NCBI GenBank assembly: GCA_016839705.1 | Contig: JAEOTR010000030.1 | Span: 1 to 64,000 of the forward strand | Length of the DNA: 64,000 bases | Source of the DNA: Promethearchaeota archaeon | Lineage (GTDB): Archaea; Asgardarchaeota; Lokiarchaeia; Sigyniarchaeales; SOKP01 | Direction of reading: 5' to 3' | Part shown: positions 1 to 64,000 of the stretch, in pieces | How positions within the stretch are numbered: the first letter of the stretch is position 1 | How the letters are laid out: every line of letters begins with the position of its first letter | The notes under the pieces: generated by a model | What the model saw: the letters and a program-made list of their open reading frames with translations, nothing else | What the model was told of the DNA's origin: nothing | Databases searched by the model: none | Made by a program: the position numbers and the translations under genes

Positions 1-167
1 AAAAAACCTTTTATCCAAAGAAATCAAGGTTGACCTTTTTATTTCGATTGGAAAATTATCGCCTTCAAGAAATTGGAAACAATTCATGATCAAATCGTTT
101 CGTAATCACTGAGTTTTTTAACTAACCCTAATTTTTTCTTTATATATCCTCACAAAAAAGAATCTTT

Positions 168-716
168 ATGATTGACCATATACCAAAAGTTTTATATAAA
201 AATAAAATAACTGAAGTTTTGGATGATATTCGTTATAATTACGGCAAATTAACAAGGAAAGGATACATCTACGGTATTATTGCAATAGATCAAGATGCTA
301 AGATTATAGCAATTGATTCTCGATTTGACCGAAAACTAAATTATTGGGATCTAAGCTCAATAGGGGCAGCATTATATGGAGTAGCAAGGCAAGGGCAAGA
401 TTTCTTTGAGACTGATAATCTTGAGAGAGCCACGATTATTTATAGTGATATGCGATTATTCGTTAAATCAATAGGAGAAGTAAATATTCAAGAAAAAGGT
501 AAACGAGATATTCTAATTGTGCTTCTCACGGATAACGATGTGAATCTTGGAGTAATCTTCCTACAATTAGGCAATTTTGCAATGAAGATTAAAAAAGAAA
601 TCGAAGAGAACCAGCTAGCCAGAAAGACGATGAAAATGTCTGAGAAGGAGTTGAAGAAACATATTAAAGAGTTAAAGAAACAAATATTCTCTGACAAGCT
701 TGGAACAATCTCATAA
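168..716 (+). CDS. mglB: Roadblock/LC7 domain protein, MglB-like, with extended C-terminal helix
   Basis: Roadblock pattern (GIIAIDQDAKIIA ... LSSIGAALYG ... VLLTDNDVNLGVI); lies directly upstream of an MglA-type GTPase. Confidence 0.75.
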   Translation: MIDHIPKVLYKNKITEVLDDIRYNYGKLTRKGYIYGIIAIDQDAKIIAIDSRFDRKLNYWDLSSIGAALYGVARQGQDFFETDNLERATIIYSDMRLFVKSIGEVNIQEKGKRDILIVLLTDNDVNLGVIFLQLGNFAMKIKKEIEENQLARKTMKMSEKELKKHIKELKKQIFSDKLGTIS

Positions 717-754
717 CTAAAATGATAATAAAACCTAATATTTACGGTGGTTAA

Positions 755-1399
755 ATGGAATTGCAGGAAAATAAGAATCAGTTAGAACTCGGAAATGATT
801 TCGATTTTAACGATAGAAGTAATATGCTTCAGTTTAAAATCGTCTATTGGGGACCAGGAGAAAGTGGCAAAACTACAAATTTTCTTAGGTTAAGAGAGAA
901 ATTTGATTTACTGCGCTTATCAAAAGGTTATTCAATAGAAACGACAGAAGGAAGAACTTTATGGGAAGATTCTCTTTATCTTTTATTTGACTTTACCTTA
1001 AATGACGTCAAATTTAACATTATTACTCATGTAGTTACCTGTACAGGTCAGGAGCGATTTTTATCTACAAGAGAGTATGTATTAGATGGGGCAGATGGTA
1101 TAGTCTTTATCGGAGATTCTGATCCAGAGAAGTTGGAACAAAACAAACGAAGCTTTCGAGAATTAGTGGGATTTGCATCAACTAAAAATATACCCTATCA
1201 AGTTCAGTTAAATAAACGCGATCTCGAAAATGCTATTGAAATTAGTAAATTCAAAATTGCTCTGGGGCTACCTTTAGTTGATTCCTATCCTGATGGTTCA
1301 AAAGTAGTCTATCCAACAGAAGCTTTACGCGGTAAGAATGTTGTAGAATGTTTTAAGCATATAGTCCTTCAAGTTATTTTTGAATATTTTAAAGAATAA
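755..1399 (+). CDS. mglA: MglA-family small GTPase
   Basis: FKIVYWGPGESGKTTN (G1), GRTL arginine motif, TCTGQ (G3), GADGIVF, NKRD (G4). Confidence 0.85.
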   Translation: MELQENKNQLELGNDFDFNDRSNMLQFKIVYWGPGESGKTTNFLRLREKFDLLRLSKGYSIETTEGRTLWEDSLYLLFDFTLNDVKFNIITHVVTCTGQERFLSTREYVLDGADGIVFIGDSDPEKLEQNKRSFRELVGFASTKNIPYQVQLNKRDLENAIEISKFKIALGLPLVDSYPDGSKVVYPTEALRGKNVVECFKHIVLQVIFEYFKE

Positions 1400-1451
1400 C
1401 ATTTTTAATTGTGATAAGTATAAACGGATTTATCAAGGGAGGAGAGGAAAA

Positions 1452-3029
1452 ATAGATACCGGCACTGATTTTATCACTCCTGAGTTTCTGAATGTGCTAT
1501 TCTTCCAACAGAAAAATCTAGTGATTTATCCATATGTTGATCTTAAGCATCTTCACGCTCTTGAAATCTTTACTGTTGGGCATAATATAGTGGATTTAGA
1601 ATCAACAGCACTTCATAATTTAAGAGAAATCTTAGAGTTTGAGTCAACTAATTCCTATTCGCAAGCTCCTTCGCTCTATTTTATCTATAACTTAGATAAA
1701 AGTAGAGTTAAAGAGGTTATGAGTCTTGATAACATCCGTTGTGTATTAAACGCTAGCGAAAACGTTTCTGAGTTAGTGAATGGCAGTAAATATGTATTTT
1801 TCAATAAGAAAAGCAACCAATTCCTTAATTTAGAAGAGAATGATCTGAGTTATGAGGAGTATCTTATTAATAATTCAGGAAATAAAGAAATTCTCCAAGA
1901 TCAAATTCAAAAAATTAAGATAATAGCATCAAAGATATTTACGGAACTCAATCAAAATAGCTCACCAGACTCAATTTCAAATCTACTACAGGAATTTGAC
2001 AGAAGATATTGGAAAAAAATCTTAGATTTTACAAAAAATTATTTTGATATTGAGATTCCAGAGATCTCCCAATTACATTTATCAAAAGATTCACATTCTA
2101 ATCAAACACTTAATGAAAAATTAAAAGATTTTTCAGAGGAATATAATATTCTTGTCTCTACAAATAAAAACATCGGAAAAGAGTTTATTCAGCTCTTACA
2201 TGATTATCGTAGTAAAAAAGTTAATCCATCTCATTTGGGACTTGAACAACTATTTAATCCTATGGAACTATACAATTACTTGAGAAACCATCACTGGAAA
2301 GAGGGTATTCCAGATGTATTCGTAAAAGAGTGGTCTAAAATGAAGCTCTCTCAATATCAATTTAACGAAACAGATCTAGCTGATTTTGAATTAATTTCAA
2401 GGAGACTAGGCTTAAACCCGTCGGTACCAACAATGGATAAAGATAGTATTGAAAAACCAATTGAGGTTAGAGATTACAAAATCCCTACCGAAGTCGAAGT
2501 GCCATCAGTGAAAAATTTTCCTGAATTTAAATTATGGGTTTTGAATAACCTTGACAAGATTGAAGCCTCTATTGGCATAACATCAAAACCGCAGCATTTT
2601 AAACAAACCTTAAACCATTCAATAACTACTGAACAATCCCAAACTAATAACAAACTGGTTGTTGATCTCACAAATATTTTATATGAAGATTTGGATAAAA
2701 ACGAGAAATTAAAAGCACACAATATCCTTTCTATTAGAGATACCCTTCTCTCCAAGGGATATAATCCTTTTCTTATAGTAGATGCTTCCACAATACATAA
2801 GATTGATGATGAAGAGCATTATAAGATGTTGGGAAGCAATGATATCATTTATCAGGCTCCCGCAAGACGGACTGCGGATAAATTCGTTTTAAAGTGTGCT
2901 AAAAACTGGAATTGTAAATTTCTTACTAATGATCAGTTCAAAGAATATTGGGATGAATTTGGTAAAGATTGGGTTCTTAAAAACAGAGTGACGTGCATGT
3001 TTATTGAAGGAGAGTTAATTCTTGATTAA
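1452..3029 (+). CDS. Multidomain protein with C-terminal Zc3h12a/Regnase-like NYN (PIN) ribonuclease domain
   Basis: C-terminal VVDLTNI...IVDAS...ADKFVL...LTNDQFKEY acidic PIN/NYN motifs. The ORF track starts at TTG 1380 inside mglA; an in-frame ATA at 1452 follows SD GGAGGAGAGG. Confidence 0.75.
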   Translation: MDTGTDFITPEFLNVLFFQQKNLVIYPYVDLKHLHALEIFTVGHNIVDLESTALHNLREILEFESTNSYSQAPSLYFIYNLDKSRVKEVMSLDNIRCVLNASENVSELVNGSKYVFFNKKSNQFLNLEENDLSYEEYLINNSGNKEILQDQIQKIKIIASKIFTELNQNSSPDSISNLLQEFDRRYWKKILDFTKNYFDIEIPEISQLHLSKDSHSNQTLNEKLKDFSEEYNILVSTNKNIGKEFIQLLHDYRSKKVNPSHLGLEQLFNPMELYNYLRNHHWKEGIPDVFVKEWSKMKLSQYQFNETDLADFELISRRLGLNPSVPTMDKDSIEKPIEVRDYKIPTEVEVPSVKNFPEFKLWVLNNLDKIEASIGITSKPQHFKQTLNHSITTEQSQTNNKLVVDLTNILYEDLDKNEKLKAHNILSIRDTLLSKGYNPFLIVDASTIHKIDDEEHYKMLGSNDIIYQAPARRTADKFVLKCAKNWNCKFLTNDQFKEYWDEFGKDWVLKNRVTCMFIEGELILD

Positions 3030-3715
3030 CCTTCAATGTTTATTTTATTTTTTTCAATTATCCAGGAGTCTATCAAAAATGTTTGTGCAGTATCCTTGTC
3101 AAGAGAATAATCAGATTTGATTGTAGATTTTGGAAACCAATTTTCCGCTCCGCTATTTAATTTAAGAAGAAGTGCCTTATCTGTATTCCCCGTAATAACA
3201 CCCTCAATTTTCTGAAGATTGCTTTCGCTACTGATTTCTTCTACAACGGTGAGTCCTGGAGCTTCTTGTTTCTTAGGTGCACTATTTTCTACAGCAACCT
3301 GACTTTTAGACATGTCAGAAATAGTGGCAAACTCAATTTTCTCTTCAAGAAGATGTACGAGCAACAGTTTTATAATCTCAATTTGAGCAAAACTTAACAT
3401 CTTGGGATAATCACCGATATTAAACCATATTTTGTTATCCCCTTCCCAACTGACAGAGATTGGTGTTTTATCCTCTCTAAAACTGTGAACGGTAGACCAA
3501 GATTTCATCTTTTTTTTCAGCACTTCAAGAATCATTACTACTTCTTCTAAACCAACCTTTATGGTTTTCCCTTCTCTGGTTGACAATTTTTCCCAGGATC
3601 CATCCCCCTTTTTCTTAATAAATTTCATAAAGATAAATGGTTCACTTTTGGAAGAGCTCTGAATAAACATTCCAGTAGATTGCCCAAAAAAACTTTGATT
3701 ATGAGTGTCTACTAT
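3026..3715 (-). CDS. Putative Whirly/PC4-like ssDNA-binding protein with a small C-terminal beta domain
   Basis: Beta-beta-helix repeat pattern (SWEKLSTREGKTIKVGLEEV); C-terminal TDKA...WFPKS...DSW domain. Probable ATA start at 3715 after SD AGGTGAG; first ATG at 3670. Confidence 0.55.
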   Translation of the reverse strand: MVDTHNQSFFGQSTGMFIQSSSKSEPFIFMKFIKKKGDGSWEKLSTREGKTIKVGLEEVVMILEVLKKKMKSWSTVHSFREDKTPISVSWEGDNKIWFNIGDYPKMLSFAQIEIIKLLLVHLLEEKIEFATISDMSKSQVAVENSAPKKQEAPGLTVVEEISSESNLQKIEGVITGNTDKALLLKLNSGAENWFPKSTIKSDYSLDKDTAQTFLIDSWIIEKNKINIEG

Positions 3716-3970
3716 TTTTTCTCACCTTTTTATTAAGTAATATGAATTTAATATGTTCAATCTATATAAAGAAAAAGAGAAAACTGATTTTTTGAAAAAA
3801 TTACTTCAGTTTATTTGGATTGTTTTCATAGAATTCTCTAAATTTTCATTGTCTTTTCATTTAAATCTGTGATCTCCCTTTTTTTTCTCACCTTTTATCT
3901 TAAATAAATGGGGGTTAAAAAATCTCTTGAGAGTATGTGGTAGATCTCATTTGATTTTCTCTTTTAAATC

Positions 3971-4861
3971 ATGAAATACACTTTATTAAATTATTTAATT
4001 CCGAAAATTGAATCTAAATCTGAATCATTTGCTCACAAAGTAATAAAAAAACTGCTTTATAAGAAGATTTTAGAGAATAATTCAAACATCATTGACTCAT
4101 CTTTAGAAAAATACTTTGAATCGCGACGCGCGGATGTATATTTTAAATTTAATTCAGGTCAAGAAGTAGCAATTGAGATCCAAAATTCTCCCATCACATC
4201 TAAAGAAATTACCGCTCGAACTAAAGACTATAATAATAGAGGAATCTACGTTCTATGGATATTATATGGATACGGTAGATGTGTTGGTTCACCTAAAAAT
4301 CCAAAACATAGAAAAAACTTGAAAATCTCTTCTGCGGAATTACGATTACACCAACTTTACAGAGGGAGAGTTTATTATGTAAATATTGTGTATGAAAAAG
4401 AGAAAATTACAGCAACATTACCTTTTGGGCTACATTTTACTAATTCTGACAATATCGCACCCATATTATTTAGAAAAAGATTTGAATCCTTTTTTGTTCG
4501 AAATGCTAATTACACATATATTCCAAATTGGAATCTTTTATGTACATCTCATAATAATTATAAGATCGCGCGCTTTTATGACCGGAATGCTAAAACTACT
4601 CTTGTTGAAAATTTAAGATTTTTTGCTAAGCGAAACAACCTCTTAAGAAATCAAAGAATTAAGAGTAAAAAAAACACCAAAAAGATATTCAAAGTAATAC
4701 ATACTTTATTTCAGGATGAATATGGGAAATTTTTCATTATAAATGCGATGAGGACATTAATCAGAAATAAAGAGTTAATGTTATCCGAGAAATTTATTAA
4801 TAAATTTGAGAAAAAACTAAAGAAGAAAGCTCAAATTAAGATTAAAAAACTAAAATTATAG
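3971..4861 (+). CDS. CoiA-like PD-(D/E)XK nuclease
   Basis: ESFAHK, RRADV, AIEIQNSPI, RTKDY...GIYVLWI motifs typical of the CoiA nuclease domain. Confidence 0.75.
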   Translation: MKYTLLNYLIPKIESKSESFAHKVIKKLLYKKILENNSNIIDSSLEKYFESRRADVYFKFNSGQEVAIEIQNSPITSKEITARTKDYNNRGIYVLWILYGYGRCVGSPKNPKHRKNLKISSAELRLHQLYRGRVYYVNIVYEKEKITATLPFGLHFTNSDNIAPILFRKRFESFFVRNANYTYIPNWNLLCTSHNNYKIARFYDRNAKTTLVENLRFFAKRNNLLRNQRIKSKKNTKKIFKVIHTLFQDEYGKFFIINAMRTLIRNKELMLSEKFINKFEKKLKKKAQIKIKKLKL

Positions 4862-5000
4862 CATAGATCAACGTTTACTCTCTTTTTACAACATCTCTCT
4901 CTCGAAGTCTTTTTTATGATTGCTTTATTTTAGATTATAATTGCTAAAAAGTATTAACAATAATATCTAATAATAAAATGTATTAATGGAGTCTTAAAAA

Positions 5001-6914
5001 ATGACAAATACAGAAGAGAAATCCATAGGTTCATTTCCAGAAGCAAAGATTTTAGAAGTAGATCTCACGAATAAAAAAATCTCCAAAAAAACACTCCCGG
5101 GAGATATATATAAATTATATCCAGGAGGTTCTGCATTAGGAGTCTATTTAATATTGCAAGAAATGAGACCTAACATAGATCCCTTTTCTCCAGATAATGT
5201 ACTCGTTTTTGCTGTATCTCCCTTTGCAGGATTACCAATAAGTGGTACAAGTCGATTGACAATTTCAACAAAAAGTCCATTAACTGGCGGATGTGGAGAT
5301 ACGCAAGCAGGAGGAGATTTCCCAGCATTCTTAAAAGCTAATGGATATGATGCAATCATCTTTCGTGGGAAGGCAGATAGCCCCCTCTATCTCTATATTG
5401 ATGGAGAAAAAGCTGAATTAAAAGATGCAAAAAATGCATGGGGGAAAATAACTGGAGAAGCTGAGGAAATAATTAAAAAAGAACTTGGGAGTAAAAATGT
5501 TGAAATTGCCCAAATAGGACCTGCTGGAGAAAACCTTGTGAAATATGCCTGTGTGATAAATAAATTGTCTCGGGCAAACGGTCGAAATGGTACAGGAGCA
5601 GTAATGGGATCAAAAAACTTGAAAGCTGTCGTAGTTCAAAGACAAAAAGCGATAACCCCGTTTGATAAAGAAGGATTTAATTCATTAACTAAATCTTCTG
5701 AAATGAAAGAAAGAATTAAAGGATTTACAGACGGATGGGGTGTTGGTGGAACGGGAACTTTCTTATATAACCAAAATAGGAGTGGTTTTCTTCCTACTAA
5801 AAATTACTCAGAAGGATATATGGAAGATGCACCCAAAATTGACGGCAGAAAAATGATGGAAACAGGGATTTTAAAAGGAAGAGAAACTTGCTATGCCTGT
5901 GCTGTGAGATGTAAAAGAGTAATTGACATTCCTGGTAAAGTTTATCCCGAATACGGAGGTCCAGAATATGAAACCTTAGCTACTTTTGGTACTTATTGTG
6001 GAGCAACTGATTTAGAGACTATTTGTTTATGTAATCAGTTATGTAACATGTATGGGCTTGATACTGTTTCTACCGGAGCAACTATTGCCTTCGCAATGGA
6101 ATGCTTTGAAAAAGGGATTATCACAAAAGAAACTACTGATGGATTAGATCTATCTTTTGGGAATCATGATGTTCTTTCGATTTTAACAGAGAAAATAGCA
6201 AAAAGAGAACGTTTTGGTGATTTTCTTGCAGAAGGAAGTAAAATATGCGCCGATAAACTTGGTGAAAAAGCAATCCCTTTGTTTATGGGTGTTAAAGGGC
6301 AAGAACTTCCTGCTCACATGCCTCAAGCTAAACCTGGTTTAGGTATTATATATTCTGTAAATCCATATGGCGCAGATCATGAAAGTTGTGAACACGATTC
6401 TATGATCACCATCCCAGGTAACCCTTTTAAGGGCAGAATAGATATGATAGGAGATTACCAACATTATACCGATCCGACCATAATAGATGAAAATAAAGTA
6501 CGATATATGTTCGCTAGTCAGTGTTTTTATTCAATGAATGATACATTAGGACTTTGCCAATTTGTATGGGGCATGGCTTGGCAGCTTTATGGCCCTGATA
6601 ACTTGTTAGATTTATGTAAATACGGAATAGGGTGGAATACTAGTATAAAAGAACTTCTAGAAGTTGGAGAACGCAGGATTAATATGATGAGGTATTTCAA
6701 TGCGCGAGAAGGATTTACGAAGGATGATGATAAACTACCGGAACGTGTATTTAATCCTGTTCCTGAGGGTCCTGGGAAAGGGATTGGTATAGATAAAGAA
6801 CAATTCAAAAAAGCTCAAGAAATATATTATAAAAGAGCAGGATGGGATGAGAATACTGGAAATCCCACTAAAGAGACTTTAAAGAAATTAAAGTTGGATT
6901 GGTTGCTTAGCTAA
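5001..6914 (+). CDS. aor: Tungsten-dependent aldehyde:ferredoxin oxidoreductase
   Basis: KSPLTG, IGPAGEN, GRNGTGAVMGSKNLKA, CYACAVRC, GPEYET, GLDTVS, GLCQF motifs. Confidence 0.95.
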   Translation: MTNTEEKSIGSFPEAKILEVDLTNKKISKKTLPGDIYKLYPGGSALGVYLILQEMRPNIDPFSPDNVLVFAVSPFAGLPISGTSRLTISTKSPLTGGCGDTQAGGDFPAFLKANGYDAIIFRGKADSPLYLYIDGEKAELKDAKNAWGKITGEAEEIIKKELGSKNVEIAQIGPAGENLVKYACVINKLSRANGRNGTGAVMGSKNLKAVVVQRQKAITPFDKEGFNSLTKSSEMKERIKGFTDGWGVGGTGTFLYNQNRSGFLPTKNYSEGYMEDAPKIDGRKMMETGILKGRETCYACAVRCKRVIDIPGKVYPEYGGPEYETLATFGTYCGATDLETICLCNQLCNMYGLDTVSTGATIAFAMECFEKGIITKETTDGLDLSFGNHDVLSILTEKIAKRERFGDFLAEGSKICADKLGEKAIPLFMGVKGQELPAHMPQAKPGLGIIYSVNPYGADHESCEHDSMITIPGNPFKGRIDMIGDYQHYTDPTIIDENKVRYMFASQCFYSMNDTLGLCQFVWGMAWQLYGPDNLLDLCKYGIGWNTSIKELLEVGERRINMMRYFNAREGFTKDDDKLPERVFNPVPEGPGKGIGIDKEQFKKAQEIYYKRAGWDENTGNPTKETLKKLKLDWLLS

Positions 6915-6950
6915 ACATCAGAAAGGAAATATTATTTTTCTTTTTATCTT

Positions 6951-7544
6951 TTAATTTAATACATTAACTAGTCTATTTTTGTAATATTTTTTTAAAATTA
7001 ATTGTAAAGCATTTTCAAAACAATCCAAAATACCTTCTCCCAATTTTGCGCTTGTATATCTTGATTTGATGTTTTTATACTTATTGATATTAATATCATT
7101 TAAAAAATTCTCAGGATTAAATTTCTCTTGTAAATCCTGTTTATTAAAAGCTATAATAATTGGAATATCTTCAATACACTCACTAAAGTATGAAAGAAGT
7201 TCTTTCCATGATATAATATTTCGCTCATAAGCTTCTTTTTGAGAATCTAATACAAAAATTAAACCATCTACAGCTCGTAGTGTAATTAGTCTGGTTATTA
7301 TGTAGAAATCCTGACCAGTCGTTGTATAAATATGAATTTTTATTTTCCACTCCTGATTTTGAAAAGTAACAATACCATAATCAAAAAATAAAGTCCTATT
7401 TACAGTACTTTCAATACTACAAATCTCCTCCTCCTTACCAAAAAGAGAAAATAATGTTTTTATTGAAGTCGTCTTTCCTGAAAGAGCTGGCCCAAAATAA
7501 ACAATTTTTATACTAATTGTTTTATCGATGTGATCAATAATCAT
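6951..7544 (-). CDS. Second MglA-family small GTPase
   Basis: IKIVYFGPALSGKTT, NRTLFFD, TTTGQ, AVDGLIFVLDS, NKQD, TSAK. Confidence 0.85.
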   Translation of the reverse strand: MIIDHIDKTISIKIVYFGPALSGKTTSIKTLFSLFGKEEEICSIESTVNRTLFFDYGIVTFQNQEWKIKIHIYTTTGQDFYIITRLITLRAVDGLIFVLDSQKEAYERNIISWKELLSYFSECIEDIPIIIAFNKQDLQEKFNPENFLNDININKYKNIKSRYTSAKLGEGILDCFENALQLILKKYYKNRLVNVLN

Positions 7545-7662
7545 ATCTATAAATTTACACCCAGATTTTTAAAATCCAATTTTTTCCAGTTTTTTCTTTA
7601 AATATCTTTGTTCAAATTCAGTGTAATTACCAAATATTTTATTATAGCATTGGAGGTTAAAA

Positions 7663-7716
7663 ATGGCAATACTTACCTTTTTAGCATTTTTAGGATATGT
7701 CATAATTGGAGATTAA
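7663..7716 (+). CDS. Possible 17-aa hydrophobic micropeptide or gene remnant (MAILTFLAFLGYVIIGD)
   Basis: SD GGAGG at 7652-7656 followed by ATG at 7663; almost entirely hydrophobic. Confidence 0.25.
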   Translation: MAILTFLAFLGYVIIGD

Positions 7717-7830
7717 TCGAAGGAAAGCATTACATAGTTATCCTGAGCTTTTTTTCACAGCTCCTCGATTATAACAATCATTTATGAAAAAAGTAATTGT
7801 TAAATCATATGCATTTGTGATAAAAACATA

Positions 7831-9435
7831 ATGATATATGCTGACCTCATCTTAAAAAACACCAAGATTATAAGTTTAGATGCCCAAGAATCGATATATC
7901 AAGCTGTGGCTGTAAAGTTTGGGAGAATAATCGCTGTTGGAAGCAATGATGAGATAGATAAATATGCGGGTAAGGAAACAAAAATAGTAGATCTCTTAGG
8001 AAAGACCGTTGTACCCGGATTCATTGATTCACATGGCCATTTTATAAATGAAGGTTCTTCTAAAGAGATATATGTTGATTTAAGTGAAGAAGCGGGAATT
8101 CATTCCATCTCTAATATACAAGAAATTCTTAGAGATAAAGCACGTCAAATACCAATTGGTGAATGGGTTTTTGGATATCAAGAAGATGATTCAAAGCTCA
8201 AAGAGAAGAGACACCCATATAGAACAGAACTAGATGAAATCTCAACGAATCACCCTATCTTAATAACTACCGTTGGTGGTCATTTTTGGATGGCAAACTC
8301 AAAAGTTTTTGAGCTCTCTAATATCACAAAGGATTCTCCTGATCCAAAAGGAGGGAAATTCGATAGAGATCCCGAATCTGGGGAATTAACTGGTGGTCTT
8401 CATGAGGAAGCTTATACCCTATTAAGACCTAAAGGACCACCCCAACCAACGCGTAACCAATCCTATCTAGGTGCTAAACAGATTCTGACCGAATGTAGTT
8501 CAGTTGGGTTAACGTGTATTTATGATTTAGTCGGTAGATCTGAAATCCGAGCAGCTATTGATTTAAAAAACAATAAAGAACTTCCGATAAGAATCAGGAT
8601 GGATATAACTATCGAACTTCTTGAAGAATTAGATAAACTTGGTATCTATAGGGGATTGGGAGACAATTGGGTTCGCATCTGTGGAATAAAATTCTTTTTT
8701 GATGGGGCAGTATCAGCAAGGACCGCAGCTGTATCAGAACCTTATTTAGACAAACCCAATTTTTTCGGAGTGATGTCGACCACTAAAGAAATAGCTACTG
8801 AATTACTTACAAAAGCTTACAAAAAAGGGTTTAGAATTTCCGCTCATGCAAATGGAGATCGTGCAATTACATTGTACTTAGATATTCTTGAAGATCTGCA
8901 AAAAAAATATCCGCGAATAGATGCTCGTAATAGAGATATCCATTGCAGTGTAATTAATAAGACATTAGTAAAGAGAATTAAAGAGTTAAAAGTACTTCCC
9001 ACTATCTTTGGTGCTTATCCATACTACCATGGAGATAAACTTATACCCTCGTTTGGAGCAGAAAGATTAGAAAATATGTTTGCTGCTCGTTCTTTTATGG
9101 ATGCAGGTGTTATGGTTTCAGCACATTCTGACCATCCCTGCTCCCCATTTCCACCTCTCATGGCAATTCATGCTTTAGTCAATCGAAAAACAAAAGCTGG
9201 AAAGCCAATTGGAACTAGTCAAAAGATAACCGTATTGGAAGCATTAAAACTTTATACAATCAATGCTGCATATCATTCTTTTGATGAACATCTTCTTGGA
9301 TCAATTGAACCAAATAAACTAGCGGATTTCGTTGTCTTAGAACAAGATATACTTACAGTTCCCCCAGGAAGAATAAAAGATATCCCTATATTCATGACAA
9401 TCGTAGATGGTAAAATTGTTTATCAAAAGCAATAA
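7831..9435 (+). CDS. Amidohydrolase family 3 (YtcJ-like)
   Basis: PGFIDSHGH, KFFFDG, HANGD, SDHP, GSIEPNKLADFVVL. Confidence 0.92.
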   Translation: MIYADLILKNTKIISLDAQESIYQAVAVKFGRIIAVGSNDEIDKYAGKETKIVDLLGKTVVPGFIDSHGHFINEGSSKEIYVDLSEEAGIHSISNIQEILRDKARQIPIGEWVFGYQEDDSKLKEKRHPYRTELDEISTNHPILITTVGGHFWMANSKVFELSNITKDSPDPKGGKFDRDPESGELTGGLHEEAYTLLRPKGPPQPTRNQSYLGAKQILTECSSVGLTCIYDLVGRSEIRAAIDLKNNKELPIRIRMDITIELLEELDKLGIYRGLGDNWVRICGIKFFFDGAVSARTAAVSEPYLDKPNFFGVMSTTKEIATELLTKAYKKGFRISAHANGDRAITLYLDILEDLQKKYPRIDARNRDIHCSVINKTLVKRIKELKVLPTIFGAYPYYHGDKLIPSFGAERLENMFAARSFMDAGVMVSAHSDHPCSPFPPLMAIHALVNRKTKAGKPIGTSQKITVLEALKLYTINAAYHSFDEHLLGSIEPNKLADFVVLEQDILTVPPGRIKDIPIFMTIVDGKIVYQKQ

Positions 9436-9450
9436 ATTTATAATATCGCT

Positions 9451-10545
9451 TTAGTACTTCCATAATTCATCTATCTTCTCACCTATCTTATCCCATCGCC
9501 ATACAATATTCAACCCAAAATATGATCTAATAATATCTGTTAAAAAATAGAGATATTGCTTTCTGATTTTTTTAACCAATAACGACTCTTCTAAATGTTT
9601 GATAACCATTCTCGGTGTAAAGGGACCTTCACTACCATTCCTTTCATAGAAATTATATATATACCTGGCTAAAATATATATTCCTTCGAGCTTTTCTTTT
9701 AAATCCAGAACACCTGTTATGCCTTCATTTTCATTGTAGAAAGATCTAATCATTTCACTTTCATACTTCAATTGGTTTGAATTTATTAATTTGCGCGTTT
9801 GATTCACTAACTCTTTTTCATCCATCACAATATACCCTTCATATAATTGTTTATTTTTCTTGTATTGTGATTTAGTCTTGATTAAAATATCACCTGTAAA
9901 AGATTTTTGAAAAATATAGTCAATAAAATTTACTAATTCAGGTATTAAAAAAGCCATTTCCTTCTTAATCGAGACTAATAGATTCTTCCTATATAAACAA
10001 GCGTGAACAATATAGATTAAAATCTCTGATTTGATATCCATTTTCAATATGGCTATGCTTTCTTCTTTCGGGATACCCGCAAATGGTAATGAAAAAATGT
10101 CAAAATATTTATTGTAAATTGCTGTGAGTGTTTCATTAAACCTATTGTAACCCATTTCCCCTATTTCCTTTCGAGTGTTACGTTTCTCAGAGAGAATTTT
10201 AGGAATCTCTTTTATACTTTTTAATTCATAAGCAAATTCTTTGATAATCTGGGATTTTAATTTTAAAGATTTGAAAGTCTCAGTCGATTGCTCGTTTACC
10301 ATGAAAGTTATCATGAATTCTTCGAATCCACTTCGAGCGAATTTTGAAGAAATATAAAACCTGTAGTTTAATGTTTGAAAGTCTTCAAACGCAATGGGAA
10401 AGGGTTTCTCCCCACCACCATAACTCAACAGCATATCTAATATGACACTGTTGAATGGACTATATTCCTCCTGACTATAAAATACCTTTGGTCCTTCCAC
10501 TTGGTCAAAGTAAAAGATGAATAGTTTATTATCATTCTTCTTCAT
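9451..10545 (-). CDS. DENN/longin-like domain protein (candidate eukaryotic signature protein)
   Basis: N-terminal YFDQVEGPKVFY resembles the uDENN/longin start; HACLYRKNLLV...LVNFIDYIF resembles the cDENN core. Confidence 0.55.
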   Translation of the reverse strand: MKKNDNKLFIFYFDQVEGPKVFYSQEEYSPFNSVILDMLLSYGGGEKPFPIAFEDFQTLNYRFYISSKFARSGFEEFMITFMVNEQSTETFKSLKLKSQIIKEFAYELKSIKEIPKILSEKRNTRKEIGEMGYNRFNETLTAIYNKYFDIFSLPFAGIPKEESIAILKMDIKSEILIYIVHACLYRKNLLVSIKKEMAFLIPELVNFIDYIFQKSFTGDILIKTKSQYKKNKQLYEGYIVMDEKELVNQTRKLINSNQLKYESEMIRSFYNENEGITGVLDLKEKLEGIYILARYIYNFYERNGSEGPFTPRMVIKHLEESLLVKKIRKQYLYFLTDIIRSYFGLNIVWRWDKIGEKIDELWKY

Positions 10546-10713
10546 TGCTTATCTCTTAATTTGTGATCTATATTTTAAAAGATCTTGATTTCCATTAATC
10601 AATAAGTTTTTTTCACCTATAGATTATTAAACCGATATAGAATTTACGTTCTTATCGTACAAGGAGCGATATTAGTTTAAAAAAAGGGTAGTTTTATAAA
10701 AAATAGAATCAAA

Positions 10714-11556
10714 TTGATAACTATGAATTTAGATAAGAAAATTTTATTATCGGGTCTTGAGTTTCCTGAAGGACCTAGGTGGCGAAATGGAAAACTGTAC
10801 TTTTCTGATGCCGCAGCAGGAAAAGTTATTGCCGTGGATGAAAATGGTAAATCAGATGTTCTTGTACAAATACAAGATATGACATCGGGATTGGGTTTTC
10901 TAAATGATAGGAGGATGCTTATAGTCTCTATGCAAAAACGCCATCTTATGCGTTTAGATCCTGATGGATTGAAAATTCATGCGGATTTAAGCAAACTTAC
11001 AGAATTTCCCTGTAATGACTGTGTTACTGATGCCAATGGACGAACTTACATCGGAAATTGGGGTGCTAAAACCCTTGGAGACCCTCCCGATCCTACATGC
11101 ATCATTATGGTTACAATAGACGGGGATGCAAGAGTAGTAGCAGACAATCTTCTTTTTCCTAATGGATGTATTGTGACTCCCGATTGCAAGACTTTTATTG
11201 TAGCAGAACAGCGTGGGGGGGCTCTCATTGCTTTTGATATTGAATCATCAGGGGATCTAACAAATCGAAGAGTTTGGGCGAAATTTGAAGGTTTTGATCC
11301 AGATGGTATATGCCTTGATGAAGAAGGTGCCATATGGGCTGCAAATCCCTTAACAAACGAAGTGTTACGTGTGTTAGAAGGGGGTGAAGTCACTTCTAAA
11401 ATAAAAGTTAATGATACAAATGTTTTTGCTTGCGCATTGGGAGGAGAGGATGGAAGAACCCTTTTTCTTTGCACCAATCAATTATTCCAAGGCAAAAGAG
11501 CAAGTGGAAGAATTGAATATTTAAAAGTAGAAGTTCCTGGTGTCGAGATACCTTAA
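10714..11556 (+). CDS. SMP-30/gluconolactonase/LRE family protein
   Basis: FPEGPRW, CNDC, FPNG, PDGICLDEEG, GGEDGRTLF. Confidence 0.93.
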   Translation: MITMNLDKKILLSGLEFPEGPRWRNGKLYFSDAAAGKVIAVDENGKSDVLVQIQDMTSGLGFLNDRRMLIVSMQKRHLMRLDPDGLKIHADLSKLTEFPCNDCVTDANGRTYIGNWGAKTLGDPPDPTCIIMVTIDGDARVVADNLLFPNGCIVTPDCKTFIVAEQRGGALIAFDIESSGDLTNRRVWAKFEGFDPDGICLDEEGAIWAANPLTNEVLRVLEGGEVTSKIKVNDTNVFACALGGEDGRTLFLCTNQLFQGKRASGRIEYLKVEVPGVEIP

Positions 11557-11753
11557 ATTCTTAATAATTTATTTATTCTAATCATATTTCTCATTAATTT
11601 AAAGAACAATTTTGTAGATTTGCTATTTTTAGAATACAAATAGAATGTAATTAAAGATTTATATAGTTTTATAGCTTATAGAATCTAGTAAAATATAATA
11701 TTTAATCCAATATTTAACCATAATTCAATATGAAAACCTAAAGGTGTATTATT

Positions 11754-13556
11754 GTGTCTATTAACTTTATTGACTTATTAAAAGTCCCAGTAATCATGGA
11801 CTATGATATTGATAAAAATTTTAAAACTCTACTATTTAATTCGAATATTTCAGGAATTCCTCTGATATATACCGTTCCAGTTGATTTAAGCCAAAAACCA
11901 AAGCAAATTAATAGTGGTAAAGATCCTGTTATGATGGCTAGAATCGCACCAAACGGTAATAATTTGATATATTTTCAAGATGAAGCTGGTAATGAAATTT
12001 TTCAGTTGTACTTGCTTCCAACAGACGGAGGAACTCCTAAGAAATTAACTGATACCGACCAGAGAACTTTTACTTTAGATTGGCATCCGAATGGAAAAGA
12101 GATCGCACGTAGTTATGTCTCAATGATAGCACCGGGTATTGAGATCATAAACTTAGAAACCGAGGACGCTCATCCGCTGAAAGAACCATCTCCTCTTGCG
12201 GTGGATTTACATTACTCACCCGATGGAAAATGGTTAGCATTAACGAATATGAAAGGATATACCCGGAGCGAAGTCATGATCATTAACAGGAACGATCCTT
12301 CAGATACAATCGTTTATAACATAAGTAATGATTCGATGGAAGGAAGTCCTGCATGGTCTCCTGATAGTAAGAGGTTAGCCTATGTAAGTGATGCAAGTGG
12401 ATGGAGAAAGGTGGTAATACAAGAATTTCAAGGAGAGGAACAAATAATTTTGGATGTGGAAAAAGATGAGGAAGTTCTAGCAGATATTGAATCATCAGTA
12501 TGGAATCCAAATAGTGATATAGTTTATTATCTTATTAGTAAACATGGTCGCACCACGATGCATTCTCATGAAATCTCGGGTACTAGAAGCCCACCCTTAC
12601 CATTTCCACAAGGATCATTAATATCCCCGAAAATACGGAAAGATGGGAAATTCCTGACTGTTTTACATTCCTCAATGGTTTCTCCTCTTGGAGTTTATAT
12701 TCATAAGATTGGTACTAATAATATTTCACCCTTAACCCCAAGAAAATTCGATATAGACCTCTCTCGTTTGAAGGAACCCAGATCGGTGTGGTATGAATCT
12801 TTTGATAAAAGGAAGATTCATGCGTGGTACATGCCTGCTGTAGACGCGAAAGTACCTTATCCTGGTGCTGTACATTCTCATGGAGGCCCTTGGGCTCAAT
12901 CGAACGACTCTTGGAGCGGTGGTATTAACTTACATCTTGCTTCTTTGAACGGTATTGGCGTTATAGATCCCAATTACAGAGGATCAACAGGATATGGAAA
13001 GGAATTTCAGCTTCTTGATATAAGAGACCCTGGTGGGGGTGATCTTGAAGACATCATTCATGGTGCAGAATGGTTAAAAAGGCAACCCGAAATTGATGGG
13101 AATAAAATTGGGATATTTGGTGGATCATATGGGGGATTCATGACTTTAATAGCACTTACTAAGAAGCCCGATGTTTTTATAGGGGGAATATCCTCGGTAC
13201 CCGTTGTTGATTGGGTGGATGATTATAAATTAGCAGATGCTGTATTTAGACTCTTCAATACTACCTTATTTGGTGGACCTCCACGAGGGAAATATAAAGA
13301 ATTATATATTGATCGATCACCAATCACACACATTTCGAATATCAAAGCACCTGTATTGATTATGGCAGGTAAAGCGGATACTAGATGTCCTTGGCCACCA
13401 ATTGAGAAATTCATAAACAAACTAAAAGAAATGAATCATCCACACGAGGTAGCGATTGAAGAAAAAGCGGGTCATATTTCAGCATCGTTAAATCACAGTG
13501 AAATTATTCCCATTGTGACTCAAATGATCGAATTTCTAAAGAAAACGTTAAAATAA
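11754..13556 (+). CDS. S9 family peptidase (acylaminoacyl/prolyl oligopeptidase) with beta-propeller
   Basis: HGGP, NYRGSTGYG, GGSYGG nucleophile, DTRC, AGH. Confidence 0.93.
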   Translation: MSINFIDLLKVPVIMDYDIDKNFKTLLFNSNISGIPLIYTVPVDLSQKPKQINSGKDPVMMARIAPNGNNLIYFQDEAGNEIFQLYLLPTDGGTPKKLTDTDQRTFTLDWHPNGKEIARSYVSMIAPGIEIINLETEDAHPLKEPSPLAVDLHYSPDGKWLALTNMKGYTRSEVMIINRNDPSDTIVYNISNDSMEGSPAWSPDSKRLAYVSDASGWRKVVIQEFQGEEQIILDVEKDEEVLADIESSVWNPNSDIVYYLISKHGRTTMHSHEISGTRSPPLPFPQGSLISPKIRKDGKFLTVLHSSMVSPLGVYIHKIGTNNISPLTPRKFDIDLSRLKEPRSVWYESFDKRKIHAWYMPAVDAKVPYPGAVHSHGGPWAQSNDSWSGGINLHLASLNGIGVIDPNYRGSTGYGKEFQLLDIRDPGGGDLEDIIHGAEWLKRQPEIDGNKIGIFGGSYGGFMTLIALTKKPDVFIGGISSVPVVDWVDDYKLADAVFRLFNTTLFGGPPRGKYKELYIDRSPITHISNIKAPVLIMAGKADTRCPWPPIEKFINKLKEMNHPHEVAIEEKAGHISASLNHSEIIPIVTQMIEFLKKTLK

Positions 13557-13604
13557 AAAATTGAATTCAGGTTTATTCATTCCAATTATTTTCTCTCTTC
13601 TTTT

Positions 13605-15920
13605 CTAGAGTATGTGTTCTGTTCTGGCAATGATTGTATCCTGAAGATCATCGGTCAGTTGTGTGAAGAAAGCATTGTATCCTGCTACCTTTACCACTAG
13701 ATCCCGATATTTCTCGGGTTCCTTCTGGGCCGTTCTCAGCGTGTCTGAAGATACTACATTAACTTGCATATGAAAAATCTTCTGATCGATAAAGGATCTT
13801 ACCATGGCCACCATTCTTTCCATATTTCCGTCCCTAAAAATTTGAGGATCCATTCTCAAATTAAAAGTTATACCCCCGAGTATTTCAACATGGTCAATTT
13901 TTCCCATGGAATTTATCACTGCCGTAGGACCTTCTAAATCTTTACCACGACTTGGTGAAGAAGCGTCGACTAATGGTTCTCCGGCTAATCTTCCCGAGGG
14001 GAGGGCTCCAACAATTTTACCTTGAGGGACATAGCTTCCCATAACAGAACCTCCTGGGCAACCTTGACCTCCCCGTAAGTTCTTTACCTTATTGAATTCG
14101 ACCATCCATTGATGTAACACCCAAGCTGCCTGTTCATCAGCATAGTTATCGTCATTTCCAAATTTGGGTGCGTTTAATAACATCTGGTGCAATTTTTCAT
14201 AGCCTTCAAAATTATTGTCAAGGGCATCACATAATTCTGCCATTGTGAATTTTTTCTCATCAAATACTAGTTTTTTGATAGCAGTTAAAGAATCTGCAGC
14301 ATCTGTTGAAGCAAGTACCGCTCCTCCATTATTAAAGTTGTAATGAGCTCCACCTACTTCCCTGCATTTCCCCTTTTCAATACAACCTTCTATTAATGCT
14401 GATTCGTAAACTGTTGGGGTATAATCTATTATTTTTTGTTCAACGTCATTTCCAGTTTTTTCAATAAATTTTCTCATCCAAGCCACTTGCTTACGAAAAG
14501 CCTCCTGAACTTCCTCAAAGGATGTGAATTTTCTTGGGTCACCTGTCTCTAAGCCAATCTTTCTTTTATCAACACGGCGCACACCATTAGTCATTACGAA
14601 TTCCATGCAGGAAGCAAGATTGGGCATCTGAAAGTAAAAATAACCAGAGTCTTTACCAGGTATTACAAGTTCAAAGCAGCCTTGTGGGGAAGCATTTCTG
14701 GCATCTTCCAATGTTATCGTTGGGCCACCCATACTACCTCGGGCAAGAGCTTGAGCTACAATAACATCGCTATTGACGAATTGTGGCTGACCGGTTCCTA
14801 TTGAGCAGAGTTCGCAGGCTCTTATCAGTAATTCATCTGGCATTTTATTATGAACTAGCACACTCAACCATGGAAGTGGTAACTTGGTATGCATTACGGC
14901 TTCAATAAACATGTAAGATAACTCGTTAGTTGCATCTTGCCCATTTATGTTAACACCACCAACGGTCATAGGCGTTCCAGAAGGAATTACATCTCTCTCG
15001 AAGTTTGGTGCCAGTAGATAGCAATCAATTAACTCTTGTGCTTCTATTTTTGTTATATGCCCATCTCTTATATCTTGCTCGTAGTATGGATATAAATATT
15101 GGTCCATCCTACCTATACTAAAACCTAGGGTAGGTACCACCTCCCAGAACAACAATAGATAGGAAAAGTAATATGATTGTAATGCTTCATAGAATGTTCT
15201 TGCTGGATGCGCAGGTACCCTATCGCATACTTCTGCAATCTTCAACAATTCGGTCTTTCTCATGCCATCCTCTTCGTCTTCAGCTAATTCCCTTGCTAAG
15301 GAAGCAAATCTTTCCCCAATTTCGGCAGCAGCCTCCATAGCCATAATCACACCCTCCAAGAAGGGGATTTTTGCAGCTTCATCAGGTTCAGTAAGATCAA
15401 GCCTGGATAGCCTTTCCTCGGCTTCTTTTTTTATTCCTAGAAAGCCTTTCTTCAGCACCTTCTGATGATCATGAATATTGTGACCGAAGTGATGGGTAAC
15501 CTCCTTTCTACCTTGTTCTGTCCAATATGGCTTAAGTTCCTCCCATTCTTTCTTTTCCTCATCACTTAGCTCTGGGAACGGGGCATCTTCTCTCGTTCCA
15601 AGAATGTATGAATGCCCAAGTTTTTGTGCCGCTAAATTGATGGCGGGCGTAACATTGGTACAGAGTGGCCTAACACTGGTGCACCCTACGATAAGTTGAT
15701 TGGGGTAGATATAGAGTGGCATCTCTCTAACCGTTGCGGCAAAAACTTTTGCTCTACGTGTTATTACTGACTCTCCTTCCGTTTCCTTCATTACTCTTGT
15801 TTCAATACGAGCTCTCTCAATCGAAGCTGTAGGTGAGAGACCTAACAATTCCTCTCTAAGCCTTTCAACCCTTGATGTCGGTTCATTGACCACTATCTTG
15901 TTTAATATTTGTACCATCAA
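13605..15920 (-). CDS. Glycyl radical enzyme (PFL2/GRE family, substrate unknown)
   Basis: IGRMDQYLYPYY, Cys loop QGCFE, KFGNDD, C-terminal LVVKVAGYN glycyl motif. Confidence 0.92.
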   Translation of the reverse strand: MMVQILNKIVVNEPTSRVERLREELLGLSPTASIERARIETRVMKETEGESVITRRAKVFAATVREMPLYIYPNQLIVGCTSVRPLCTNVTPAINLAAQKLGHSYILGTREDAPFPELSDEEKKEWEELKPYWTEQGRKEVTHHFGHNIHDHQKVLKKGFLGIKKEAEERLSRLDLTEPDEAAKIPFLEGVIMAMEAAAEIGERFASLARELAEDEEDGMRKTELLKIAEVCDRVPAHPARTFYEALQSYYFSYLLLFWEVVPTLGFSIGRMDQYLYPYYEQDIRDGHITKIEAQELIDCYLLAPNFERDVIPSGTPMTVGGVNINGQDATNELSYMFIEAVMHTKLPLPWLSVLVHNKMPDELLIRACELCSIGTGQPQFVNSDVIVAQALARGSMGGPTITLEDARNASPQGCFELVIPGKDSGYFYFQMPNLASCMEFVMTNGVRRVDKRKIGLETGDPRKFTSFEEVQEAFRKQVAWMRKFIEKTGNDVEQKIIDYTPTVYESALIEGCIEKGKCREVGGAHYNFNNGGAVLASTDAADSLTAIKKLVFDEKKFTMAELCDALDNNFEGYEKLHQMLLNAPKFGNDDNYADEQAAWVLHQWMVEFNKVKNLRGGQGCPGGSVMGSYVPQGKIVGALPSGRLAGEPLVDASSPSRGKDLEGPTAVINSMGKIDHVEILGGITFNLRMDPQIFRDGNMERMVAMVRSFIDQKIFHMQVNVVSSDTLRTAQKEPEKYRDLVVKVAGYNAFFTQLTDDLQDTIIARTEHIL

Positions 15921-16185
15921 AAATCCTCCTTATTATATAGTGACAATCACATCCTATTTTAATAACTTTTTATTTGTTTTTTTAAAGAACTGATTATAAA
16001 TAGATATAAATCATCTACCAATTTCATTGAAGTGAATCGAATAAAATATAGCTCTTATATCTATCACGCTCAACATTTTGTTTCTATTTCTTACAAAAAT
16101 GTAAAAACTTAAATAATATTATAAGTGAATAGTACATACCCGAAATTTAATCATTTTAAATAAATTTCCGAATGAGGGAGAAAAA

Positions 16186-16503
16186 TTGCCATATATTTTT
16201 ATTAAATTTATGTACCCAACTCACAAAATTGATGAGGTTGTAAAGAAAAATCTAGAAATTGTACCAAAATATCCTCCCAATCCATCTTTAGGAGAATCCG
16301 TCGTTACTGCTGCGAAAGGAGTTGACCAAGGTATTGTATCACTAACGGTTTATGAAGTTAAAGAAGGGAAATTTGATGAAGCTATGGAGATCTGGATGAA
16401 AGGAGCAGCGGAATTTCGAAATATTGAAGGACTTGAATATTCAATTGAAGTCTGGGCTACAACTGCAGAAGCTATGGGTGCACTTGGAATGACACCACCA
16501 TAG
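16186..16503 (+). CDS. Hypothetical protein (possible dimeric alpha-beta barrel)
   Basis: SD GAGGGAG before TTG; T-rich run after the stop. Confidence 0.7.
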   Translation: MPYIFIKFMYPTHKIDEVVKKNLEIVPKYPPNPSLGESVVTAAKGVDQGIVSLTVYEVKEGKFDEAMEIWMKGAAEFRNIEGLEYSIEVWATTAEAMGALGMTPP

Positions 16504-16599
16504 TAATCATATTAAATTTATATTAATACAATTTTTTTTTCTTTTTACTAATTTTTCACTCTATCGTCTCTTTTATTAATTTCACTATATTTAGGTTGC

Positions 16600-16830
16600 A
16601 TGGTAGAATTGATAATTTCAAATGAAATGGAAAGCCTTGATCTCAACAGTAGAATTGAAGGATATTATATCGAAGAAAATCCGAAGTCGTTACACATTAG
16701 ATTACCAAATGGGAGCTCTTTTTGGGTTCCAAAGAGATTTATTGATTCAGAATTCTCTAAGGAAAGTAATATTAGACAAATCTTTATCATCGACACTTGG
16801 ATCTTACGAAGGATCGGATTTAGGATATAA
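16600..16830 (+). CDS. Small hypothetical protein, stand-alone copy of the C-terminal domain of the 3026-3715 protein
   Basis: IEG...KS...NGSSFWVPK...FIIDTWI aligns with IEG...KA...SGAENWFPK...FLIDSWI. Confidence 0.7.
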   Translation: MVELIISNEMESLDLNSRIEGYYIEENPKSLHIRLPNGSSFWVPKRFIDSEFSKESNIRQIFIIDTWILRRIGFRI

Positions 16831-17012
16831 TATAAACTGAGAAAGGTTTCTTTAATAAACCTCAATCTCCTTTCAACCATGTTTTTAAAGCTTTTAGGTG
16901 TTTAATAAAAAAATTTTAGTTGTAAATTATTAAGTATAAGCTTTTAATTTATCCAAAACTTCAGTAAAAAAAACAAGCAATTTTCATTTTAAAAGTAATA
17001 CAAAAGTTAACT

Positions 17013-18212
17013 ATGTCTTCTACATTAAAACCTCAGAAAACTAAATTCAATAGACATTTAATAATTATATTTATTATTATGTTTACTGAAGTGCTGGGCT
17101 TCAGTATGGTTTTACCCGTAATACCCTTCTTAGGATTATCATTAGGTTTAAATCCTTTTCAAATAGGTTTAATTATGAGTGTTTTTAGTTTTAGTCAATT
17201 ATTTGCTAGCCCTGTTACAGGTAAGCTTAGTGATCGCTTTGGTAGGAAACCTGTTCTATTAATAAGTCAGACCAGTACCTTAATTGGATTTTTACTTCTT
17301 GGTTTTGCGGATTCTGTCTGGCTCTTAGTTGCTGCACGTCTTATTGATGGACTTATAGGGAGTAACATGACTGTGAGCCAAGCATATATTAGTGATGTAA
17401 CATCTCCGCAAGATCGAACAAAAATATACGGATATTCAAGTGCTGTATTCGGGGCAGGGTTAATTTTTGGTCCGGTTATAGGCGGGACATTATCCGCAAT
17501 TAATTACTCCATCCCTATGTTATTTGCTGCAGGAATAAGCCTAATTTCTATAATTTTAGTGATATTATTTTTGCCAGAATCATTGTCATTGAAAAAGGAG
17601 AAAATTAAGATAAAATTAAACGAAATTATTCCCATCAATGAAGCAAAACGCTTTTTCAAAGATTCAAATGTGCGAAAACTCTTACTACTTTTCTTTATCT
17701 ATACTTTTGGATTTATGCTTTTTATATCAAGTTTCGCATTATTTGCAGAACGACAAGTACAGATTACAGCTCAAGAGGTTGGGTTCTTAATGGCATGGAT
17801 TGGTATTTTAAGAGTAATTTTTCAAAGTCTTCTCATCAATCCCCTTCAGAAAAAATTTGGTGAGGATTCAGCACTATTGATGGGTATAATCTCAATGGTA
17901 TTTACTATGGTCATACTTGTTTTTACAACAAATTATATCTTTGCATTTATCCCCCTTATTTTTCTCGCATTTGGAACTGGAGTGTCTCGACCAATTCTTA
18001 CAAGTAAATTGACCAAAAGCGTAAATAAAGAAGAAACTGGAAGTGTTTTAGGTGTAAACAACGCTTTATCTAGTATTGCACAGATAATCTCTCCAATTTT
18101 AGGTGGAGCATTGATTCAATATCTTCCTTCATTCTTTCTCCCTGCTCTATCAGCAACATTTTTCATCTTATTGTTTATTCAATGGTTAAAAGGATCAAAA
18201 ACTTCAACATAA
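17013..18212 (+). CDS. MFS transporter, TetA/DHA1-like
   Basis: GKLSDRFGRKP motif A, AYISD, GLIFGPVIGG; about 12 hydrophobic segments. Confidence 0.92.
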   Translation: MSSTLKPQKTKFNRHLIIIFIIMFTEVLGFSMVLPVIPFLGLSLGLNPFQIGLIMSVFSFSQLFASPVTGKLSDRFGRKPVLLISQTSTLIGFLLLGFADSVWLLVAARLIDGLIGSNMTVSQAYISDVTSPQDRTKIYGYSSAVFGAGLIFGPVIGGTLSAINYSIPMLFAAGISLISIILVILFLPESLSLKKEKIKIKLNEIIPINEAKRFFKDSNVRKLLLLFFIYTFGFMLFISSFALFAERQVQITAQEVGFLMAWIGILRVIFQSLLINPLQKKFGEDSALLMGIISMVFTMVILVFTTNYIFAFIPLIFLAFGTGVSRPILTSKLTKSVNKEETGSVLGVNNALSSIAQIISPILGGALIQYLPSFFLPALSATFFILLFIQWLKGSKTST

Positions 18213-18233
18213 TACCATCAAATAAAACCATTA

Positions 18234-18452
18234 AAGAACCTGCTAGAATGAATATTCAAGCAACATCACCTATTGAACAATCTAGGGAAGCTTAATCCCA
18301 AAAATAGAAGTATAAAAGATATCGATAAAATAAATCGAATTTATAGTGAATACTTCGAAAATGGTTAAGAACCTGCTAGAGTGGCTATTCAAGCAACATC
18401 ATCTATTGAAAAAATAGATATTGAAATTGAAACTATCGCATTACTTACCTAG
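18234..18452 (+). pseudogene. RidA/YjgF family gene remnant with partial duplication
   Basis: Translates as DIDKINRIYSEYFENG*EPARVAIQATSSIEKIDIEIETIA (TAA at 18366); a second diverged EPARMNIQATSPIE copy lies at 18236-18277. Confidence 0.75.
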
Positions 18453-18519
18453 ATTGTAAAATAAGATTGAAATGCTTTTTACATGGTTGAATCATTAATA
18501 TTAATGTTATATTTCTTTA

Positions 18520-20289
18520 CTACAGAATAATATTGATTCCTATTGCATTTGAAAGCACAGTAGCAAAGAATAATTGAATAATACTAAAGGAAATAATAAC
18601 AACAGGATAGAATGATTTTACGTTTTGTAAAATTTTAGTATTTTGAATAATTACCAATAGGAAAATTATATACATGAATAAAACACTTGGAAAATGAGAG
18701 ATACTCATTGATAGATACATCAAATTAATTATGGTTATCATAGATGCTATTATCAACACTCTATTCTTAGATCTTTCTGATTTTAAGTTTCTTAATTGAG
18801 GATAAATCACTTTTCGAAGTAGAATCTCAATTGATAAAAATACCGGGAATACCAAATATCCTAAAGTAAAATGAACAGCAAAATTAGAAGGCCAGATGAA
18901 ACCAAATGGATAATAAAATGTAAATATCATATAAATTCCTATGAAATATACTGTAGATATCATTGTAAATATAAGATATTTCAGATTAAATTGAGATTTT
19001 ATAATTTCACTTATTTTTAACTTACATCTCTCCTTTTTAGGTTTTTTAAAGTGAGTTAATAACTTTATAACCAAGTAAACAACGATGAGGTTTAATGAAC
19101 CATAAAGTATACCTTTTATGCCAAAAATTCTCTCAAATATAAACCAATTAAATAAAAAAGTTCCGAGATATAAAACTATCTTTAATATTTGGTTTTGCTT
19201 ATTTGAAACGGTTAATGAAACCTCTTGCTCTATTAAATCAGACTGCTTTGACTTATAATTTTTTCTAAAAAATATTCGACTGGATACTGAAATCAGAGAT
19301 ATAACGATTACGAATAATATGATAATGTTTAGGAAAATTAATACATAGTTTAAATAATAGGTGATAATAATAGGCCCATTTATTATTAAAGAATTAAAAT
19401 AATGGTATTCGAACCAATTAATGGATTTAATAAGAACTTTATTTGAAAATAATTGATGACCTCCACCTAAAATTGGTCCCTCTATCGGAATGACCGTACA
19501 ATCTGTTAAGTCTTTCGCTTTCAAGGCGTTTTCTGTAAAATCTAATACTTCATCTTCGATATGCATTATTACTAGTAAATTATTAGTATTTTCTTTATTC
19601 AACAGATTTACTGGAATGTAATCAACGAACTCTTCATTATACAACAACCCATATTTAGGGGGAATAAAATTTACTAATGGCGCTAATGCTACAGTTACTT
19701 TAAAGCGTGGATCTAAAGCTTGATTCATAAGTACAACCATTCCTCCTAGGGAATGACCTATTAACCCAATTTGCGACGAATTTATTTTAGAATAGAATGG
19801 AAAAGTTTCCAGCTTATCTAAAAGTCTTGAACAATCTTGAGCTAAAGCGGGAATACCTGTAATGGGATCGATGTTATTAATACTTCCCCCACTCTCACCA
19901 TGTCCTTGATAGTCTAATGCTGCGACATAATAACCTCTTTTGGAAAATTCAATAGGAATTCTAAGGTCAAAATCTCGTTTTGAGGCAATACCATGACAAT
20001 ATATTATTAATGGTTGCTTCTCTTGAAATTTTAACTTGTTTGATGGAAAATATAAATTAGCATAAAGCTTAGCCCCAGATGATTCAAATTGAATCCTTTC
20101 ATATTTAAAATAACTCTGAGCCCTATTGTAATTAAGAAAAGTTAAACTAATAATCAAAACTAAAGTAAAAAGCAATATTCTTTTAAGATTTTTATGATCT
20201 CGATGAGTCATTTCAAGTCCCACTATAAATTCAGTTTCTTCCAAAACAGATGATCCTATTTTTTTAACACCTCGGTTTTCAAATTTCAA
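18520..20289 (-). CDS. Alpha/beta hydrolase with C-terminal multi-pass membrane domain
   Basis: YCHG, DYQGHGESGG, GHSLGG, GGH; hydrophobic C-terminal half; true start may be downstream. Confidence 0.85.
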   Translation of the reverse strand: MKFENRGVKKIGSSVLEETEFIVGLEMTHRDHKNLKRILLFTLVLIISLTFLNYNRAQSYFKYERIQFESSGAKLYANLYFPSNKLKFQEKQPLIIYCHGIASKRDFDLRIPIEFSKRGYYVAALDYQGHGESGGSINNIDPITGIPALAQDCSRLLDKLETFPFYSKINSSQIGLIGHSLGGMVVLMNQALDPRFKVTVALAPLVNFIPPKYGLLYNEEFVDYIPVNLLNKENTNNLLVIMHIEDEVLDFTENALKAKDLTDCTVIPIEGPILGGGHQLFSNKVLIKSINWFEYHYFNSLIINGPIIITYYLNYVLIFLNIIILFVIVISLISVSSRIFFRKNYKSKQSDLIEQEVSLTVSNKQNQILKIVLYLGTFLFNWFIFERIFGIKGILYGSLNLIVVYLVIKLLTHFKKPKKERCKLKISEIIKSQFNLKYLIFTMISTVYFIGIYMIFTFYYPFGFIWPSNFAVHFTLGYLVFPVFLSIEILLRKVIYPQLRNLKSERSKNRVLIIASMITIINLMYLSMSISHFPSVLFMYIIFLLVIIQNTKILQNVKSFYPVVIISFSIIQLFFATVLSNAIGINIIL

Positions 20290-20451
20290 ATTTTGTGAAG
20301 CATCATTTATAATAAGATTAAAAAACTATTTAAATGTTTTCATGCTTTTTGAAATTTGGAAAAATATGCAATCTTGAATCTGTTATTATTTCACAAGTTT
20401 TGAAATATCAAAAACCTTTAAATATCCGTTTATTCTATATTTAATTAAGAA

Positions 20452-21531
20452 ATGACACTAGAAAATAATACTCAAAATATAAGTCACCTCTTTAATGAAA
20501 AATTCCGAAAATATGAAGAAAAGCTTGTAGCATTTCTATTGGATATTTCACAAATAAAAAGAGTTAATCCAAAAATTTCTATAATTTCTTCTTATCTATT
20601 AATTCATGAAAAATTGACTCAAAAAGAATTAAAAGAATTAACAGGTTTCTCAATGGGTTCTATTTCTACATTATTATCCGTTATGACGGGTACAGAAGCC
20701 TTTAAAAAAGAACGAATAATTCATACTCATACATATACATATTCCTTTTCAGGAAATCTTGAGGACCTTACCACGAAGGGATATGAAATCGCATTAAGTA
20801 GTTTTAGTTCCTTTGAAAGGTTTTTAAAAAACAAAAAGAAAGAATTAAATATATTAATTGAACAATCGAAAGAAGGAGCAGAACATCTTTCACAAAGAAT
20901 CGAGGAGTTGCTTGAATCCTTTGAAATATATGAAAATTTATTTCCTATGTTAACACGAAGTCCCAACAACGGAACAACTAAAGAATATTCTTTGGAGGGA
21001 CTCATTCTTATAAAAACAAAGAAGCAAGAAGCCAAGAAAATAAAATTCGACCCTGAAATATATATGATTGAGGATGATATGATAAATCAACTTGCGGCTT
21101 CACCTATGTTTGCAAGTCGAGATCCAATGTTTATTAGGATCCTCGGTTACTTTATGACACGAAAATATCTTACTCAAAATAGATTAAAAAGAATAACTGG
21201 TTTATCTACCGGGAAAATTTCTGAAGAAATAAACATGCTTTTAAAAAATGGATTAATTGAAAAAGTGAATGTTTCAGATAAGGGTAAAATCACTTATGGG
21301 GCTGAATCTGCCGGGAAGATGTTATTAAAATTCTCAAGATCGGTTTTATATCGAATGGCAAACTGGGATGATGAACTACAGAATATGAGATCTGAACTGG
21401 AAGATAATAGAATTAAATTGGAAAGTCTGAACGGATATTCTCGGATATATCAAATTAATAAATATCTACTTGATACCATTTCTAATTATAAAAGACTCAT
21501 GGATATGCTGGATATAATTCTTAAGAGCTAA
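20452..21531 (+). CDS. Tandem GbsR/MarR-type winged-helix transcriptional regulator
   Basis: Two repeats: LTQKELKELTGFSMGSIS and LTQNRLKRITGLSTGKIS. Confidence 0.75.
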   Translation: MTLENNTQNISHLFNEKFRKYEEKLVAFLLDISQIKRVNPKISIISSYLLIHEKLTQKELKELTGFSMGSISTLLSVMTGTEAFKKERIIHTHTYTYSFSGNLEDLTTKGYEIALSSFSSFERFLKNKKKELNILIEQSKEGAEHLSQRIEELLESFEIYENLFPMLTRSPNNGTTKEYSLEGLILIKTKKQEAKKIKFDPEIYMIEDDMINQLAASPMFASRDPMFIRILGYFMTRKYLTQNRLKRITGLSTGKISEEINMLLKNGLIEKVNVSDKGKITYGAESAGKMLLKFSRSVLYRMANWDDELQNMRSELEDNRIKLESLNGYSRIYQINKYLLDTISNYKRLMDMLDIILKS

Positions 21532-21598
21532 GAATAAGATAATATATAAAGGTTATATATTGATTACGTTCTATTTAATACTATATATCGGAATCTAA

Positions 21599-22270
21599 GT
21601 GATAAACATGAATTTAACTAAGTTTGATAATTGGCTATCACCAAAAGCAACGAAAAGATTGATCTATCTTGGTTTCATCGTCCTAATAGTCAACTATCCA
21701 ATAATTATTATCCTGACTTTGATATCACATTATCCCGCGACCTTCATGGAAAGTCAACTCTCCTTTAGCGGAGCAGTAATAAAATCTCATTTTCTTGAAA
21801 TGAGTGTGGAGCAGATATTTTATTATATGTTTTACCAAATATCGGATGATGTTTATGATTTCTGTCATATATGTATTTTTTTTGGTTTAACACTATTTTT
21901 AGCTCGAAAATTTGGTGAAGATTCTAGATGGAGAAGAGTAGGATATTGGATGGCCTTAGTTGGAATAATTGGTACCATTAGCGACCTTACGGAAAATAGC
22001 TTAATAATCATGATGACCACTGATCCCCTAGGATTTCCTGATGTTTGGGCTGTCGTTCATAGCTGGCTAGCAGTGGTTAAATATCTCACGTGGGCGATAC
22101 AAACTGTGTGGATTATTGGGGTTGATATTAAGCTTTTTAAAAATAGGGAATTCACAATAAAACCCTTCTTAGCGACAATTGGTGTGGTCTTAGCACAACA
22201 CTGGACGTCTATAATATTTGGATTGTTCTTCCTCTTTAATGTTGACGTGGTTGCGTTGGTGTATGGTTAG
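21599..22270 (+). CDS. Integral membrane protein
   Basis: About 5 hydrophobic segments; DLTEN motif. Confidence 0.75.
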   Translation: MINMNLTKFDNWLSPKATKRLIYLGFIVLIVNYPIIIILTLISHYPATFMESQLSFSGAVIKSHFLEMSVEQIFYYMFYQISDDVYDFCHICIFFGLTLFLARKFGEDSRWRRVGYWMALVGIIGTISDLTENSLIIMMTTDPLGFPDVWAVVHSWLAVVKYLTWAIQTVWIIGVDIKLFKNREFTIKPFLATIGVVLAQHWTSIIFGLFFLFNVDVVALVYG

Positions 22271-22367
22271 TTTAGATCTCTAAATAAAATTAAATATTGA
22301 TTATAAAAGATTAATCAAACTTCAAAAAGGTTAAAAAAAATTATTAATTTATTTGTAAAGTTTTTAG

Positions 22368-22874
22368 CTAATTTTTTCCATAGAAAACACCTAATATTAT
22401 AAAAATTGCACCAATAAACTGTCCAATGACTCCAAAATGTGGAATATACCCTCCTCCAACAATACTCCAGTGTGCAAAGCCATAGAGTCTATAAAAAGTC
22501 TCCATCATAATAATCCAAGCTAATGTAGATAAAATTATTGCTGAAACTAAGATTAACCAACTCCTTTTATGTTCTCTGGGATCTTTGTCTCGTTTTCGAT
22601 AAAAAACTGATGCTGTAATTGATATTAAACTACTAGAGAAGAGTATTACTGAAAATACAATTGAAAATGTAAGTAGCATTAGATCAGTTCTCAAAAGGCC
22701 TATAATAAATGGTCCAGGATCAATTTCTAAATATGTTTGCCACATCCATACAAAATAAGTACTACCTGGTTCAGTATGAAACTCTGTTGGGGTTAACGTT
22801 GCAATTAATGTCAATAATCCCCCAATAAACAGAAAAACTGTAGCATTTCTTTTAATAAAATTCAATAAAAACAC
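22368..22874 (-). CDS. Four-TM membrane protein
   Basis: Four hydrophobic helices; likely TTG start near 22865 after SD AGGTG. Confidence 0.75.
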   Translation of the reverse strand: MFLLNFIKRNATVFLFIGGLLTLIATLTPTEFHTEPGSTYFVWMWQTYLEIDPGPFIIGLLRTDLMLLTFSIVFSVILFSSSLISITASVFYRKRDKDPREHKRSWLILVSAIILSTLAWIIMMETFYRLYGFAHWSIVGGGYIPHFGVIGQFIGAIFIILGVFYGKN

Positions 22875-23044
22875 CTATAATCGTTTAACCATCTTAAATA
22901 TATAAATATTATATCCTTCAATTCGATTAGTTATAATAATGAAATAATTAAAAAAAGAAAAGGGAAAAGAACTATTTACAGGATATATGAATTTGATTCA
23001 AAACCTTATAAATGGTTCCACACCCTAATTTAAAGTTAAGATTA

Positions 23045-23785
23045 TCACCTAAATATTAACCTAACATTTTTATTCCTCTGTCCATGGTAACTGAATAATG
23101 TATTGACACCCATAATTTCCAAGGCTGTATTGAGAGTGATCTTTCCATGTAAAGCGCCATTTGGAGGTACAGTTGCTAATCTTGTAGCAATCTCATTAAC
23201 TTTTTCCTCAAGCTCTTCTCTGGGTACGCTTAAACTTACCAATCCTATTCGTTCTGCTTCTTTTCCATCAATCGTTAACCCTGTCATCAAAAGATATCGG
23301 GCTTTTTTAACCCCCAGATACACCTGCCATAACGGCATACTTGTCGAGAAACCTCCTCTTGTAGCTGGATGGCCTAGATTTGCATCATCTGCTGCTATAG
23401 AAATATCACACAAAAGCTGTAAGTAACATCCCGCTGCGAGACAATGTCCATGGATTTGGGCGAGAGTTGGTTTCGGAAAGTTCCAAAGGCGCAGATACTT
23501 AGCATATATCTTCTTTTCCAAGATGTTATATAGGTTTCTGACATTCCATCCTCCCTCGGGTGGTGTTGTATAATATGAACCTCCTAAATCATATCCCGAA
23601 CAGAAACTCTTTCCATTTCCCCTTAGAACAATCGCATTTACCGATTTATCCGCTTCCGCATGATCAAAAACGGCATCTAAATCATCAAGCATCTGATAAT
23701 CCATCGCATTATGCTTCTCGGGCCTATTTAAGGTGATATACCCAATTTTATTTCTTGCTTCATAAAGAATGGTCTTAAAACTCAA
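23045..23785 (-). CDS. Enoyl-CoA hydratase/isomerase (crotonase) family protein
   Basis: ITLNRPEKHNA, FCSGYDL, PKPTLAQIHGHCLAAG, EAERIGLV. Confidence 0.92.
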   Translation of the reverse strand: MSFKTILYEARNKIGYITLNRPEKHNAMDYQMLDDLDAVFDHAEADKSVNAIVLRGNGKSFCSGYDLGGSYYTTPPEGGWNVRNLYNILEKKIYAKYLRLWNFPKPTLAQIHGHCLAAGCYLQLLCDISIAADDANLGHPATRGGFSTSMPLWQVYLGVKKARYLLMTGLTIDGKEAERIGLVSLSVPREELEEKVNEIATRLATVPPNGALHGKITLNTALEIMGVNTLFSYHGQRNKNVRLIFR

Positions 23786-23916
23786 TTTTAAATCACCAAT
23801 ACTTATTTTGCTTTTCTCAGTAAAATAAGTTGGGTTTACTTGCGGAAATATAACTTATTTTATTAATAATAAACTTGTATTTATACAAAAGAAGATTTCT
23901 AATATGAGGATTTAAT

Positions 23917-24366
23917 ATGCCAGAAAAAGCATTCCAGGATTTATGGCCAGAGCTATTTACTCAATGTTTTAGATGTGGGAGAAATAATGAACACAGTTTA
24001 CAAATAAAAAGCTTTTGGGATGGAGATGACACTATTTGCACATGGAAACCAAAAAAAATTTATGAAGCAGGTATGGGAATTTTATGTGTCGGAATTCTTT
24101 CTACAGTAATTGATTGTCACTGTGTAAATACTGCAATCGCAGCTCGATATAAAGCAGAGGGACGTGAACTTGGATCAATACTATTTATTCCATATGTAGG
24201 TGGTACTATAAATGTGAAGCACATAAAAACCATATTTATTAAAGATCCCATTGTTTTACGAGCTAAAATCAAAGAAATGAAGGATCGTAAAACAATTATT
24301 TCATGCTCAGTATTCTCAGGTAAAAATGAATGCGCAAAGGCAGAAGTCATCGCGATAAAAGCATGA
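23917..24366 (+). CDS. PaaI/hot-dog fold thioesterase
   Basis: CFRCGRNNEHSLQIKS, GILSTVIDCH. Confidence 0.82.
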   Translation: MPEKAFQDLWPELFTQCFRCGRNNEHSLQIKSFWDGDDTICTWKPKKIYEAGMGILCVGILSTVIDCHCVNTAIAARYKAEGRELGSILFIPYVGGTINVKHIKTIFIKDPIVLRAKIKEMKDRKTIISCSVFSGKNECAKAEVIAIKA

Positions 24367-24416
24367 AACTTAATATGAGCAACAATATTTCAAATTAAGA
24401 TAAGATTGAAAAAAAT

Positions 24417-24758
24417 TTATAATATTCCTTTTATTTTTGTGGCTAATTCCTGAGCATCCTCGTCTGACTCCTCGAAAATTTTAAACATCTCTTCGGGGTT
24501 GACGATCAAGGCTGCATCAATGAGCTTTTGTAGACCAATCACGGTCTCAATACGCTCGTTCTTTTGTAGGTGGAAAATAACGTTTCCTAACTGATTTTTG
24601 AGTTTCCCCTTTTCTGAGTCTAGTGCTAATCGTAAAAGAGCTGGACACACTTCTTCCAGGGTCTCTTTACTGACCGATCGAGCACACTCGTAAATTTGGG
24701 TTCTCTGGGTATCGTTTATCCCTTCTACCTTTTCCTCTATTTTTTGGATGGGTTCCAT
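24417..24758 (-). CDS. Hypothetical helical protein
   Basis: ORF with coding-like composition; upstream TATA-like TTTATATA on minus strand near 24844-24851. Confidence 0.75.
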   Translation of the reverse strand: MEPIQKIEEKVEGINDTQRTQIYECARSVSKETLEEVCPALLRLALDSEKGKLKNQLGNVIFHLQKNERIETVIGLQKLIDAALIVNPEEMFKIFEESDEDAQELATKIKGIL

Positions 24759-25352
24759 TTTTTCTCACTTTTTATGAATTTTTTTGATTTTTTTTGGGTG
24801 GGTTTTTTAATTCTTTTTCCTAATTCTATTAATCCAATGGTCATATATAAATGTTTTCGGGCAAGAAAAAGCTTGAAAAGTGCGAAATCAGTCAAAACAA
24901 GTTTTTTGACATTTTTTCCTTGATCAAAATGACGAAAAAGAGATAATTCCTAACTAAGTGATTTTTTCTCAAATATCAATGATTTACTTATTTTTTATCT
25001 AACTTAAAGTGAGAATTTAGGAATGGATAGTACCGAAAAATGCGGGAATGAGTGGGGTAAGTAACATTTCCGGAATAATAGTAACAAAAAGTGATCAAAA
25101 AAAGAAATCATAATGGATTTCATTCACGAATCAGAAAATTTTAATCAATTTCAGTCATGAAATACCTATAATTTTTCGAATTCGTAATTTTCATTTATGA
25201 TCTAATTAATTATTATAATCAAAAACTTTTACCGAATTGTGCTTTCCGATGATCGTATTACCGCAACATAATGATCCAAAAGCACCATATTTATATACTA
25301 ATTTTTATTATCATTACTTGAAAAGAAAATAAAAAAATATGAGAAATTAAAA

Positions 25353-25619
25353 ATGCCTCAAGATAATAATGAAACATTGGATGGAGTAATGGATAATTAT
25401 AAAGCCATTCGAGAGTGCTTAACTGGCTTATGTGATATTCTTAACATAAACTTTAACGAAAACGATATTTTCCGTCAAGCAGGTATGGATAATTTAAAAG
25501 CTCTCCATACAAACGTTTTGACAATCTTAAAGAAGACTCACACTCCTCGTGAAGTCAGAATACGCTTACGGGAAATAGAATTTGACGAAAAGGAAGCCGA
25601 ACAGGTTTTTCCACTTTAA
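25353..25619 (+). CDS. Hypothetical protein
   Basis: TATA TTTATATA at 25290; coding-like composition. Confidence 0.75.
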   Translation: MPQDNNETLDGVMDNYKAIRECLTGLCDILNINFNENDIFRQAGMDNLKALHTNVLTILKKTHTPREVRIRLREIEFDEKEAEQVFPL

Positions 25620-25772
25620 AATTTTTTGAAAATTAATTCTATTTTTATAATTTCTTATAATTTTTTAGCTTTTTTTTATGGATCTGATTTTGAATTTACT
25701 ATTCAATTTGATTTTTGATTATTTCTATTTTGCTACATTCGGTTACATTTTTTGATCTATCCCTATAAAAAA

Positions 25773-25845
25773 GGCTTTTAAACAGCTTTTAAGCACTTTT
25801 TAACACCTTTTATGCACCTTTTTAGCAGCTTTTTAGCAGCTTTTT
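25773..25845. repeat. Degenerate tandem repeat, 7 units of 10-11 bp (consensus CA(G/C)CTTTTTAG)
   Basis: GGCTTTTAAA-CAGCTTTTAAG-CACTTTTTAA-CACCTTTTATG-CACCTTTTTAG-CAGCTTTTTAG-CAGCTTTTT. Confidence 0.8.
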
Positions 25846-25939
25846 CTTCAGAACAATAATTACCAAATCTAAATACATTCTTCAAACTTTGTGGATAAAA
25901 TTTTAGTTAAAATCTTCCCTTAATTAGATATATCGTTTT

Positions 25940-26596
25940 CTAATCTATAAAAACAGAATAAAATAGTAAAATTAGAAAAACCTCTAAGTTTTCCCCCAAT
26001 ATAAGATATTGCTTAAAAGAATGTTTATGATAACATATCCAACCGCAAATCCACAAATAGTCCAGATTTATTTCTACAAAAATACAATCACTAAATTCAA
26101 CCGTTGATTTATCATCATAAACATAGGGAATTTGTGTTAAATTCACATACCAAATTAATTCACATGGACGAGGATCTTCACGCGAAAATAACGATTGATT
26201 ATTTTGATCCTTTATACTAAATATATTATAGTTATTATAGGTTAAATATAGTTTAGAATGGTTATCCGCTAAAAGAGAATAGCTCAGATGATGCTCATAG
26301 AGCGACCATCATTTAAATCTGGTATCAGTTTCCACTCTGTTCTTCAGAAAGCCTATTAAATCACTATCAACATAACATGTAATACCTTTATATGGGTTAC
26401 AATCTCCCCTATAATCCAAATATTCTGAATAATTTAGATTCTCTACTTTATGTATGATTTCCTCTCGATTTGGCAAATTTACATCGTAATTGATTATTTA
26501 ATAGATTCTGGGCTTAATTACAATTATATTATACAACAACGGAGATAAAACAATCCCCACAATAAAAATACCGGTTAATATCGATCTTTTCTCCAT
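25940..26596 (-). pseudogene. Pseudogene of a ~218-aa membrane-anchored/secreted protein
   Basis: ATG 26596 (MEKRSILTGIFIVGIVLSPLLYNII) is in frame with ORF 25940-26146, interrupted by TAA 26498-26500 and TGA 26309-26311. Confidence 0.65.
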
Positions 26597-26664
26597 TTTT
26601 CATTGGCTATTTCTAATTTAATTCTAATTTAGTTGCTTTAACGAATTTGATTATTAATCTTTCG

Positions 26665-26694
26665 GCTCATTTAAAACAAGCTCATTTAAAACAA
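26665..26694. repeat. Perfect 15-bp tandem duplication GCTCATTTAAAACAA x2
   Basis: Read directly from the sequence. Confidence 0.85.
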
Positions 26695-26883
26695 TAGTAA
26701 TACCTACTCAAAAAGTTTTAGCTCCATAACCTAACGTTAAAAAAAACGATGTACTGAATCTCTATAAATACCCAAATGAAAGCTATTACTGTGCAAAAAA
26801 AGAAAGATTGTTAGCGACTATTTATTCTGTTAATTTCAACCGCAAGATTATGTGATAGTCGAAATGAGTTTAATTCTTAATAA

Positions 26884-28716
26884 TCATATTCTTAATAATC
26901 CATTTGTTAATTTATGCTGATATTCTTTATTGAAAACAACATATTTTTGTAATGAGGAATTCCAAAAATAAATGGGATCTTTAAATTTATCGGTATTATA
27001 ACTTTCTTTCTGTAATTTGTATTTTATTACCTTATGTGTTCCGGTTAGTTCAAGATCTTCATTAATGCGGAGAAACAACGGAATTGCATAGGAGGGTAAA
27101 TTTTCAAACACATATTTTGAAAAATTTTCGATTCCAAAATTATTTTCATTCAATACAACAGCTGTCATTCCCGCCTTACCTTCGGTATTTGGAATAGCGA
27201 CACCATAAACGGAGCATATTTTAATTGCTGGAAATCCACTAATAATTGATTCTACTTCCGTGGTTGATATATTCTCTCCCTTCCATCTGAAAGTATCACC
27301 CATCCTGTCGGCAAAAGAAACCCAGTTGTTCTCGTGGAGGGTAACGAGGTCTCCTGTGTTGAAATATGCATCACCTTTTTCGAAAACATTTCGTAGAACT
27401 TTTTTATTTGTATTTTCAGGATTTTTATAGATTTTTATTTCTTGGGAATCTGAAGTTTCAATTTTACCGATAACCATACCGGTTTCTCCGGGAACACATT
27501 CTATACAGAAGTCTTCATCATTTTTGATAAATTCTTCAGAAATTTCATCGTATTTCACGATTTTTACTTTTTTATCAATAACACGTCCTACCTTTCCTGG
27601 ATGCTCATCTGCATTAAAAAAACCTCCTCTAGCTTCGGACATGCCATAAAGCTCCCAAATATGCTCAATCTTAAATCGAGCCTTGAATTTCTCCCAATTT
27701 TCCTTTCTAAGACCCAAGCCTAACATTTTTTTAAGGGTTTTATTTTCCACATATTCTGATTCAGGGCGGTTTAATAGATATCTTGGTATTTCACCGATAT
27801 AGACGGTACCGGTCGCTTTATATTTTTTAATATCTTTCCAAAATTCTGACGCAGAAAATTTTTTTCTTAAAGCCATGGTTGATTGAGAAACCATAGCCCC
27901 CGCCCAAATTGAAATCGATAATCCGTGGTATAATGGTAGTGTATTGTACAATATGTCTTCCGGGTTCATTTGAAAAGCTGCAGAATAAAACGTACTTCCT
28001 CCGATATTTATGGCATATATCGCCTTAGGTAAGCCTGTTGTTCCGGAAGTATATATATAATAACCTATTTCGCTTGGTCTAGAATTATAGGTGGTTTCAG
28101 GATTATTTTCACTAACATTTTTTTTTTTAGTTCGGAGATCTACAAAATCATGATAATATTGATCGGGATTATTAACGACGAACACATCGGTCTTATTTAA
28201 AGATAATTCATCAAAGATTTCACTAAAAGCAATAAGATTTTCCCCGTCAACAATTATTTTTTTAGCATCTACAATTTTTATCGCATGTACCAGAGCTTGT
28301 TTTCTTTGGTTATTATTTACTAAAGCTGAAATCCCTTGAATTTTACTGATTCCCAACGTACAAAATAAATATTCAGGAGAATTCTCTAGAATTATTCCAA
28401 CTGTATCTTGAGGTTCTAATCTAATATTGAGTAAATAATTAGTGATTTTATTACTCTCTTTATTAACCTCTTCCCAGGTCCACGATCTATTCTCAAATAG
28501 TAAAGCTATCTTATCGGGAACCTCTTCTACTAATTTTTCTAAACATATGCCCATGCTATATATTTTTCTTTTAAATACCGTTTCCTTTAATTTTGCCGAA
28601 ACTCTATCAAGGTGTTTTTTTTCGTTTTCAGTTAGTTCAATCTCCATTATCAACAATTCTTTCTTTTTAGGGATGAATATTCTTTGTTTTAAATATTTTA
28701 AATATATTTGGCTCAA
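26884..28716 (-). CDS. FATP/FadD6-like long-chain acyl-CoA synthetase
   Basis: YIYTSGTTGLPKA, YIGEIPRYLL, YFNTGDL, DRMGDTFRWKGEN; true start likely at MEIELT. Confidence 0.92.
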   Translation of the reverse strand: MSQIYLKYLKQRIFIPKKKELLIMEIELTENEKKHLDRVSAKLKETVFKRKIYSMGICLEKLVEEVPDKIALLFENRSWTWEEVNKESNKITNYLLNIRLEPQDTVGIILENSPEYLFCTLGISKIQGISALVNNNQRKQALVHAIKIVDAKKIIVDGENLIAFSEIFDELSLNKTDVFVVNNPDQYYHDFVDLRTKKKNVSENNPETTYNSRPSEIGYYIYTSGTTGLPKAIYAINIGGSTFYSAAFQMNPEDILYNTLPLYHGLSISIWAGAMVSQSTMALRKKFSASEFWKDIKKYKATGTVYIGEIPRYLLNRPESEYVENKTLKKMLGLGLRKENWEKFKARFKIEHIWELYGMSEARGGFFNADEHPGKVGRVIDKKVKIVKYDEISEEFIKNDEDFCIECVPGETGMVIGKIETSDSQEIKIYKNPENTNKKVLRNVFEKGDAYFNTGDLVTLHENNWVSFADRMGDTFRWKGENISTTEVESIISGFPAIKICSVYGVAIPNTEGKAGMTAVVLNENNFGIENFSKYVFENLPSYAIPLFLRINEDLELTGTHKVIKYKLQKESYNTDKFKDPIYFWNSSLQKYVVFNKEYQHKLTNGLLRI

Positions 28717-28737
28717 AGAAATTCTATCATTTTTATT

Positions 28738-28781
28738 GAAAGGTAAATTCAGCGTTTGATTTCAATGAAAATTCTTCTGAA
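28738..28781 (+). repeat. Dispersed repeat copy 1 (GAAAGGTAAATTCAGCGT...TGAAAATTC)
   Basis: First 18 bp identical to 36032-36049, with similarity continuing over about 44 bp. Confidence 0.7.
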
Positions 28782-28842
28782 AAAATTGAATGTATTTTAG
28801 AAATGTTGGAGAACCTCTTTAAGTTAAGAAATAGTTTAATTA

Positions 28843-29157
28843 ATGAAAAGATTAAATTATATATCAAAAAAAGGTGGAAAAATAATGAATGAAATTACTT
28901 TAGAGATTGTTAAGATCCTCGAAAGGGGAGAATGCCCTATGGGGCACAAAGTTGGCGATAAATTTAAATATCCTGATGATGTCGCTAAAATTTGCCAGTC
29001 TGCGTATCATTCGATTTATCCGAGTATCACCACATTAAGATTTGATGGTTCTTTTCCTTGGTCCAAAGATAAGGATAGCACAATGCTTTGTTGTCCAGAT
29101 CCGAATAATCCCGTAGTTTTCAAAATAACTCGAACAAAAATTGATTCAGAAGATTAA
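28843..29157 (+). CDS. TIGR04076 family protein
   Basis: GECPMGHKVGD...ICQSA...CCPDPNNPVVFKI; likely ATG at 28885. Confidence 0.8.
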   Translation: MKRLNYISKKGGKIMNEITLEIVKILERGECPMGHKVGDKFKYPDDVAKICQSAYHSIYPSITTLRFDGSFPWSKDKDSTMLCCPDPNNPVVFKITRTKIDSED

Positions 29158-29196
29158 CTCACCTATATTATTCAATAATAAGAGGAGAGTAGAAAA

Positions 29197-29847
29197 TTGG
29201 TTGAGCTTGCAAAAGATGAATTAATCATTACACCAACGATTCATGGAAGTATAATGTTTAAATTCCGTGGTTTGGTCATTCATGTTGATCCTATCAGCCG
29301 GACAGATTATAGTAAGTATCCTCAAGCTGATCTAATTCTCATCACTCATCATCACGGAGACCATTTGGAATTAAATTTGATTAATCAATTAACAAAAACT
29401 ACTACAAAAATAATTGGAACGGAGTTATGTGGAACGCAATTAACAGATTATATTGTAATGAAGAATGGTGATAGAAGAGAAATAGAAGGATTAATAATAG
29501 ACGCCGCTCCTGCATATAATATCGTAAGAGAAAGAAGTCCGGGTGTGAAATTTCATCCAAAAGGTGAGGGAAATGGATATATCATTACGTTTGGTAGTAA
29601 ACGGGTATATATTGCAGGGGATACTGAATGTATTCCTGAAATGAAGGAATTAAGAGATATAGACATTGCTTTTCTTCCCATGAATTTGCCTTATACAATG
29701 ACTCCCACCGAAGTAGCAGAATGTGTAAAGATAATACGACCACGAATTGTATACCCATACCATCAAGGGAAAACTAATCCACAAGAGTTAGTGGATTTAC
29801 TCAAAGATGAAAAAGAAATTGAAGTACGAGTTTTTTCATTACCTTAA
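29197..29847 (+). CDS. MBL-fold metallo-hydrolase (Lactamase_B_3-like)
   Basis: ITHHHGDH, YIAGDT, PYH. Confidence 0.9.
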   Translation: MVELAKDELIITPTIHGSIMFKFRGLVIHVDPISRTDYSKYPQADLILITHHHGDHLELNLINQLTKTTTKIIGTELCGTQLTDYIVMKNGDRREIEGLIIDAAPAYNIVRERSPGVKFHPKGEGNGYIITFGSKRVYIAGDTECIPEMKELRDIDIAFLPMNLPYTMTPTEVAECVKIIRPRIVYPYHQGKTNPQELVDLLKDEKEIEVRVFSLP

Positions 29848-30135
29848 GTTTCTGAAAGTATTTTCTCTGGTTCTTATTAGAATTATTTAAAAATGAGTTT
29901 TATGATCTGATTAAGGATCGATGAGAATTGAACAATGTTATCTATCGCATTATAATCCATTGGAGCATTTCTCCTAACAAAGATTTTGCTCCACAATCTC
30001 TAATTATTGATCTTAATTGAGTCTGGTTTTTTATAAAGTGATGGGTTGATTTTTGAGTTATCTGAAGATTGTATGGAAAGGTAATATTTCGTTATAAAAG
30101 GATTTAAATTTCAATTCCATTATCTTAAATTTGAG

Positions 30136-31347
30136 ATGGATGATTTGAAGTTTTTCTTTGCCTATGAATTGGAAGATACAGGGGAAACGAAAGAACTAAC
30201 TTTCTCAGAGAAGGATTTAGCACAGTTTCTTAATCCAGAACAAGTCTTGGTGTTAATTCGAGAAGACATAAGAAGAATCTTCATTTGGAAGGGTGCAAAA
30301 TCTCCTGTAACCAAAAGATTCATTAGTTCTAAAGTCGCACGAAAATTACAACAAGAAGTATTAAAAGATGATCGTTATCACCTGTGTAAGATTGTATCTG
30401 TTGATCAAGGAGATGAAGTTCAAGAATTTCTTGATGCATTTAATCTTGAATCAATGGAGGTGGAAGAAAGATTAGCAGATATGAAATATATTCGCAACAG
30501 AGACAAACCGAAGGTCAATAAAGAGGAAGTATATCCCGAAGAGAGAGAATTTCGGATAAATGAACATATTACACTAAAACTTCTCAAAGGACAAACTATA
30601 ATCTATGTTGCAGGAGAACCATTCCATCAATGTAAGTATCTTCTTTTAAATTTAACTAAAAAGGATTTTTCAGAGTTCGATGAAATTGATTCGATTGATG
30701 AAGCTTTTAAAGTTTATAATAAAATAGATAAGAACCATGAAAGAGATCATGGTCTAATCGATGCCGAATCTGAGTTCATCGGACATTGCTCTAATCTCCA
30801 GGCATGGTATGAGCATGATTATGACCTCAGAATTCTGCACAGTAGCTTATCCATCCCATTACTAAAAAAAATGGCGTTTTTAGGAGATAAAACAGCAATT
30901 ATGCGATTGAAAGAAAGCATCGCGACTCGAATTGCATCAAAAAATTACAATACCGTTATATTCTATCTAAATGAACAATATCTTCAACTTTTTTCAAACG
31001 AAGAATTAGAAGTGATGTTTGAAGATTGGCTTGATAAAAAAGTGAATTTCACCCCTATGGAAAAAAGAAGGATGTGGTATCCCCTCCTAAAGGAAATGAT
31101 TGAAAGAGGTATTTCAAGAGCCCAAGAAATTATCAAGAAAGAGATCATTTTGCTTTTAAAAGAGGATAATACTGAAACCTATCGATATTTGTTACAGAAA
31201 GATTTCTTCCAGCTTCTTACCTTGAAGGATCTTGAGGAACTGTATGATCTCATTCCAAAGAAAGATTTGGTCGCTTTACGACGTATTGAACGTTTAATTC
31301 TCAAATTAAATCTTAGAAAGAGAAGAGACGTAAATGTAGAAGGCTGA
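30136..31347 (+). CDS. Gelsolin-domain protein fused to a Lokiarchaeia-type domain
   Basis: N-terminal QVLVL...IFIWKGAKS...VDQGDEVQEFL (gelsolin repeat); then EFRINEHITLKL...QCKYLLL...SIDEA...EFIGHCSNLQAW. Confidence 0.75.
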   Translation: MDDLKFFFAYELEDTGETKELTFSEKDLAQFLNPEQVLVLIREDIRRIFIWKGAKSPVTKRFISSKVARKLQQEVLKDDRYHLCKIVSVDQGDEVQEFLDAFNLESMEVEERLADMKYIRNRDKPKVNKEEVYPEEREFRINEHITLKLLKGQTIIYVAGEPFHQCKYLLLNLTKKDFSEFDEIDSIDEAFKVYNKIDKNHERDHGLIDAESEFIGHCSNLQAWYEHDYDLRILHSSLSIPLLKKMAFLGDKTAIMRLKESIATRIASKNYNTVIFYLNEQYLQLFSNEELEVMFEDWLDKKVNFTPMEKRRMWYPLLKEMIERGISRAQEIIKKEIILLLKEDNTETYRYLLQKDFFQLLTLKDLEELYDLIPKKDLVALRRIERLILKLNLRKRRDVNVEG

Positions 31348-31397
31348 TTGATTATATAGATATAAAATTTATTAATTTCAGCCTTTTACAAAATTTT

Positions 31398-32426
31398 CTA
31401 ATTATTTTCTAAAGTTATAACCACATTTCCCGTTTTTTGTCCTGATTCAACATATCTATGAGCCTCTACCATTTGTTCTAATTTATATCGTCCACCTATG
31501 ATGGCTTTTACCTCTCCAGCCTCAATAAGTTCTTTGAGGAAATTCAATTGTTCAATCATTTCCTTGATGTCATCCCTGTTCCCACTTATGAACTTTATAT
31601 CATTTTTTCTCGCTAACTTTTTGTCTCGGTTAATCAACGTCATCTTAGGGTTGGCTAAAAGATAAGTTCCCTTTGGATTGAGTGAGTCTATATAATTTGA
31701 AAATGAACTCTTGCCAATTATATCAAAAATGAAATCATATGTTTCACCGTTTTGGGTAAAATCTTCTTTAGTATAATCTATTACTTTATCTGCTCCTATT
31801 GATTTCATAACATCTAAACTCAGAGGATTGCCCACACCAGTTACTTCTGCCCCATAGTACTTTGCAAGCTGTATTGCAAAAGTACCTATACTTCCAGAAG
31901 CTCCTCTGATGAGCATTGTTTGACCTTTCTGGATATCAGCTTTTCTAATATAATGGACTGCTTCTAATCCTCCAGTAGGGACAACAGCGGCTTCTTCATA
32001 GGATATATTATCAGGTTTTATTGCTATCGGTCCTTTTTCAGGTAAGCTTACATATTCAGCATAGCTACCAAAACGGAAACCAGTTGATGCAAAAACAGAG
32101 TCGCCTTTCTTAAATAGCTTTACATCCCTACCTACAGATTCAATTTTTCCAGCTAACTCCTGTCCTAATATAGAAGTTTTTTTTCTTGGTCTTCTCAAAC
32201 CAACTCCTAGTCGTATGAGGAACTTTAGCACGCCAGAAAATTGAAGACCGCGCATCTCACAATCCCCCATGGTTACCGTTGCCACATGTATTCTTATCAG
32301 CATTTCATTATCCTTAGGAGTCGGCTTTTCTACCTCTTGGAGCTGAAGTACCTCTGGAGGCCCGTATTCTGTACATACAATCGCTTTCATTTTATTTACC
32401 ATGCTTTTATATCCAGTTCCATGCAA
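31398..32426 (-). CDS. NAD(P)-dependent MDR oxidoreductase (quinone reductase/ADH-like)
   Basis: [37 protein letters not shown]; true start near 32390-32402. Confidence 0.92.
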
Positions 32427-32769
32427 ATATTACAATCAAAATATTAAATCCAAAACTAATAATAAGTAAAAATTGATCATAAGCTTTATACCCCTTTATC
32501 CCCACGAGATTAAAAAGCAAAAAGACTATTGCTATTATGATGTTTATCCACTTATTAATTGGATTACTCAAGGTCAGAGTTAGAAGAATCATAACAATAG
32601 GGATCACCATTATTATTGATACACCTAACCACATAATTGGTTTCACCGGTTTGCCATCGATCTCACCTGGTTTAAAATCTCCTGCAAATATTCGCAACAC
32701 ATCACCTAATAAATAAACTAACATGGTCGCTACCCATATGAATGTTAGGATTATTTTTACATCTTCCAT
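32407..32769 (-). CDS. DUF6326-like small membrane protein
   Basis: LVYLLGDVL, four TM segments, C-terminal AWNW. Confidence 0.7.
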
Positions 32770-32775
32770 ATTTCA

Positions 32776-33723
32776 TCAATCCACTATTTTTATTACTACA
32801 TTTCCTTTTTTATGTCCTTCATCAACATACCTATGAGCATCGACAATTTGTTCCATAGGAAAAGTTTTATCTACCACCGCTTTCATCTTTCCCTCTTCAA
32901 TTATATTTTTGAGGGTTATTAAATCTTCAGTTCTTTCCCTTGCCAATCCCTTAGCTACTGATACATATGTCCCATTTGGAGTTAATATTTTCTTGATATC
33001 TGAAGAAGAAGCTTTTCCAACAGCATCAAACACAAAATCATATAGTTCTTCAGTTTTAGTAAACTCATCTTTAGTATAATCAATCACCTTATCCGCTCCT
33101 AAAGATTTCACCAAATCGATATTTTTAGTACTGCATATTCCCACAACTTTCGCTCCATAGTATTTAGCAAGCTGTATCGCAAAAGTACCTACACTTCCGG
33201 AAGCACCATAGATAAGAGTCTTTTGCCCCTTTTTGATATTTCCTTTCTTTTTAAGATAATGATATGCGGTAATCGCTCCAATTGGAACGGCAGCTGCCTC
33301 CTCATGGGTCATATTATCTGTTTTTATTGCCACAACTCCTGCCCTCCATTCTTCAGGCACACACACATACTCAGCATAAGCACCAAATTTCAATCCTGTG
33401 GTACTACCAAATACGTGGTCACCCTCCTTAAATCGTGTTACTTTATTACCAACTGCTTCAACTTCCCCCGCAAATTCAACACCTAATACTTTTTTTCTTG
33501 GCCCTTTTAAACCAAAAATAAGCTTTCCAAACAATCGCGTCAAGGGTGACATTTTATCTCGAAGGTTTGTTTTGAAACCATTTCTAATGATAACTACTCC
33601 TGCAGATACTGTTGATGCAAATACTCTTACCAGGATTTCATTTTCTTTTGGAGTGGGTTTTTCGATCTCATTTAGTTGAAGAACTTCCGGAGGCCCATAT
33701 TTTGTGCATATAACTGCTTTCAT
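32776..33723 (-). CDS. NAD(P)-dependent MDR oxidoreductase, paralog of 31398-32426
   Basis: [44 protein letters not shown]. Confidence 0.92.
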
Positions 33724-33979
33724 ATATTTCCACCTTATTTAGTTCTTTGTTTAAATATTTTAAACTTTTTTTTTATTATTTATAGACTATCATCTCCTAT
33801 TTGAGTAGCTAATGCAGAAAAACTTTTAAGGAAACTAATAATAATTAATTTTTTCAAGGGAAAAATGTTTAAGAAACGAGTTATTTTTTTGATATTAATA
33901 ATTTTAGGACATAAAACAGACCATTTAATTATTTAATAAGAAATAAGATAAAGAGAAAATTTAATGAGATGGTATTAAA

Positions 33980-35488
33980 GTGGGTAAAGAGATAATTATA
34001 GAAACCGAACAAGGTAAGATTAAAGGATATGAAGCACAAGGGATAAAAAAATTCAAAGGAATTCCATATGCAGAGCCATCTATAGGAGATTTAAGATTTA
34101 AACCCTCCATCCCGAAAGAGCCTTGGAGTGGTCTAATGGATTGTACACAATTCGGTCCTGTTGTACCTCAAAGAGAATCATTTTTTACTCCTCAGCCACC
34201 CCCATTACAAGATGAAGAAAAATGTTTAACTCTGAACGTATGGACACCGGGAGTGGATGATGCCAAACGTCCCGTTTTATTTTGGATACATGGTGGGGGT
34301 TTTTCTTTCGGTACTGGTTCAACAACGAACGGAACGTATTTGGCAAAACTCGGTGATGTGGTCGTCGTTTCCATAAATTACCGACTAGGAATATTCGGTT
34401 ATATTTTCGTTGAAGATGAAATTGCGAATTTAGGGCAATTGGATCAAATCACAGCACTTCAGTGGGTACGAGATAATATTATACATTTTGGGGGAGACCC
34501 GAATAATGTGACAATTTTTGGTGAATCTGCTGGTGGAGTAGCAGTTTCCAGTCTGATGGTTATGCCTCCCGCAAAAGGATTATTTAATCGGGTAATTTCC
34601 CAAAGTGGAGCGGCCCATCCGGGCGGTTTTCATCCTAAAGTTGGAATGAGGGGATGTGAACGCATCATGGCAGCACTTGGAATAAAAGGAATAGATATTG
34701 AAGTATTAAGAAAGGTGCCAGCGCAAAAAATTGTAGATGTTCAAACTAAAATGGAATTGGAAGCGCGTGCAACAGGGAGAAATTTTCCCTATGGAGTTTA
34801 CGTTGATGGTAAAACTCTACTAAAACATCCCCTTGAAGCAATCCGGGATGGTTTTGCATCAGATCTGGAACTTATAGTAGGCACAAATCAAGATGAGGCG
34901 AAATTATATACCGCATTAACTCCTCCAAAGAAAATTCTCGACGAAGAGGGCTTATTTAAAAGAACTCATAATATGATTAGATTTTTCAGTCCTGAAGAAG
35001 CTGTAGCTCAGAAAGTCATCGATACTTACAAAACAGCAAGAGAAGGTGTGCTTCCTACAGAACCTCAGGAAATTCTGGACGCAATAACAACAGATTTTAG
35101 ATTTAGAGTCTCTGGTATAAGATTAGCAGAGGCTCAAAGTAAACACCAACCTAACGTTTTCTCTTATCTATTTTCATACAAATCACCTGAAATGGGAGGA
35201 AGATTAGGCGCTTGTCATGGACTTGAAATTGCTTTTGTTTTTGGAACAATTGGGGACAGGGCAAGAGGGATTGTACCAAAAAGAAACAATGAAACCGACA
35301 TGCTTAGCAAAAAGATGATGCACGCTTGGAGTTCATTTGCACAAAACGGAAAACCTAACCATGATAGTTTCCCGAAATGGAACAGTTATGACCTTAAAAG
35401 TAGGTCTACAATGATTTTTGGTACAGAAGTTAAATTAGTAGATGATCCTTTCAAGATGGAGAGAATGGTCTGGGAAGGGATTTTTTAA
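33980..35488 (+). CDS. Carboxylesterase type B (PnbA-like)
   Basis: FKGIPYA, WIHGGGF, NYRLG, FGESAG, CHGLEI. Confidence 0.94.
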   Translation: MGKEIIIETEQGKIKGYEAQGIKKFKGIPYAEPSIGDLRFKPSIPKEPWSGLMDCTQFGPVVPQRESFFTPQPPPLQDEEKCLTLNVWTPGVDDAKRPVLFWIHGGGFSFGTGSTTNGTYLAKLGDVVVVSINYRLGIFGYIFVEDEIANLGQLDQITALQWVRDNIIHFGGDPNNVTIFGESAGGVAVSSLMVMPPAKGLFNRVISQSGAAHPGGFHPKVGMRGCERIMAALGIKGIDIEVLRKVPAQKIVDVQTKMELEARATGRNFPYGVYVDGKTLLKHPLEAIRDGFASDLELIVGTNQDEAKLYTALTPPKKILDEEGLFKRTHNMIRFFSPEEAVAQKVIDTYKTAREGVLPTEPQEILDAITTDFRFRVSGIRLAEAQSKHQPNVFSYLFSYKSPEMGGRLGACHGLEIAFVFGTIGDRARGIVPKRNNETDMLSKKMMHAWSSFAQNGKPNHDSFPKWNSYDLKSRSTMIFGTEVKLVDDPFKMERMVWEGIF

Positions 35489-35514
35489 AGTCAATCTTAT
35501 TAATTACTATTTAA

Positions 35515-35823
35515 CTATAATTTTTTGGTGCGCATTGCCCTTTTAACGTAAGTATCATAAAATAGTTCAAAAAATTTAAAAAAATTGAGAACTTGATATT
35601 TTTGTGGTTTTTTGGACCCATATCTCTTCAATATTCTAGTTTTTTCAAGAGATTGCAAGCATCTCCAATAAAAATTAATTTTAGAGCTGTCTATTGACTT
35701 AATACTATATAATTTTCTAATTTTTTTTACAGTTATTATTGATGTATATTCATATCTGATTATATTCATTATGGCATATATGGTTTCATTCATAAATTTC
35801 TCATAAATATTCATGGGTCCCAA
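35515..35823 (-). CDS. Hypothetical protein, possible winged helix
   Basis: Basic protein; ITVKKIR...WRCLQSLEKTRIL...KYQV pattern. Confidence 0.6.
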   Translation of the reverse strand: MGPMNIYEKFMNETIYAIMNIIRYEYTSIITVKKIRKLYSIKSIDSSKINFYWRCLQSLEKTRILKRYGSKKPQKYQVLNFFKFFELFYDTYVKRAMRTKKL

Positions 35824-36031
35824 TCAACATTAATAATAGTTTGACTTTTTAATTTTTTCATTTCTTTAGCTCATTATTGATTTCAATTTTATCGGATTAT
35901 AATTCAATACTTTAATAAGGAAATCTTCCAGCTCATTGAGCGGGTCAAATATTCAAAGTTTTTTTGCATTTCCTTTATTTTATTGATTAGAATTCTTGTG
36001 TATGAGTTAGAAATAGTACATAAATTTTTCC

Positions 36032-36099
36032 GAAAGGTAAATTCAGCGTCTGTTTGTCATGAAAATTCATTTGAATTTTCATGCCTAGGCTCCCTAGGT
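36032..36099 (+). repeat. Dispersed repeat copy 2 with perfect 12-bp inverted repeat and CCTAGG hairpin
   Basis: CATGAAAATTCA-TT-TGAATTTTCATG (36058-36083), CCTAGG-CTC-CCTAGG (36084-36098). Confidence 0.75.
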
Positions 36100-36119
36100 A
36101 GCTTGTAAATTAAAATAGT

Positions 36120-36233
36120 TTGATGAATAGTATTAGAAAAATATTATATTATCCTGACATTTCAGATGAGTTTAAAATATATCCCGGTCATGGAGGACAT
36201 TATACAATAGGCAATGAAAAGTCGAGATACTAA
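36120..36233 (+). pseudogene. C-terminal remnant of a glyoxalase II-like MBL hydrolase
   Basis: LMNSIRKILYYPDISDEFKIYPGHGGHYTIGNEK*; PGHG..TIG.EK is the typical C-terminal motif. Confidence 0.7.
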
Positions 36234-36396
36234 GATTTCGATATTTTTAAAAAGATGTTGATTTTTTGAATTTTACTTTTTAAACTTTTTCATATCACAA
36301 ACCTTACATTTTATAATTAATTTAAATAAATATCATGTTTAATTTCAATAATTAAAGATAATAATTAAAATTAAAATTAGAAGAGAAATTATCAAA

Positions 36397-37062
36397 ATGA
36401 CGATAATAACAACCAAAAAGCCATTTGAGGAAGTTTTAGGCGCGTTAAAGAACGTAAACAAAATTGGATTAGTATCTTGTGGTAGTTGTGCGGCTATGTG
36501 TCAAACTGGTGGCACTGAGGGTGCTAAAGAGATGGCAGAGAAATTAGAACAGGAAGGATTTGAAGTAGTTATTACCATAGTTCCTGAGGAAGTTTGTGAT
36601 AATCGGGTTATGATGAAAGATTTTCGGAAAATCGATGAAGAACTAGGAGAAATAGATGCGATTTTGACATTGAGCTGTGGTTTAGGAGTTGCAAGTATTA
36701 CACAAGTTCTTTCTAGAAAACATCCAGACATTCCTGTCTTTATTGGAACTAATACTGAATTTATGGGCATGACAGAACGAATCGGGCGTTTCTATCAAAG
36801 ATGTCGCGGTTGCGGTGACTGCTTGTTAAATGAAACGGGAGGAATTTGTCCCATTACGACTTGTGCGAAATCTCTTATGAATGGACCTTGTGGTGGAATG
36901 GTGCGTGGCAAATGTGAAGTCGGTAATTATGAAAAAGATTGCGGATGGGTATTAATTTTCAATAGACTGAAAGATTTAGGAAGATTAGATTTATTTACCA
37001 AATTAAGAGATCCTGTAGACTGGAGTGAATCTGGACATCAAAGAGAAGTAGTGTGGAGGTAG
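36397..37062 (+). CDS. metV: Methylenetetrahydrofolate reductase small subunit (MTHFR_C domain)
   Basis: CRGCGDC...TGGICPITTCAKSLMNGPCGG...CEV...CGW. Confidence 0.9.
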   Translation: MTIITTKKPFEEVLGALKNVNKIGLVSCGSCAAMCQTGGTEGAKEMAEKLEQEGFEVVITIVPEEVCDNRVMMKDFRKIDEELGEIDAILTLSCGLGVASITQVLSRKHPDIPVFIGTNTEFMGMTERIGRFYQRCRGCGDCLLNETGGICPITTCAKSLMNGPCGGMVRGKCEVGNYEKDCGWVLIFNRLKDLGRLDLFTKLRDPVDWSESGHQREVVWR

Positions 37063-37998
37063 ATGGCAATGTCTGATAAAAGAGTCTATTCTAAATTAGG
37101 AGAATTGATTGCAAAGGGAGAATTTGTATTAACTGGTGAACTTGAACCAGAAAAAACATGTGATCTTTCTCATACGATTCAAGAAGCAAAAGAGATGGCA
37201 CCTTATGTTGTTGCTGCAAATGTAACTGATAGTCCATTAGCAATAGTCACAATTAATTCAATGGCTGCCTCTCATATAATTCAAAGAGAAACGGGATTGG
37301 AATGTGTGTGGCAATTAACTGTAAGAGATACCAATAAACTAGGTATTGCGGGGCAGATAATGGGCGCTCAAGCATTGGGATTACATAATGTTCTTTCCCT
37401 TACTGGTGATCATACCGCATTAGGCGATTGTCCTGAGACAAAACCCGTTTTTGACTTAGATTCAGCAACACTCATAAAACTTGTACGAGAAATGGTCGAT
37501 ACCGGTTCGATAAATGGTCATGAAATTGAGCATCCTCCAAAGCTCCATGTAGGAGGTGCAGCTAATCCTAACGCAGATCCTATGGAAGCAGAGATACTAA
37601 AAATAGGAAGAAAGGCAGTCGCTGGGGCAGAATTTCTACAAACTCAAGTTGTATATGATATAGACATGACAACTGAGTTTTTAAGGGAAATTAGAAAATA
37701 TAATGTGCCTATTTTTCTTGGAATTTTTCCTATGAAAAGTTATGGTATCGCAAAAGGATTTGATATGTTTGTTCCTGGCGTTGATGTACCAAAAGATATC
37801 CTTGCGAGATGGAAACGAGTAAAAACCGATGTTACTGATAAGAAAGAGCAGAAAGAAACATACGACCAACTAAATTATGAATTTTTCAAGCCATTTATTA
37901 CCGAGTTAAAGTCTAAGGGATTGTTGGCTGGTGTTCACTGCATGGCAGTGCATTATACACGAATCTTTCCTAAATTGATTGAAGTAATAAAAGCTTAA
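37063..37998 (+). CDS. metF: Methylenetetrahydrofolate reductase
   Basis: ANVTD, LTVRDTN, LTGD, GAEFLQTQ, GVHCM; abuts metV. Confidence 0.92.
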   Translation: MAMSDKRVYSKLGELIAKGEFVLTGELEPEKTCDLSHTIQEAKEMAPYVVAANVTDSPLAIVTINSMAASHIIQRETGLECVWQLTVRDTNKLGIAGQIMGAQALGLHNVLSLTGDHTALGDCPETKPVFDLDSATLIKLVREMVDTGSINGHEIEHPPKLHVGGAANPNADPMEAEILKIGRKAVAGAEFLQTQVVYDIDMTTEFLREIRKYNVPIFLGIFPMKSYGIAKGFDMFVPGVDVPKDILARWKRVKTDVTDKKEQKETYDQLNYEFFKPFITELKSKGLLAGVHCMAVHYTRIFPKLIEVIKA

Positions 37999-38113
37999 AC
38001 AGATCTTCTTTTCTTTTTTTTTTAACAAACTATTTAAAACTATTTAACAATATTGTAAGTAGTATTAAATAAACTTGGCTAATTAAGTTTCTACTTTAAG
38101 AGGTGAAACAATC

Positions 38114-38941
38114 ATAAAAAAGCCAAAAGAGAAATCTAATGATAAATTGAAGAATTATTTAGATTTAGCTGGAGTTATTCTTGTTGCATTAAATAGGGAA
38201 GGAACTATCACTCTATTAAATAAAAAAGGTTATGAAATCCTTGATTATAAGGAGGGAGAGTTAACAGGAAAGAATTGGTTTGATTCTTGCATTCCTAAAG
38301 AGAGTCGGGAAGAGCTTAAAAATGTATTTAAAGCAATTATCAATGGAGATTTAGAACCCTTTGAATTTTATAGCAATTCTATAATAACAAGTAAGGGTGA
38401 TGAAAGGATTATCTCCTGGCATAATGATCTATTATATGATAATGATGGAAATATTATTGCATCTTTAAGCTCAGGAGAAGACATAACAGAACTCAAGGAA
38501 ACTGAAGAAAAATTAAGAGAATCACAAGAAAATTTAAGAAGTCTTTTTAATTCAATTCCTATTGGAATTCATATGTATTACCTATATGAAGATGGGCGTC
38601 TAGTTTTTATTGGAGCTAATCCTGCTGCTGATGAAATTCTTACTGTCGATAATATGGAATTTATTGGTCAAACTATTGAAGAGGCATTTCCACCATTAAT
38701 TGAAACGGATATTCCAGATCGTTATCGTGAATTGGCTAAGAACGGAGGATCTTGGAAATGGGATCAATTTGATTATGAAGATGAAAAAATAAAGGGAGCT
38801 TATGAGGTTAACGCCTTTCAGATCTCCCCTATGTATATGGTCGCCACTTTTCTTGACATTACAGAGAGAATACAGACAGAAGATCAATTGAAGAAAAAGA
38901 TTATGACTTTGGAGGAAAAATTGGAAGAACTAACAAAATAA
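38114..38941 (+). CDS. Tandem PAS-domain protein without kinase domain
   Basis: Two PAS/PAC repeats ending in DITE, then a coiled coil. Probable ATA start at 38114 after SD GAGGTGA; track start TTG 38147. Confidence 0.8.
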   Translation: MKKPKEKSNDKLKNYLDLAGVILVALNREGTITLLNKKGYEILDYKEGELTGKNWFDSCIPKESREELKNVFKAIINGDLEPFEFYSNSIITSKGDERIISWHNDLLYDNDGNIIASLSSGEDITELKETEEKLRESQENLRSLFNSIPIGIHMYYLYEDGRLVFIGANPAADEILTVDNMEFIGQTIEEAFPPLIETDIPDRYRELAKNGGSWKWDQFDYEDEKIKGAYEVNAFQISPMYMVATFLDITERIQTEDQLKKKIMTLEEKLEELTK

Positions 38942-39091
38942 CTACAAGAGCAGAAATATAGTGACATAACCGGATTCGTATGCGTAAAAATTTAAAATCG
39001 AAAGAATAGAATTGGAATTAATTCAAAAACTTTTATCATACTATTAGAAAATTTTTTTTAAAGAAAGTTCATTTTAAAATGACGGGAAACC

Positions 39092-40492
39092 ATGACAATT
39101 AAGGATCTAAAATCTAACTATTCTCATAAACAGATGAAATATGGGATAAGGTCTGAAGCCTTTAATATGATGAAAAAGTATTATCTAACTAAATATGAAA
39201 CGCACAACAATTTCTTATTCGCTTTTCTCTGTTGCGTGTATGACGGGAAGAATAAACTTGAAGCTATCAAAAAAGAAATGCGACTTTTATTCATTTCTGC
39301 AACAAAACAGGTTGTTGTAGGGGAAGAAGACGTTGAAGAATACTTTCAATTAGCTAAACGACAAGAACTAATTTCTGTTAATGAAAATAATCACATATTA
39401 TTAACAAAAGAAGGGGAAAAGCTAGTAGAATTAAGTTATTATCATAATTTATATACCTCCCATTATTTACATAGGTTTTTCTCAAAACAGACTGCAATGA
39501 TAACAACAGCCTTAATTCTTATTTTGTTATCTTCCCTAAAAATTATTTTTGGCCTGCAATTATCCTCTCAAGCTATGCTAACTGAAGGTTTTGAAAATCT
39601 AACTGATTTAATAAAAATAGGAATTATTGGCATGATTGGGATGAAACTTAAAAAAGATAAGCTTGCTAGCATCATAATCATAGCAATCATGATGGTTACT
39701 GGTATTACTTTAGTTTGGTCGGGAATAGAAGCATTACTAGATCCGAGCCCGATTATACCCTCAATTCAAGCATATTTCATAAGCTTTCTCTCAATATTTC
39801 TAAATGTTGGTTTAATGTTCCTTAAGAGCATCGTAGGAAGAGCTTCTGGAAATTTATCTTTTCTTAGCGATTCAAAAGACTCTGCGTTAAACGTTCAAAT
39901 TTCTATCGGTGTTATAATTGGGTTAACATTCGCAGCTTTCAGGATCTATTTTGTTGACTCTTTAGTGGGAATTGTAATAGCAGTTTTAGTATTCAAGGAA
40001 GGAATTGAATTTTTGCGGGAGATCTTTTCAAAAGAGGAAGAATTCGATATAACATCTATAAAAGTATTTGCTGACAATCTCTATAATAATCGTTTAACAG
40101 GGTATATATTGGGAAGTATACGTAGACAAAATTTAACTCAAGAAGAACTTTTAGAGAATTTTTCCAGAGGACTCAATCTTGGACGGTTGTACTATGAAGG
40201 ATTTGCTGATTTTTTCTATGATGAGCTTGGACCTAACATAGCTAATAAACATCTGAATAAACTCATTAAAGGAAGGTATATCGATATTATAAATAATGAG
40301 TTATTCTTAACGCAAAAAGGTTTAAAAGCCTTTTATAATGCTAAAGCAAAAGAATTTCAGCAACGCTCAAATCTGATTCGGATTGGGCATAAATTTGATT
40401 TGAAATTAATCTTGTATCTTGTAATTTTTGCGGGTCTCATTGCTCTCTTAATCTTTGCTCCATCTATAAATTCTTGGTTAGCTAATCTATAG
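39092..40492 (+). CDS. Cation diffusion facilitator-like transporter flanked by two winged-helix-like domains
   Basis: CDF TM core (SQAMLTEGFENLTD; SDSKDS; VDSLVGIVIA); wHTH-like LTKEG and LTQKG ends. Confidence 0.72.
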   Translation: MTIKDLKSNYSHKQMKYGIRSEAFNMMKKYYLTKYETHNNFLFAFLCCVYDGKNKLEAIKKEMRLLFISATKQVVVGEEDVEEYFQLAKRQELISVNENNHILLTKEGEKLVELSYYHNLYTSHYLHRFFSKQTAMITTALILILLSSLKIIFGLQLSSQAMLTEGFENLTDLIKIGIIGMIGMKLKKDKLASIIIIAIMMVTGITLVWSGIEALLDPSPIIPSIQAYFISFLSIFLNVGLMFLKSIVGRASGNLSFLSDSKDSALNVQISIGVIIGLTFAAFRIYFVDSLVGIVIAVLVFKEGIEFLREIFSKEEEFDITSIKVFADNLYNNRLTGYILGSIRRQNLTQEELLENFSRGLNLGRLYYEGFADFFYDELGPNIANKHLNKLIKGRYIDIINNELFLTQKGLKAFYNAKAKEFQQRSNLIRIGHKFDLKLILYLVIFAGLIALLIFAPSINSWLANL

Positions 40493-40511
40493 GTGAATAC
40501 CTTAATATAGT

Positions 40512-42380
40512 TCAATAAAACATTTTATCTAATTCTTCTTTCAATTTAGCGGGAGGAAATTTAGGTTCTCGGTCAAGCGTTAGCAACCCATTTATTTCTT
40601 GAAATTGATCATAAAGTTCGGTATAGCAAAATCCTTGAATCCAATCCTTTCTTTTTTCAAATTCTTTAAGTAAACTTAAGACTCCCTGAAAGAGATCTTC
40701 TTCAGTTTCAATTAAATTTCCATATCCCCATTTATTTTCAACGTTTTTATCAAAATCGTATCCAAATCCACCTATTTCACTGTAAATAATCGGTTCATTG
40801 GCATATTTATAAGGTTTTAGATAAGTTTCTATTACTGCCTGTTCTTGATTACTTATTTCTTCCTCCAAGGAATCAGGTAATTTTATTGATTGTGAATCAG
40901 CATAATAGTGTCTTGTACAAATATCAGTTTTCGTATGCCACCATCCATCATCGTCGACAACCAATCTTGTTGAATCGATGGATTTTATTAAATAGAATAA
41001 CGAAAGAGTGTAAGCTGCCCTTTTAGGATCTCTTCTTAGACTGAAGACACCCCATGACTCGTTGATTGGAACCCAGGAAATGATCGACGGATGATTATAA
41101 TCCCGTTCTATTTCTTCTACAAATTCATTTAACAAACGCATTTGTGAGTTCACGGTAAATCTACGGGCATTCCCTATTTCTCCCCATACTAAAACCCCCA
41201 TTTTATCACACCAGTATAAGAATAGTGGATCAAAAGCTTTCTGATGTGTTCTTAACCCATTAAAGCCAAAATCTTTTATATATTGTATGTCTTTTTTAAT
41301 ATCATTTTCAGAGGGTGCAGTATATAATCCATCAGGCCAATATCCCTGTACTAAAAAGAGTTTCTGATATAGTGGTTTATTATTTAGTAAAATTTGTTTA
41401 TTTTTTTTCTGTTTAACATCAGACACCGAAATGCTTCTTAACCCAAAATAACTTCTTACCTCATCATAAATCATCTCTGTATTCTTATTAAAAATCTTTA
41501 AATTAACATCATACAAATTTGGGTTTTCTGGATCCCAAAGGTAATTTAAATCTTTAGGAATTTGAACCTTAAATTTAAAACAATTCGGTGTTTTTGGGAA
41601 TAATCTTCCTTTGAATTCTGGGTTGATCTCTACATCCTCAAATATTCCTAAAAAATGCAAATCAATATCTTCTTTAATAACGCCTTGATTTTCAAATAAA
41701 ATTTCATATTTTAGGAAAATATCAGAAAAATCAGTTCCGTGAACATTGAATTCGAACATTACTTCAGTTTTATCTACATCAGGAGTCATTTTCAATTTTT
41801 TCAGATAAAAATCTGAGGAAACAAATTCTATCCACACTGTTTGCCATATACCTGAAACTCTCGGGTAGAAAATTCTTTCTATTTCCCTTCTCCAATATTG
41901 CTTTCCTCTTGGTATTTCCAGGGATTGGCTAGGATCTTCTACTCGTAGTACCATAACATTTAATTCTTCAATAAATTCTGTAATGTCTATTGAAAATCCA
42001 ATATATCCCCCTTCATGAGACCCAACATACTCTCCATTTAAATATACCATACAGGAATAATCAACTGCCCCAAAATGAAGTAACACTTTTTTTTTTTGAA
42101 ATTTTTTCTGTATAACAAATTCTCTTCTATACCATATGATATCATGAAAAGAATTATCCTCAATTCCGCTTAAAGGACTCTGGAAGCAGAAGGGTACAAG
42201 AATTTTTTTATTGAATTTATCAAATGCTTCCTTTTTATACCATCTCTCTTTTAGCCCCAAATTTAAATCATCAAACACAAAATCCCATTCTCCATTGAGA
42301 TTTAACCAATTATTCTCTCTTACAAATTGAGGTCGAGGATACTCTGGTCTTGGTAGTGTGTTTTGCTCTGTCTCTTTCAT
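40512..42380 (-). CDS. Glycoside hydrolase family 2
   Basis: PRPEYPRPQF, LHFGAVDY, SGIWQTVWIE, NHPSIISWVPINESWG, SEIGG, EINGLL. Confidence 0.93.
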   Translation of the reverse strand: MKETEQNTLPRPEYPRPQFVRENNWLNLNGEWDFVFDDLNLGLKERWYKKEAFDKFNKKILVPFCFQSPLSGIEDNSFHDIIWYRREFVIQKKFQKKKVLLHFGAVDYSCMVYLNGEYVGSHEGGYIGFSIDITEFIEELNVMVLRVEDPSQSLEIPRGKQYWRREIERIFYPRVSGIWQTVWIEFVSSDFYLKKLKMTPDVDKTEVMFEFNVHGTDFSDIFLKYEILFENQGVIKEDIDLHFLGIFEDVEINPEFKGRLFPKTPNCFKFKVQIPKDLNYLWDPENPNLYDVNLKIFNKNTEMIYDEVRSYFGLRSISVSDVKQKKNKQILLNNKPLYQKLFLVQGYWPDGLYTAPSENDIKKDIQYIKDFGFNGLRTHQKAFDPLFLYWCDKMGVLVWGEIGNARRFTVNSQMRLLNEFVEEIERDYNHPSIISWVPINESWGVFSLRRDPKRAAYTLSLFYLIKSIDSTRLVVDDDGWWHTKTDICTRHYYADSQSIKLPDSLEEEISNQEQAVIETYLKPYKYANEPIIYSEIGGFGYDFDKNVENKWGYGNLIETEEDLFQGVLSLLKEFEKRKDWIQGFCYTELYDQFQEINGLLTLDREPKFPPAKLKEELDKMFY

Positions 42381-42456
42381 GCAAAAGAAAAAGCAAAAAA
42401 CAATAAAAAGTTATTTAAAAAATGAATTATATCATCATCTGTTTGAGGATGGATCG

Positions 42457-42556
42457 ATTAAGAGGTCGTTTGGTCCTTATACTGGGCTAAGTTTCGTTAA
42501 ATTCAATCTTGACTGGTCACCTAAGGTTTAAGCCATTTCGCTTCTTCGACCTTAAT
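42457..42556 (+). ncRNA. Candidate structured ncRNA (closing helix plus internal hairpins)
   Basis: GAGGTCG/CGACCTT closing stem; TTGGTCC/GGGCTAA, GTTAA/TTGAC, TGGT/GCCA arms with G-U pairs on the + strand; GC-richer than its flanks. Confidence 0.4.
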
Positions 42557-42843
42557 TAAAGAGAAACAAAGAAATTTTATTGATAATGATTGAACTGTAA
42601 AACATTTCTAACCTATTTTGCTTTCTTCTACCAAAAAATTCAATATCATCGTCATAAACTATAATCTTAATAGAAAGAAAATAGATTGACTATTTGATAA
42701 TCACTATTTTCATAATCTGAATTGAATCTATTATAATTATTCACCATATTATCGAATTTGGAAAAGCTTGTATCATTGTGATAGAACAATTTTATCGCAT
42801 TTTTTAACATACATGATCAATCTTGATCGATCACTTTTCCGTT

Positions 42844-42883
42844 ATAGGATCACAATATTAATGCAATCCGCAATGTTTATATA
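42844..42883 (+). promoter_or_regulatory. Promoter (GATCA-CAATAT element plus TATA) of the 43085-lpdA unit
   Basis: ATAGGATCACAATAT...GCAATGTTTATATA; similar to 45341-45377. Confidence 0.55.
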
Positions 42884-43084
42884 CGATATCTGACATATAA
42901 CTATTAGAGAACGATCAAGTTTCCGGCTCTCGACGGTCATTTATATTCCCACATGCATTCATGTAAGAATTTGATAACAAAAGGGGGATGATTTTGATAG
43001 TTTGTATGATCATTATTAGTTCATATTCGCCGAAAATTGATCTTTCAAGAAAAAATAAAAAAACAAAAAAAAAGGAGGATGAAA

Positions 43085-43684
43085 ATGAATAATATAATGT
43101 TTGAAACTTTGGCTGATAATAATTTTTCCGTATATATGATACAAGAAAAGGATGAAAAGGTTAAAGAAGACGATGTAGAAAGAATATTAGAGAATATCAA
43201 GGATATTTCTATAAATTTCGCTACAATTGATTTGGGCCATATGAATTTAAGGGAGTTTAACGAAACTGCTTTATCAAAAGTATTAAGGAAGTTTGGGATT
43301 CCTTATTTCACGATTCAATTACCCCATTATGTTAAAGGGCATTATTCAAGCCAACTGAGTGAAATTCAAAATAAGTATAATGAGTTAAAATCTACTTATG
43401 ATTCACTAAAAGATAAAAATGCTCCTAGTGCTCAAGAACTCTGTTATTTAATTCAATACTATTCAACTGAGCTTAAAGAATTAAACCACTACATTAGTAA
43501 ACAAGTGCGAACGAGCGCAGTGACCAAAAGAATTTTAGAAGTCATAAAAGATCGTCCAGATGAAGATATGACCTTTATTCATTTTGGTGAGGAGAATACT
43601 TTTGTAGAAATCATGAAAGAGTTGAAAGAATTGAATGTTAAATCTAACGTCATTTTTATACAGAGCTCAAGATTTATAAATTAA
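43085..43684 (+). CDS. Hypothetical protein, degenerate TraB/EreA-like domain; paralog of the N-terminus of 45479-47161
   Basis: LRKFGIPY...GHY...coiled coil...VR...FIHFG aligns with LRKYEIPY...GYL...VR...FHICD; SD AGGAGG before ATG 43085 (track start 43037). Confidence 0.75.
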   Translation: MNNIMFETLADNNFSVYMIQEKDEKVKEDDVERILENIKDISINFATIDLGHMNLREFNETALSKVLRKFGIPYFTIQLPHYVKGHYSSQLSEIQNKYNELKSTYDSLKDKNAPSAQELCYLIQYYSTELKELNHYISKQVRTSAVTKRILEVIKDRPDEDMTFIHFGEENTFVEIMKELKELNVKSNVIFIQSSRFIN

Positions 43685-43735
43685 TTTTATTCCCAAATTA
43701 AAATTTAGAGAATTAAAAACGCAGAGGTAAGAGTT

Positions 43736-45280
43736 ATGAAAATAATTGAAGAAGAGTATGATCTGGCAATCATCGGAGCGGGTCCAGGTGGCTATCATTC
43801 AGCCATCAGAGCAGCTCAATATGGTGCGAAAGTTGCATTAATTGAAAAAGACAAATTAGGTGGCACATGTTTAAATAGAGGATGCATTCCTACTAAAGCA
43901 TTACTTGCTTCTGCCCATTTTATTGAGAAAATTCAAAAAGCAGAAGAATTTGGTGTAGAGATTAAAGGTTTTAGTTCTAATTTCAGTAAGGTAGTAGAGC
44001 GAAAAGATAAGATAGTAAATGAACTTGGCACTGGTATCGCAAATCTACAAAAGGCTTGGAAAAATGACGTTTACATCGGATTTGGTAAGATTCTTAGAGG
44101 TAATGCTCAAGAAGGTTTTAAAGTATTAATTCAGGGAGAAAATAATGAGGAGTTAATTCATGCTAAAAGAGTTATTATAGCAACTGGTTCGACTCCTGCT
44201 TTAATACCAAATTTTAATGTAGACCATAAAAGAATTTTAACAAGTGATGATATTTTGGATTCCAATTTCAAAACTATTCCCAAAAGATTGTTAATTATTG
44301 GAGCAGGGGTTATTGGATGTGAGTTTGCAGACATTTTTACAACTTTTGGGAGTAAAGTAACATTGTTAGAATATCTACCTTCACCAATCGCGACGGAAGA
44401 ACCAATAATTATTAAGCAGTTACAAAAGAAATTCGATTCAAAAGGAATTAAGATCATTACTTCTCAAAATGTATTATCTGTAGAAAACACAGGCTCAAGT
44501 GTAAAAGCTTTAACCTGTTCTGCTTCAGTGCCAACAGAAGAAATTGAACTCGCAGAAAAATTTAGTTTTGAGGCTGATCTATGTTTAATTTCTATTGGTA
44601 GGAATAAGGTGTCAAAAAATTTGGGATTAGAGGAATTAGGCATTGAAACAAGAAGGGGAGCAATTGAAGTTGATCCAGGCACATTAGAAACTGTTGTCAA
44701 TGGAATATATGCAATTGGCGATGTGACTGGAGGAATTATGCTTGCTCATGTAGCAAGTTATGAGGGTGATATAGCAGTTGCAAATGCTCTGCGTAGTCTC
44801 GGAGTAATCAAAAATCATTCTAGGAGAACTAATTATAGGGTCGTTCCTTCTACAATTTTTACAAGTCCTAATATCGGTTCAGTCGGATTGAAAAGAAATC
44901 AGGCTAGAGAACTAGGTATAGATGTTTTAGTTGGTCAATTTCCATATGAATCCCTTGGAAAAGCGAAATGTATGGGAGAAGAAGGACTTCTAATATTATT
45001 AGCAGATAAACATACTCTCCAAATAGTTGGTGCTTCTTGCATTGGTGAAGGGGCTTCAGAATTAATTGCTGAGGTGGCACTTGCCATGCAACACGGTTTA
45101 TCCATCGAAGACATCACTCATACAATCCATAGTCATCCAACTCTCTCAGAAATGGTGCTAGAAGCAGCAGAGGCAGTTAAAGGTCGAGCTATTCATAAAA
45201 AAGGACACCCTATTGCGCCTAGATTAAGAGATATTCTAATGGAGCAACTTCCTTTGGGAGTTGAATACGGAACAGAATAA
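43736..45280 (+). CDS. lpdA: Dihydrolipoyl dehydrogenase
   Basis: GAGPGGY, GGTCLNRGCIPTK, GAGVIGCE, AIGD, LAHVA, HSHPTLSE. Confidence 0.93.
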   Translation: MKIIEEEYDLAIIGAGPGGYHSAIRAAQYGAKVALIEKDKLGGTCLNRGCIPTKALLASAHFIEKIQKAEEFGVEIKGFSSNFSKVVERKDKIVNELGTGIANLQKAWKNDVYIGFGKILRGNAQEGFKVLIQGENNEELIHAKRVIIATGSTPALIPNFNVDHKRILTSDDILDSNFKTIPKRLLIIGAGVIGCEFADIFTTFGSKVTLLEYLPSPIATEEPIIIKQLQKKFDSKGIKIITSQNVLSVENTGSSVKALTCSASVPTEEIELAEKFSFEADLCLISIGRNKVSKNLGLEELGIETRRGAIEVDPGTLETVVNGIYAIGDVTGGIMLAHVASYEGDIAVANALRSLGVIKNHSRRTNYRVVPSTIFTSPNIGSVGLKRNQARELGIDVLVGQFPYESLGKAKCMGEEGLLILLADKHTLQIVGASCIGEGASELIAEVALAMQHGLSIEDITHTIHSHPTLSEMVLEAAEAVKGRAIHKKGHPIAPRLRDILMEQLPLGVEYGTE

Positions 45281-45340
45281 ATTCTAACTTTTCTTTTTTA
45301 TATTTTTTCAATAATTCTTATTTTCTGTTTTATGTAACAA

Positions 45341-45377
45341 ATAGATCATCAATATGCTCGAATAGCAACATTTATAT
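45341..45377 (+). promoter_or_regulatory. Promoter of the Mtd fusion gene
   Basis: ATAGATCATCAATAT...GCAACATTTATAT; similar to 42844-42883. Confidence 0.55.
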
Positions 45378-45478
45378 GCTTGGAAAACATAATATGATTT
45401 GGGAAAATCTACAAAAAAATATCGAAAAATGAAAATGGTAAATATTATCTAATTAAAAATAAGAGGTGTTGACAAAAA

Positions 45479-47161
45479 ATGGAAGTTTTAGAATTAAAAC
45501 CTTTAAAAAAAAATCGATTAAAATTAGTTTTAATTGAAAGTGAATTTCCTATTGAATGGTGGTTTGAAAGCTCAGCACAGAAAAAACATGACTTAGTATG
45601 GAATTTGAATTTAATTTCAAAAGAATATATTGATTTAATTGAAGGTCTCATTAACAAGTATAATCCTAATTATGTTACTGAAGAGAAAGGTAGCAGGTGG
45701 GAAGAAGTAATATCACAAAATGACCCAATAGCTACATTATTAAGAAAATATGAGATACCCTATCAAATGGTAGACATTTCCGAAAATGCTGAGGGTTATC
45801 TCTCTGTAAATTTTGATGAATATAGAACTCTAATTGAACAATTAGAAAGAAATCTTTATAACTATTCCAATTCTAGCGAATCAGCCATTCAAAATGAATT
45901 CGAATATCAGAGAGCTGTATTATGGAAGGAGCATTTACAACAAGAGTATAATAATAAAGAAAATGATATAAGATATAAAGTTCGAGAAGCGTGGATGATG
46001 ATGAAAATTATGAAATTCGCAAGAAAGATTGAAAAAAAAAATCTTACTGCTTTTCATATTTGTGATCCACACCATTTTAAAGGAATTAAGAGACTAGCTG
46101 AAGAATTGGGAGTTATTATTGAGGAGATAAAAATTAAAAGAGAAAGTAAAATTGTCCATAGTTCTGAAATATTTCCAATAAAGAGTATGATGAATAATTC
46201 AATAATAGAATTAACACCTGTAAAAATAAAGAAAAAGGAGAAACTTGATAAAATTTGTTATTTTTTTGACACTGATGAAAAAGCCTCTCCTTTTGATATT
46301 AATATGGCTTATGATGCAGGATTTGACGTGGTTGTTCCATTTAATAATGTAAAAGCAAAACAAGTACAAAAATTAGTTCAAGATGCGATCTTTTCACGTA
46401 GACCTGGTGCTCCTACATCATTCTTTATTGGTGGATCGGATGTGAAAGAAGGAGAGGAAATAGCTCACACTGTTATTAATTCATTGGTACACCCTTACGA
46501 ATGTCCTGTAATTATCGATCCTAGAGGCTCCTATACAACAGCCTCTTCAATTGTAGCGAAAACTATGGAAATAACCAAAGCTAATAATATTGATGATTTA
46601 AGAGGAAAAAAAGTCGTAATTTTAGGAGCAGGTCCAGTTGCTCAGATCGCAGCCATATTAGCTGCTAAATTAAAATGTCATACCTACCTAGTAGAAACTT
46701 GGAATAAGTCTAATGAGAAATTTATTGAGGAATTATCACGAGAATTATCAAAGGAAGCTGGAATAGATGCTACAAGAATTATAGGAATATTCGCAGTACA
46801 CGATGAAGAAAAATACCAAATTTTGAAAGATGCAGATATCATATGGTCTCTAGCTGCCGTAGGTATTCAAGTATTATCAAGAGATGTAATGAATAAATTA
46901 AAAAACAAAATAATCTTTGATATAAACTTAGTACCTCCGTATGGTGTTGATGGACTAAAACCCAAGGATTCTAATAGAGAAATCTTTCCAAGCATTTTCG
47001 GAACTGGGGCATTAACAGTGGGTCGTCTAAAATCTAAAGTTGAGGAAGCCATTCTAAAAGAAGCTTCAATAACCAATGGGAAAAAAGTTTTTGATTATCT
47101 ATTCGCATTCGAAAAAGCAAAACAACTAATATTTGGAAATGAAATAGAAATCTCTCAATAA
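45479..47161 (+). CDS. Fusion of an N-terminal TraB/EreA-like domain and an NAD(P)-dependent methylene-H4MPT/H4F dehydrogenase (MtdA/MtdB family)
   Basis: C-terminal half: SPFDINMAYDAG, QDAIFSR, FIGG, DPRGSYTTA, GAGPVA, DINLVPPYGVDG, GALTVGRLK. Confidence 0.85.
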   Translation: MEVLELKPLKKNRLKLVLIESEFPIEWWFESSAQKKHDLVWNLNLISKEYIDLIEGLINKYNPNYVTEEKGSRWEEVISQNDPIATLLRKYEIPYQMVDISENAEGYLSVNFDEYRTLIEQLERNLYNYSNSSESAIQNEFEYQRAVLWKEHLQQEYNNKENDIRYKVREAWMMMKIMKFARKIEKKNLTAFHICDPHHFKGIKRLAEELGVIIEEIKIKRESKIVHSSEIFPIKSMMNNSIIELTPVKIKKKEKLDKICYFFDTDEKASPFDINMAYDAGFDVVVPFNNVKAKQVQKLVQDAIFSRRPGAPTSFFIGGSDVKEGEEIAHTVINSLVHPYECPVIIDPRGSYTTASSIVAKTMEITKANNIDDLRGKKVVILGAGPVAQIAAILAAKLKCHTYLVETWNKSNEKFIEELSRELSKEAGIDATRIIGIFAVHDEEKYQILKDADIIWSLAAVGIQVLSRDVMNKLKNKIIFDINLVPPYGVDGLKPKDSNREIFPSIFGTGALTVGRLKSKVEEAILKEASITNGKKVFDYLFAFEKAKQLIFGNEIEISQ

Positions 47162-47218
47162 TTTTTTTTTTCTTATTATTTAGATTATAACTAGTTCAAT
47201 TTAGGAGGAAGTGTAATT

Positions 47219-47734
47219 TTGCGTTCAACAAACCCGTTTCAAATTTTCATAATGTATCGTGATGAACTTAACGGTATTCTTCCCCTTCTAATTTTTCCAG
47301 ATGAATCCGTTAAACAAGATAATAATACAATGAAACCAATCTATTATCATCCAATTTGGAATTTCTCCATCGATGATACCAAAAAAGCCGAGGGAGTAAA
47401 TTTGATTTATAGAAAAAATGTTTATTGTGCTAAAAATTACCTAGTCTATTGTGAGGCAATAGAAGAAAGTAAGGTTGATTATTTAAAGGGATTTTTTAAA
47501 AAGATAGTTATTATAATAGTTATTCCGGAAGAAATGAATTATGAGCAAAAAATTTTTCTGAAAAGTGCCATAGAAGTCATCATTAAAAATTTTAAAAGCC
47601 ATTTTACTAAAATTGTAAAATCAGAGATTTTAAAACTAGACATAATAAAAATCCCCAAAAATGAAAATATTATCAAAGAGGGAAATACTTTAAAAGAAAA
47701 GATTAGAAAATTATTAAAAACTATTTTTATTTAA
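47219..47734 (+). CDS. Hypothetical protein, possible longin/uDENN-like domain
   Basis: IFIMYRDELNGILPLLIFP start and KIVIIIVIPE strand; SD AGGAGG. Confidence 0.55.
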   Translation: MRSTNPFQIFIMYRDELNGILPLLIFPDESVKQDNNTMKPIYYHPIWNFSIDDTKKAEGVNLIYRKNVYCAKNYLVYCEAIEESKVDYLKGFFKKIVIIIVIPEEMNYEQKIFLKSAIEVIIKNFKSHFTKIVKSEILKLDIIKIPKNENIIKEGNTLKEKIRKLLKTIFI

Positions 47735-47885
47735 CAAATAGGAATCGCACACCTAAAATCCATGAAAAATAACCAGAATTTAGTTTAAATTTTAGTTTGA
47801 TCATTGGTTTGTGGTAGGGAAGGAGGTTTATATTTTCGCTCTCCAATTGCGACAAAGGCATCAATAACCTGTCAAGTTACTAAAT

Positions 47886-48503
47886 TTATGTATCTCTGTT
47901 AACAACCTTTTCATTAATTTTTTTAGGGAAGAACATACCCGTCTTCCTTTTGTAGTCAATATAGGATTCCCCATACCTAACTACTAAATCTTTCTCTTCT
48001 GCCTTACAAAACCAGTAAAAAAGTGGGAACCATACGATAGAATATATAAAAAGAAATGGAGAATTTAAAATTAGGGCAACTGACAACCAAATAAAGGCTT
48101 CCCCTAATGCTTGAGGGTGTCTAATCTTTTCATATATCCCCGAATAAAGAGTATGACTTATATCTGGGAAAAGAGCTTCTCTTCCTGCATCTTTAACTCC
48201 TTTTAACATAATGTATAAAGAAGGAAGTAAAATGATAATAGCAATAAGAATGGATATCCAATAATCCCATATAAAGAATTGAGGTATTGGAATAGGTAAT
48301 GGGAGAAAAAAGTAGAATAGATAATTAACTACTGTAATTAATTCAAATACACTTGCAGTTATCCTATAATACGCGCATCTTGAAAATGCTTTTAATCCTA
48401 TTTTTTGACTTAATGTTGCTGGATAGACACTCTTGATATAAAATAATGCCATTATGGCAGTTGAGAGAATTAGTATTATAAAATTAATCCAACTAAACAT
48501 CAT
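47886..48503 (-). CDS. Isoprenylcysteine carboxyl methyltransferase/PEMT family membrane protein
   Basis: GIYEKIRHPQ, EEKDLVVRYGESYIDY. Confidence 0.88.
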   Translation of the reverse strand: MMFSWINFIILILSTAIMALFYIKSVYPATLSQKIGLKAFSRCAYYRITASVFELITVVNYLFYFFLPLPIPIPQFFIWDYWISILIAIIILLPSLYIMLKGVKDAGREALFPDISHTLYSGIYEKIRHPQALGEAFIWLSVALILNSPFLFIYSIVWFPLFYWFCKAEEKDLVVRYGESYIDYKRKTGMFFPKKINEKVVNRDT

Positions 48504-48543
48504 AGTATTTAATTCTGCTAAGGATATAACACTTTATTTTCCT

Positions 48544-49569
48544 TTAACTATAATAGAGAATTTTCCGATTTTTTTCAATAGAGTGTACTAAACCTTGATT
48601 TTCAAGGAAAAATAAATGTCCAAGCGTTTCTGAAAGAGCTAAGAATGAATTTGTATCATCTAACTCCCCAAAATGTAATTGGGAAATTTCTAAGGGTGTT
48701 CGAGCTTTATCTTTAATTACCCGTGATATATCTGCTAACCTATTTTTATGATGTTCCTTAATCTCTGAAATACGCTTATGAGGATCATAGATTATTTCTT
48801 GGTGAGCGGGAAATATTATTTTAGGCCCAAGCTTGTCAATTCGATCTAAAGAATCTAAATAATGGCTAAGGATGTTGTTAAAGTCATAACCTTCATATTG
48901 TTCAGTAAGAAATCTTGGTACAATATAATTTCCGATATGAGGAGTTATCCGTGATAGGATATGGTCCCCAACAAACAAATATTTAGTCTTCGTATTAAAC
49001 AAACAGATATGACCAAAACTATGCCCGGGTGTCCAAATAACCTCTAAGTCATTAAGGATCTTATCTCCATCATGTAAAATTATATCTGGTTTTTGATACT
49101 GACGTAATTTAGGCCAATAACTAAGAAATGATATCACTCTTTCGGACTGACTTTCATTAAAACCATATGTTATCATTTGGTTTGCGATTTTTGTAGCTTC
49201 TCTTTCAATCTCACTTAGATTTTCTTGCTCAGTTTCCCATTTAAGAGTTTCATAGGTGATGTGATGCATTAGAAGCTTGAGATCCGGATTCCTTTTCTTT
49301 AAGGTGGGAGCTAATCCAACATGATCAGTATGATTGTGAGAAATAAAGCAATAATCAATATCTTGAAGTGAAATATTAATTTTTTTAAGAGCTGAAAAGA
49401 ATAACTTACTCCAGTTTGCCATGTTTAATCCTGAATCGAAAAGGATTTTACTCCCCTTATGGTCAAAAAGATACACACTTACGTTTTTTACTGACCATGG
49501 TACATCAATTTTAATTTGATGGACATCTTCAATTTTATTTATTTCAGAGTTAAAACTTGAGAAGTACAA
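48544..49569 (-). CDS. MBL-fold metallo-hydrolase with C-terminal winged helix
   Basis: SHNHTDHVG, TPGHSFGH, GDHIL, PAH. Confidence 0.9.
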   Translation of the reverse strand: MYFSSFNSEINKIEDVHQIKIDVPWSVKNVSVYLFDHKGSKILFDSGLNMANWSKLFFSALKKINISLQDIDYCFISHNHTDHVGLAPTLKKRNPDLKLLMHHITYETLKWETEQENLSEIEREATKIANQMITYGFNESQSERVISFLSYWPKLRQYQKPDIILHDGDKILNDLEVIWTPGHSFGHICLFNTKTKYLFVGDHILSRITPHIGNYIVPRFLTEQYEGYDFNNILSHYLDSLDRIDKLGPKIIFPAHQEIIYDPHKRISEIKEHHKNRLADISRVIKDKARTPLEISQLHFGELDDTNSFLALSETLGHLFFLENQGLVHSIEKNRKILYYS

Positions 49570-49735
49570 CGCAAATTAGACCTGTAATAGTAGTGAATAT
49601 AATAATTAAACTCCGAATTTTTACTTTCGTATTTATGCTTTCCCATTAGTTTAATATCATTCTAAACCAAAAAACAAAATTATAAAAGTTCAAAAAAAAA
49701 TTATATATCTACTTTAAAATATACCAATTAAAAAG

Positions 49736-51226
49736 ATGATAGAAAAGATGGAAAGAGAGTTAGAAAAAGATTTATCGAAAATTCTCAAGAAAGAAAAGTT
49801 TCAAGGAAATATGATTGGTTACATGTCAAAAGTAGGAAAGTTATTACTTTTTGTGCTTCCAGTTCTTCTAGTAATAGTAACAATATTTACATTATTCATT
49901 CCACTTAGTTTTACATTAAATATAATTTTCTATACGATTTTAGCACTTTATTTATTCAATTCAATTATGCTATTTCTAGGGGCTAGTTCTACTGAATCAT
50001 CACTAAAGATGCGCTTAAATTTTGAAAGGAAAAGAGGGAGACCTATTGATAGTCTTGATGGATTTGATTTATTATCCAACAATGTAAAGAGAGTTACTAA
50101 TTTATTGAAAATAATTGCACTCGTTTGCCTCGTTGCATTAGCGTTGTTTGTTATAATGCTTTTCATGGGAGACTTAAATTTAGGATTTGCAGCTGCAGGG
50201 TTCTCATTAATAGGTTTTGGTTTGGCGTTATTAATCAGAAGTTTAAATCTTAACATTCATGATGTTAACGGCCTCCAAGATTTCTATAAACCTACCACTC
50301 ACCAGATATTTTTAGATAATTTTTTCGGAGAAATATTATCAAACCATTTAGATCCTGTTACATTCCTCAAATGGGATGAATACCTTACAGAGATTAACAA
50401 AATATTAACACTTAGTTTTGTACAAAAAATAAAAGAAGAGGAACCTGATGAGCTACCCATTACGTTTGCCATAGAAAAGATACTTTTTCTCTACTATTTG
50501 AAGTTCCAAGATGTTTTAACTGAAGATCAGTTTGTTCAAGAATTAAAAGAAGTAATCAAAGTTGATTCAGATACGTTTGATATTAACAAAGGTATGCTAA
50601 TAGAAAATATATGGCATTTTTCCCAAAGGGATATCGGTAAGTTATTTTCCTATATCAAAAAATTCAATCCTGGATTTTTCAACATAATAGATAGACTACA
50701 ACTAGAATTAGCAGATAATATTGAACGATTATCAAAAGATCCAATTTATATGGATTCGACTGCTCAAGAAGTTGTATTTTTGAATTCAGAATTGAATATA
50801 TTTTGCTTCTTATATAACAATTCTCCAAGAGCTAAAAAATATATCATAAAGGTAAATGCACCGGGATTTGAACCGAATAAATTAAAACTTGATATAGAAG
50901 TAGAAGGGCGGGGAACTTTTTTAATACCTGATAAGCCTATACCCTTAATTTCGTCTGAAGGAAGAGATATCGCAGGAGTATTATCAAATATGCTAGAGAA
51001 TGGAGATACAACATGGTTAACTTTAGAACCGAGGGAAACAGGAGAACAAACTATCCAAATATTCTTACTTTCAGAGGATGGAACAATTATCGAAGGAAAA
51101 ACGCGTTCAGTGAAAGTTTCAAAAGATATAAAAACTTATTTGAAGAAATTCAGCTCTATCGGTTCCCTCCTTGGTGGATTAGCTGTACCCTTAGCTAAAA
51201 TATTGCCTTCTCTTCTTGCAGCTTAA
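49736..51226 (+). CDS. Membrane protein (4 TM) with C-terminal beta-sandwich-like domain
   Basis: Hydrophobic N-terminal helices, beta-rich C-terminus; poly-T after stop. Confidence 0.75.
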   Translation: MIEKMERELEKDLSKILKKEKFQGNMIGYMSKVGKLLLFVLPVLLVIVTIFTLFIPLSFTLNIIFYTILALYLFNSIMLFLGASSTESSLKMRLNFERKRGRPIDSLDGFDLLSNNVKRVTNLLKIIALVCLVALALFVIMLFMGDLNLGFAAAGFSLIGFGLALLIRSLNLNIHDVNGLQDFYKPTTHQIFLDNFFGEILSNHLDPVTFLKWDEYLTEINKILTLSFVQKIKEEEPDELPITFAIEKILFLYYLKFQDVLTEDQFVQELKEVIKVDSDTFDINKGMLIENIWHFSQRDIGKLFSYIKKFNPGFFNIIDRLQLELADNIERLSKDPIYMDSTAQEVVFLNSELNIFCFLYNNSPRAKKYIIKVNAPGFEPNKLKLDIEVEGRGTFLIPDKPIPLISSEGRDIAGVLSNMLENGDTTWLTLEPRETGEQTIQIFLLSEDGTIIEGKTRSVKVSKDIKTYLKKFSSIGSLLGGLAVPLAKILPSLLAA

Positions 51227-51310
51227 AAAATTAATCTTCTTTTTTTTCTCTTTTTTGTTTAGAATAATTTTAAATTTAAAATCTGAGATTATATTGCAAG
51301 TGAACTAAAT

Positions 51311-52054
51311 TTGAATACTGATTATTTTGATAAAAAAGCAGCAGAGCTAGCTTACATGAAATCAGAATCGTTTGAATTTCTAGCTCATGATATAAACAAT
51401 ATTTTTAATAATGTTCGAAGTTCTACTGATTTATGTAGGATATTTTTAGACAATTCAAGTCAAATTAATAAAGTATATGAACAATTCGATCTTATTAGTG
51501 GGCAAATAGCCCGAGGAATTAAGTTAATATCAAATGCTCGAAACTTAACTCAATTTAACAAATTAAATCGCTCAATTTTACAAATTACTTTAATTGAACC
51601 TTTATCTAGAGCCATTAAGTTCGTAGAAAAGAATTTTCGGGATAAAAAATTAACTATTAATGTTAATTCCTTTGATAAGAAAATTTCTATAGAAGCCAAT
51701 GAATTAATTGTTGAAGTATTTGAGAATCTTTTAGTTAATGCGGTACTCCATAATTTAAATTATTCCGTTGAAGTTACTGTTCAGATCACGCAAATATTAA
51801 AAGATAATCAGAATTATATAAAAATCCAATTTATAGACAATGGAATAGGTATATCTGATGATCGGAAGAAATGGATTTTTAATAGCAGCTTTATAAAAGA
51901 TAAACATGGCAAAGGGATGGGCTTCGGATTATCCCTAATAAAAGAAATTATCAACACTTATGGTGGATTTATTTGGGTTGAGAATAGAATCAAGGGGAAT
52001 TATTCCAAGGGCTGTAATTTCGTAATGTTAATCCCAGCTGGTTCCGAAAAATAA
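51311..52054 (+). CDS. Sensor-less histidine kinase (H-box plus HATPase_c)
   Basis: LAHDINN, ENLLVNA, DNGIG, GMGFGL. Confidence 0.88.
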   Translation: MNTDYFDKKAAELAYMKSESFEFLAHDINNIFNNVRSSTDLCRIFLDNSSQINKVYEQFDLISGQIARGIKLISNARNLTQFNKLNRSILQITLIEPLSRAIKFVEKNFRDKKLTINVNSFDKKISIEANELIVEVFENLLVNAVLHNLNYSVEVTVQITQILKDNQNYIKIQFIDNGIGISDDRKKWIFNSSFIKDKHGKGMGFGLSLIKEIINTYGGFIWVENRIKGNYSKGCNFVMLIPAGSEK

Positions 52055-52284
52055 TAAATAAATCTAAATTGCCATAAATCCACAGATAGAATTAGGGATT
52101 AGATATTTTATACATGGGAAAATCACCAAAATTTTAGCAGATAAGTTTAAATAAAATTAGTCGACTATTTTTGTGGTTTAACACGTTTGTTGATTTTGAT
52201 CAAAATTAGATGAATATATTGTTTTTAAGAATATTTAAAAATCGTTTATTATTAATATGATGAATTATGAGGTTAGTTGGCTAG

Positions 52285-53889
52285 TTGGTAGTATCAGAAC
52301 TTTATGAATCGGAAAAAATTTTCAAGGAACTTATTGAAAACATCAGTAGTGGTGTAGCTATTTATGAAACTACTGATCAGGGAAAAAATTTCACAATTCG
52401 AGAAATGAATAAAGCAGGGTTATCTATATGTGAAGCCACACGACAAGAGATTATAGGAAAAAATCTATCTGAATTATTCCCTAATGTAGAAGATTTTGGT
52501 TTCGTTGGTACATTAAAGAGAGTATGGAAGACAGGGAAACCAGAACATTCTCCAACAGCATTCTATCAAGATACTAGAGTTGATGGTTGGACTGAAATGT
52601 ATATTTATAGATTATCTTCTGATAAAGTGGTTGCGATTTTTGATAGACAGTCAGAGATCATTGAGGCTAAAGAACGAAGTGAAGCACTATCCGTTTTAAA
52701 TAAGATTATCACATTAGGTAATGAATCCACGACTCTTCAAGAGTTTTTAGAAAAATCTTATGATCACCTGTTGGATGTTGTAAGTTTTGACCGAGGAGGA
52801 ATCTATCTTTATGATCCTGAAACTCATCATAATACACTTGTTCTTCATAAAAATGTCCATCCTGATTTTATAACTGCTGTAAAAGATGTAGATATATCTG
52901 AAGGTCTCTTCAGCAAGGTATTTGATAAAAATAATCCATTCTATATCGAAGATTTTTCAAAATTCATGGAAGATTCGAAAAAACTCGGAGTACATTCTGC
53001 TGCCATAGTTCCACTTCGCTCTAAGGACGAATATGTCGGAAGTATGAATGTAGCGTCTTCATCTCATCAAGATCTATCCCAATATGAATTGGAGTTACTG
53101 GTTGCGATTGGTAAACAAATGGGAATTATCATTCAGAAATTTGAATCTGAAAAACTTCTTAAAGAATCAGAGGAAAAATATCGTAAAGCCTATTATCAAG
53201 CTAATCTTTATAGAGATATTTTTGCTCACGATATAAACAATATGCTCCAGAATATTCAATCTTCATCGGAACTTAGTTCTCTTTATCTGAACAATCCTGA
53301 AAAATTACATACATTAAAGGAATTATACGACATTATAACGGAACAAATTGAAAGAGGTAAAAAATTAATTGATAACGTCAGAAAAATAAATATCATAGAT
53401 GAGTCTGAAGTTATTTTAGAAAAAGTTGAAATCATTCGATTCTTAAAAAAAGCAATTGAATATCTTAAAAATAGTTTTCAAACAAGAGACATTGATGTTC
53501 AAATTAATAGCTCAGAAAAAAAACTCTACGTAATTGCAAATAATTTCTTATTAGATGTATTTGAAAATATTTTAATTAATGCTGTAAGACATAACAATAA
53601 ATCTAAAATTGAAATCAGTTTGGAGATCACTAAGTATCATTCAAATGATATGGAGTATATCAAACTAGAATTTAAGGATAATGCGATAGGCATCTCTGAT
53701 TACCGTAAGAAAAGTATATTTGAAAAAGGGAAGCAGAGGAGCTTAAACAGCAAGGGAATGGGTCTTGGGCTATCCCTGGTAAAAAAAATAACTGAAAGTT
53801 ATAATGGTGTCATTTGGGTTGAAGATAGAGTTAAAGGAGATTATACACAAGGTAGTAATTTTGTAATACTACTCCAAGAAGCTACATAG
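52285..53889 (+). CDS. PAS-GAF histidine kinase
   Basis: PAS, GAF (AIVPLRSK), FAHDINN, ENILINA, GMGLGL. Confidence 0.92.
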   Translation: MVVSELYESEKIFKELIENISSGVAIYETTDQGKNFTIREMNKAGLSICEATRQEIIGKNLSELFPNVEDFGFVGTLKRVWKTGKPEHSPTAFYQDTRVDGWTEMYIYRLSSDKVVAIFDRQSEIIEAKERSEALSVLNKIITLGNESTTLQEFLEKSYDHLLDVVSFDRGGIYLYDPETHHNTLVLHKNVHPDFITAVKDVDISEGLFSKVFDKNNPFYIEDFSKFMEDSKKLGVHSAAIVPLRSKDEYVGSMNVASSSHQDLSQYELELLVAIGKQMGIIIQKFESEKLLKESEEKYRKAYYQANLYRDIFAHDINNMLQNIQSSSELSSLYLNNPEKLHTLKELYDIITEQIERGKKLIDNVRKINIIDESEVILEKVEIIRFLKKAIEYLKNSFQTRDIDVQINSSEKKLYVIANNFLLDVFENILINAVRHNNKSKIEISLEITKYHSNDMEYIKLEFKDNAIGISDYRKKSIFEKGKQRSLNSKGMGLGLSLVKKITESYNGVIWVEDRVKGDYTQGSNFVILLQEAT

Positions 53890-54030
53890 CAGTTTTATCT
53901 TCAGTTTTTCGTTTTTGATTTTAGTAATAGCATTATAAGTTTATGAAGAACATATAATTCAATCCTTCCTTCTATTTCTATTTAAATTATTAATATAAAC
54001 TTTAAAAATGATATAGACAAGAATGAAATT

Positions 54031-55554
54031 ATGGAAACTTATGACTTAGTAGTTATTGGAAGTGGAGCGGGTTTAAGTGTTTTGAATGTAGGCCTACAAG
54101 TCGGGATGAAATGTGCGCTAGTTGAGGATACAAAATTGGGAGGTACGTGCTTAACACGAGGTTGTATTCCTTCTAAGGTGTTAGTTCATCCCGCAGATTT
54201 AATTCGAGAAGCTCAACATGCAAAAAAGGTTGGAGTTCATCTAAATATTGAAAAAATTGATTGGGATTTAATTTCAAAAAGAATGTGGTCACAGATTGAC
54301 GAAAATAAGCAAATGGAGGAAGGATTATCACATGTACCAAACCTAAAAATGTTTAGAGGTATTGGTGAATTTGTTGGAGAATATGAAATGGAAGTTAAGT
54401 CTCGTGATGGTAAGGAGAGTATTGGAAGATTTAAAGGTGAAAAATTTGTTATAGCATCAGGTGCACGCACTATTATACCCCCAATTGAAGATTTAGAAGA
54501 AGTAGGTTTTGTAACCAGTAGAACTTTTTTTGGAGATAAATTCCCTAAACAACCATGGAAAAGTCTTATAATTATTGGTGGAGGTGTGATTGCCGCTGAG
54601 TTTGCCCATATTTTCTCCGCAATGGGAACTGAGGTTACTATAATAGAAATGCTTCCACGTTTAATAACAACAGAAGAACCTGAGATTAGTGAATTTTTAG
54701 AGCAGAATTTCAAGAAGCATATGACCGTTTATGTTAATTATAGAGCAATTAAAGCCAAAGGAAAAAAAAAAAATAAAGCTATTATCGCCCAAAATATGAA
54801 CGACGGTAAAGAAATTGAAGTTTCTGCCGAAGAAATTCTTATTGCTACTGGACGACGCTCAAATGCAGATATTTTAAAAGTAAATATGACTGGTATTGAA
54901 ACTGATGAAAAAGGATGGATTAAGACAAATAAATACTTAGAAACCAGTAAAAAGAATATCTGGTGTTTTGGTGACGCTAATGGACTTTATCAATTTCGAC
55001 ATAAAGCAAATTATGAAGCAGAAATCTGTACTAATAATATTTTCGGACCAGAAGACCAAAAAAAGTCTGCTGACTATTCTACTGTACCTTGGGCAATCTT
55101 TACCCATCCTCAAGTAGGACACGTCGGAATGACCCAAGCAGAAGCAGTTGAAAAAGGTCATGAGATATTTGTAGCAAAAAAGAATTATTCTACTATTGCT
55201 AAAGGTTTTGCTATGGGTTTTAGTGCAGATGATGTAGATGACGGATTTGTTAAATTAATAGTTGATAAATCTTATCGGCTTCTAGGTGCTCATGTAGTTG
55301 GTCCTCACGCTGCTATTTTAGTCCAGCCATTTGTGTATTTGATGAATTCGGGATTCACATGTTCATTACCAGAACCTCAAAGTGAAATTAATATTCCTAA
55401 ATTAGAAAAAGCTTGCCCGGAAGCAGGTTCTTTTATGCCGATATACAATTCAATGGTTATTCATCCCTCTCTTAATGAAGTTACTGGTTGGGCAATCGGG
55501 AATTTGAAACCGATTAATATAAAAATGGAAAACCATGAACATCATCATAGTTAG
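54031..55554 (+). CDS. Class I pyridine nucleotide-disulfide oxidoreductase (Lpd/mycothione reductase-like)
   Basis: GGTCLTRGCIPSK, GGGVIAAE, GD, HKANYEA, IHPSLNE. Confidence 0.88.
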   Translation: METYDLVVIGSGAGLSVLNVGLQVGMKCALVEDTKLGGTCLTRGCIPSKVLVHPADLIREAQHAKKVGVHLNIEKIDWDLISKRMWSQIDENKQMEEGLSHVPNLKMFRGIGEFVGEYEMEVKSRDGKESIGRFKGEKFVIASGARTIIPPIEDLEEVGFVTSRTFFGDKFPKQPWKSLIIIGGGVIAAEFAHIFSAMGTEVTIIEMLPRLITTEEPEISEFLEQNFKKHMTVYVNYRAIKAKGKKKNKAIIAQNMNDGKEIEVSAEEILIATGRRSNADILKVNMTGIETDEKGWIKTNKYLETSKKNIWCFGDANGLYQFRHKANYEAEICTNNIFGPEDQKKSADYSTVPWAIFTHPQVGHVGMTQAEAVEKGHEIFVAKKNYSTIAKGFAMGFSADDVDDGFVKLIVDKSYRLLGAHVVGPHAAILVQPFVYLMNSGFTCSLPEPQSEINIPKLEKACPEAGSFMPIYNSMVIHPSLNEVTGWAIGNLKPINIKMENHEHHHS

Positions 55555-55756
55555 ATTAAAATAATAGAGAATACTCAGTTTGAAATCCTAATTTCTTCCT
55601 TTTTTAAAAAGGAGGTAACTCCTCTAAAGGAAGTAATTTTATTCTTTTATTACCAGAAGCAAATTAAGATATTTTAAGCATTTTTATTCTTTCCCTATCT
55701 TACTATATTTACTATACCATCAACTATTTAGATTCCTAAACTAATATTAAGATCAG

Positions 55757-57610
55757 ATGGTAACTAAAATCAATACTATTAGAGAAGGAGGAAAAATAGG
55801 TCAAATTTTTACTCCAAATTATATTGCTAAATTTATTGTAAAAAACTTATTTGATTTTATTCCTAGCAAGGTTAGTAACCCTCAGACATTAAGGATATTA
55901 GAACCATCTGCAGGAGAGGGCGTTTTTATTAAATTTCTTTTAAAAAATGGCTTTTCAGATATTACTGCTTATGAAATGGACAGTACTTTGAAAAATTCCT
56001 TAGTAAAATTATATCCATCTGTAAAATTCAAATTCGATAATTTCTTAGGCTCAGATCTTAATGAAAAATTTGATATAATAATCGGAAATCCTCCCTATTT
56101 AGGTCAAAACTATAATGCTGAAATTTTTCAAAATTATGTAAGAAAATACCCTATTTGCGCTAGATATTTTGTAGGAAATATGGATTTATTTTATTTTTTC
56201 ATTCACTTAGGCATAGAAAAATTGAATCCAGGTGGACTTCTCACTTATATCACAACAAATTATTGGATTACTAAATCCCAAAAAACCGGTATAAAATTAT
56301 TAAAGCCACATATATTAGATGAATGTTTTCTGCTTCAATATATCGATTTATCAAACTTAAACATATTTGAAGCCGCAAGAGGGCAACACAATTGTATTTT
56401 CGTATTACAAAAAAAGACAGAGCAAGAAAAAATTAAAAAGATAAATAAAGATATTCAAATAATTCAAACCGTAAATGCAAATAATTCTCAAAAGATAGGT
56501 GAGCTTCAGAATAAAAAAATATTCAGAGATTTAATCCAAAAAGTAGATTCTAGATATCTAAAGAAATATTTTTCAGCATTAACAAATAACAATTTACAGC
56601 GAAATCATAATTGGAACTTAATCTACCCAAAAGAAGTAAAGGAGGTTGTAACCAAAATCGAAAATTACTGTAAGAAATCAAGAAAGGTTCTAAAATTACA
56701 AGATTACTTCATTATACGAAATGGGTTGATTTTGGTTAATGATAATATTTTTATCTTAAAAGAAGGTAAGGACTTAAAAATTGAAAACAACAGCTATTAT
56801 GTTCAAATTAATGGAGAATTTATCAAACTCAATGAATTTGAAAAGGAAAGACTTAAAAAAATATACAAAAGCAAATCTATTAAATCTTATGGATATAATA
56901 ACGATAGTTTCATAGGATATTTATTATATTTCAACAAAAGCGAATTTAATCAACAATCATTAATGAAGCGAAAAAAATCTCTTGAGGAGAAGTACCCCAC
57001 TCTCACTAAATACCTTAAACAATTTGAAAAAAAATTACGAAAGATCTTAATTAACGCTAAGGAAAATCCTGAAGATTTTTATTATCCAAGAAGAGGTTCT
57101 TTTATACGAAGAACTGAAGAAGATGGGAAAGATACTTTGGTAGATCTTGAACCTTTCTACGATGATGCCCAAAAGATCTTCTTTAAATTCATTTCAAATG
57201 AAAATATTTTTGGATACTCCCATGACTCCTACTATGCCACCTCAGATACGTATTTCCTCTGGCCTTTAAAAAATAAAAATACAGACTATTTATTTACCCT
57301 TGCGTATTTAAATTCAAAACTCGTTTACTTCTTATATAAAGCTAAAAACATTGTCATCAAAAGAAGTAAAACTAAGCTCGAACATGATTTAACTGTTCCC
57401 AACCTTAAAGCTTTCGAATCTACCGAAAAAAAGGGTATAGTAGATTTGATAAGAACTCTTTCTTTTCTATTAATAAATAACAATGAGAATGATCATGCTA
57501 TAAATACTATACAAAATATTATAGATACACTATTTTTTAAGCTCTTTGACCTAGATGAAATTATACTCAATAACTTATTAAGCAAATATTATAATTTACC
57601 GTTAAACTAA
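55757..57610 (+). CDS. N6-adenine DNA methyltransferase (Eco57I/TaqI-like), apparently orphan
   Basis: GQIFTP, LEPSAGEGVF (motif I), IIGNPPY (motif IV), YLNS in the C-terminal TRD region. Confidence 0.88.
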   Translation: MVTKINTIREGGKIGQIFTPNYIAKFIVKNLFDFIPSKVSNPQTLRILEPSAGEGVFIKFLLKNGFSDITAYEMDSTLKNSLVKLYPSVKFKFDNFLGSDLNEKFDIIIGNPPYLGQNYNAEIFQNYVRKYPICARYFVGNMDLFYFFIHLGIEKLNPGGLLTYITTNYWITKSQKTGIKLLKPHILDECFLLQYIDLSNLNIFEAARGQHNCIFVLQKKTEQEKIKKINKDIQIIQTVNANNSQKIGELQNKKIFRDLIQKVDSRYLKKYFSALTNNNLQRNHNWNLIYPKEVKEVVTKIENYCKKSRKVLKLQDYFIIRNGLILVNDNIFILKEGKDLKIENNSYYVQINGEFIKLNEFEKERLKKIYKSKSIKSYGYNNDSFIGYLLYFNKSEFNQQSLMKRKKSLEEKYPTLTKYLKQFEKKLRKILINAKENPEDFYYPRRGSFIRRTEEDGKDTLVDLEPFYDDAQKIFFKFISNENIFGYSHDSYYATSDTYFLWPLKNKNTDYLFTLAYLNSKLVYFLYKAKNIVIKRSKTKLEHDLTVPNLKAFESTEKKGIVDLIRTLSFLLINNNENDHAINTIQNIIDTLFFKLFDLDEIILNNLLSKYYNLPLN

Positions 57611-57688
57611 TCTCTTGGCGCTTTATCTCCTTATTTTTCAGAAACGATAAGTTTTTATAGATCATTTCGCATAATTTAATCATAAGTT

Positions 57689-57705
57689 GTCAATTAAAAA
57701 TTGAC
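57689..57705. promoter_or_regulatory. Palindromic operator candidate GTCAAT-N5-ATTGAC
   Basis: About 30 bp downstream of TATA-like TTTTTATA (about 57652-57659) upstream of hsp20. Confidence 0.55.
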
Positions 57706-57728
57706 GTTTGAGAAAATCAAGGTGGTAA

Positions 57729-58349
57729 ATGTTGAAGGATGATTTTAATGATTTTATTGAAAAGATAAAGAAACATTTTAAATTAGATTCAGATATGTTT
57801 GATATTGATTTTTTATTTCTTCCAGAATCTGAAATAAAACGAGGAAGAGCTCCTGATAATGATAAAATTAAGGGTTTTAAGATCTCATATCATTTTGAGA
57901 GTGGTATGGAAAAACCAGAAATAAAAATTGAAGGAAATGTTGATAATAAGAAGGTGTGGGAATATTTGAAGAATGCTGATTTATCTAAGCTCCCAAACGT
58001 AAGAGAACTTTATGAATCCGAACCTACGCAAGAAATTGATGCAAATTCTCTCTCTTTAGAGTCTTATGAAGAAGAGTATGAAGATGATGAATTATTATTT
58101 TTAGAACCCTATTCAGAAGTATGTAATAATGAAGGATTTACTGAAGTTCTCATAGAAATTCCTGGAATTGATCAAAAAGATGTGGAAATCAGTTTCAGAG
58201 ACAAGGGAAAAGAGTTAGTTTTTAGAGCAGTAAATGAAAACAGAAAATATATGACAACGGTGGCTCTACCGTTTCAATCATCTGAAGAGAATTGTGAAAT
58301 GGAAGTAAATAATGGATTAGCTATAATAAAATTGAGTAATTCTATTTAA
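57729..58349 (+). CDS. Hsp20/alpha-crystallin family protein
   Basis: EPYSEV...VLIEIPGIDQKDVEI...LP...NNGLAIIKL. Confidence 0.8.
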   Translation: MLKDDFNDFIEKIKKHFKLDSDMFDIDFLFLPESEIKRGRAPDNDKIKGFKISYHFESGMEKPEIKIEGNVDNKKVWEYLKNADLSKLPNVRELYESEPTQEIDANSLSLESYEEEYEDDELLFLEPYSEVCNNEGFTEVLIEIPGIDQKDVEISFRDKGKELVFRAVNENRKYMTTVALPFQSSEENCEMEVNNGLAIIKLSNSI

Positions 58350-58413
58350 AAATTAGATAATTAGATTTATTTATTGTAAATAACCTAATATTAAGTGAGG
58401 AGTTGAAAAAAGT

Positions 58414-60639
58414 ATGAGTGGAATAACTCGTGAATATAAAGGAGATGGGAAAAAAGTAAGAATTAGAGATGCCTATAAAGGTGATGCGGGGAGGGGTAGG
58501 ATCCGAATTGATCCTCTTGTAATTGAAGAGATGAATCTTAAAACTGGTGATGTTATTGAAATTATTCATTCTGTAGCGAATAAAAAAACCGCAGCATTGT
58601 TGTATCCGGGAAAAGATGAAGATAAAGGATCTAATTCTCTACGAATAGATTCTTCATTACGGCGGAATCTAAATGCTTCCTTAGATGATATTGTAGAAAT
58701 TCGTAAGATAGATGCAAGTTTAGCTGAAAGAATAACATTTGCGGGAGTAGAAGAGTCAGTAATCATAAGAGATCCAAACCGTTTAGTAAGGATGTTAGAA
58801 AATCGTGTAATTACTAAGGGTGATATTTTAAGTTTCAATGCAATGGGTAGAAGGATTGATTTTATAGTTGTTGATTATGCACCCAGAGCAGATGCTGTAC
58901 GGATCCATTTAGAAACTAAAATTACGATTTCTGAAAAAACTCATAAAGAATTAGAGGAATTAGAAGGTAGGAGAGTTACTTATGAAGATATAGGTGGTTT
59001 AGAAGAAGAAATTCAGAAAATTCGCGAAATGATTGAATTACCAATTCGACATCCTGAGTTGTTTAAAAGAATAGGCATCGATCCCCCTAAGGGTGTGTTA
59101 CTCCATGGACCACCTGGTACTGGAAAAACACTACTTGCTCGAGCAGTTGCGTATGAAACTGAAGCACATTTTATAACCATAAGTGGCCCTGAAATCATGA
59201 GTAAATTTTATGGTCAAAGTGAAGAAAATCTAAGAAAAGTATTTGAAGAAGCAAAAGACATGTCACCTTCAATTATCTTTATCGATGAGTTAGATTCAAT
59301 TGCTCCTAAAAGAGGTGAAGTTACAGGGGAAGTTGAAAGACGAGTTGTTGCTCAATTACTTTCATTATTAGACGGTTTAGAGGGAAGAGGTGAAGTCATT
59401 GTTATTGGAGCAACAAATCGGGTTAATGATATCGATCCCGCGCTTCGACGTCCCGGCAGATTTGATAGAGAAATTGAGATTGGGGTTCCCGATACTGATG
59501 GTAGATATGATATTCTATTAATTCATACTCGTGGAATGCCTTTACATACCGATGTTGATTTACGTCTCATGGCTGAAAAAACACACGGATTTGTGGGTGC
59601 AGACGTGGAAGCATTAGCAAAGGAAGCCGCTATGCTGGCAATAAGAGATATATTACCAAACATCGATTTAGATAAACCAATTCCACCGGAAGTGTTAATG
59701 GACCTTGAAATAGTTATGAAAAACTTTCAATCAGCATTGAATAGTATTGAACCTTCAGCGTTAAGAGAAGTTTTAATAATTCAACCATCTGAAACTTGGG
59801 ATGACATAGGCGGTTTAGAGGAAGCAACCCAACAATTAAGAGAAGTAATTGAATGGCCACTGAAATATCCAGAGCTATTCAATCATTTAAATTCAAAACC
59901 CCCGAACGGAATCTTACTTTTTGGCCCTCCTGGAACAGGAAAAACATTGCTCGCCAAAGCTTTAGCGCATGAAAGTGAGGTTAATTTTATTTCTGTGAAA
60001 GGACCAGAATTTTTATCCAAATGGGTTGGTGAAAGCGAAAAAGCGGTAAGAGAAACTTTTCGGAAAGCGAGGGCTGCAGCACCATGTATTATATTCTTTG
60101 ATGAAATAGATGCAATTGCTGGGATGAGGGGAAGATTTGCAAGTTCCCAAGTAACTGAGCAAGTGGTTTCACAATTACTCACAGAAATGGATGGTTTGGA
60201 AGGCCTAAAGGATGTTATTTTACTTGCAGCAACGAATCGGCCAGATATGCTTGATCCCGCTTTATTGCGTTCAGGAAGATTCGGCAGGCATATCGAGATT
60301 CCATTACCAGATAAAGAAGCACGAGTCGAGATATTCAAAATTCACCTGATGAATAAACCTTTAGCATCTGATGTCGATATTAGTCAAATGGCACAAGAAT
60401 TAGAAGGTTATACGGGAGCAGATATCCAGGCAATTTGTGAAGAAGCTACACTTTTAACTATTCGAAAAGCTGTATTAAATAAAAACATCACTACTCAAGA
60501 TGCCACTTCTCTAAGAAATGTAAAAATTTCAAACGCAGAATTCGAGGAAGCATCTGAAAAAATCTTAAAATCTGCAGAAAAAGCACGAGTTTCTCATGAA
60601 AGTTATTCACAAGAACCCTCAGAAGAATTATATCGCTAA
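58414..60639 (+). CDS. cdc48: CDC48/VCP/VAT AAA+ ATPase
   Basis: N-domain [10 protein letters not shown], two AAA modules GPPGTGKT, C-terminal HbYX motif LYR. Confidence 0.97.
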
Positions 60640-60685
60640 AATTGAAATCATTTCTATAAATTAAAAAAAAGGAGGAGAAATTCTA

Positions 60686-61474
60686 ATGGAATTGGAAGAA
60701 CAAGGTGGAGGAAAATTGTTTCTTAGTTTGGATAATTTATTAGAAATATTGGGAAACCCAACAAGACGAATTATCCTCTCTAAATTAGCTAAAGTACCAC
60801 TAGGTGCTTCAGAATTAGCAGCCTCATTTGGCACAAAGATTTCAAGGCAGGCGATACACTCGCAACTTAAAACGCTTACTGATTATAATATTATTGAAAG
60901 TATTGGCGAAGATCCAAGAAATATTAAATACAGAATTAAGAGTAATCTTTCTTTAAGAATTAATATTACTCCTGATTATTATAGTATCAAATATGATGTG
61001 TCTAAAATTGATGACTTGTCAGAAAACCTGAAACTAAAGGATATTAGCTGTCACGTTGATTATCAGAAAATTAATATTCCTAGTGAGAAACTAAGATTTC
61101 TGGGGGAAAGAATAAGAGAAGTTGAACAAAATATAAGTGAGTTAGAAGCTGAAAGAAATTCTCTACTCCGTACTAAAGAATGCTTTATAGTTGAGCTAAA
61201 AAAAATAATGATAGACCTATATGACAAAGACGTCAAAAAGAGAGAGCAACCGAATTTAGAAAAGGAAATCTTCTACACACTCTTTTATAATCCAATTAAA
61301 TATTTTAAAAGAATAAATATCGATACATTGCTAGATGATATTTTTTTCTCAGATATGGGAAATATAAGAAGAGCTCAAAATAGAATATCTGTAAATTACC
61401 TATTAAGAGATTTATCTAAACTGATGGATTTCATGTATGAAGATGAAGAAGATTTTTTCTTCTTTGATATATAA
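60686..61474 (+). CDS. ArsR-family wHTH regulator with coiled coil (Phr/HSR1-like)
   Basis: LGNPTRRIILSKL...ISRQAIHSQLKTL, followed by a coiled coil. Confidence 0.8.
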   Translation: MELEEQGGGKLFLSLDNLLEILGNPTRRIILSKLAKVPLGASELAASFGTKISRQAIHSQLKTLTDYNIIESIGEDPRNIKYRIKSNLSLRINITPDYYSIKYDVSKIDDLSENLKLKDISCHVDYQKINIPSEKLRFLGERIREVEQNISELEAERNSLLRTKECFIVELKKIMIDLYDKDVKKREQPNLEKEIFYTLFYNPIKYFKRINIDTLLDDIFFSDMGNIRRAQNRISVNYLLRDLSKLMDFMYEDEEDFFFFDI

Positions 61475-61507
61475 AAATAAAAACATAATTTTATTGAGGT
61501 AATCATA

Positions 61508-62008
61508 ATAGATTTCAACGAATTAAAAAAAAAAATGCCGGAAATTTTTGAAAAAGTAAAAAAAGATGTTCTAAAAACAACAGGAAGGAAAAGAGCCGGT
61601 CTTACTTTAGGATTAATCGAAATGGGGATGTATCAAGGTGGTTTTATTGGTGGAATGCATTTTTCTCCAGGAACGGATATTGTAATGAATAAAACTCCTT
61701 TAAAAATTCTCCTCGAACAGCAACCTTATGAAATAGTTTGGGCTTATACTTATCATATTCTTTTACATGAATATGTTCATTCATTAGGTGCCCTGAATGA
61801 ACATCAATGTCGAGATATTACCTTAAGAATTAGTGAAGCGATATTCAAAGAAGCTGACCATCCCACAATTATACTTGCAAAAAAAGGTATCGGTGCATTT
61901 TTCCCTAATTTACAGTTAATTTATGCGCCGCCAGATCTTAAGCCAGATGGACGGCCAATTGAATATATTGATGATTTTGACAGTGGAAGTTATGATTATT
62001 ATTCATAG
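61508..62008 (+). CDS. Small zincin-like metallopeptidase
   Basis: HILLHEYVHSLG..NE; probable ATA start at 61508 after SD GAGGT (first ATG 61535). Confidence 0.75.
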   Translation: MDFNELKKKMPEIFEKVKKDVLKTTGRKRAGLTLGLIEMGMYQGGFIGGMHFSPGTDIVMNKTPLKILLEQQPYEIVWAYTYHILLHEYVHSLGALNEHQCRDITLRISEAIFKEADHPTIILAKKGIGAFFPNLQLIYAPPDLKPDGRPIEYIDDFDSGSYDYYS

Positions 62009-62030
62009 AGTATTTTCCAATTAAATCACA

Positions 62031-62393
62031 TTATTGCTTTAAGCAACTGTTTAATATATTTATCAATTTCTTATGTGTAAAAGGTTTATCTAAAAATCCC
62101 ATTGCTCCTTGAAGGTAAACTTCCTCTTTTATTGTTTTGTCTGCGCTTGCAAATATTATTCTTGAAGTCTTATCAATTTCTAAGATTTCATGTAAAGCAT
62201 CAATCCCGTTTTTAATTGGCATGCGATAATCTAGTATAATGATATCAGGTTTTTCTTCAAATGATTTAAACATTTTTATTGCTTTATCTCCATTATTAGC
62301 AATTCCTAATACCTGAAATCCTGACATTTTTAGAAGTAATCCATATAATCTTTGAAGATCTCTATCATCCCCAGCAATAAAAATTGTTTTTAT
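62031..62393 (-). CDS. Single-domain response regulator (REC)
   Basis: KTIFIAGDD...PDIIILDYRMP..NG...ASA...FLDKPF; the N-terminal strand is only included if translation starts upstream of ATG 62327, most likely at ATA 62393. Confidence 0.9.
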   Translation of the reverse strand: MKTIFIAGDDRDLQRLYGLLLKMSGFQVLGIANNGDKAIKMFKSFEEKPDIIILDYRMPIKNGIDALHEILEIDKTSRIIFASADKTIKEEVYLQGAMGFLDKPFTHKKLINILNSCLKQ

Positions 62394-62716
62394 ATTAAAT
62401 CTCCCCCATTACTAGCAAAACGAAATTAGCACCTACGCATTATTTATCTTTTGCTCTATCCTTTACCCAAATAGGCCTGTTATTTTTCGGTATGATATAA
62501 TTTGATATTTTATTCGTACTAAACATTAGCAACATTAATCGTATTTATGCTTAACTTTTTAGTCATAAAAGTTGAAAGTTTTTTTCTAAAAATCAAATTT
62601 AGATAAAAATTGTGATATATTATCGAAAGATTTTTTTTCTCTTGTTTTTTAGATGAACCTAGAGAATCTTTTATTTAATTTTAATAAATTATTGAGAATC
62701 TATAATATCTGAACGA

Positions 62717-63793
62717 GTGATCGAGATTTCAAAAAGTGTAACTGATGATAAAGACCTTGAAGAAGAAGAAATTGAAAAAAATATTGATATTAGTTCAGAT
62801 CAATTGATACTTAAATGGAAGTTTCAAAATGTTAATAAAAAGCTAACTTATGACATAAAAAAATGTATCGGGTGTTCTTTGTGCAAAATAGTCTGCCCTG
62901 TTGATGCTATAGAACTTGGTCCTATCCCTGACATAGCTCAAGGTATACTGGATGATAGTAATCCACAAATTCTGATAGATCATGAAAAATGTTGTTATTG
63001 TATGTTGTGTGCTGTGATTTGCCCAAACGACGCATTCCATGAGGATATTACACCTCTAGAACAAATCGATTTGGATGAATTCCCCTCTATTGGAAAGTTC
63101 TTCAAAATTGATATTAGTAAATGTATAGAAGATAAAAAAAGTGAAATATGCCAATTATGTTTAAAGGTAAGAGATAGGAATAATATTAGGGACTATTTCA
63201 AAATTCAAAAAGAGTGTCCTACCAAATGCTTTCAAATTACATCCCCAATTGAAGGAGAAGTAGTAATAAAAAAAAATATGCTTCATAAATGTGATCCTCA
63301 AGGGTGTAAAGCTTGTGTAAATATCTGTCCTACTGAATCCTTTTTTATTCCAGAAAAAGCAGAAGATGTTAAAAAATATGGAAAAATAGCGTGCAATGAA
63401 GAAGAATGCTTTTATTGTGGAGCCTGTGAAAATTCCTGCCCCGATGATTTGATCCTTGTTAAAAGGAAAAATATTGAAATTAATGATCCCAAAAAATCTG
63501 GAAACTATCCTTGGATAAGGGGTTGGATCAAAAACATCAAAGAAATAATGAGGAAAAGACTTGTTTATGGTAAAGAGCAAATACAAATCCCTGTTATTGA
63601 AGAAGAAGTTAAAAAAATCACAAAAAGAATTGAAGAAACAATCCCCCAACTATCAAAAGAAGATAGGAAAAAATTAGCTGAACTAAATGATAAAGTTCAA
63701 TCATTCCTCAAATCTTCAAAAATTCGATATTGGATAAAAGATAAAAAAACAGATAAAGTAAGAAAAGAATTAAGTAAAATCCTAAATCAATAA
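62717..63793 (+). CDS. Polyferredoxin (FwdF-like 4Fe-4S protein)
   Basis: Multiple CxxCxxCxxxCP motifs. Confidence 0.85.
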   Translation: MIEISKSVTDDKDLEEEEIEKNIDISSDQLILKWKFQNVNKKLTYDIKKCIGCSLCKIVCPVDAIELGPIPDIAQGILDDSNPQILIDHEKCCYCMLCAVICPNDAFHEDITPLEQIDLDEFPSIGKFFKIDISKCIEDKKSEICQLCLKVRDRNNIRDYFKIQKECPTKCFQITSPIEGEVVIKKNMLHKCDPQGCKACVNICPTESFFIPEKAEDVKKYGKIACNEEECFYCGACENSCPDDLILVKRKNIEINDPKKSGNYPWIRGWIKNIKEIMRKRLVYGKEQIQIPVIEEEVKKITKRIEETIPQLSKEDRKKLAELNDKVQSFLKSSKIRYWIKDKKTDKVRKELSKILNQ

Positions 63794-63886
63794 AACTAGC
63801 TTAAAATTCTCCTTGTTTAAATAGATTCTATTAGAATTAACATAAATTAAGTTAATTCACCTAATTACTTATTAAAGGTTTTCAAA

Positions 63887-64000
63887 ATGATATTGAAGTT
63901 AAAAGTCAAAGATAAAAAAAAGAAAAGGATCATTGCTTGGATTCAAAAATCCAAAGAATTCGATGATAATATCCAACAGGTATTTCAATTTTTTGAAGGA
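63887..64000 (+). CDS. Hypothetical protein, truncated by window end
   Basis: ATG after AAGG; frame open to the end (MILKLKVKDKKKKRIIAWIQKSKEFDDNIQQVFQFFEG). Confidence 0.6.
   Translation, partial: MILKLKVKDKKKKRIIAWIQKSKEFDDNIQQVFQFFEG

Follow-up and report, generated by a model that had tools for sequence, protein, structure and literature searches.

Sequence Evidence for Probable SD-Directed Initiation at Near-Cognate AUH Start Codons in a Family of Lokiarchaeia

RESULTS

Candidate ATA starts in five genes

Comparative sequence analysis makes it highly probable that, in one family of Lokiarchaeia, the near-cognate codons AUA, AUU, and AUC (AUH) start a few per cent of genes, directed by Shine-Dalgarno (SD) motifs and presumably admitted by lax proofreading. 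Most likely, five genes in the window (the whole 64,000-nucleotide stretch of DNA analyzed) and ~60 to 90 genes genome-wide have ATA, ATT, or ATC as their predicted translation start, 5 to 7 bases after a strong ribosome-binding site. The source is a metagenome-assembled genome (MAG) of a marine-sediment Asgard (Loki-type) archaeon, 93% complete with 6.8% contamination. Our literature search found AUH as the main start of conserved genes in no archaeal paper.

A sequence-only reading of the window had proposed AUA initiation in at least five genes and, more weakly, in a sixth. All six ATA codons are where it placed them, in frame with long open reading frames and after the motifs that it named, and the five main sites hold when judged by homologue columns and genome-wide statistics. 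Its statement that no ATG, GTG, or TTG is available is true at SD spacing, but canonical codons are present elsewhere in these frames, and homologue alignments, rather than a missing ATG, therefore decide each case. When SD-spaced codons were set against orthologue N termini, as that reading had advised, the columns at 1452, 3715, 61508, and 62393 coincided with the conserved protein N terminus. Conservation sets in sharply at the ATH column, and many homologues carry an in-frame stop 1 to 3 codons before it. Translational coupling is unneeded: each of the five genes is either divergent or separated from upstream stops by at least 34 nt.

The stand-alone response-regulator receiver (REC) gene, identified by PF00072 and its homologue column, runs from its ATA at 62393 to 62031 on the minus strand (120 amino acids [aa]), behind the SD motif GGGGGAG (62401 to 62407, minus strand). 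PF00072 profile positions 1 to 110 align with residues 4 to 114; the first strand and acidic pocket precede the first ATG (62327, +22), as previously proposed, and a start there would cut the domain. Among 26 homologues, the start column holds ATA in 22, ATT in 2, and ATG and GTA in 1 each, with TAA immediately before the ATA in two of them; the ATA/ATT start is retained across the genus, and an SD-like motif is retained in most homologues with a divergent spacer. REC paralogues mostly start at ATG. The invariance of ATA at codon 1 was rejected as stand-alone proof, since the same invariance is seen at some internal Ile columns.

The gene with an ATA start at 1452 (1452 to 3029, plus strand, 525 aa) encodes a C-terminal Zc3h12a-like NYN RNase domain (PF11977) and follows the SD motif GGGAGGAGAGG (1437 to 1447, plus strand), the anti-SD at the 16S 3' end being GGATCACCTCC. 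Its column reads ATG in 20 of 30 homologues, GTG in 7, ATA in 2, and ATC in 1, and the canonical codons of the frame, TTG at 1380 and GTG at 1494, are off SD spacing. A conserved gene of unknown function, recognized by its homologue column, starts at ATA 3715 (3026 to 3715, minus strand, 229 aa) after AGGTGAG (3721 to 3727, minus strand); the in-frame TGA noted three codons upstream is present, the first ATG (3670) is 15 codons downstream, and the column in 25 homologues is ATG in 21, ATA in 2, and ATC in 2. The conserved hypothetical gene at 61508 (61508 to 62008, plus strand, 166 aa), likewise placed by its homologue column, follows GAGGT (61496 to 61500, plus strand) and has ATG in 22 of 30 homologues, ATA in 7, and GTA in 1; the next ATG (61535, +9) corresponds to Ile in several ATG-starting homologues. 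The PAS-domain gene at 38114 (38114 to 38941, plus strand, 275 aa, PAS from residue 13 to 18), which follows GAGGTGA (38100 to 38106, plus strand), is the weakest of the five candidates, and TTG at +11 (38147) is also a possible start in this genome. Its column, covered by ~4 to 5 homologues, contains ATH only, with ATT in four relatives, one of which has a stop at -5 and no canonical codon before +25.

Switches from ATG to ATH go with stronger SDs, as seen in the SD pairing energies for the 3715 gene (-8.2 kcal/mol in ATH homologues versus -2.7 in ATG homologues), the 61508 gene (-8.4 versus -4.5), and L7Ae (-11.4 versus -5.7); the trees need just one or two changes per gene and relatives are non-independent, so the p-values for this compensation are too strong. 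Compensation is not significant in the 1452 homologue set (p = 0.1).

The expectation that gene callers misplace such starts was borne out, as the public protein collection has wrong forms of all five genes. Four are short, at 98 aa instead of 120 (REC), 214 instead of 229 (3715), 264 instead of 275 (38114), and 157 instead of 166 (61508), while the model of the 1452 gene begins at TTG 1380 and is over-long (549 versus 525 aa).

The weaker sixth site, ATA 7550, does not hold: the codon at 7544, two codons downstream, is ATG, and 25 of 25 homologues have ATG, TTG, or GTG in that column, whereas variation is free in the 7550 column, where one homologue has a stop codon. This small GTPase gene (Ras/Arf-like; 6951 to 7544, minus strand) thus has an ordinary ATG start.

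AUH codons are enriched at start spacing genome-wide

An SD motif was taken to be a run of at least five consecutive matches to the anti-SD of the same genome (the located part of the 16S rRNA is the 3' end only, at a contig end), and slots were counted only without ATG, GTG, or TTG in range. In-frame ATA, ATT, or ATC fills 126 of 575 slots at start spacing where 67 are expected, against a background of 11.6% further downstream (p = 4e-9) or 7.1% out of frame (p = 6e-17), with slot counts partly non-independent because one gene may give several SD registers. The tally at SD-optimal spacing that the earlier reading had called for is thus above chance. The ATH excess is ~59 against 312 canonical starts at an SD of at least 5 matches, 30 against 91 at 6 or more, and 88 against 728 at 4 or more; ATH accounts for ~16 to 25% of strong-SD starts and ~3.5% of genes. 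By codon, the excess is 27 for ATA, 24 for ATT, and 9 for ATC, and these are the top three among 58 codons at an SD of at least 6. At aligned spacings of 8 to 10, ATH occupies 99 of 318 slots, compared with 49 of 480 at 7 and 11 to 13, which equals background; ATH starts are limited to a 3-nt window (5 to 7 nt after the SD), whereas AUG starts spread over ~7 nt. Peaks of TTG and GTG after the SD are also present in this genome. An earlier crude tally of the first ATA of each open reading frame gave a weak peak only, and the SD-anchored test was used instead; an EM model in which all 61 start codons were left free was dropped, as noise was absorbed into AAA, GGT, and AGA.

In the control Methanothermococcus, equally AT-rich (32% GC, 400 kb), ATH was found 7 times versus 7.4 expected, and at an SD of at least 6 there were 0 ATH against 86 canonical starts (Fisher p = 2e-10 against the Loki genome). 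A 400-kb sample of a same-genus genome, of low power, gave no excess (8 versus 7.8 expected), and the start-column matrix, covering 74 genes whose ATG start is conserved in that genome, showed none that is clearly ATH in the present one. The REC gene of that same-genus genome begins at ATA. Under-powered 400-kb samples gave 6 ATH versus 2.3 in a second family (p = 0.06) and a weak ATH signal in two distant Asgard families.

The proposal that this lineage routinely initiates at AUA survives as initiation at AUA; it concerns only ~3.5% of genes, and its AUA specificity is not supported, with ATT and ATC in use too. The predicted start rule is AUH rather than AUA alone, and L7Ae, ATP synthase D, and aIF1 appear to follow it. 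Occasional CUG, ACG, and GUA starts are also proposed in the family.

Housekeeping genes and aIF1 among the candidates

The AUH candidate set is functionally mixed; ribosomal protein L7Ae, ATP synthase D, and a protein of the NifU/IscU type are among its members, and with an excess of ~59 to 88 genes it extends far beyond a handful of regulatory genes. The L7Ae start is ATT or ATA in 12 of 12 genomes of the genus and ATG in 17 of 17 of sister genera, and its public model has 89 aa instead of 123 (34 residues missing). ATP synthase D has ATA, ATT, or ACG in 10 of 16 family genomes and in 0 of 13 of two other families. The gene for aIF1, the start-codon proofreading factor, is without a usable canonical start; ATT or ATC is kept in 22 of 27 family genomes spanning three genera, and the nearest canonical start would delete the zinc knuckle. 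In several other Asgard families aIF1 also has non-AUG starts (ATA, CTG).

Inspection of the aIF1 basic loop showed an Asgard-wide RKWG motif and no family-specific lesion, and no lesion explaining laxity was found in aIF1 or the initiator tRNA gene. The modified initiator tRNA that had been suggested finds no support in that gene, which is standard: its anticodon is CAT, and its anticodon stem has three G-C pairs. Searches for TiaS, the agmatidine enzyme, found it neither in this genome nor in 15 others of the family, and a search of this incomplete genome for a tRNA-Ile reading AUA (CAU or UAU) was also negative. In three outgroups, the residue aligned with internal ATA is Ile in 45 to 47% and Met in ~2% of cases, the same as for ATT and ATC.

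DISCUSSION

In the textbook view, archaeal starts are AUG, GUG, or UUG, and aIF1 excludes AUU. That up to a quarter of strong-SD genes, essential and abundant proteins included, would start at AUH suggests that stringency in start-codon choice differs from one Asgard archaeon to another, and the much stricter eukaryotic system arose from this group. In the mechanism that we propose, pairing of the 16S tail with a strong SD, in most cases of the GGTGA(T) type, sets the mRNA register, as sequence and statistics show, and the codon 5 to 7 nt downstream would, by the same statistics, land in the P site. Ordinary Met-tRNAi (CAU) would then pair through two bases, the third-position mismatch being tolerated, and the protein would begin with Met. 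Start-codon proofreading by aIF1/aIF2 is presumed lax enough for abundant housekeeping proteins (L7Ae, ATP synthase D); such relaxed fidelity, which we infer, would allow ATG-to-ATH changes where the SD is or becomes strong.

In Escherichia coli, infC and pcnB start at AUU. Other bacterial near-cognate starts after an SD include Staphylococcus aureus infC, cvfC1, ccpN, and citZ, where AUU/AUA starts with extended SDs yield 10 to 30% of AUG output (PMC13009471), and Deinococcus dnaA (ATC) and infC (ATA) (PMC2830850). The Loki starts resemble this type in having a third-position near-cognate codon whose place a strong or extended SD dictates and which relatives conserve and annotation misses; as with infC, one such start belongs to the gene of the fidelity factor itself. 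They differ in the archaeal machinery (aIF1/aIF2, no IF3) and in extent: ~4 genes per genome in those studies compared with ~60 to 90 predicted here from sequence, including abundant housekeeping proteins. Archaeal start codons are given as AUG, GUG, and UUG (PMC7531240), and near-cognate alternative starts in Haloferax ribosome profiling were set aside as possible false positives (PMC7261190). The Loki genome shares with other archaea SD-led initiation and weak first-position variants (TTG, GTG), but, unlike the alternative sites of Haloferax, AUH would be the main start of conserved genes. Mitochondria initiate at ATA, ATT, and ATC. There too all ATN codons are usable as starts; in Loki, however, use is SD dependent, confined to a minority of genes, and without reassignment of AUA to Met in elongation.

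Could the true starts be the nearest ATG, GTG, or TTG, downstream or upstream (as at 1380), with ATH being Ile codons or spacer that follow purine runs by chance in an AT-rich genome? This describes 7550, could apply to 38114 through its TTG at +11, and agrees with a background that makes up about half of the SD-anchored ATH slots and with literature calling SD sequences rare in Lokiarchaea (PMC12993045, PMC7531240). As a general account it is improbable: it would strip REC of its first strand and acidic pocket, L7Ae of 34 residues, and aIF1 of its zinc knuckle, it does not fit the abrupt onset of conservation at the ATH column behind in-frame stops, and the peak is missing from the equally AT-rich Methanothermococcus. 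Still less probable is a decoding change specific to AUA, whether through an initiator tRNA modified at C34 in the manner of agmatidine, through Met decoding of AUA like that of animal mitochondria, or through A-to-I editing of AUA codons in mRNA. ATA is over-represented relative to codon use (excess 27, against 24 for the commoner ATT), and the AUA-decoding system of the order is atypical, TiaS not having been found. ATT and ATC starts are equally real, though, and no such mechanism yields them; with internal ATA Ile-like in outgroups, a standard initiator tRNA gene, and TiaS in 0 of 15 family genomes, AUA=Met recoding and a modified initiator tRNA are not supported by sequence comparison. 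G-to-A sequencing or assembly errors, or recent inactivating mutations, might be suspected in a MAG with this completeness and contamination, but we give them almost no weight: contigs of three runs of one study match at 1452 and two at 3715, with zero differences, and up to 24 other species have the same codons or ATT/ATC with frames intact.

A regulatory reading is compatible with SD-directed AUH initiation as set out above. That the AUU start of aIF1 would let the factor set the proofreading level by negative feedback is, by analogy, about an even proposition. eIF1 autoregulates through a poor start context (Ivanov 2010, as cited in PMC6237735 and PMC4705826). aIF1 is homologous (SUI1 family), and its own start is of the kind that the factor discriminates against, although eIF1 has AUG in a weak Kozak context reached by scanning, whereas Loki aIF1 has a non-AUG codon after an SD and its feedback is proposed by analogy. 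More tentatively, the AUH genes may form a stringency-sensing set, as with infC/pcnB and eIF1, in which aIF1 would repress initiation at its own AUU codon, with dozens of other genes following aIF1 activity. Equally tentative is the fuller circuit, in which aIF1 would limit itself through that start, keep proofreading low, and co-regulate dozens of AUH genes, those encoding a ribosomal protein and a subunit of ATP synthase among them. The retention of near-cognate aIF1 starts in three genera and several other Asgard families and of the REC start across the genus is consistent with regulation, as are the discrimination of Sulfolobus solfataricus aIF1 against AUU and the similar autoregulation of IF3 and eIF1 (PMC4705826). 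Against it, close relatives differ at the starts of other genes, having ATG in one, GTG or ATH in another, a pattern more like drift that is tolerated with compensation by the SD, and the candidate list is functionally mixed. Nor was a link seen between the aIF1 start codon and the genome-wide ATH rate in 400-kb samples, where an Asgard genome with an aIF1 ATA start has a ~3% ATH share (not significant) and one with an ATG start has 4 to 10% (marginal). With the Loki AUH starts, autoregulation of aIF1 in the manner of IF3 and eIF1 can be tested directly; the circuit, if true, would be an archaeal counterpart of infC/eIF1 autoregulation in the phylum closest to eukaryotes.

Wrong public Loki protein models, for the five window genes and L7Ae, affect domain annotation, structure prediction, proteomics, and phylogenomics. 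The mis-called starts also hide some of the strongest SDs, which partly qualifies the view that SDs are rare in Lokiarchaea.

Start codons of the window genes and their homologues

All six ATA codons proposed as translation starts in the sequence-only reading are present, at 1452 (+), 3715 (-), 7550 (-), 38114 (+), 61508 (+), and 62393 (-). The companion claim that no ATG, GTG, or TTG is available holds at Shine-Dalgarno (SD) spacing but not beyond it, as canonical codons are present in every frame. Because these in-frame codons lie off SD spacing, each site was compared with same-genus homologues. The homologues bear out the proposed starts at 1452, 3715, and 61508, where most have ATG in the same column: at 1452, 30 homologues carry ATG (20), GTG (7), ATA (2), and ATC (1); at 3715, 25 carry ATG (21), ATA (2), and ATC (2); and at 61508, 30 carry ATG (22), ATA (7), and GTA (1). 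At 1452, the nearest relative has ATC in this column, a stop at -7, and 35 codons without a canonical codon. In the stand-alone response-regulator receiver gene REC (62034 to 62393, -), ATA itself predominates, with 22 of 26 homologues having ATA, 2 ATT, 1 ATG, and 1 GTA, while paralogues mostly have ATG. Two homologues have TAA immediately 5' of the ATA; the Pfam receiver profile starts at residue 4, and the first ATG comes only at +22. The PAS-domain gene at 38114 has ATA in this genome and ATT in four relatives, and in one relative the first canonical codon, at +25, is within the PAS fold. This is the weakest of the five cases, since a TTG at +11 is possible in this genome. The 7550 site was dismissed as an ATA start, as a canonical codon stands two codons further on in 25/25 homologues.

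An additional candidate ATA start at 20259 (-) lies 6 nt behind GAGGTG in an alpha/beta-hydrolase gene (18520 to 20325), which also has a TTG, without an SD, at 20289. The 1452 to 3029 (+) protein ends in a Zc3h12a-like (Regnase-type) NYN ribonuclease domain, and many homologues match its N-terminal 375 residues alone. In the REC acidic pocket, Gly replaces the Glu of nearly all homologues (AGDD versus AEDD).

The possibility of G>A sequencing error was addressed with contigs from sequencing runs, which are identical at 1452 (3 runs, one study) and 3715 (2 runs, same study). One of these runs could be the sample behind the assembly itself, so error is more strongly countered by the reappearance of such codons in other species.

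Genome-wide enrichment at SD spacing

The window (C9:1-64000) belongs to a metagenome assembly of 3.36 Mb and 31% GC that occurs in marine-sediment runs, and close protein relatives are labeled mainly Candidatus Lokiarchaeota or Promethearchaeota. The 16S tail carries a standard anti-SD, GGATCACCTCC. SD motifs, graded by contiguous matches to it, were taken from the 5' zones of 2,522 called genes of at least 120 codons, and in-frame codons ("slots") were scored at aligned spacing 7 to 13, the peak of ATG, TTG, and GTG. Behind motifs of ≥6 matches that lack a canonical codon in this range, the top three places in enrichment among 58 codons go to ATA, ATT, and ATC. At ≥5 matches without a canonical codon, these triplets (ATH; AUH in mRNA) occupy 126/575 slots, where the background is 11.6% downstream and 7.1% out of frame (downstream comparison, p = 4e-9, an overstatement, as are the other p values, because slots are not fully independent). 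ATA (48 observed, 21 expected) exceeds expectation, as had been proposed, but not ATA alone, as ATT (60/37) and ATC (18/9) do so too. CTG, ACG, and GTA show a slight excess at this threshold, and TTA (28/30) and AAA (39/59) none. Compared with the number of canonical starts, the ATH excess is ~59 versus 312 (16%) at ≥5 matches, 30 versus 91 (25%) at ≥6, and 88 versus 728, or ~3.5% of genes, at ≥4; about half of individual SD-anchored candidates are background. Spacing 8 to 10 (5 to 7 nt after GGTGA) holds the entire ATH excess but just 60% of the ATG excess. In the SD-rich control Methanothermococcus (400 kb, 32% GC), 7 ATH were observed versus 7.4 expected, with 0 ATH against 86 canonical codons at ≥6 matches. 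A 400-kb sample of a same-genus genome showed no excess, at low power.

Probable AUH starts on essential genes

The single aIF1/SUI1 gene (C76:32251, -; locus L134) most likely starts at ATT. In-frame TGA TAA lie closely upstream, 54 codons without a canonical codon follow, none precedes the zinc knuckle, and the ATT is six codons 5' of it. In 22/27 family genomes ATT or ATC occupies this position, again with no canonical codon ahead of the knuckle. Beyond this family, ATA or CTG is seen in several Asgard families and ATG in others. The N-terminal knuckle is itself missing from aIF1 of several Asgard families, as in eukaryotic eIF1 (loci L143, L150, L152, L154, L157, L161, L164, L169, L141, L144, and L273).

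Ribosomal protein L7Ae (C82, locus L376:1447-1815, -) has ATT/ATA in 12/12 genus genomes versus ATG in 17/17 sister-genus genomes; in the former, an in-frame TGA closes the frame 2 to 3 codons upstream, with no ATG until +34. The switch from ATG to ATH is accompanied by an SD extended with TGAT (-11.4 versus -5.7 kcal/mol). Such compensation is also seen at 3715 and 61508, and is absent among homologues at 1452. Trees need two changes at 1452, two at 3715, and one at 61508, so the switches there are few events, not dozens. A-type ATP synthase subunit D (C56:41957, -; L372) starts with ATA here and with ATA, ATT, or ACG in 10/16 family genomes, other genera of the family having ATT, ATA, or ACG, whereas 13/13 genomes of two other families have a canonical start. 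A NifU/IscU-type gene (C85:74762, +; L379) has ATT immediately before the Pfam domain start. Its adjoining paralogue (C85:74241-74642) has an in-frame TGA within the match, possibly selenocysteine, and tRNA-Sec is present in the genome.

Probable initiation at AUH

The AUH pattern is real in this Lokiarchaeon, and the codons are most likely starts: they stand at conserved N termini, behind strong SDs and at exact spacing. Internal ATA is Ile. The SD helix may set the register, with ordinary Met-tRNAi being accepted through two base pairs. The modified initiator tRNA suggested earlier finds no support, as the tRNAi gene (C76:9715-9842, +; mis-called tRNA-Ser by ARAGORN) is standard, with a CAT anticodon, three G-C pairs, and an intron at 37/38. 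The agmatidine enzyme TiaS (PF08489) was absent from searches of this genome and 15 others of the family (0/15), and the genome, which is incomplete, yielded no AUA-reading tRNA-Ile. TiaS was likewise not found in families f2, f5, f14, f15, f18, and f23, and is present in most other Asgard families. The agmatidine route is therefore unlikely, and ATT and ATC starts are beyond its reach anyway. Many tRNAs of this genome have introns at noncanonical positions.

Start-codon proofreading must be fairly lax, since abundant proteins use AUH starts; inspection of aIF1 revealed no lesion. As aIF1 excludes AUU in other archaea (PMC4705826; PMC6237735), the probable AUU start of its gene here could place the factor under negative feedback, by analogy with infC and eIF1. 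In two distant Asgard samples, the aIF1 start codon showed no link to the genome-wide ATH rate.

The same working is known from SD-directed AUU, AUA, and AUC starts in bacteria, such as those of infC and pcnB. Staphylococcus aureus has four such sites, of which three assayed gave 10 to 30% of AUG output (PMC13009471), and Deinococcus has four (PMC2830850). Unlike these, the starts described here are archaeal, larger in scale, and include housekeeping genes. In reviews of initiation in archaea, AUG, GUG, and UUG are the sole starts given, and Loki SDs are termed not prevalent (PMC7531240; PMC12993045).

Gene callers do misplace such starts, as had been predicted: the public REC model has 98 aa, the ATA-initiated form being missing, and L7Ae models have 89 aa instead of 123. 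The other four window proteins have 157, 214, 264, and 549 aa in the public collection.
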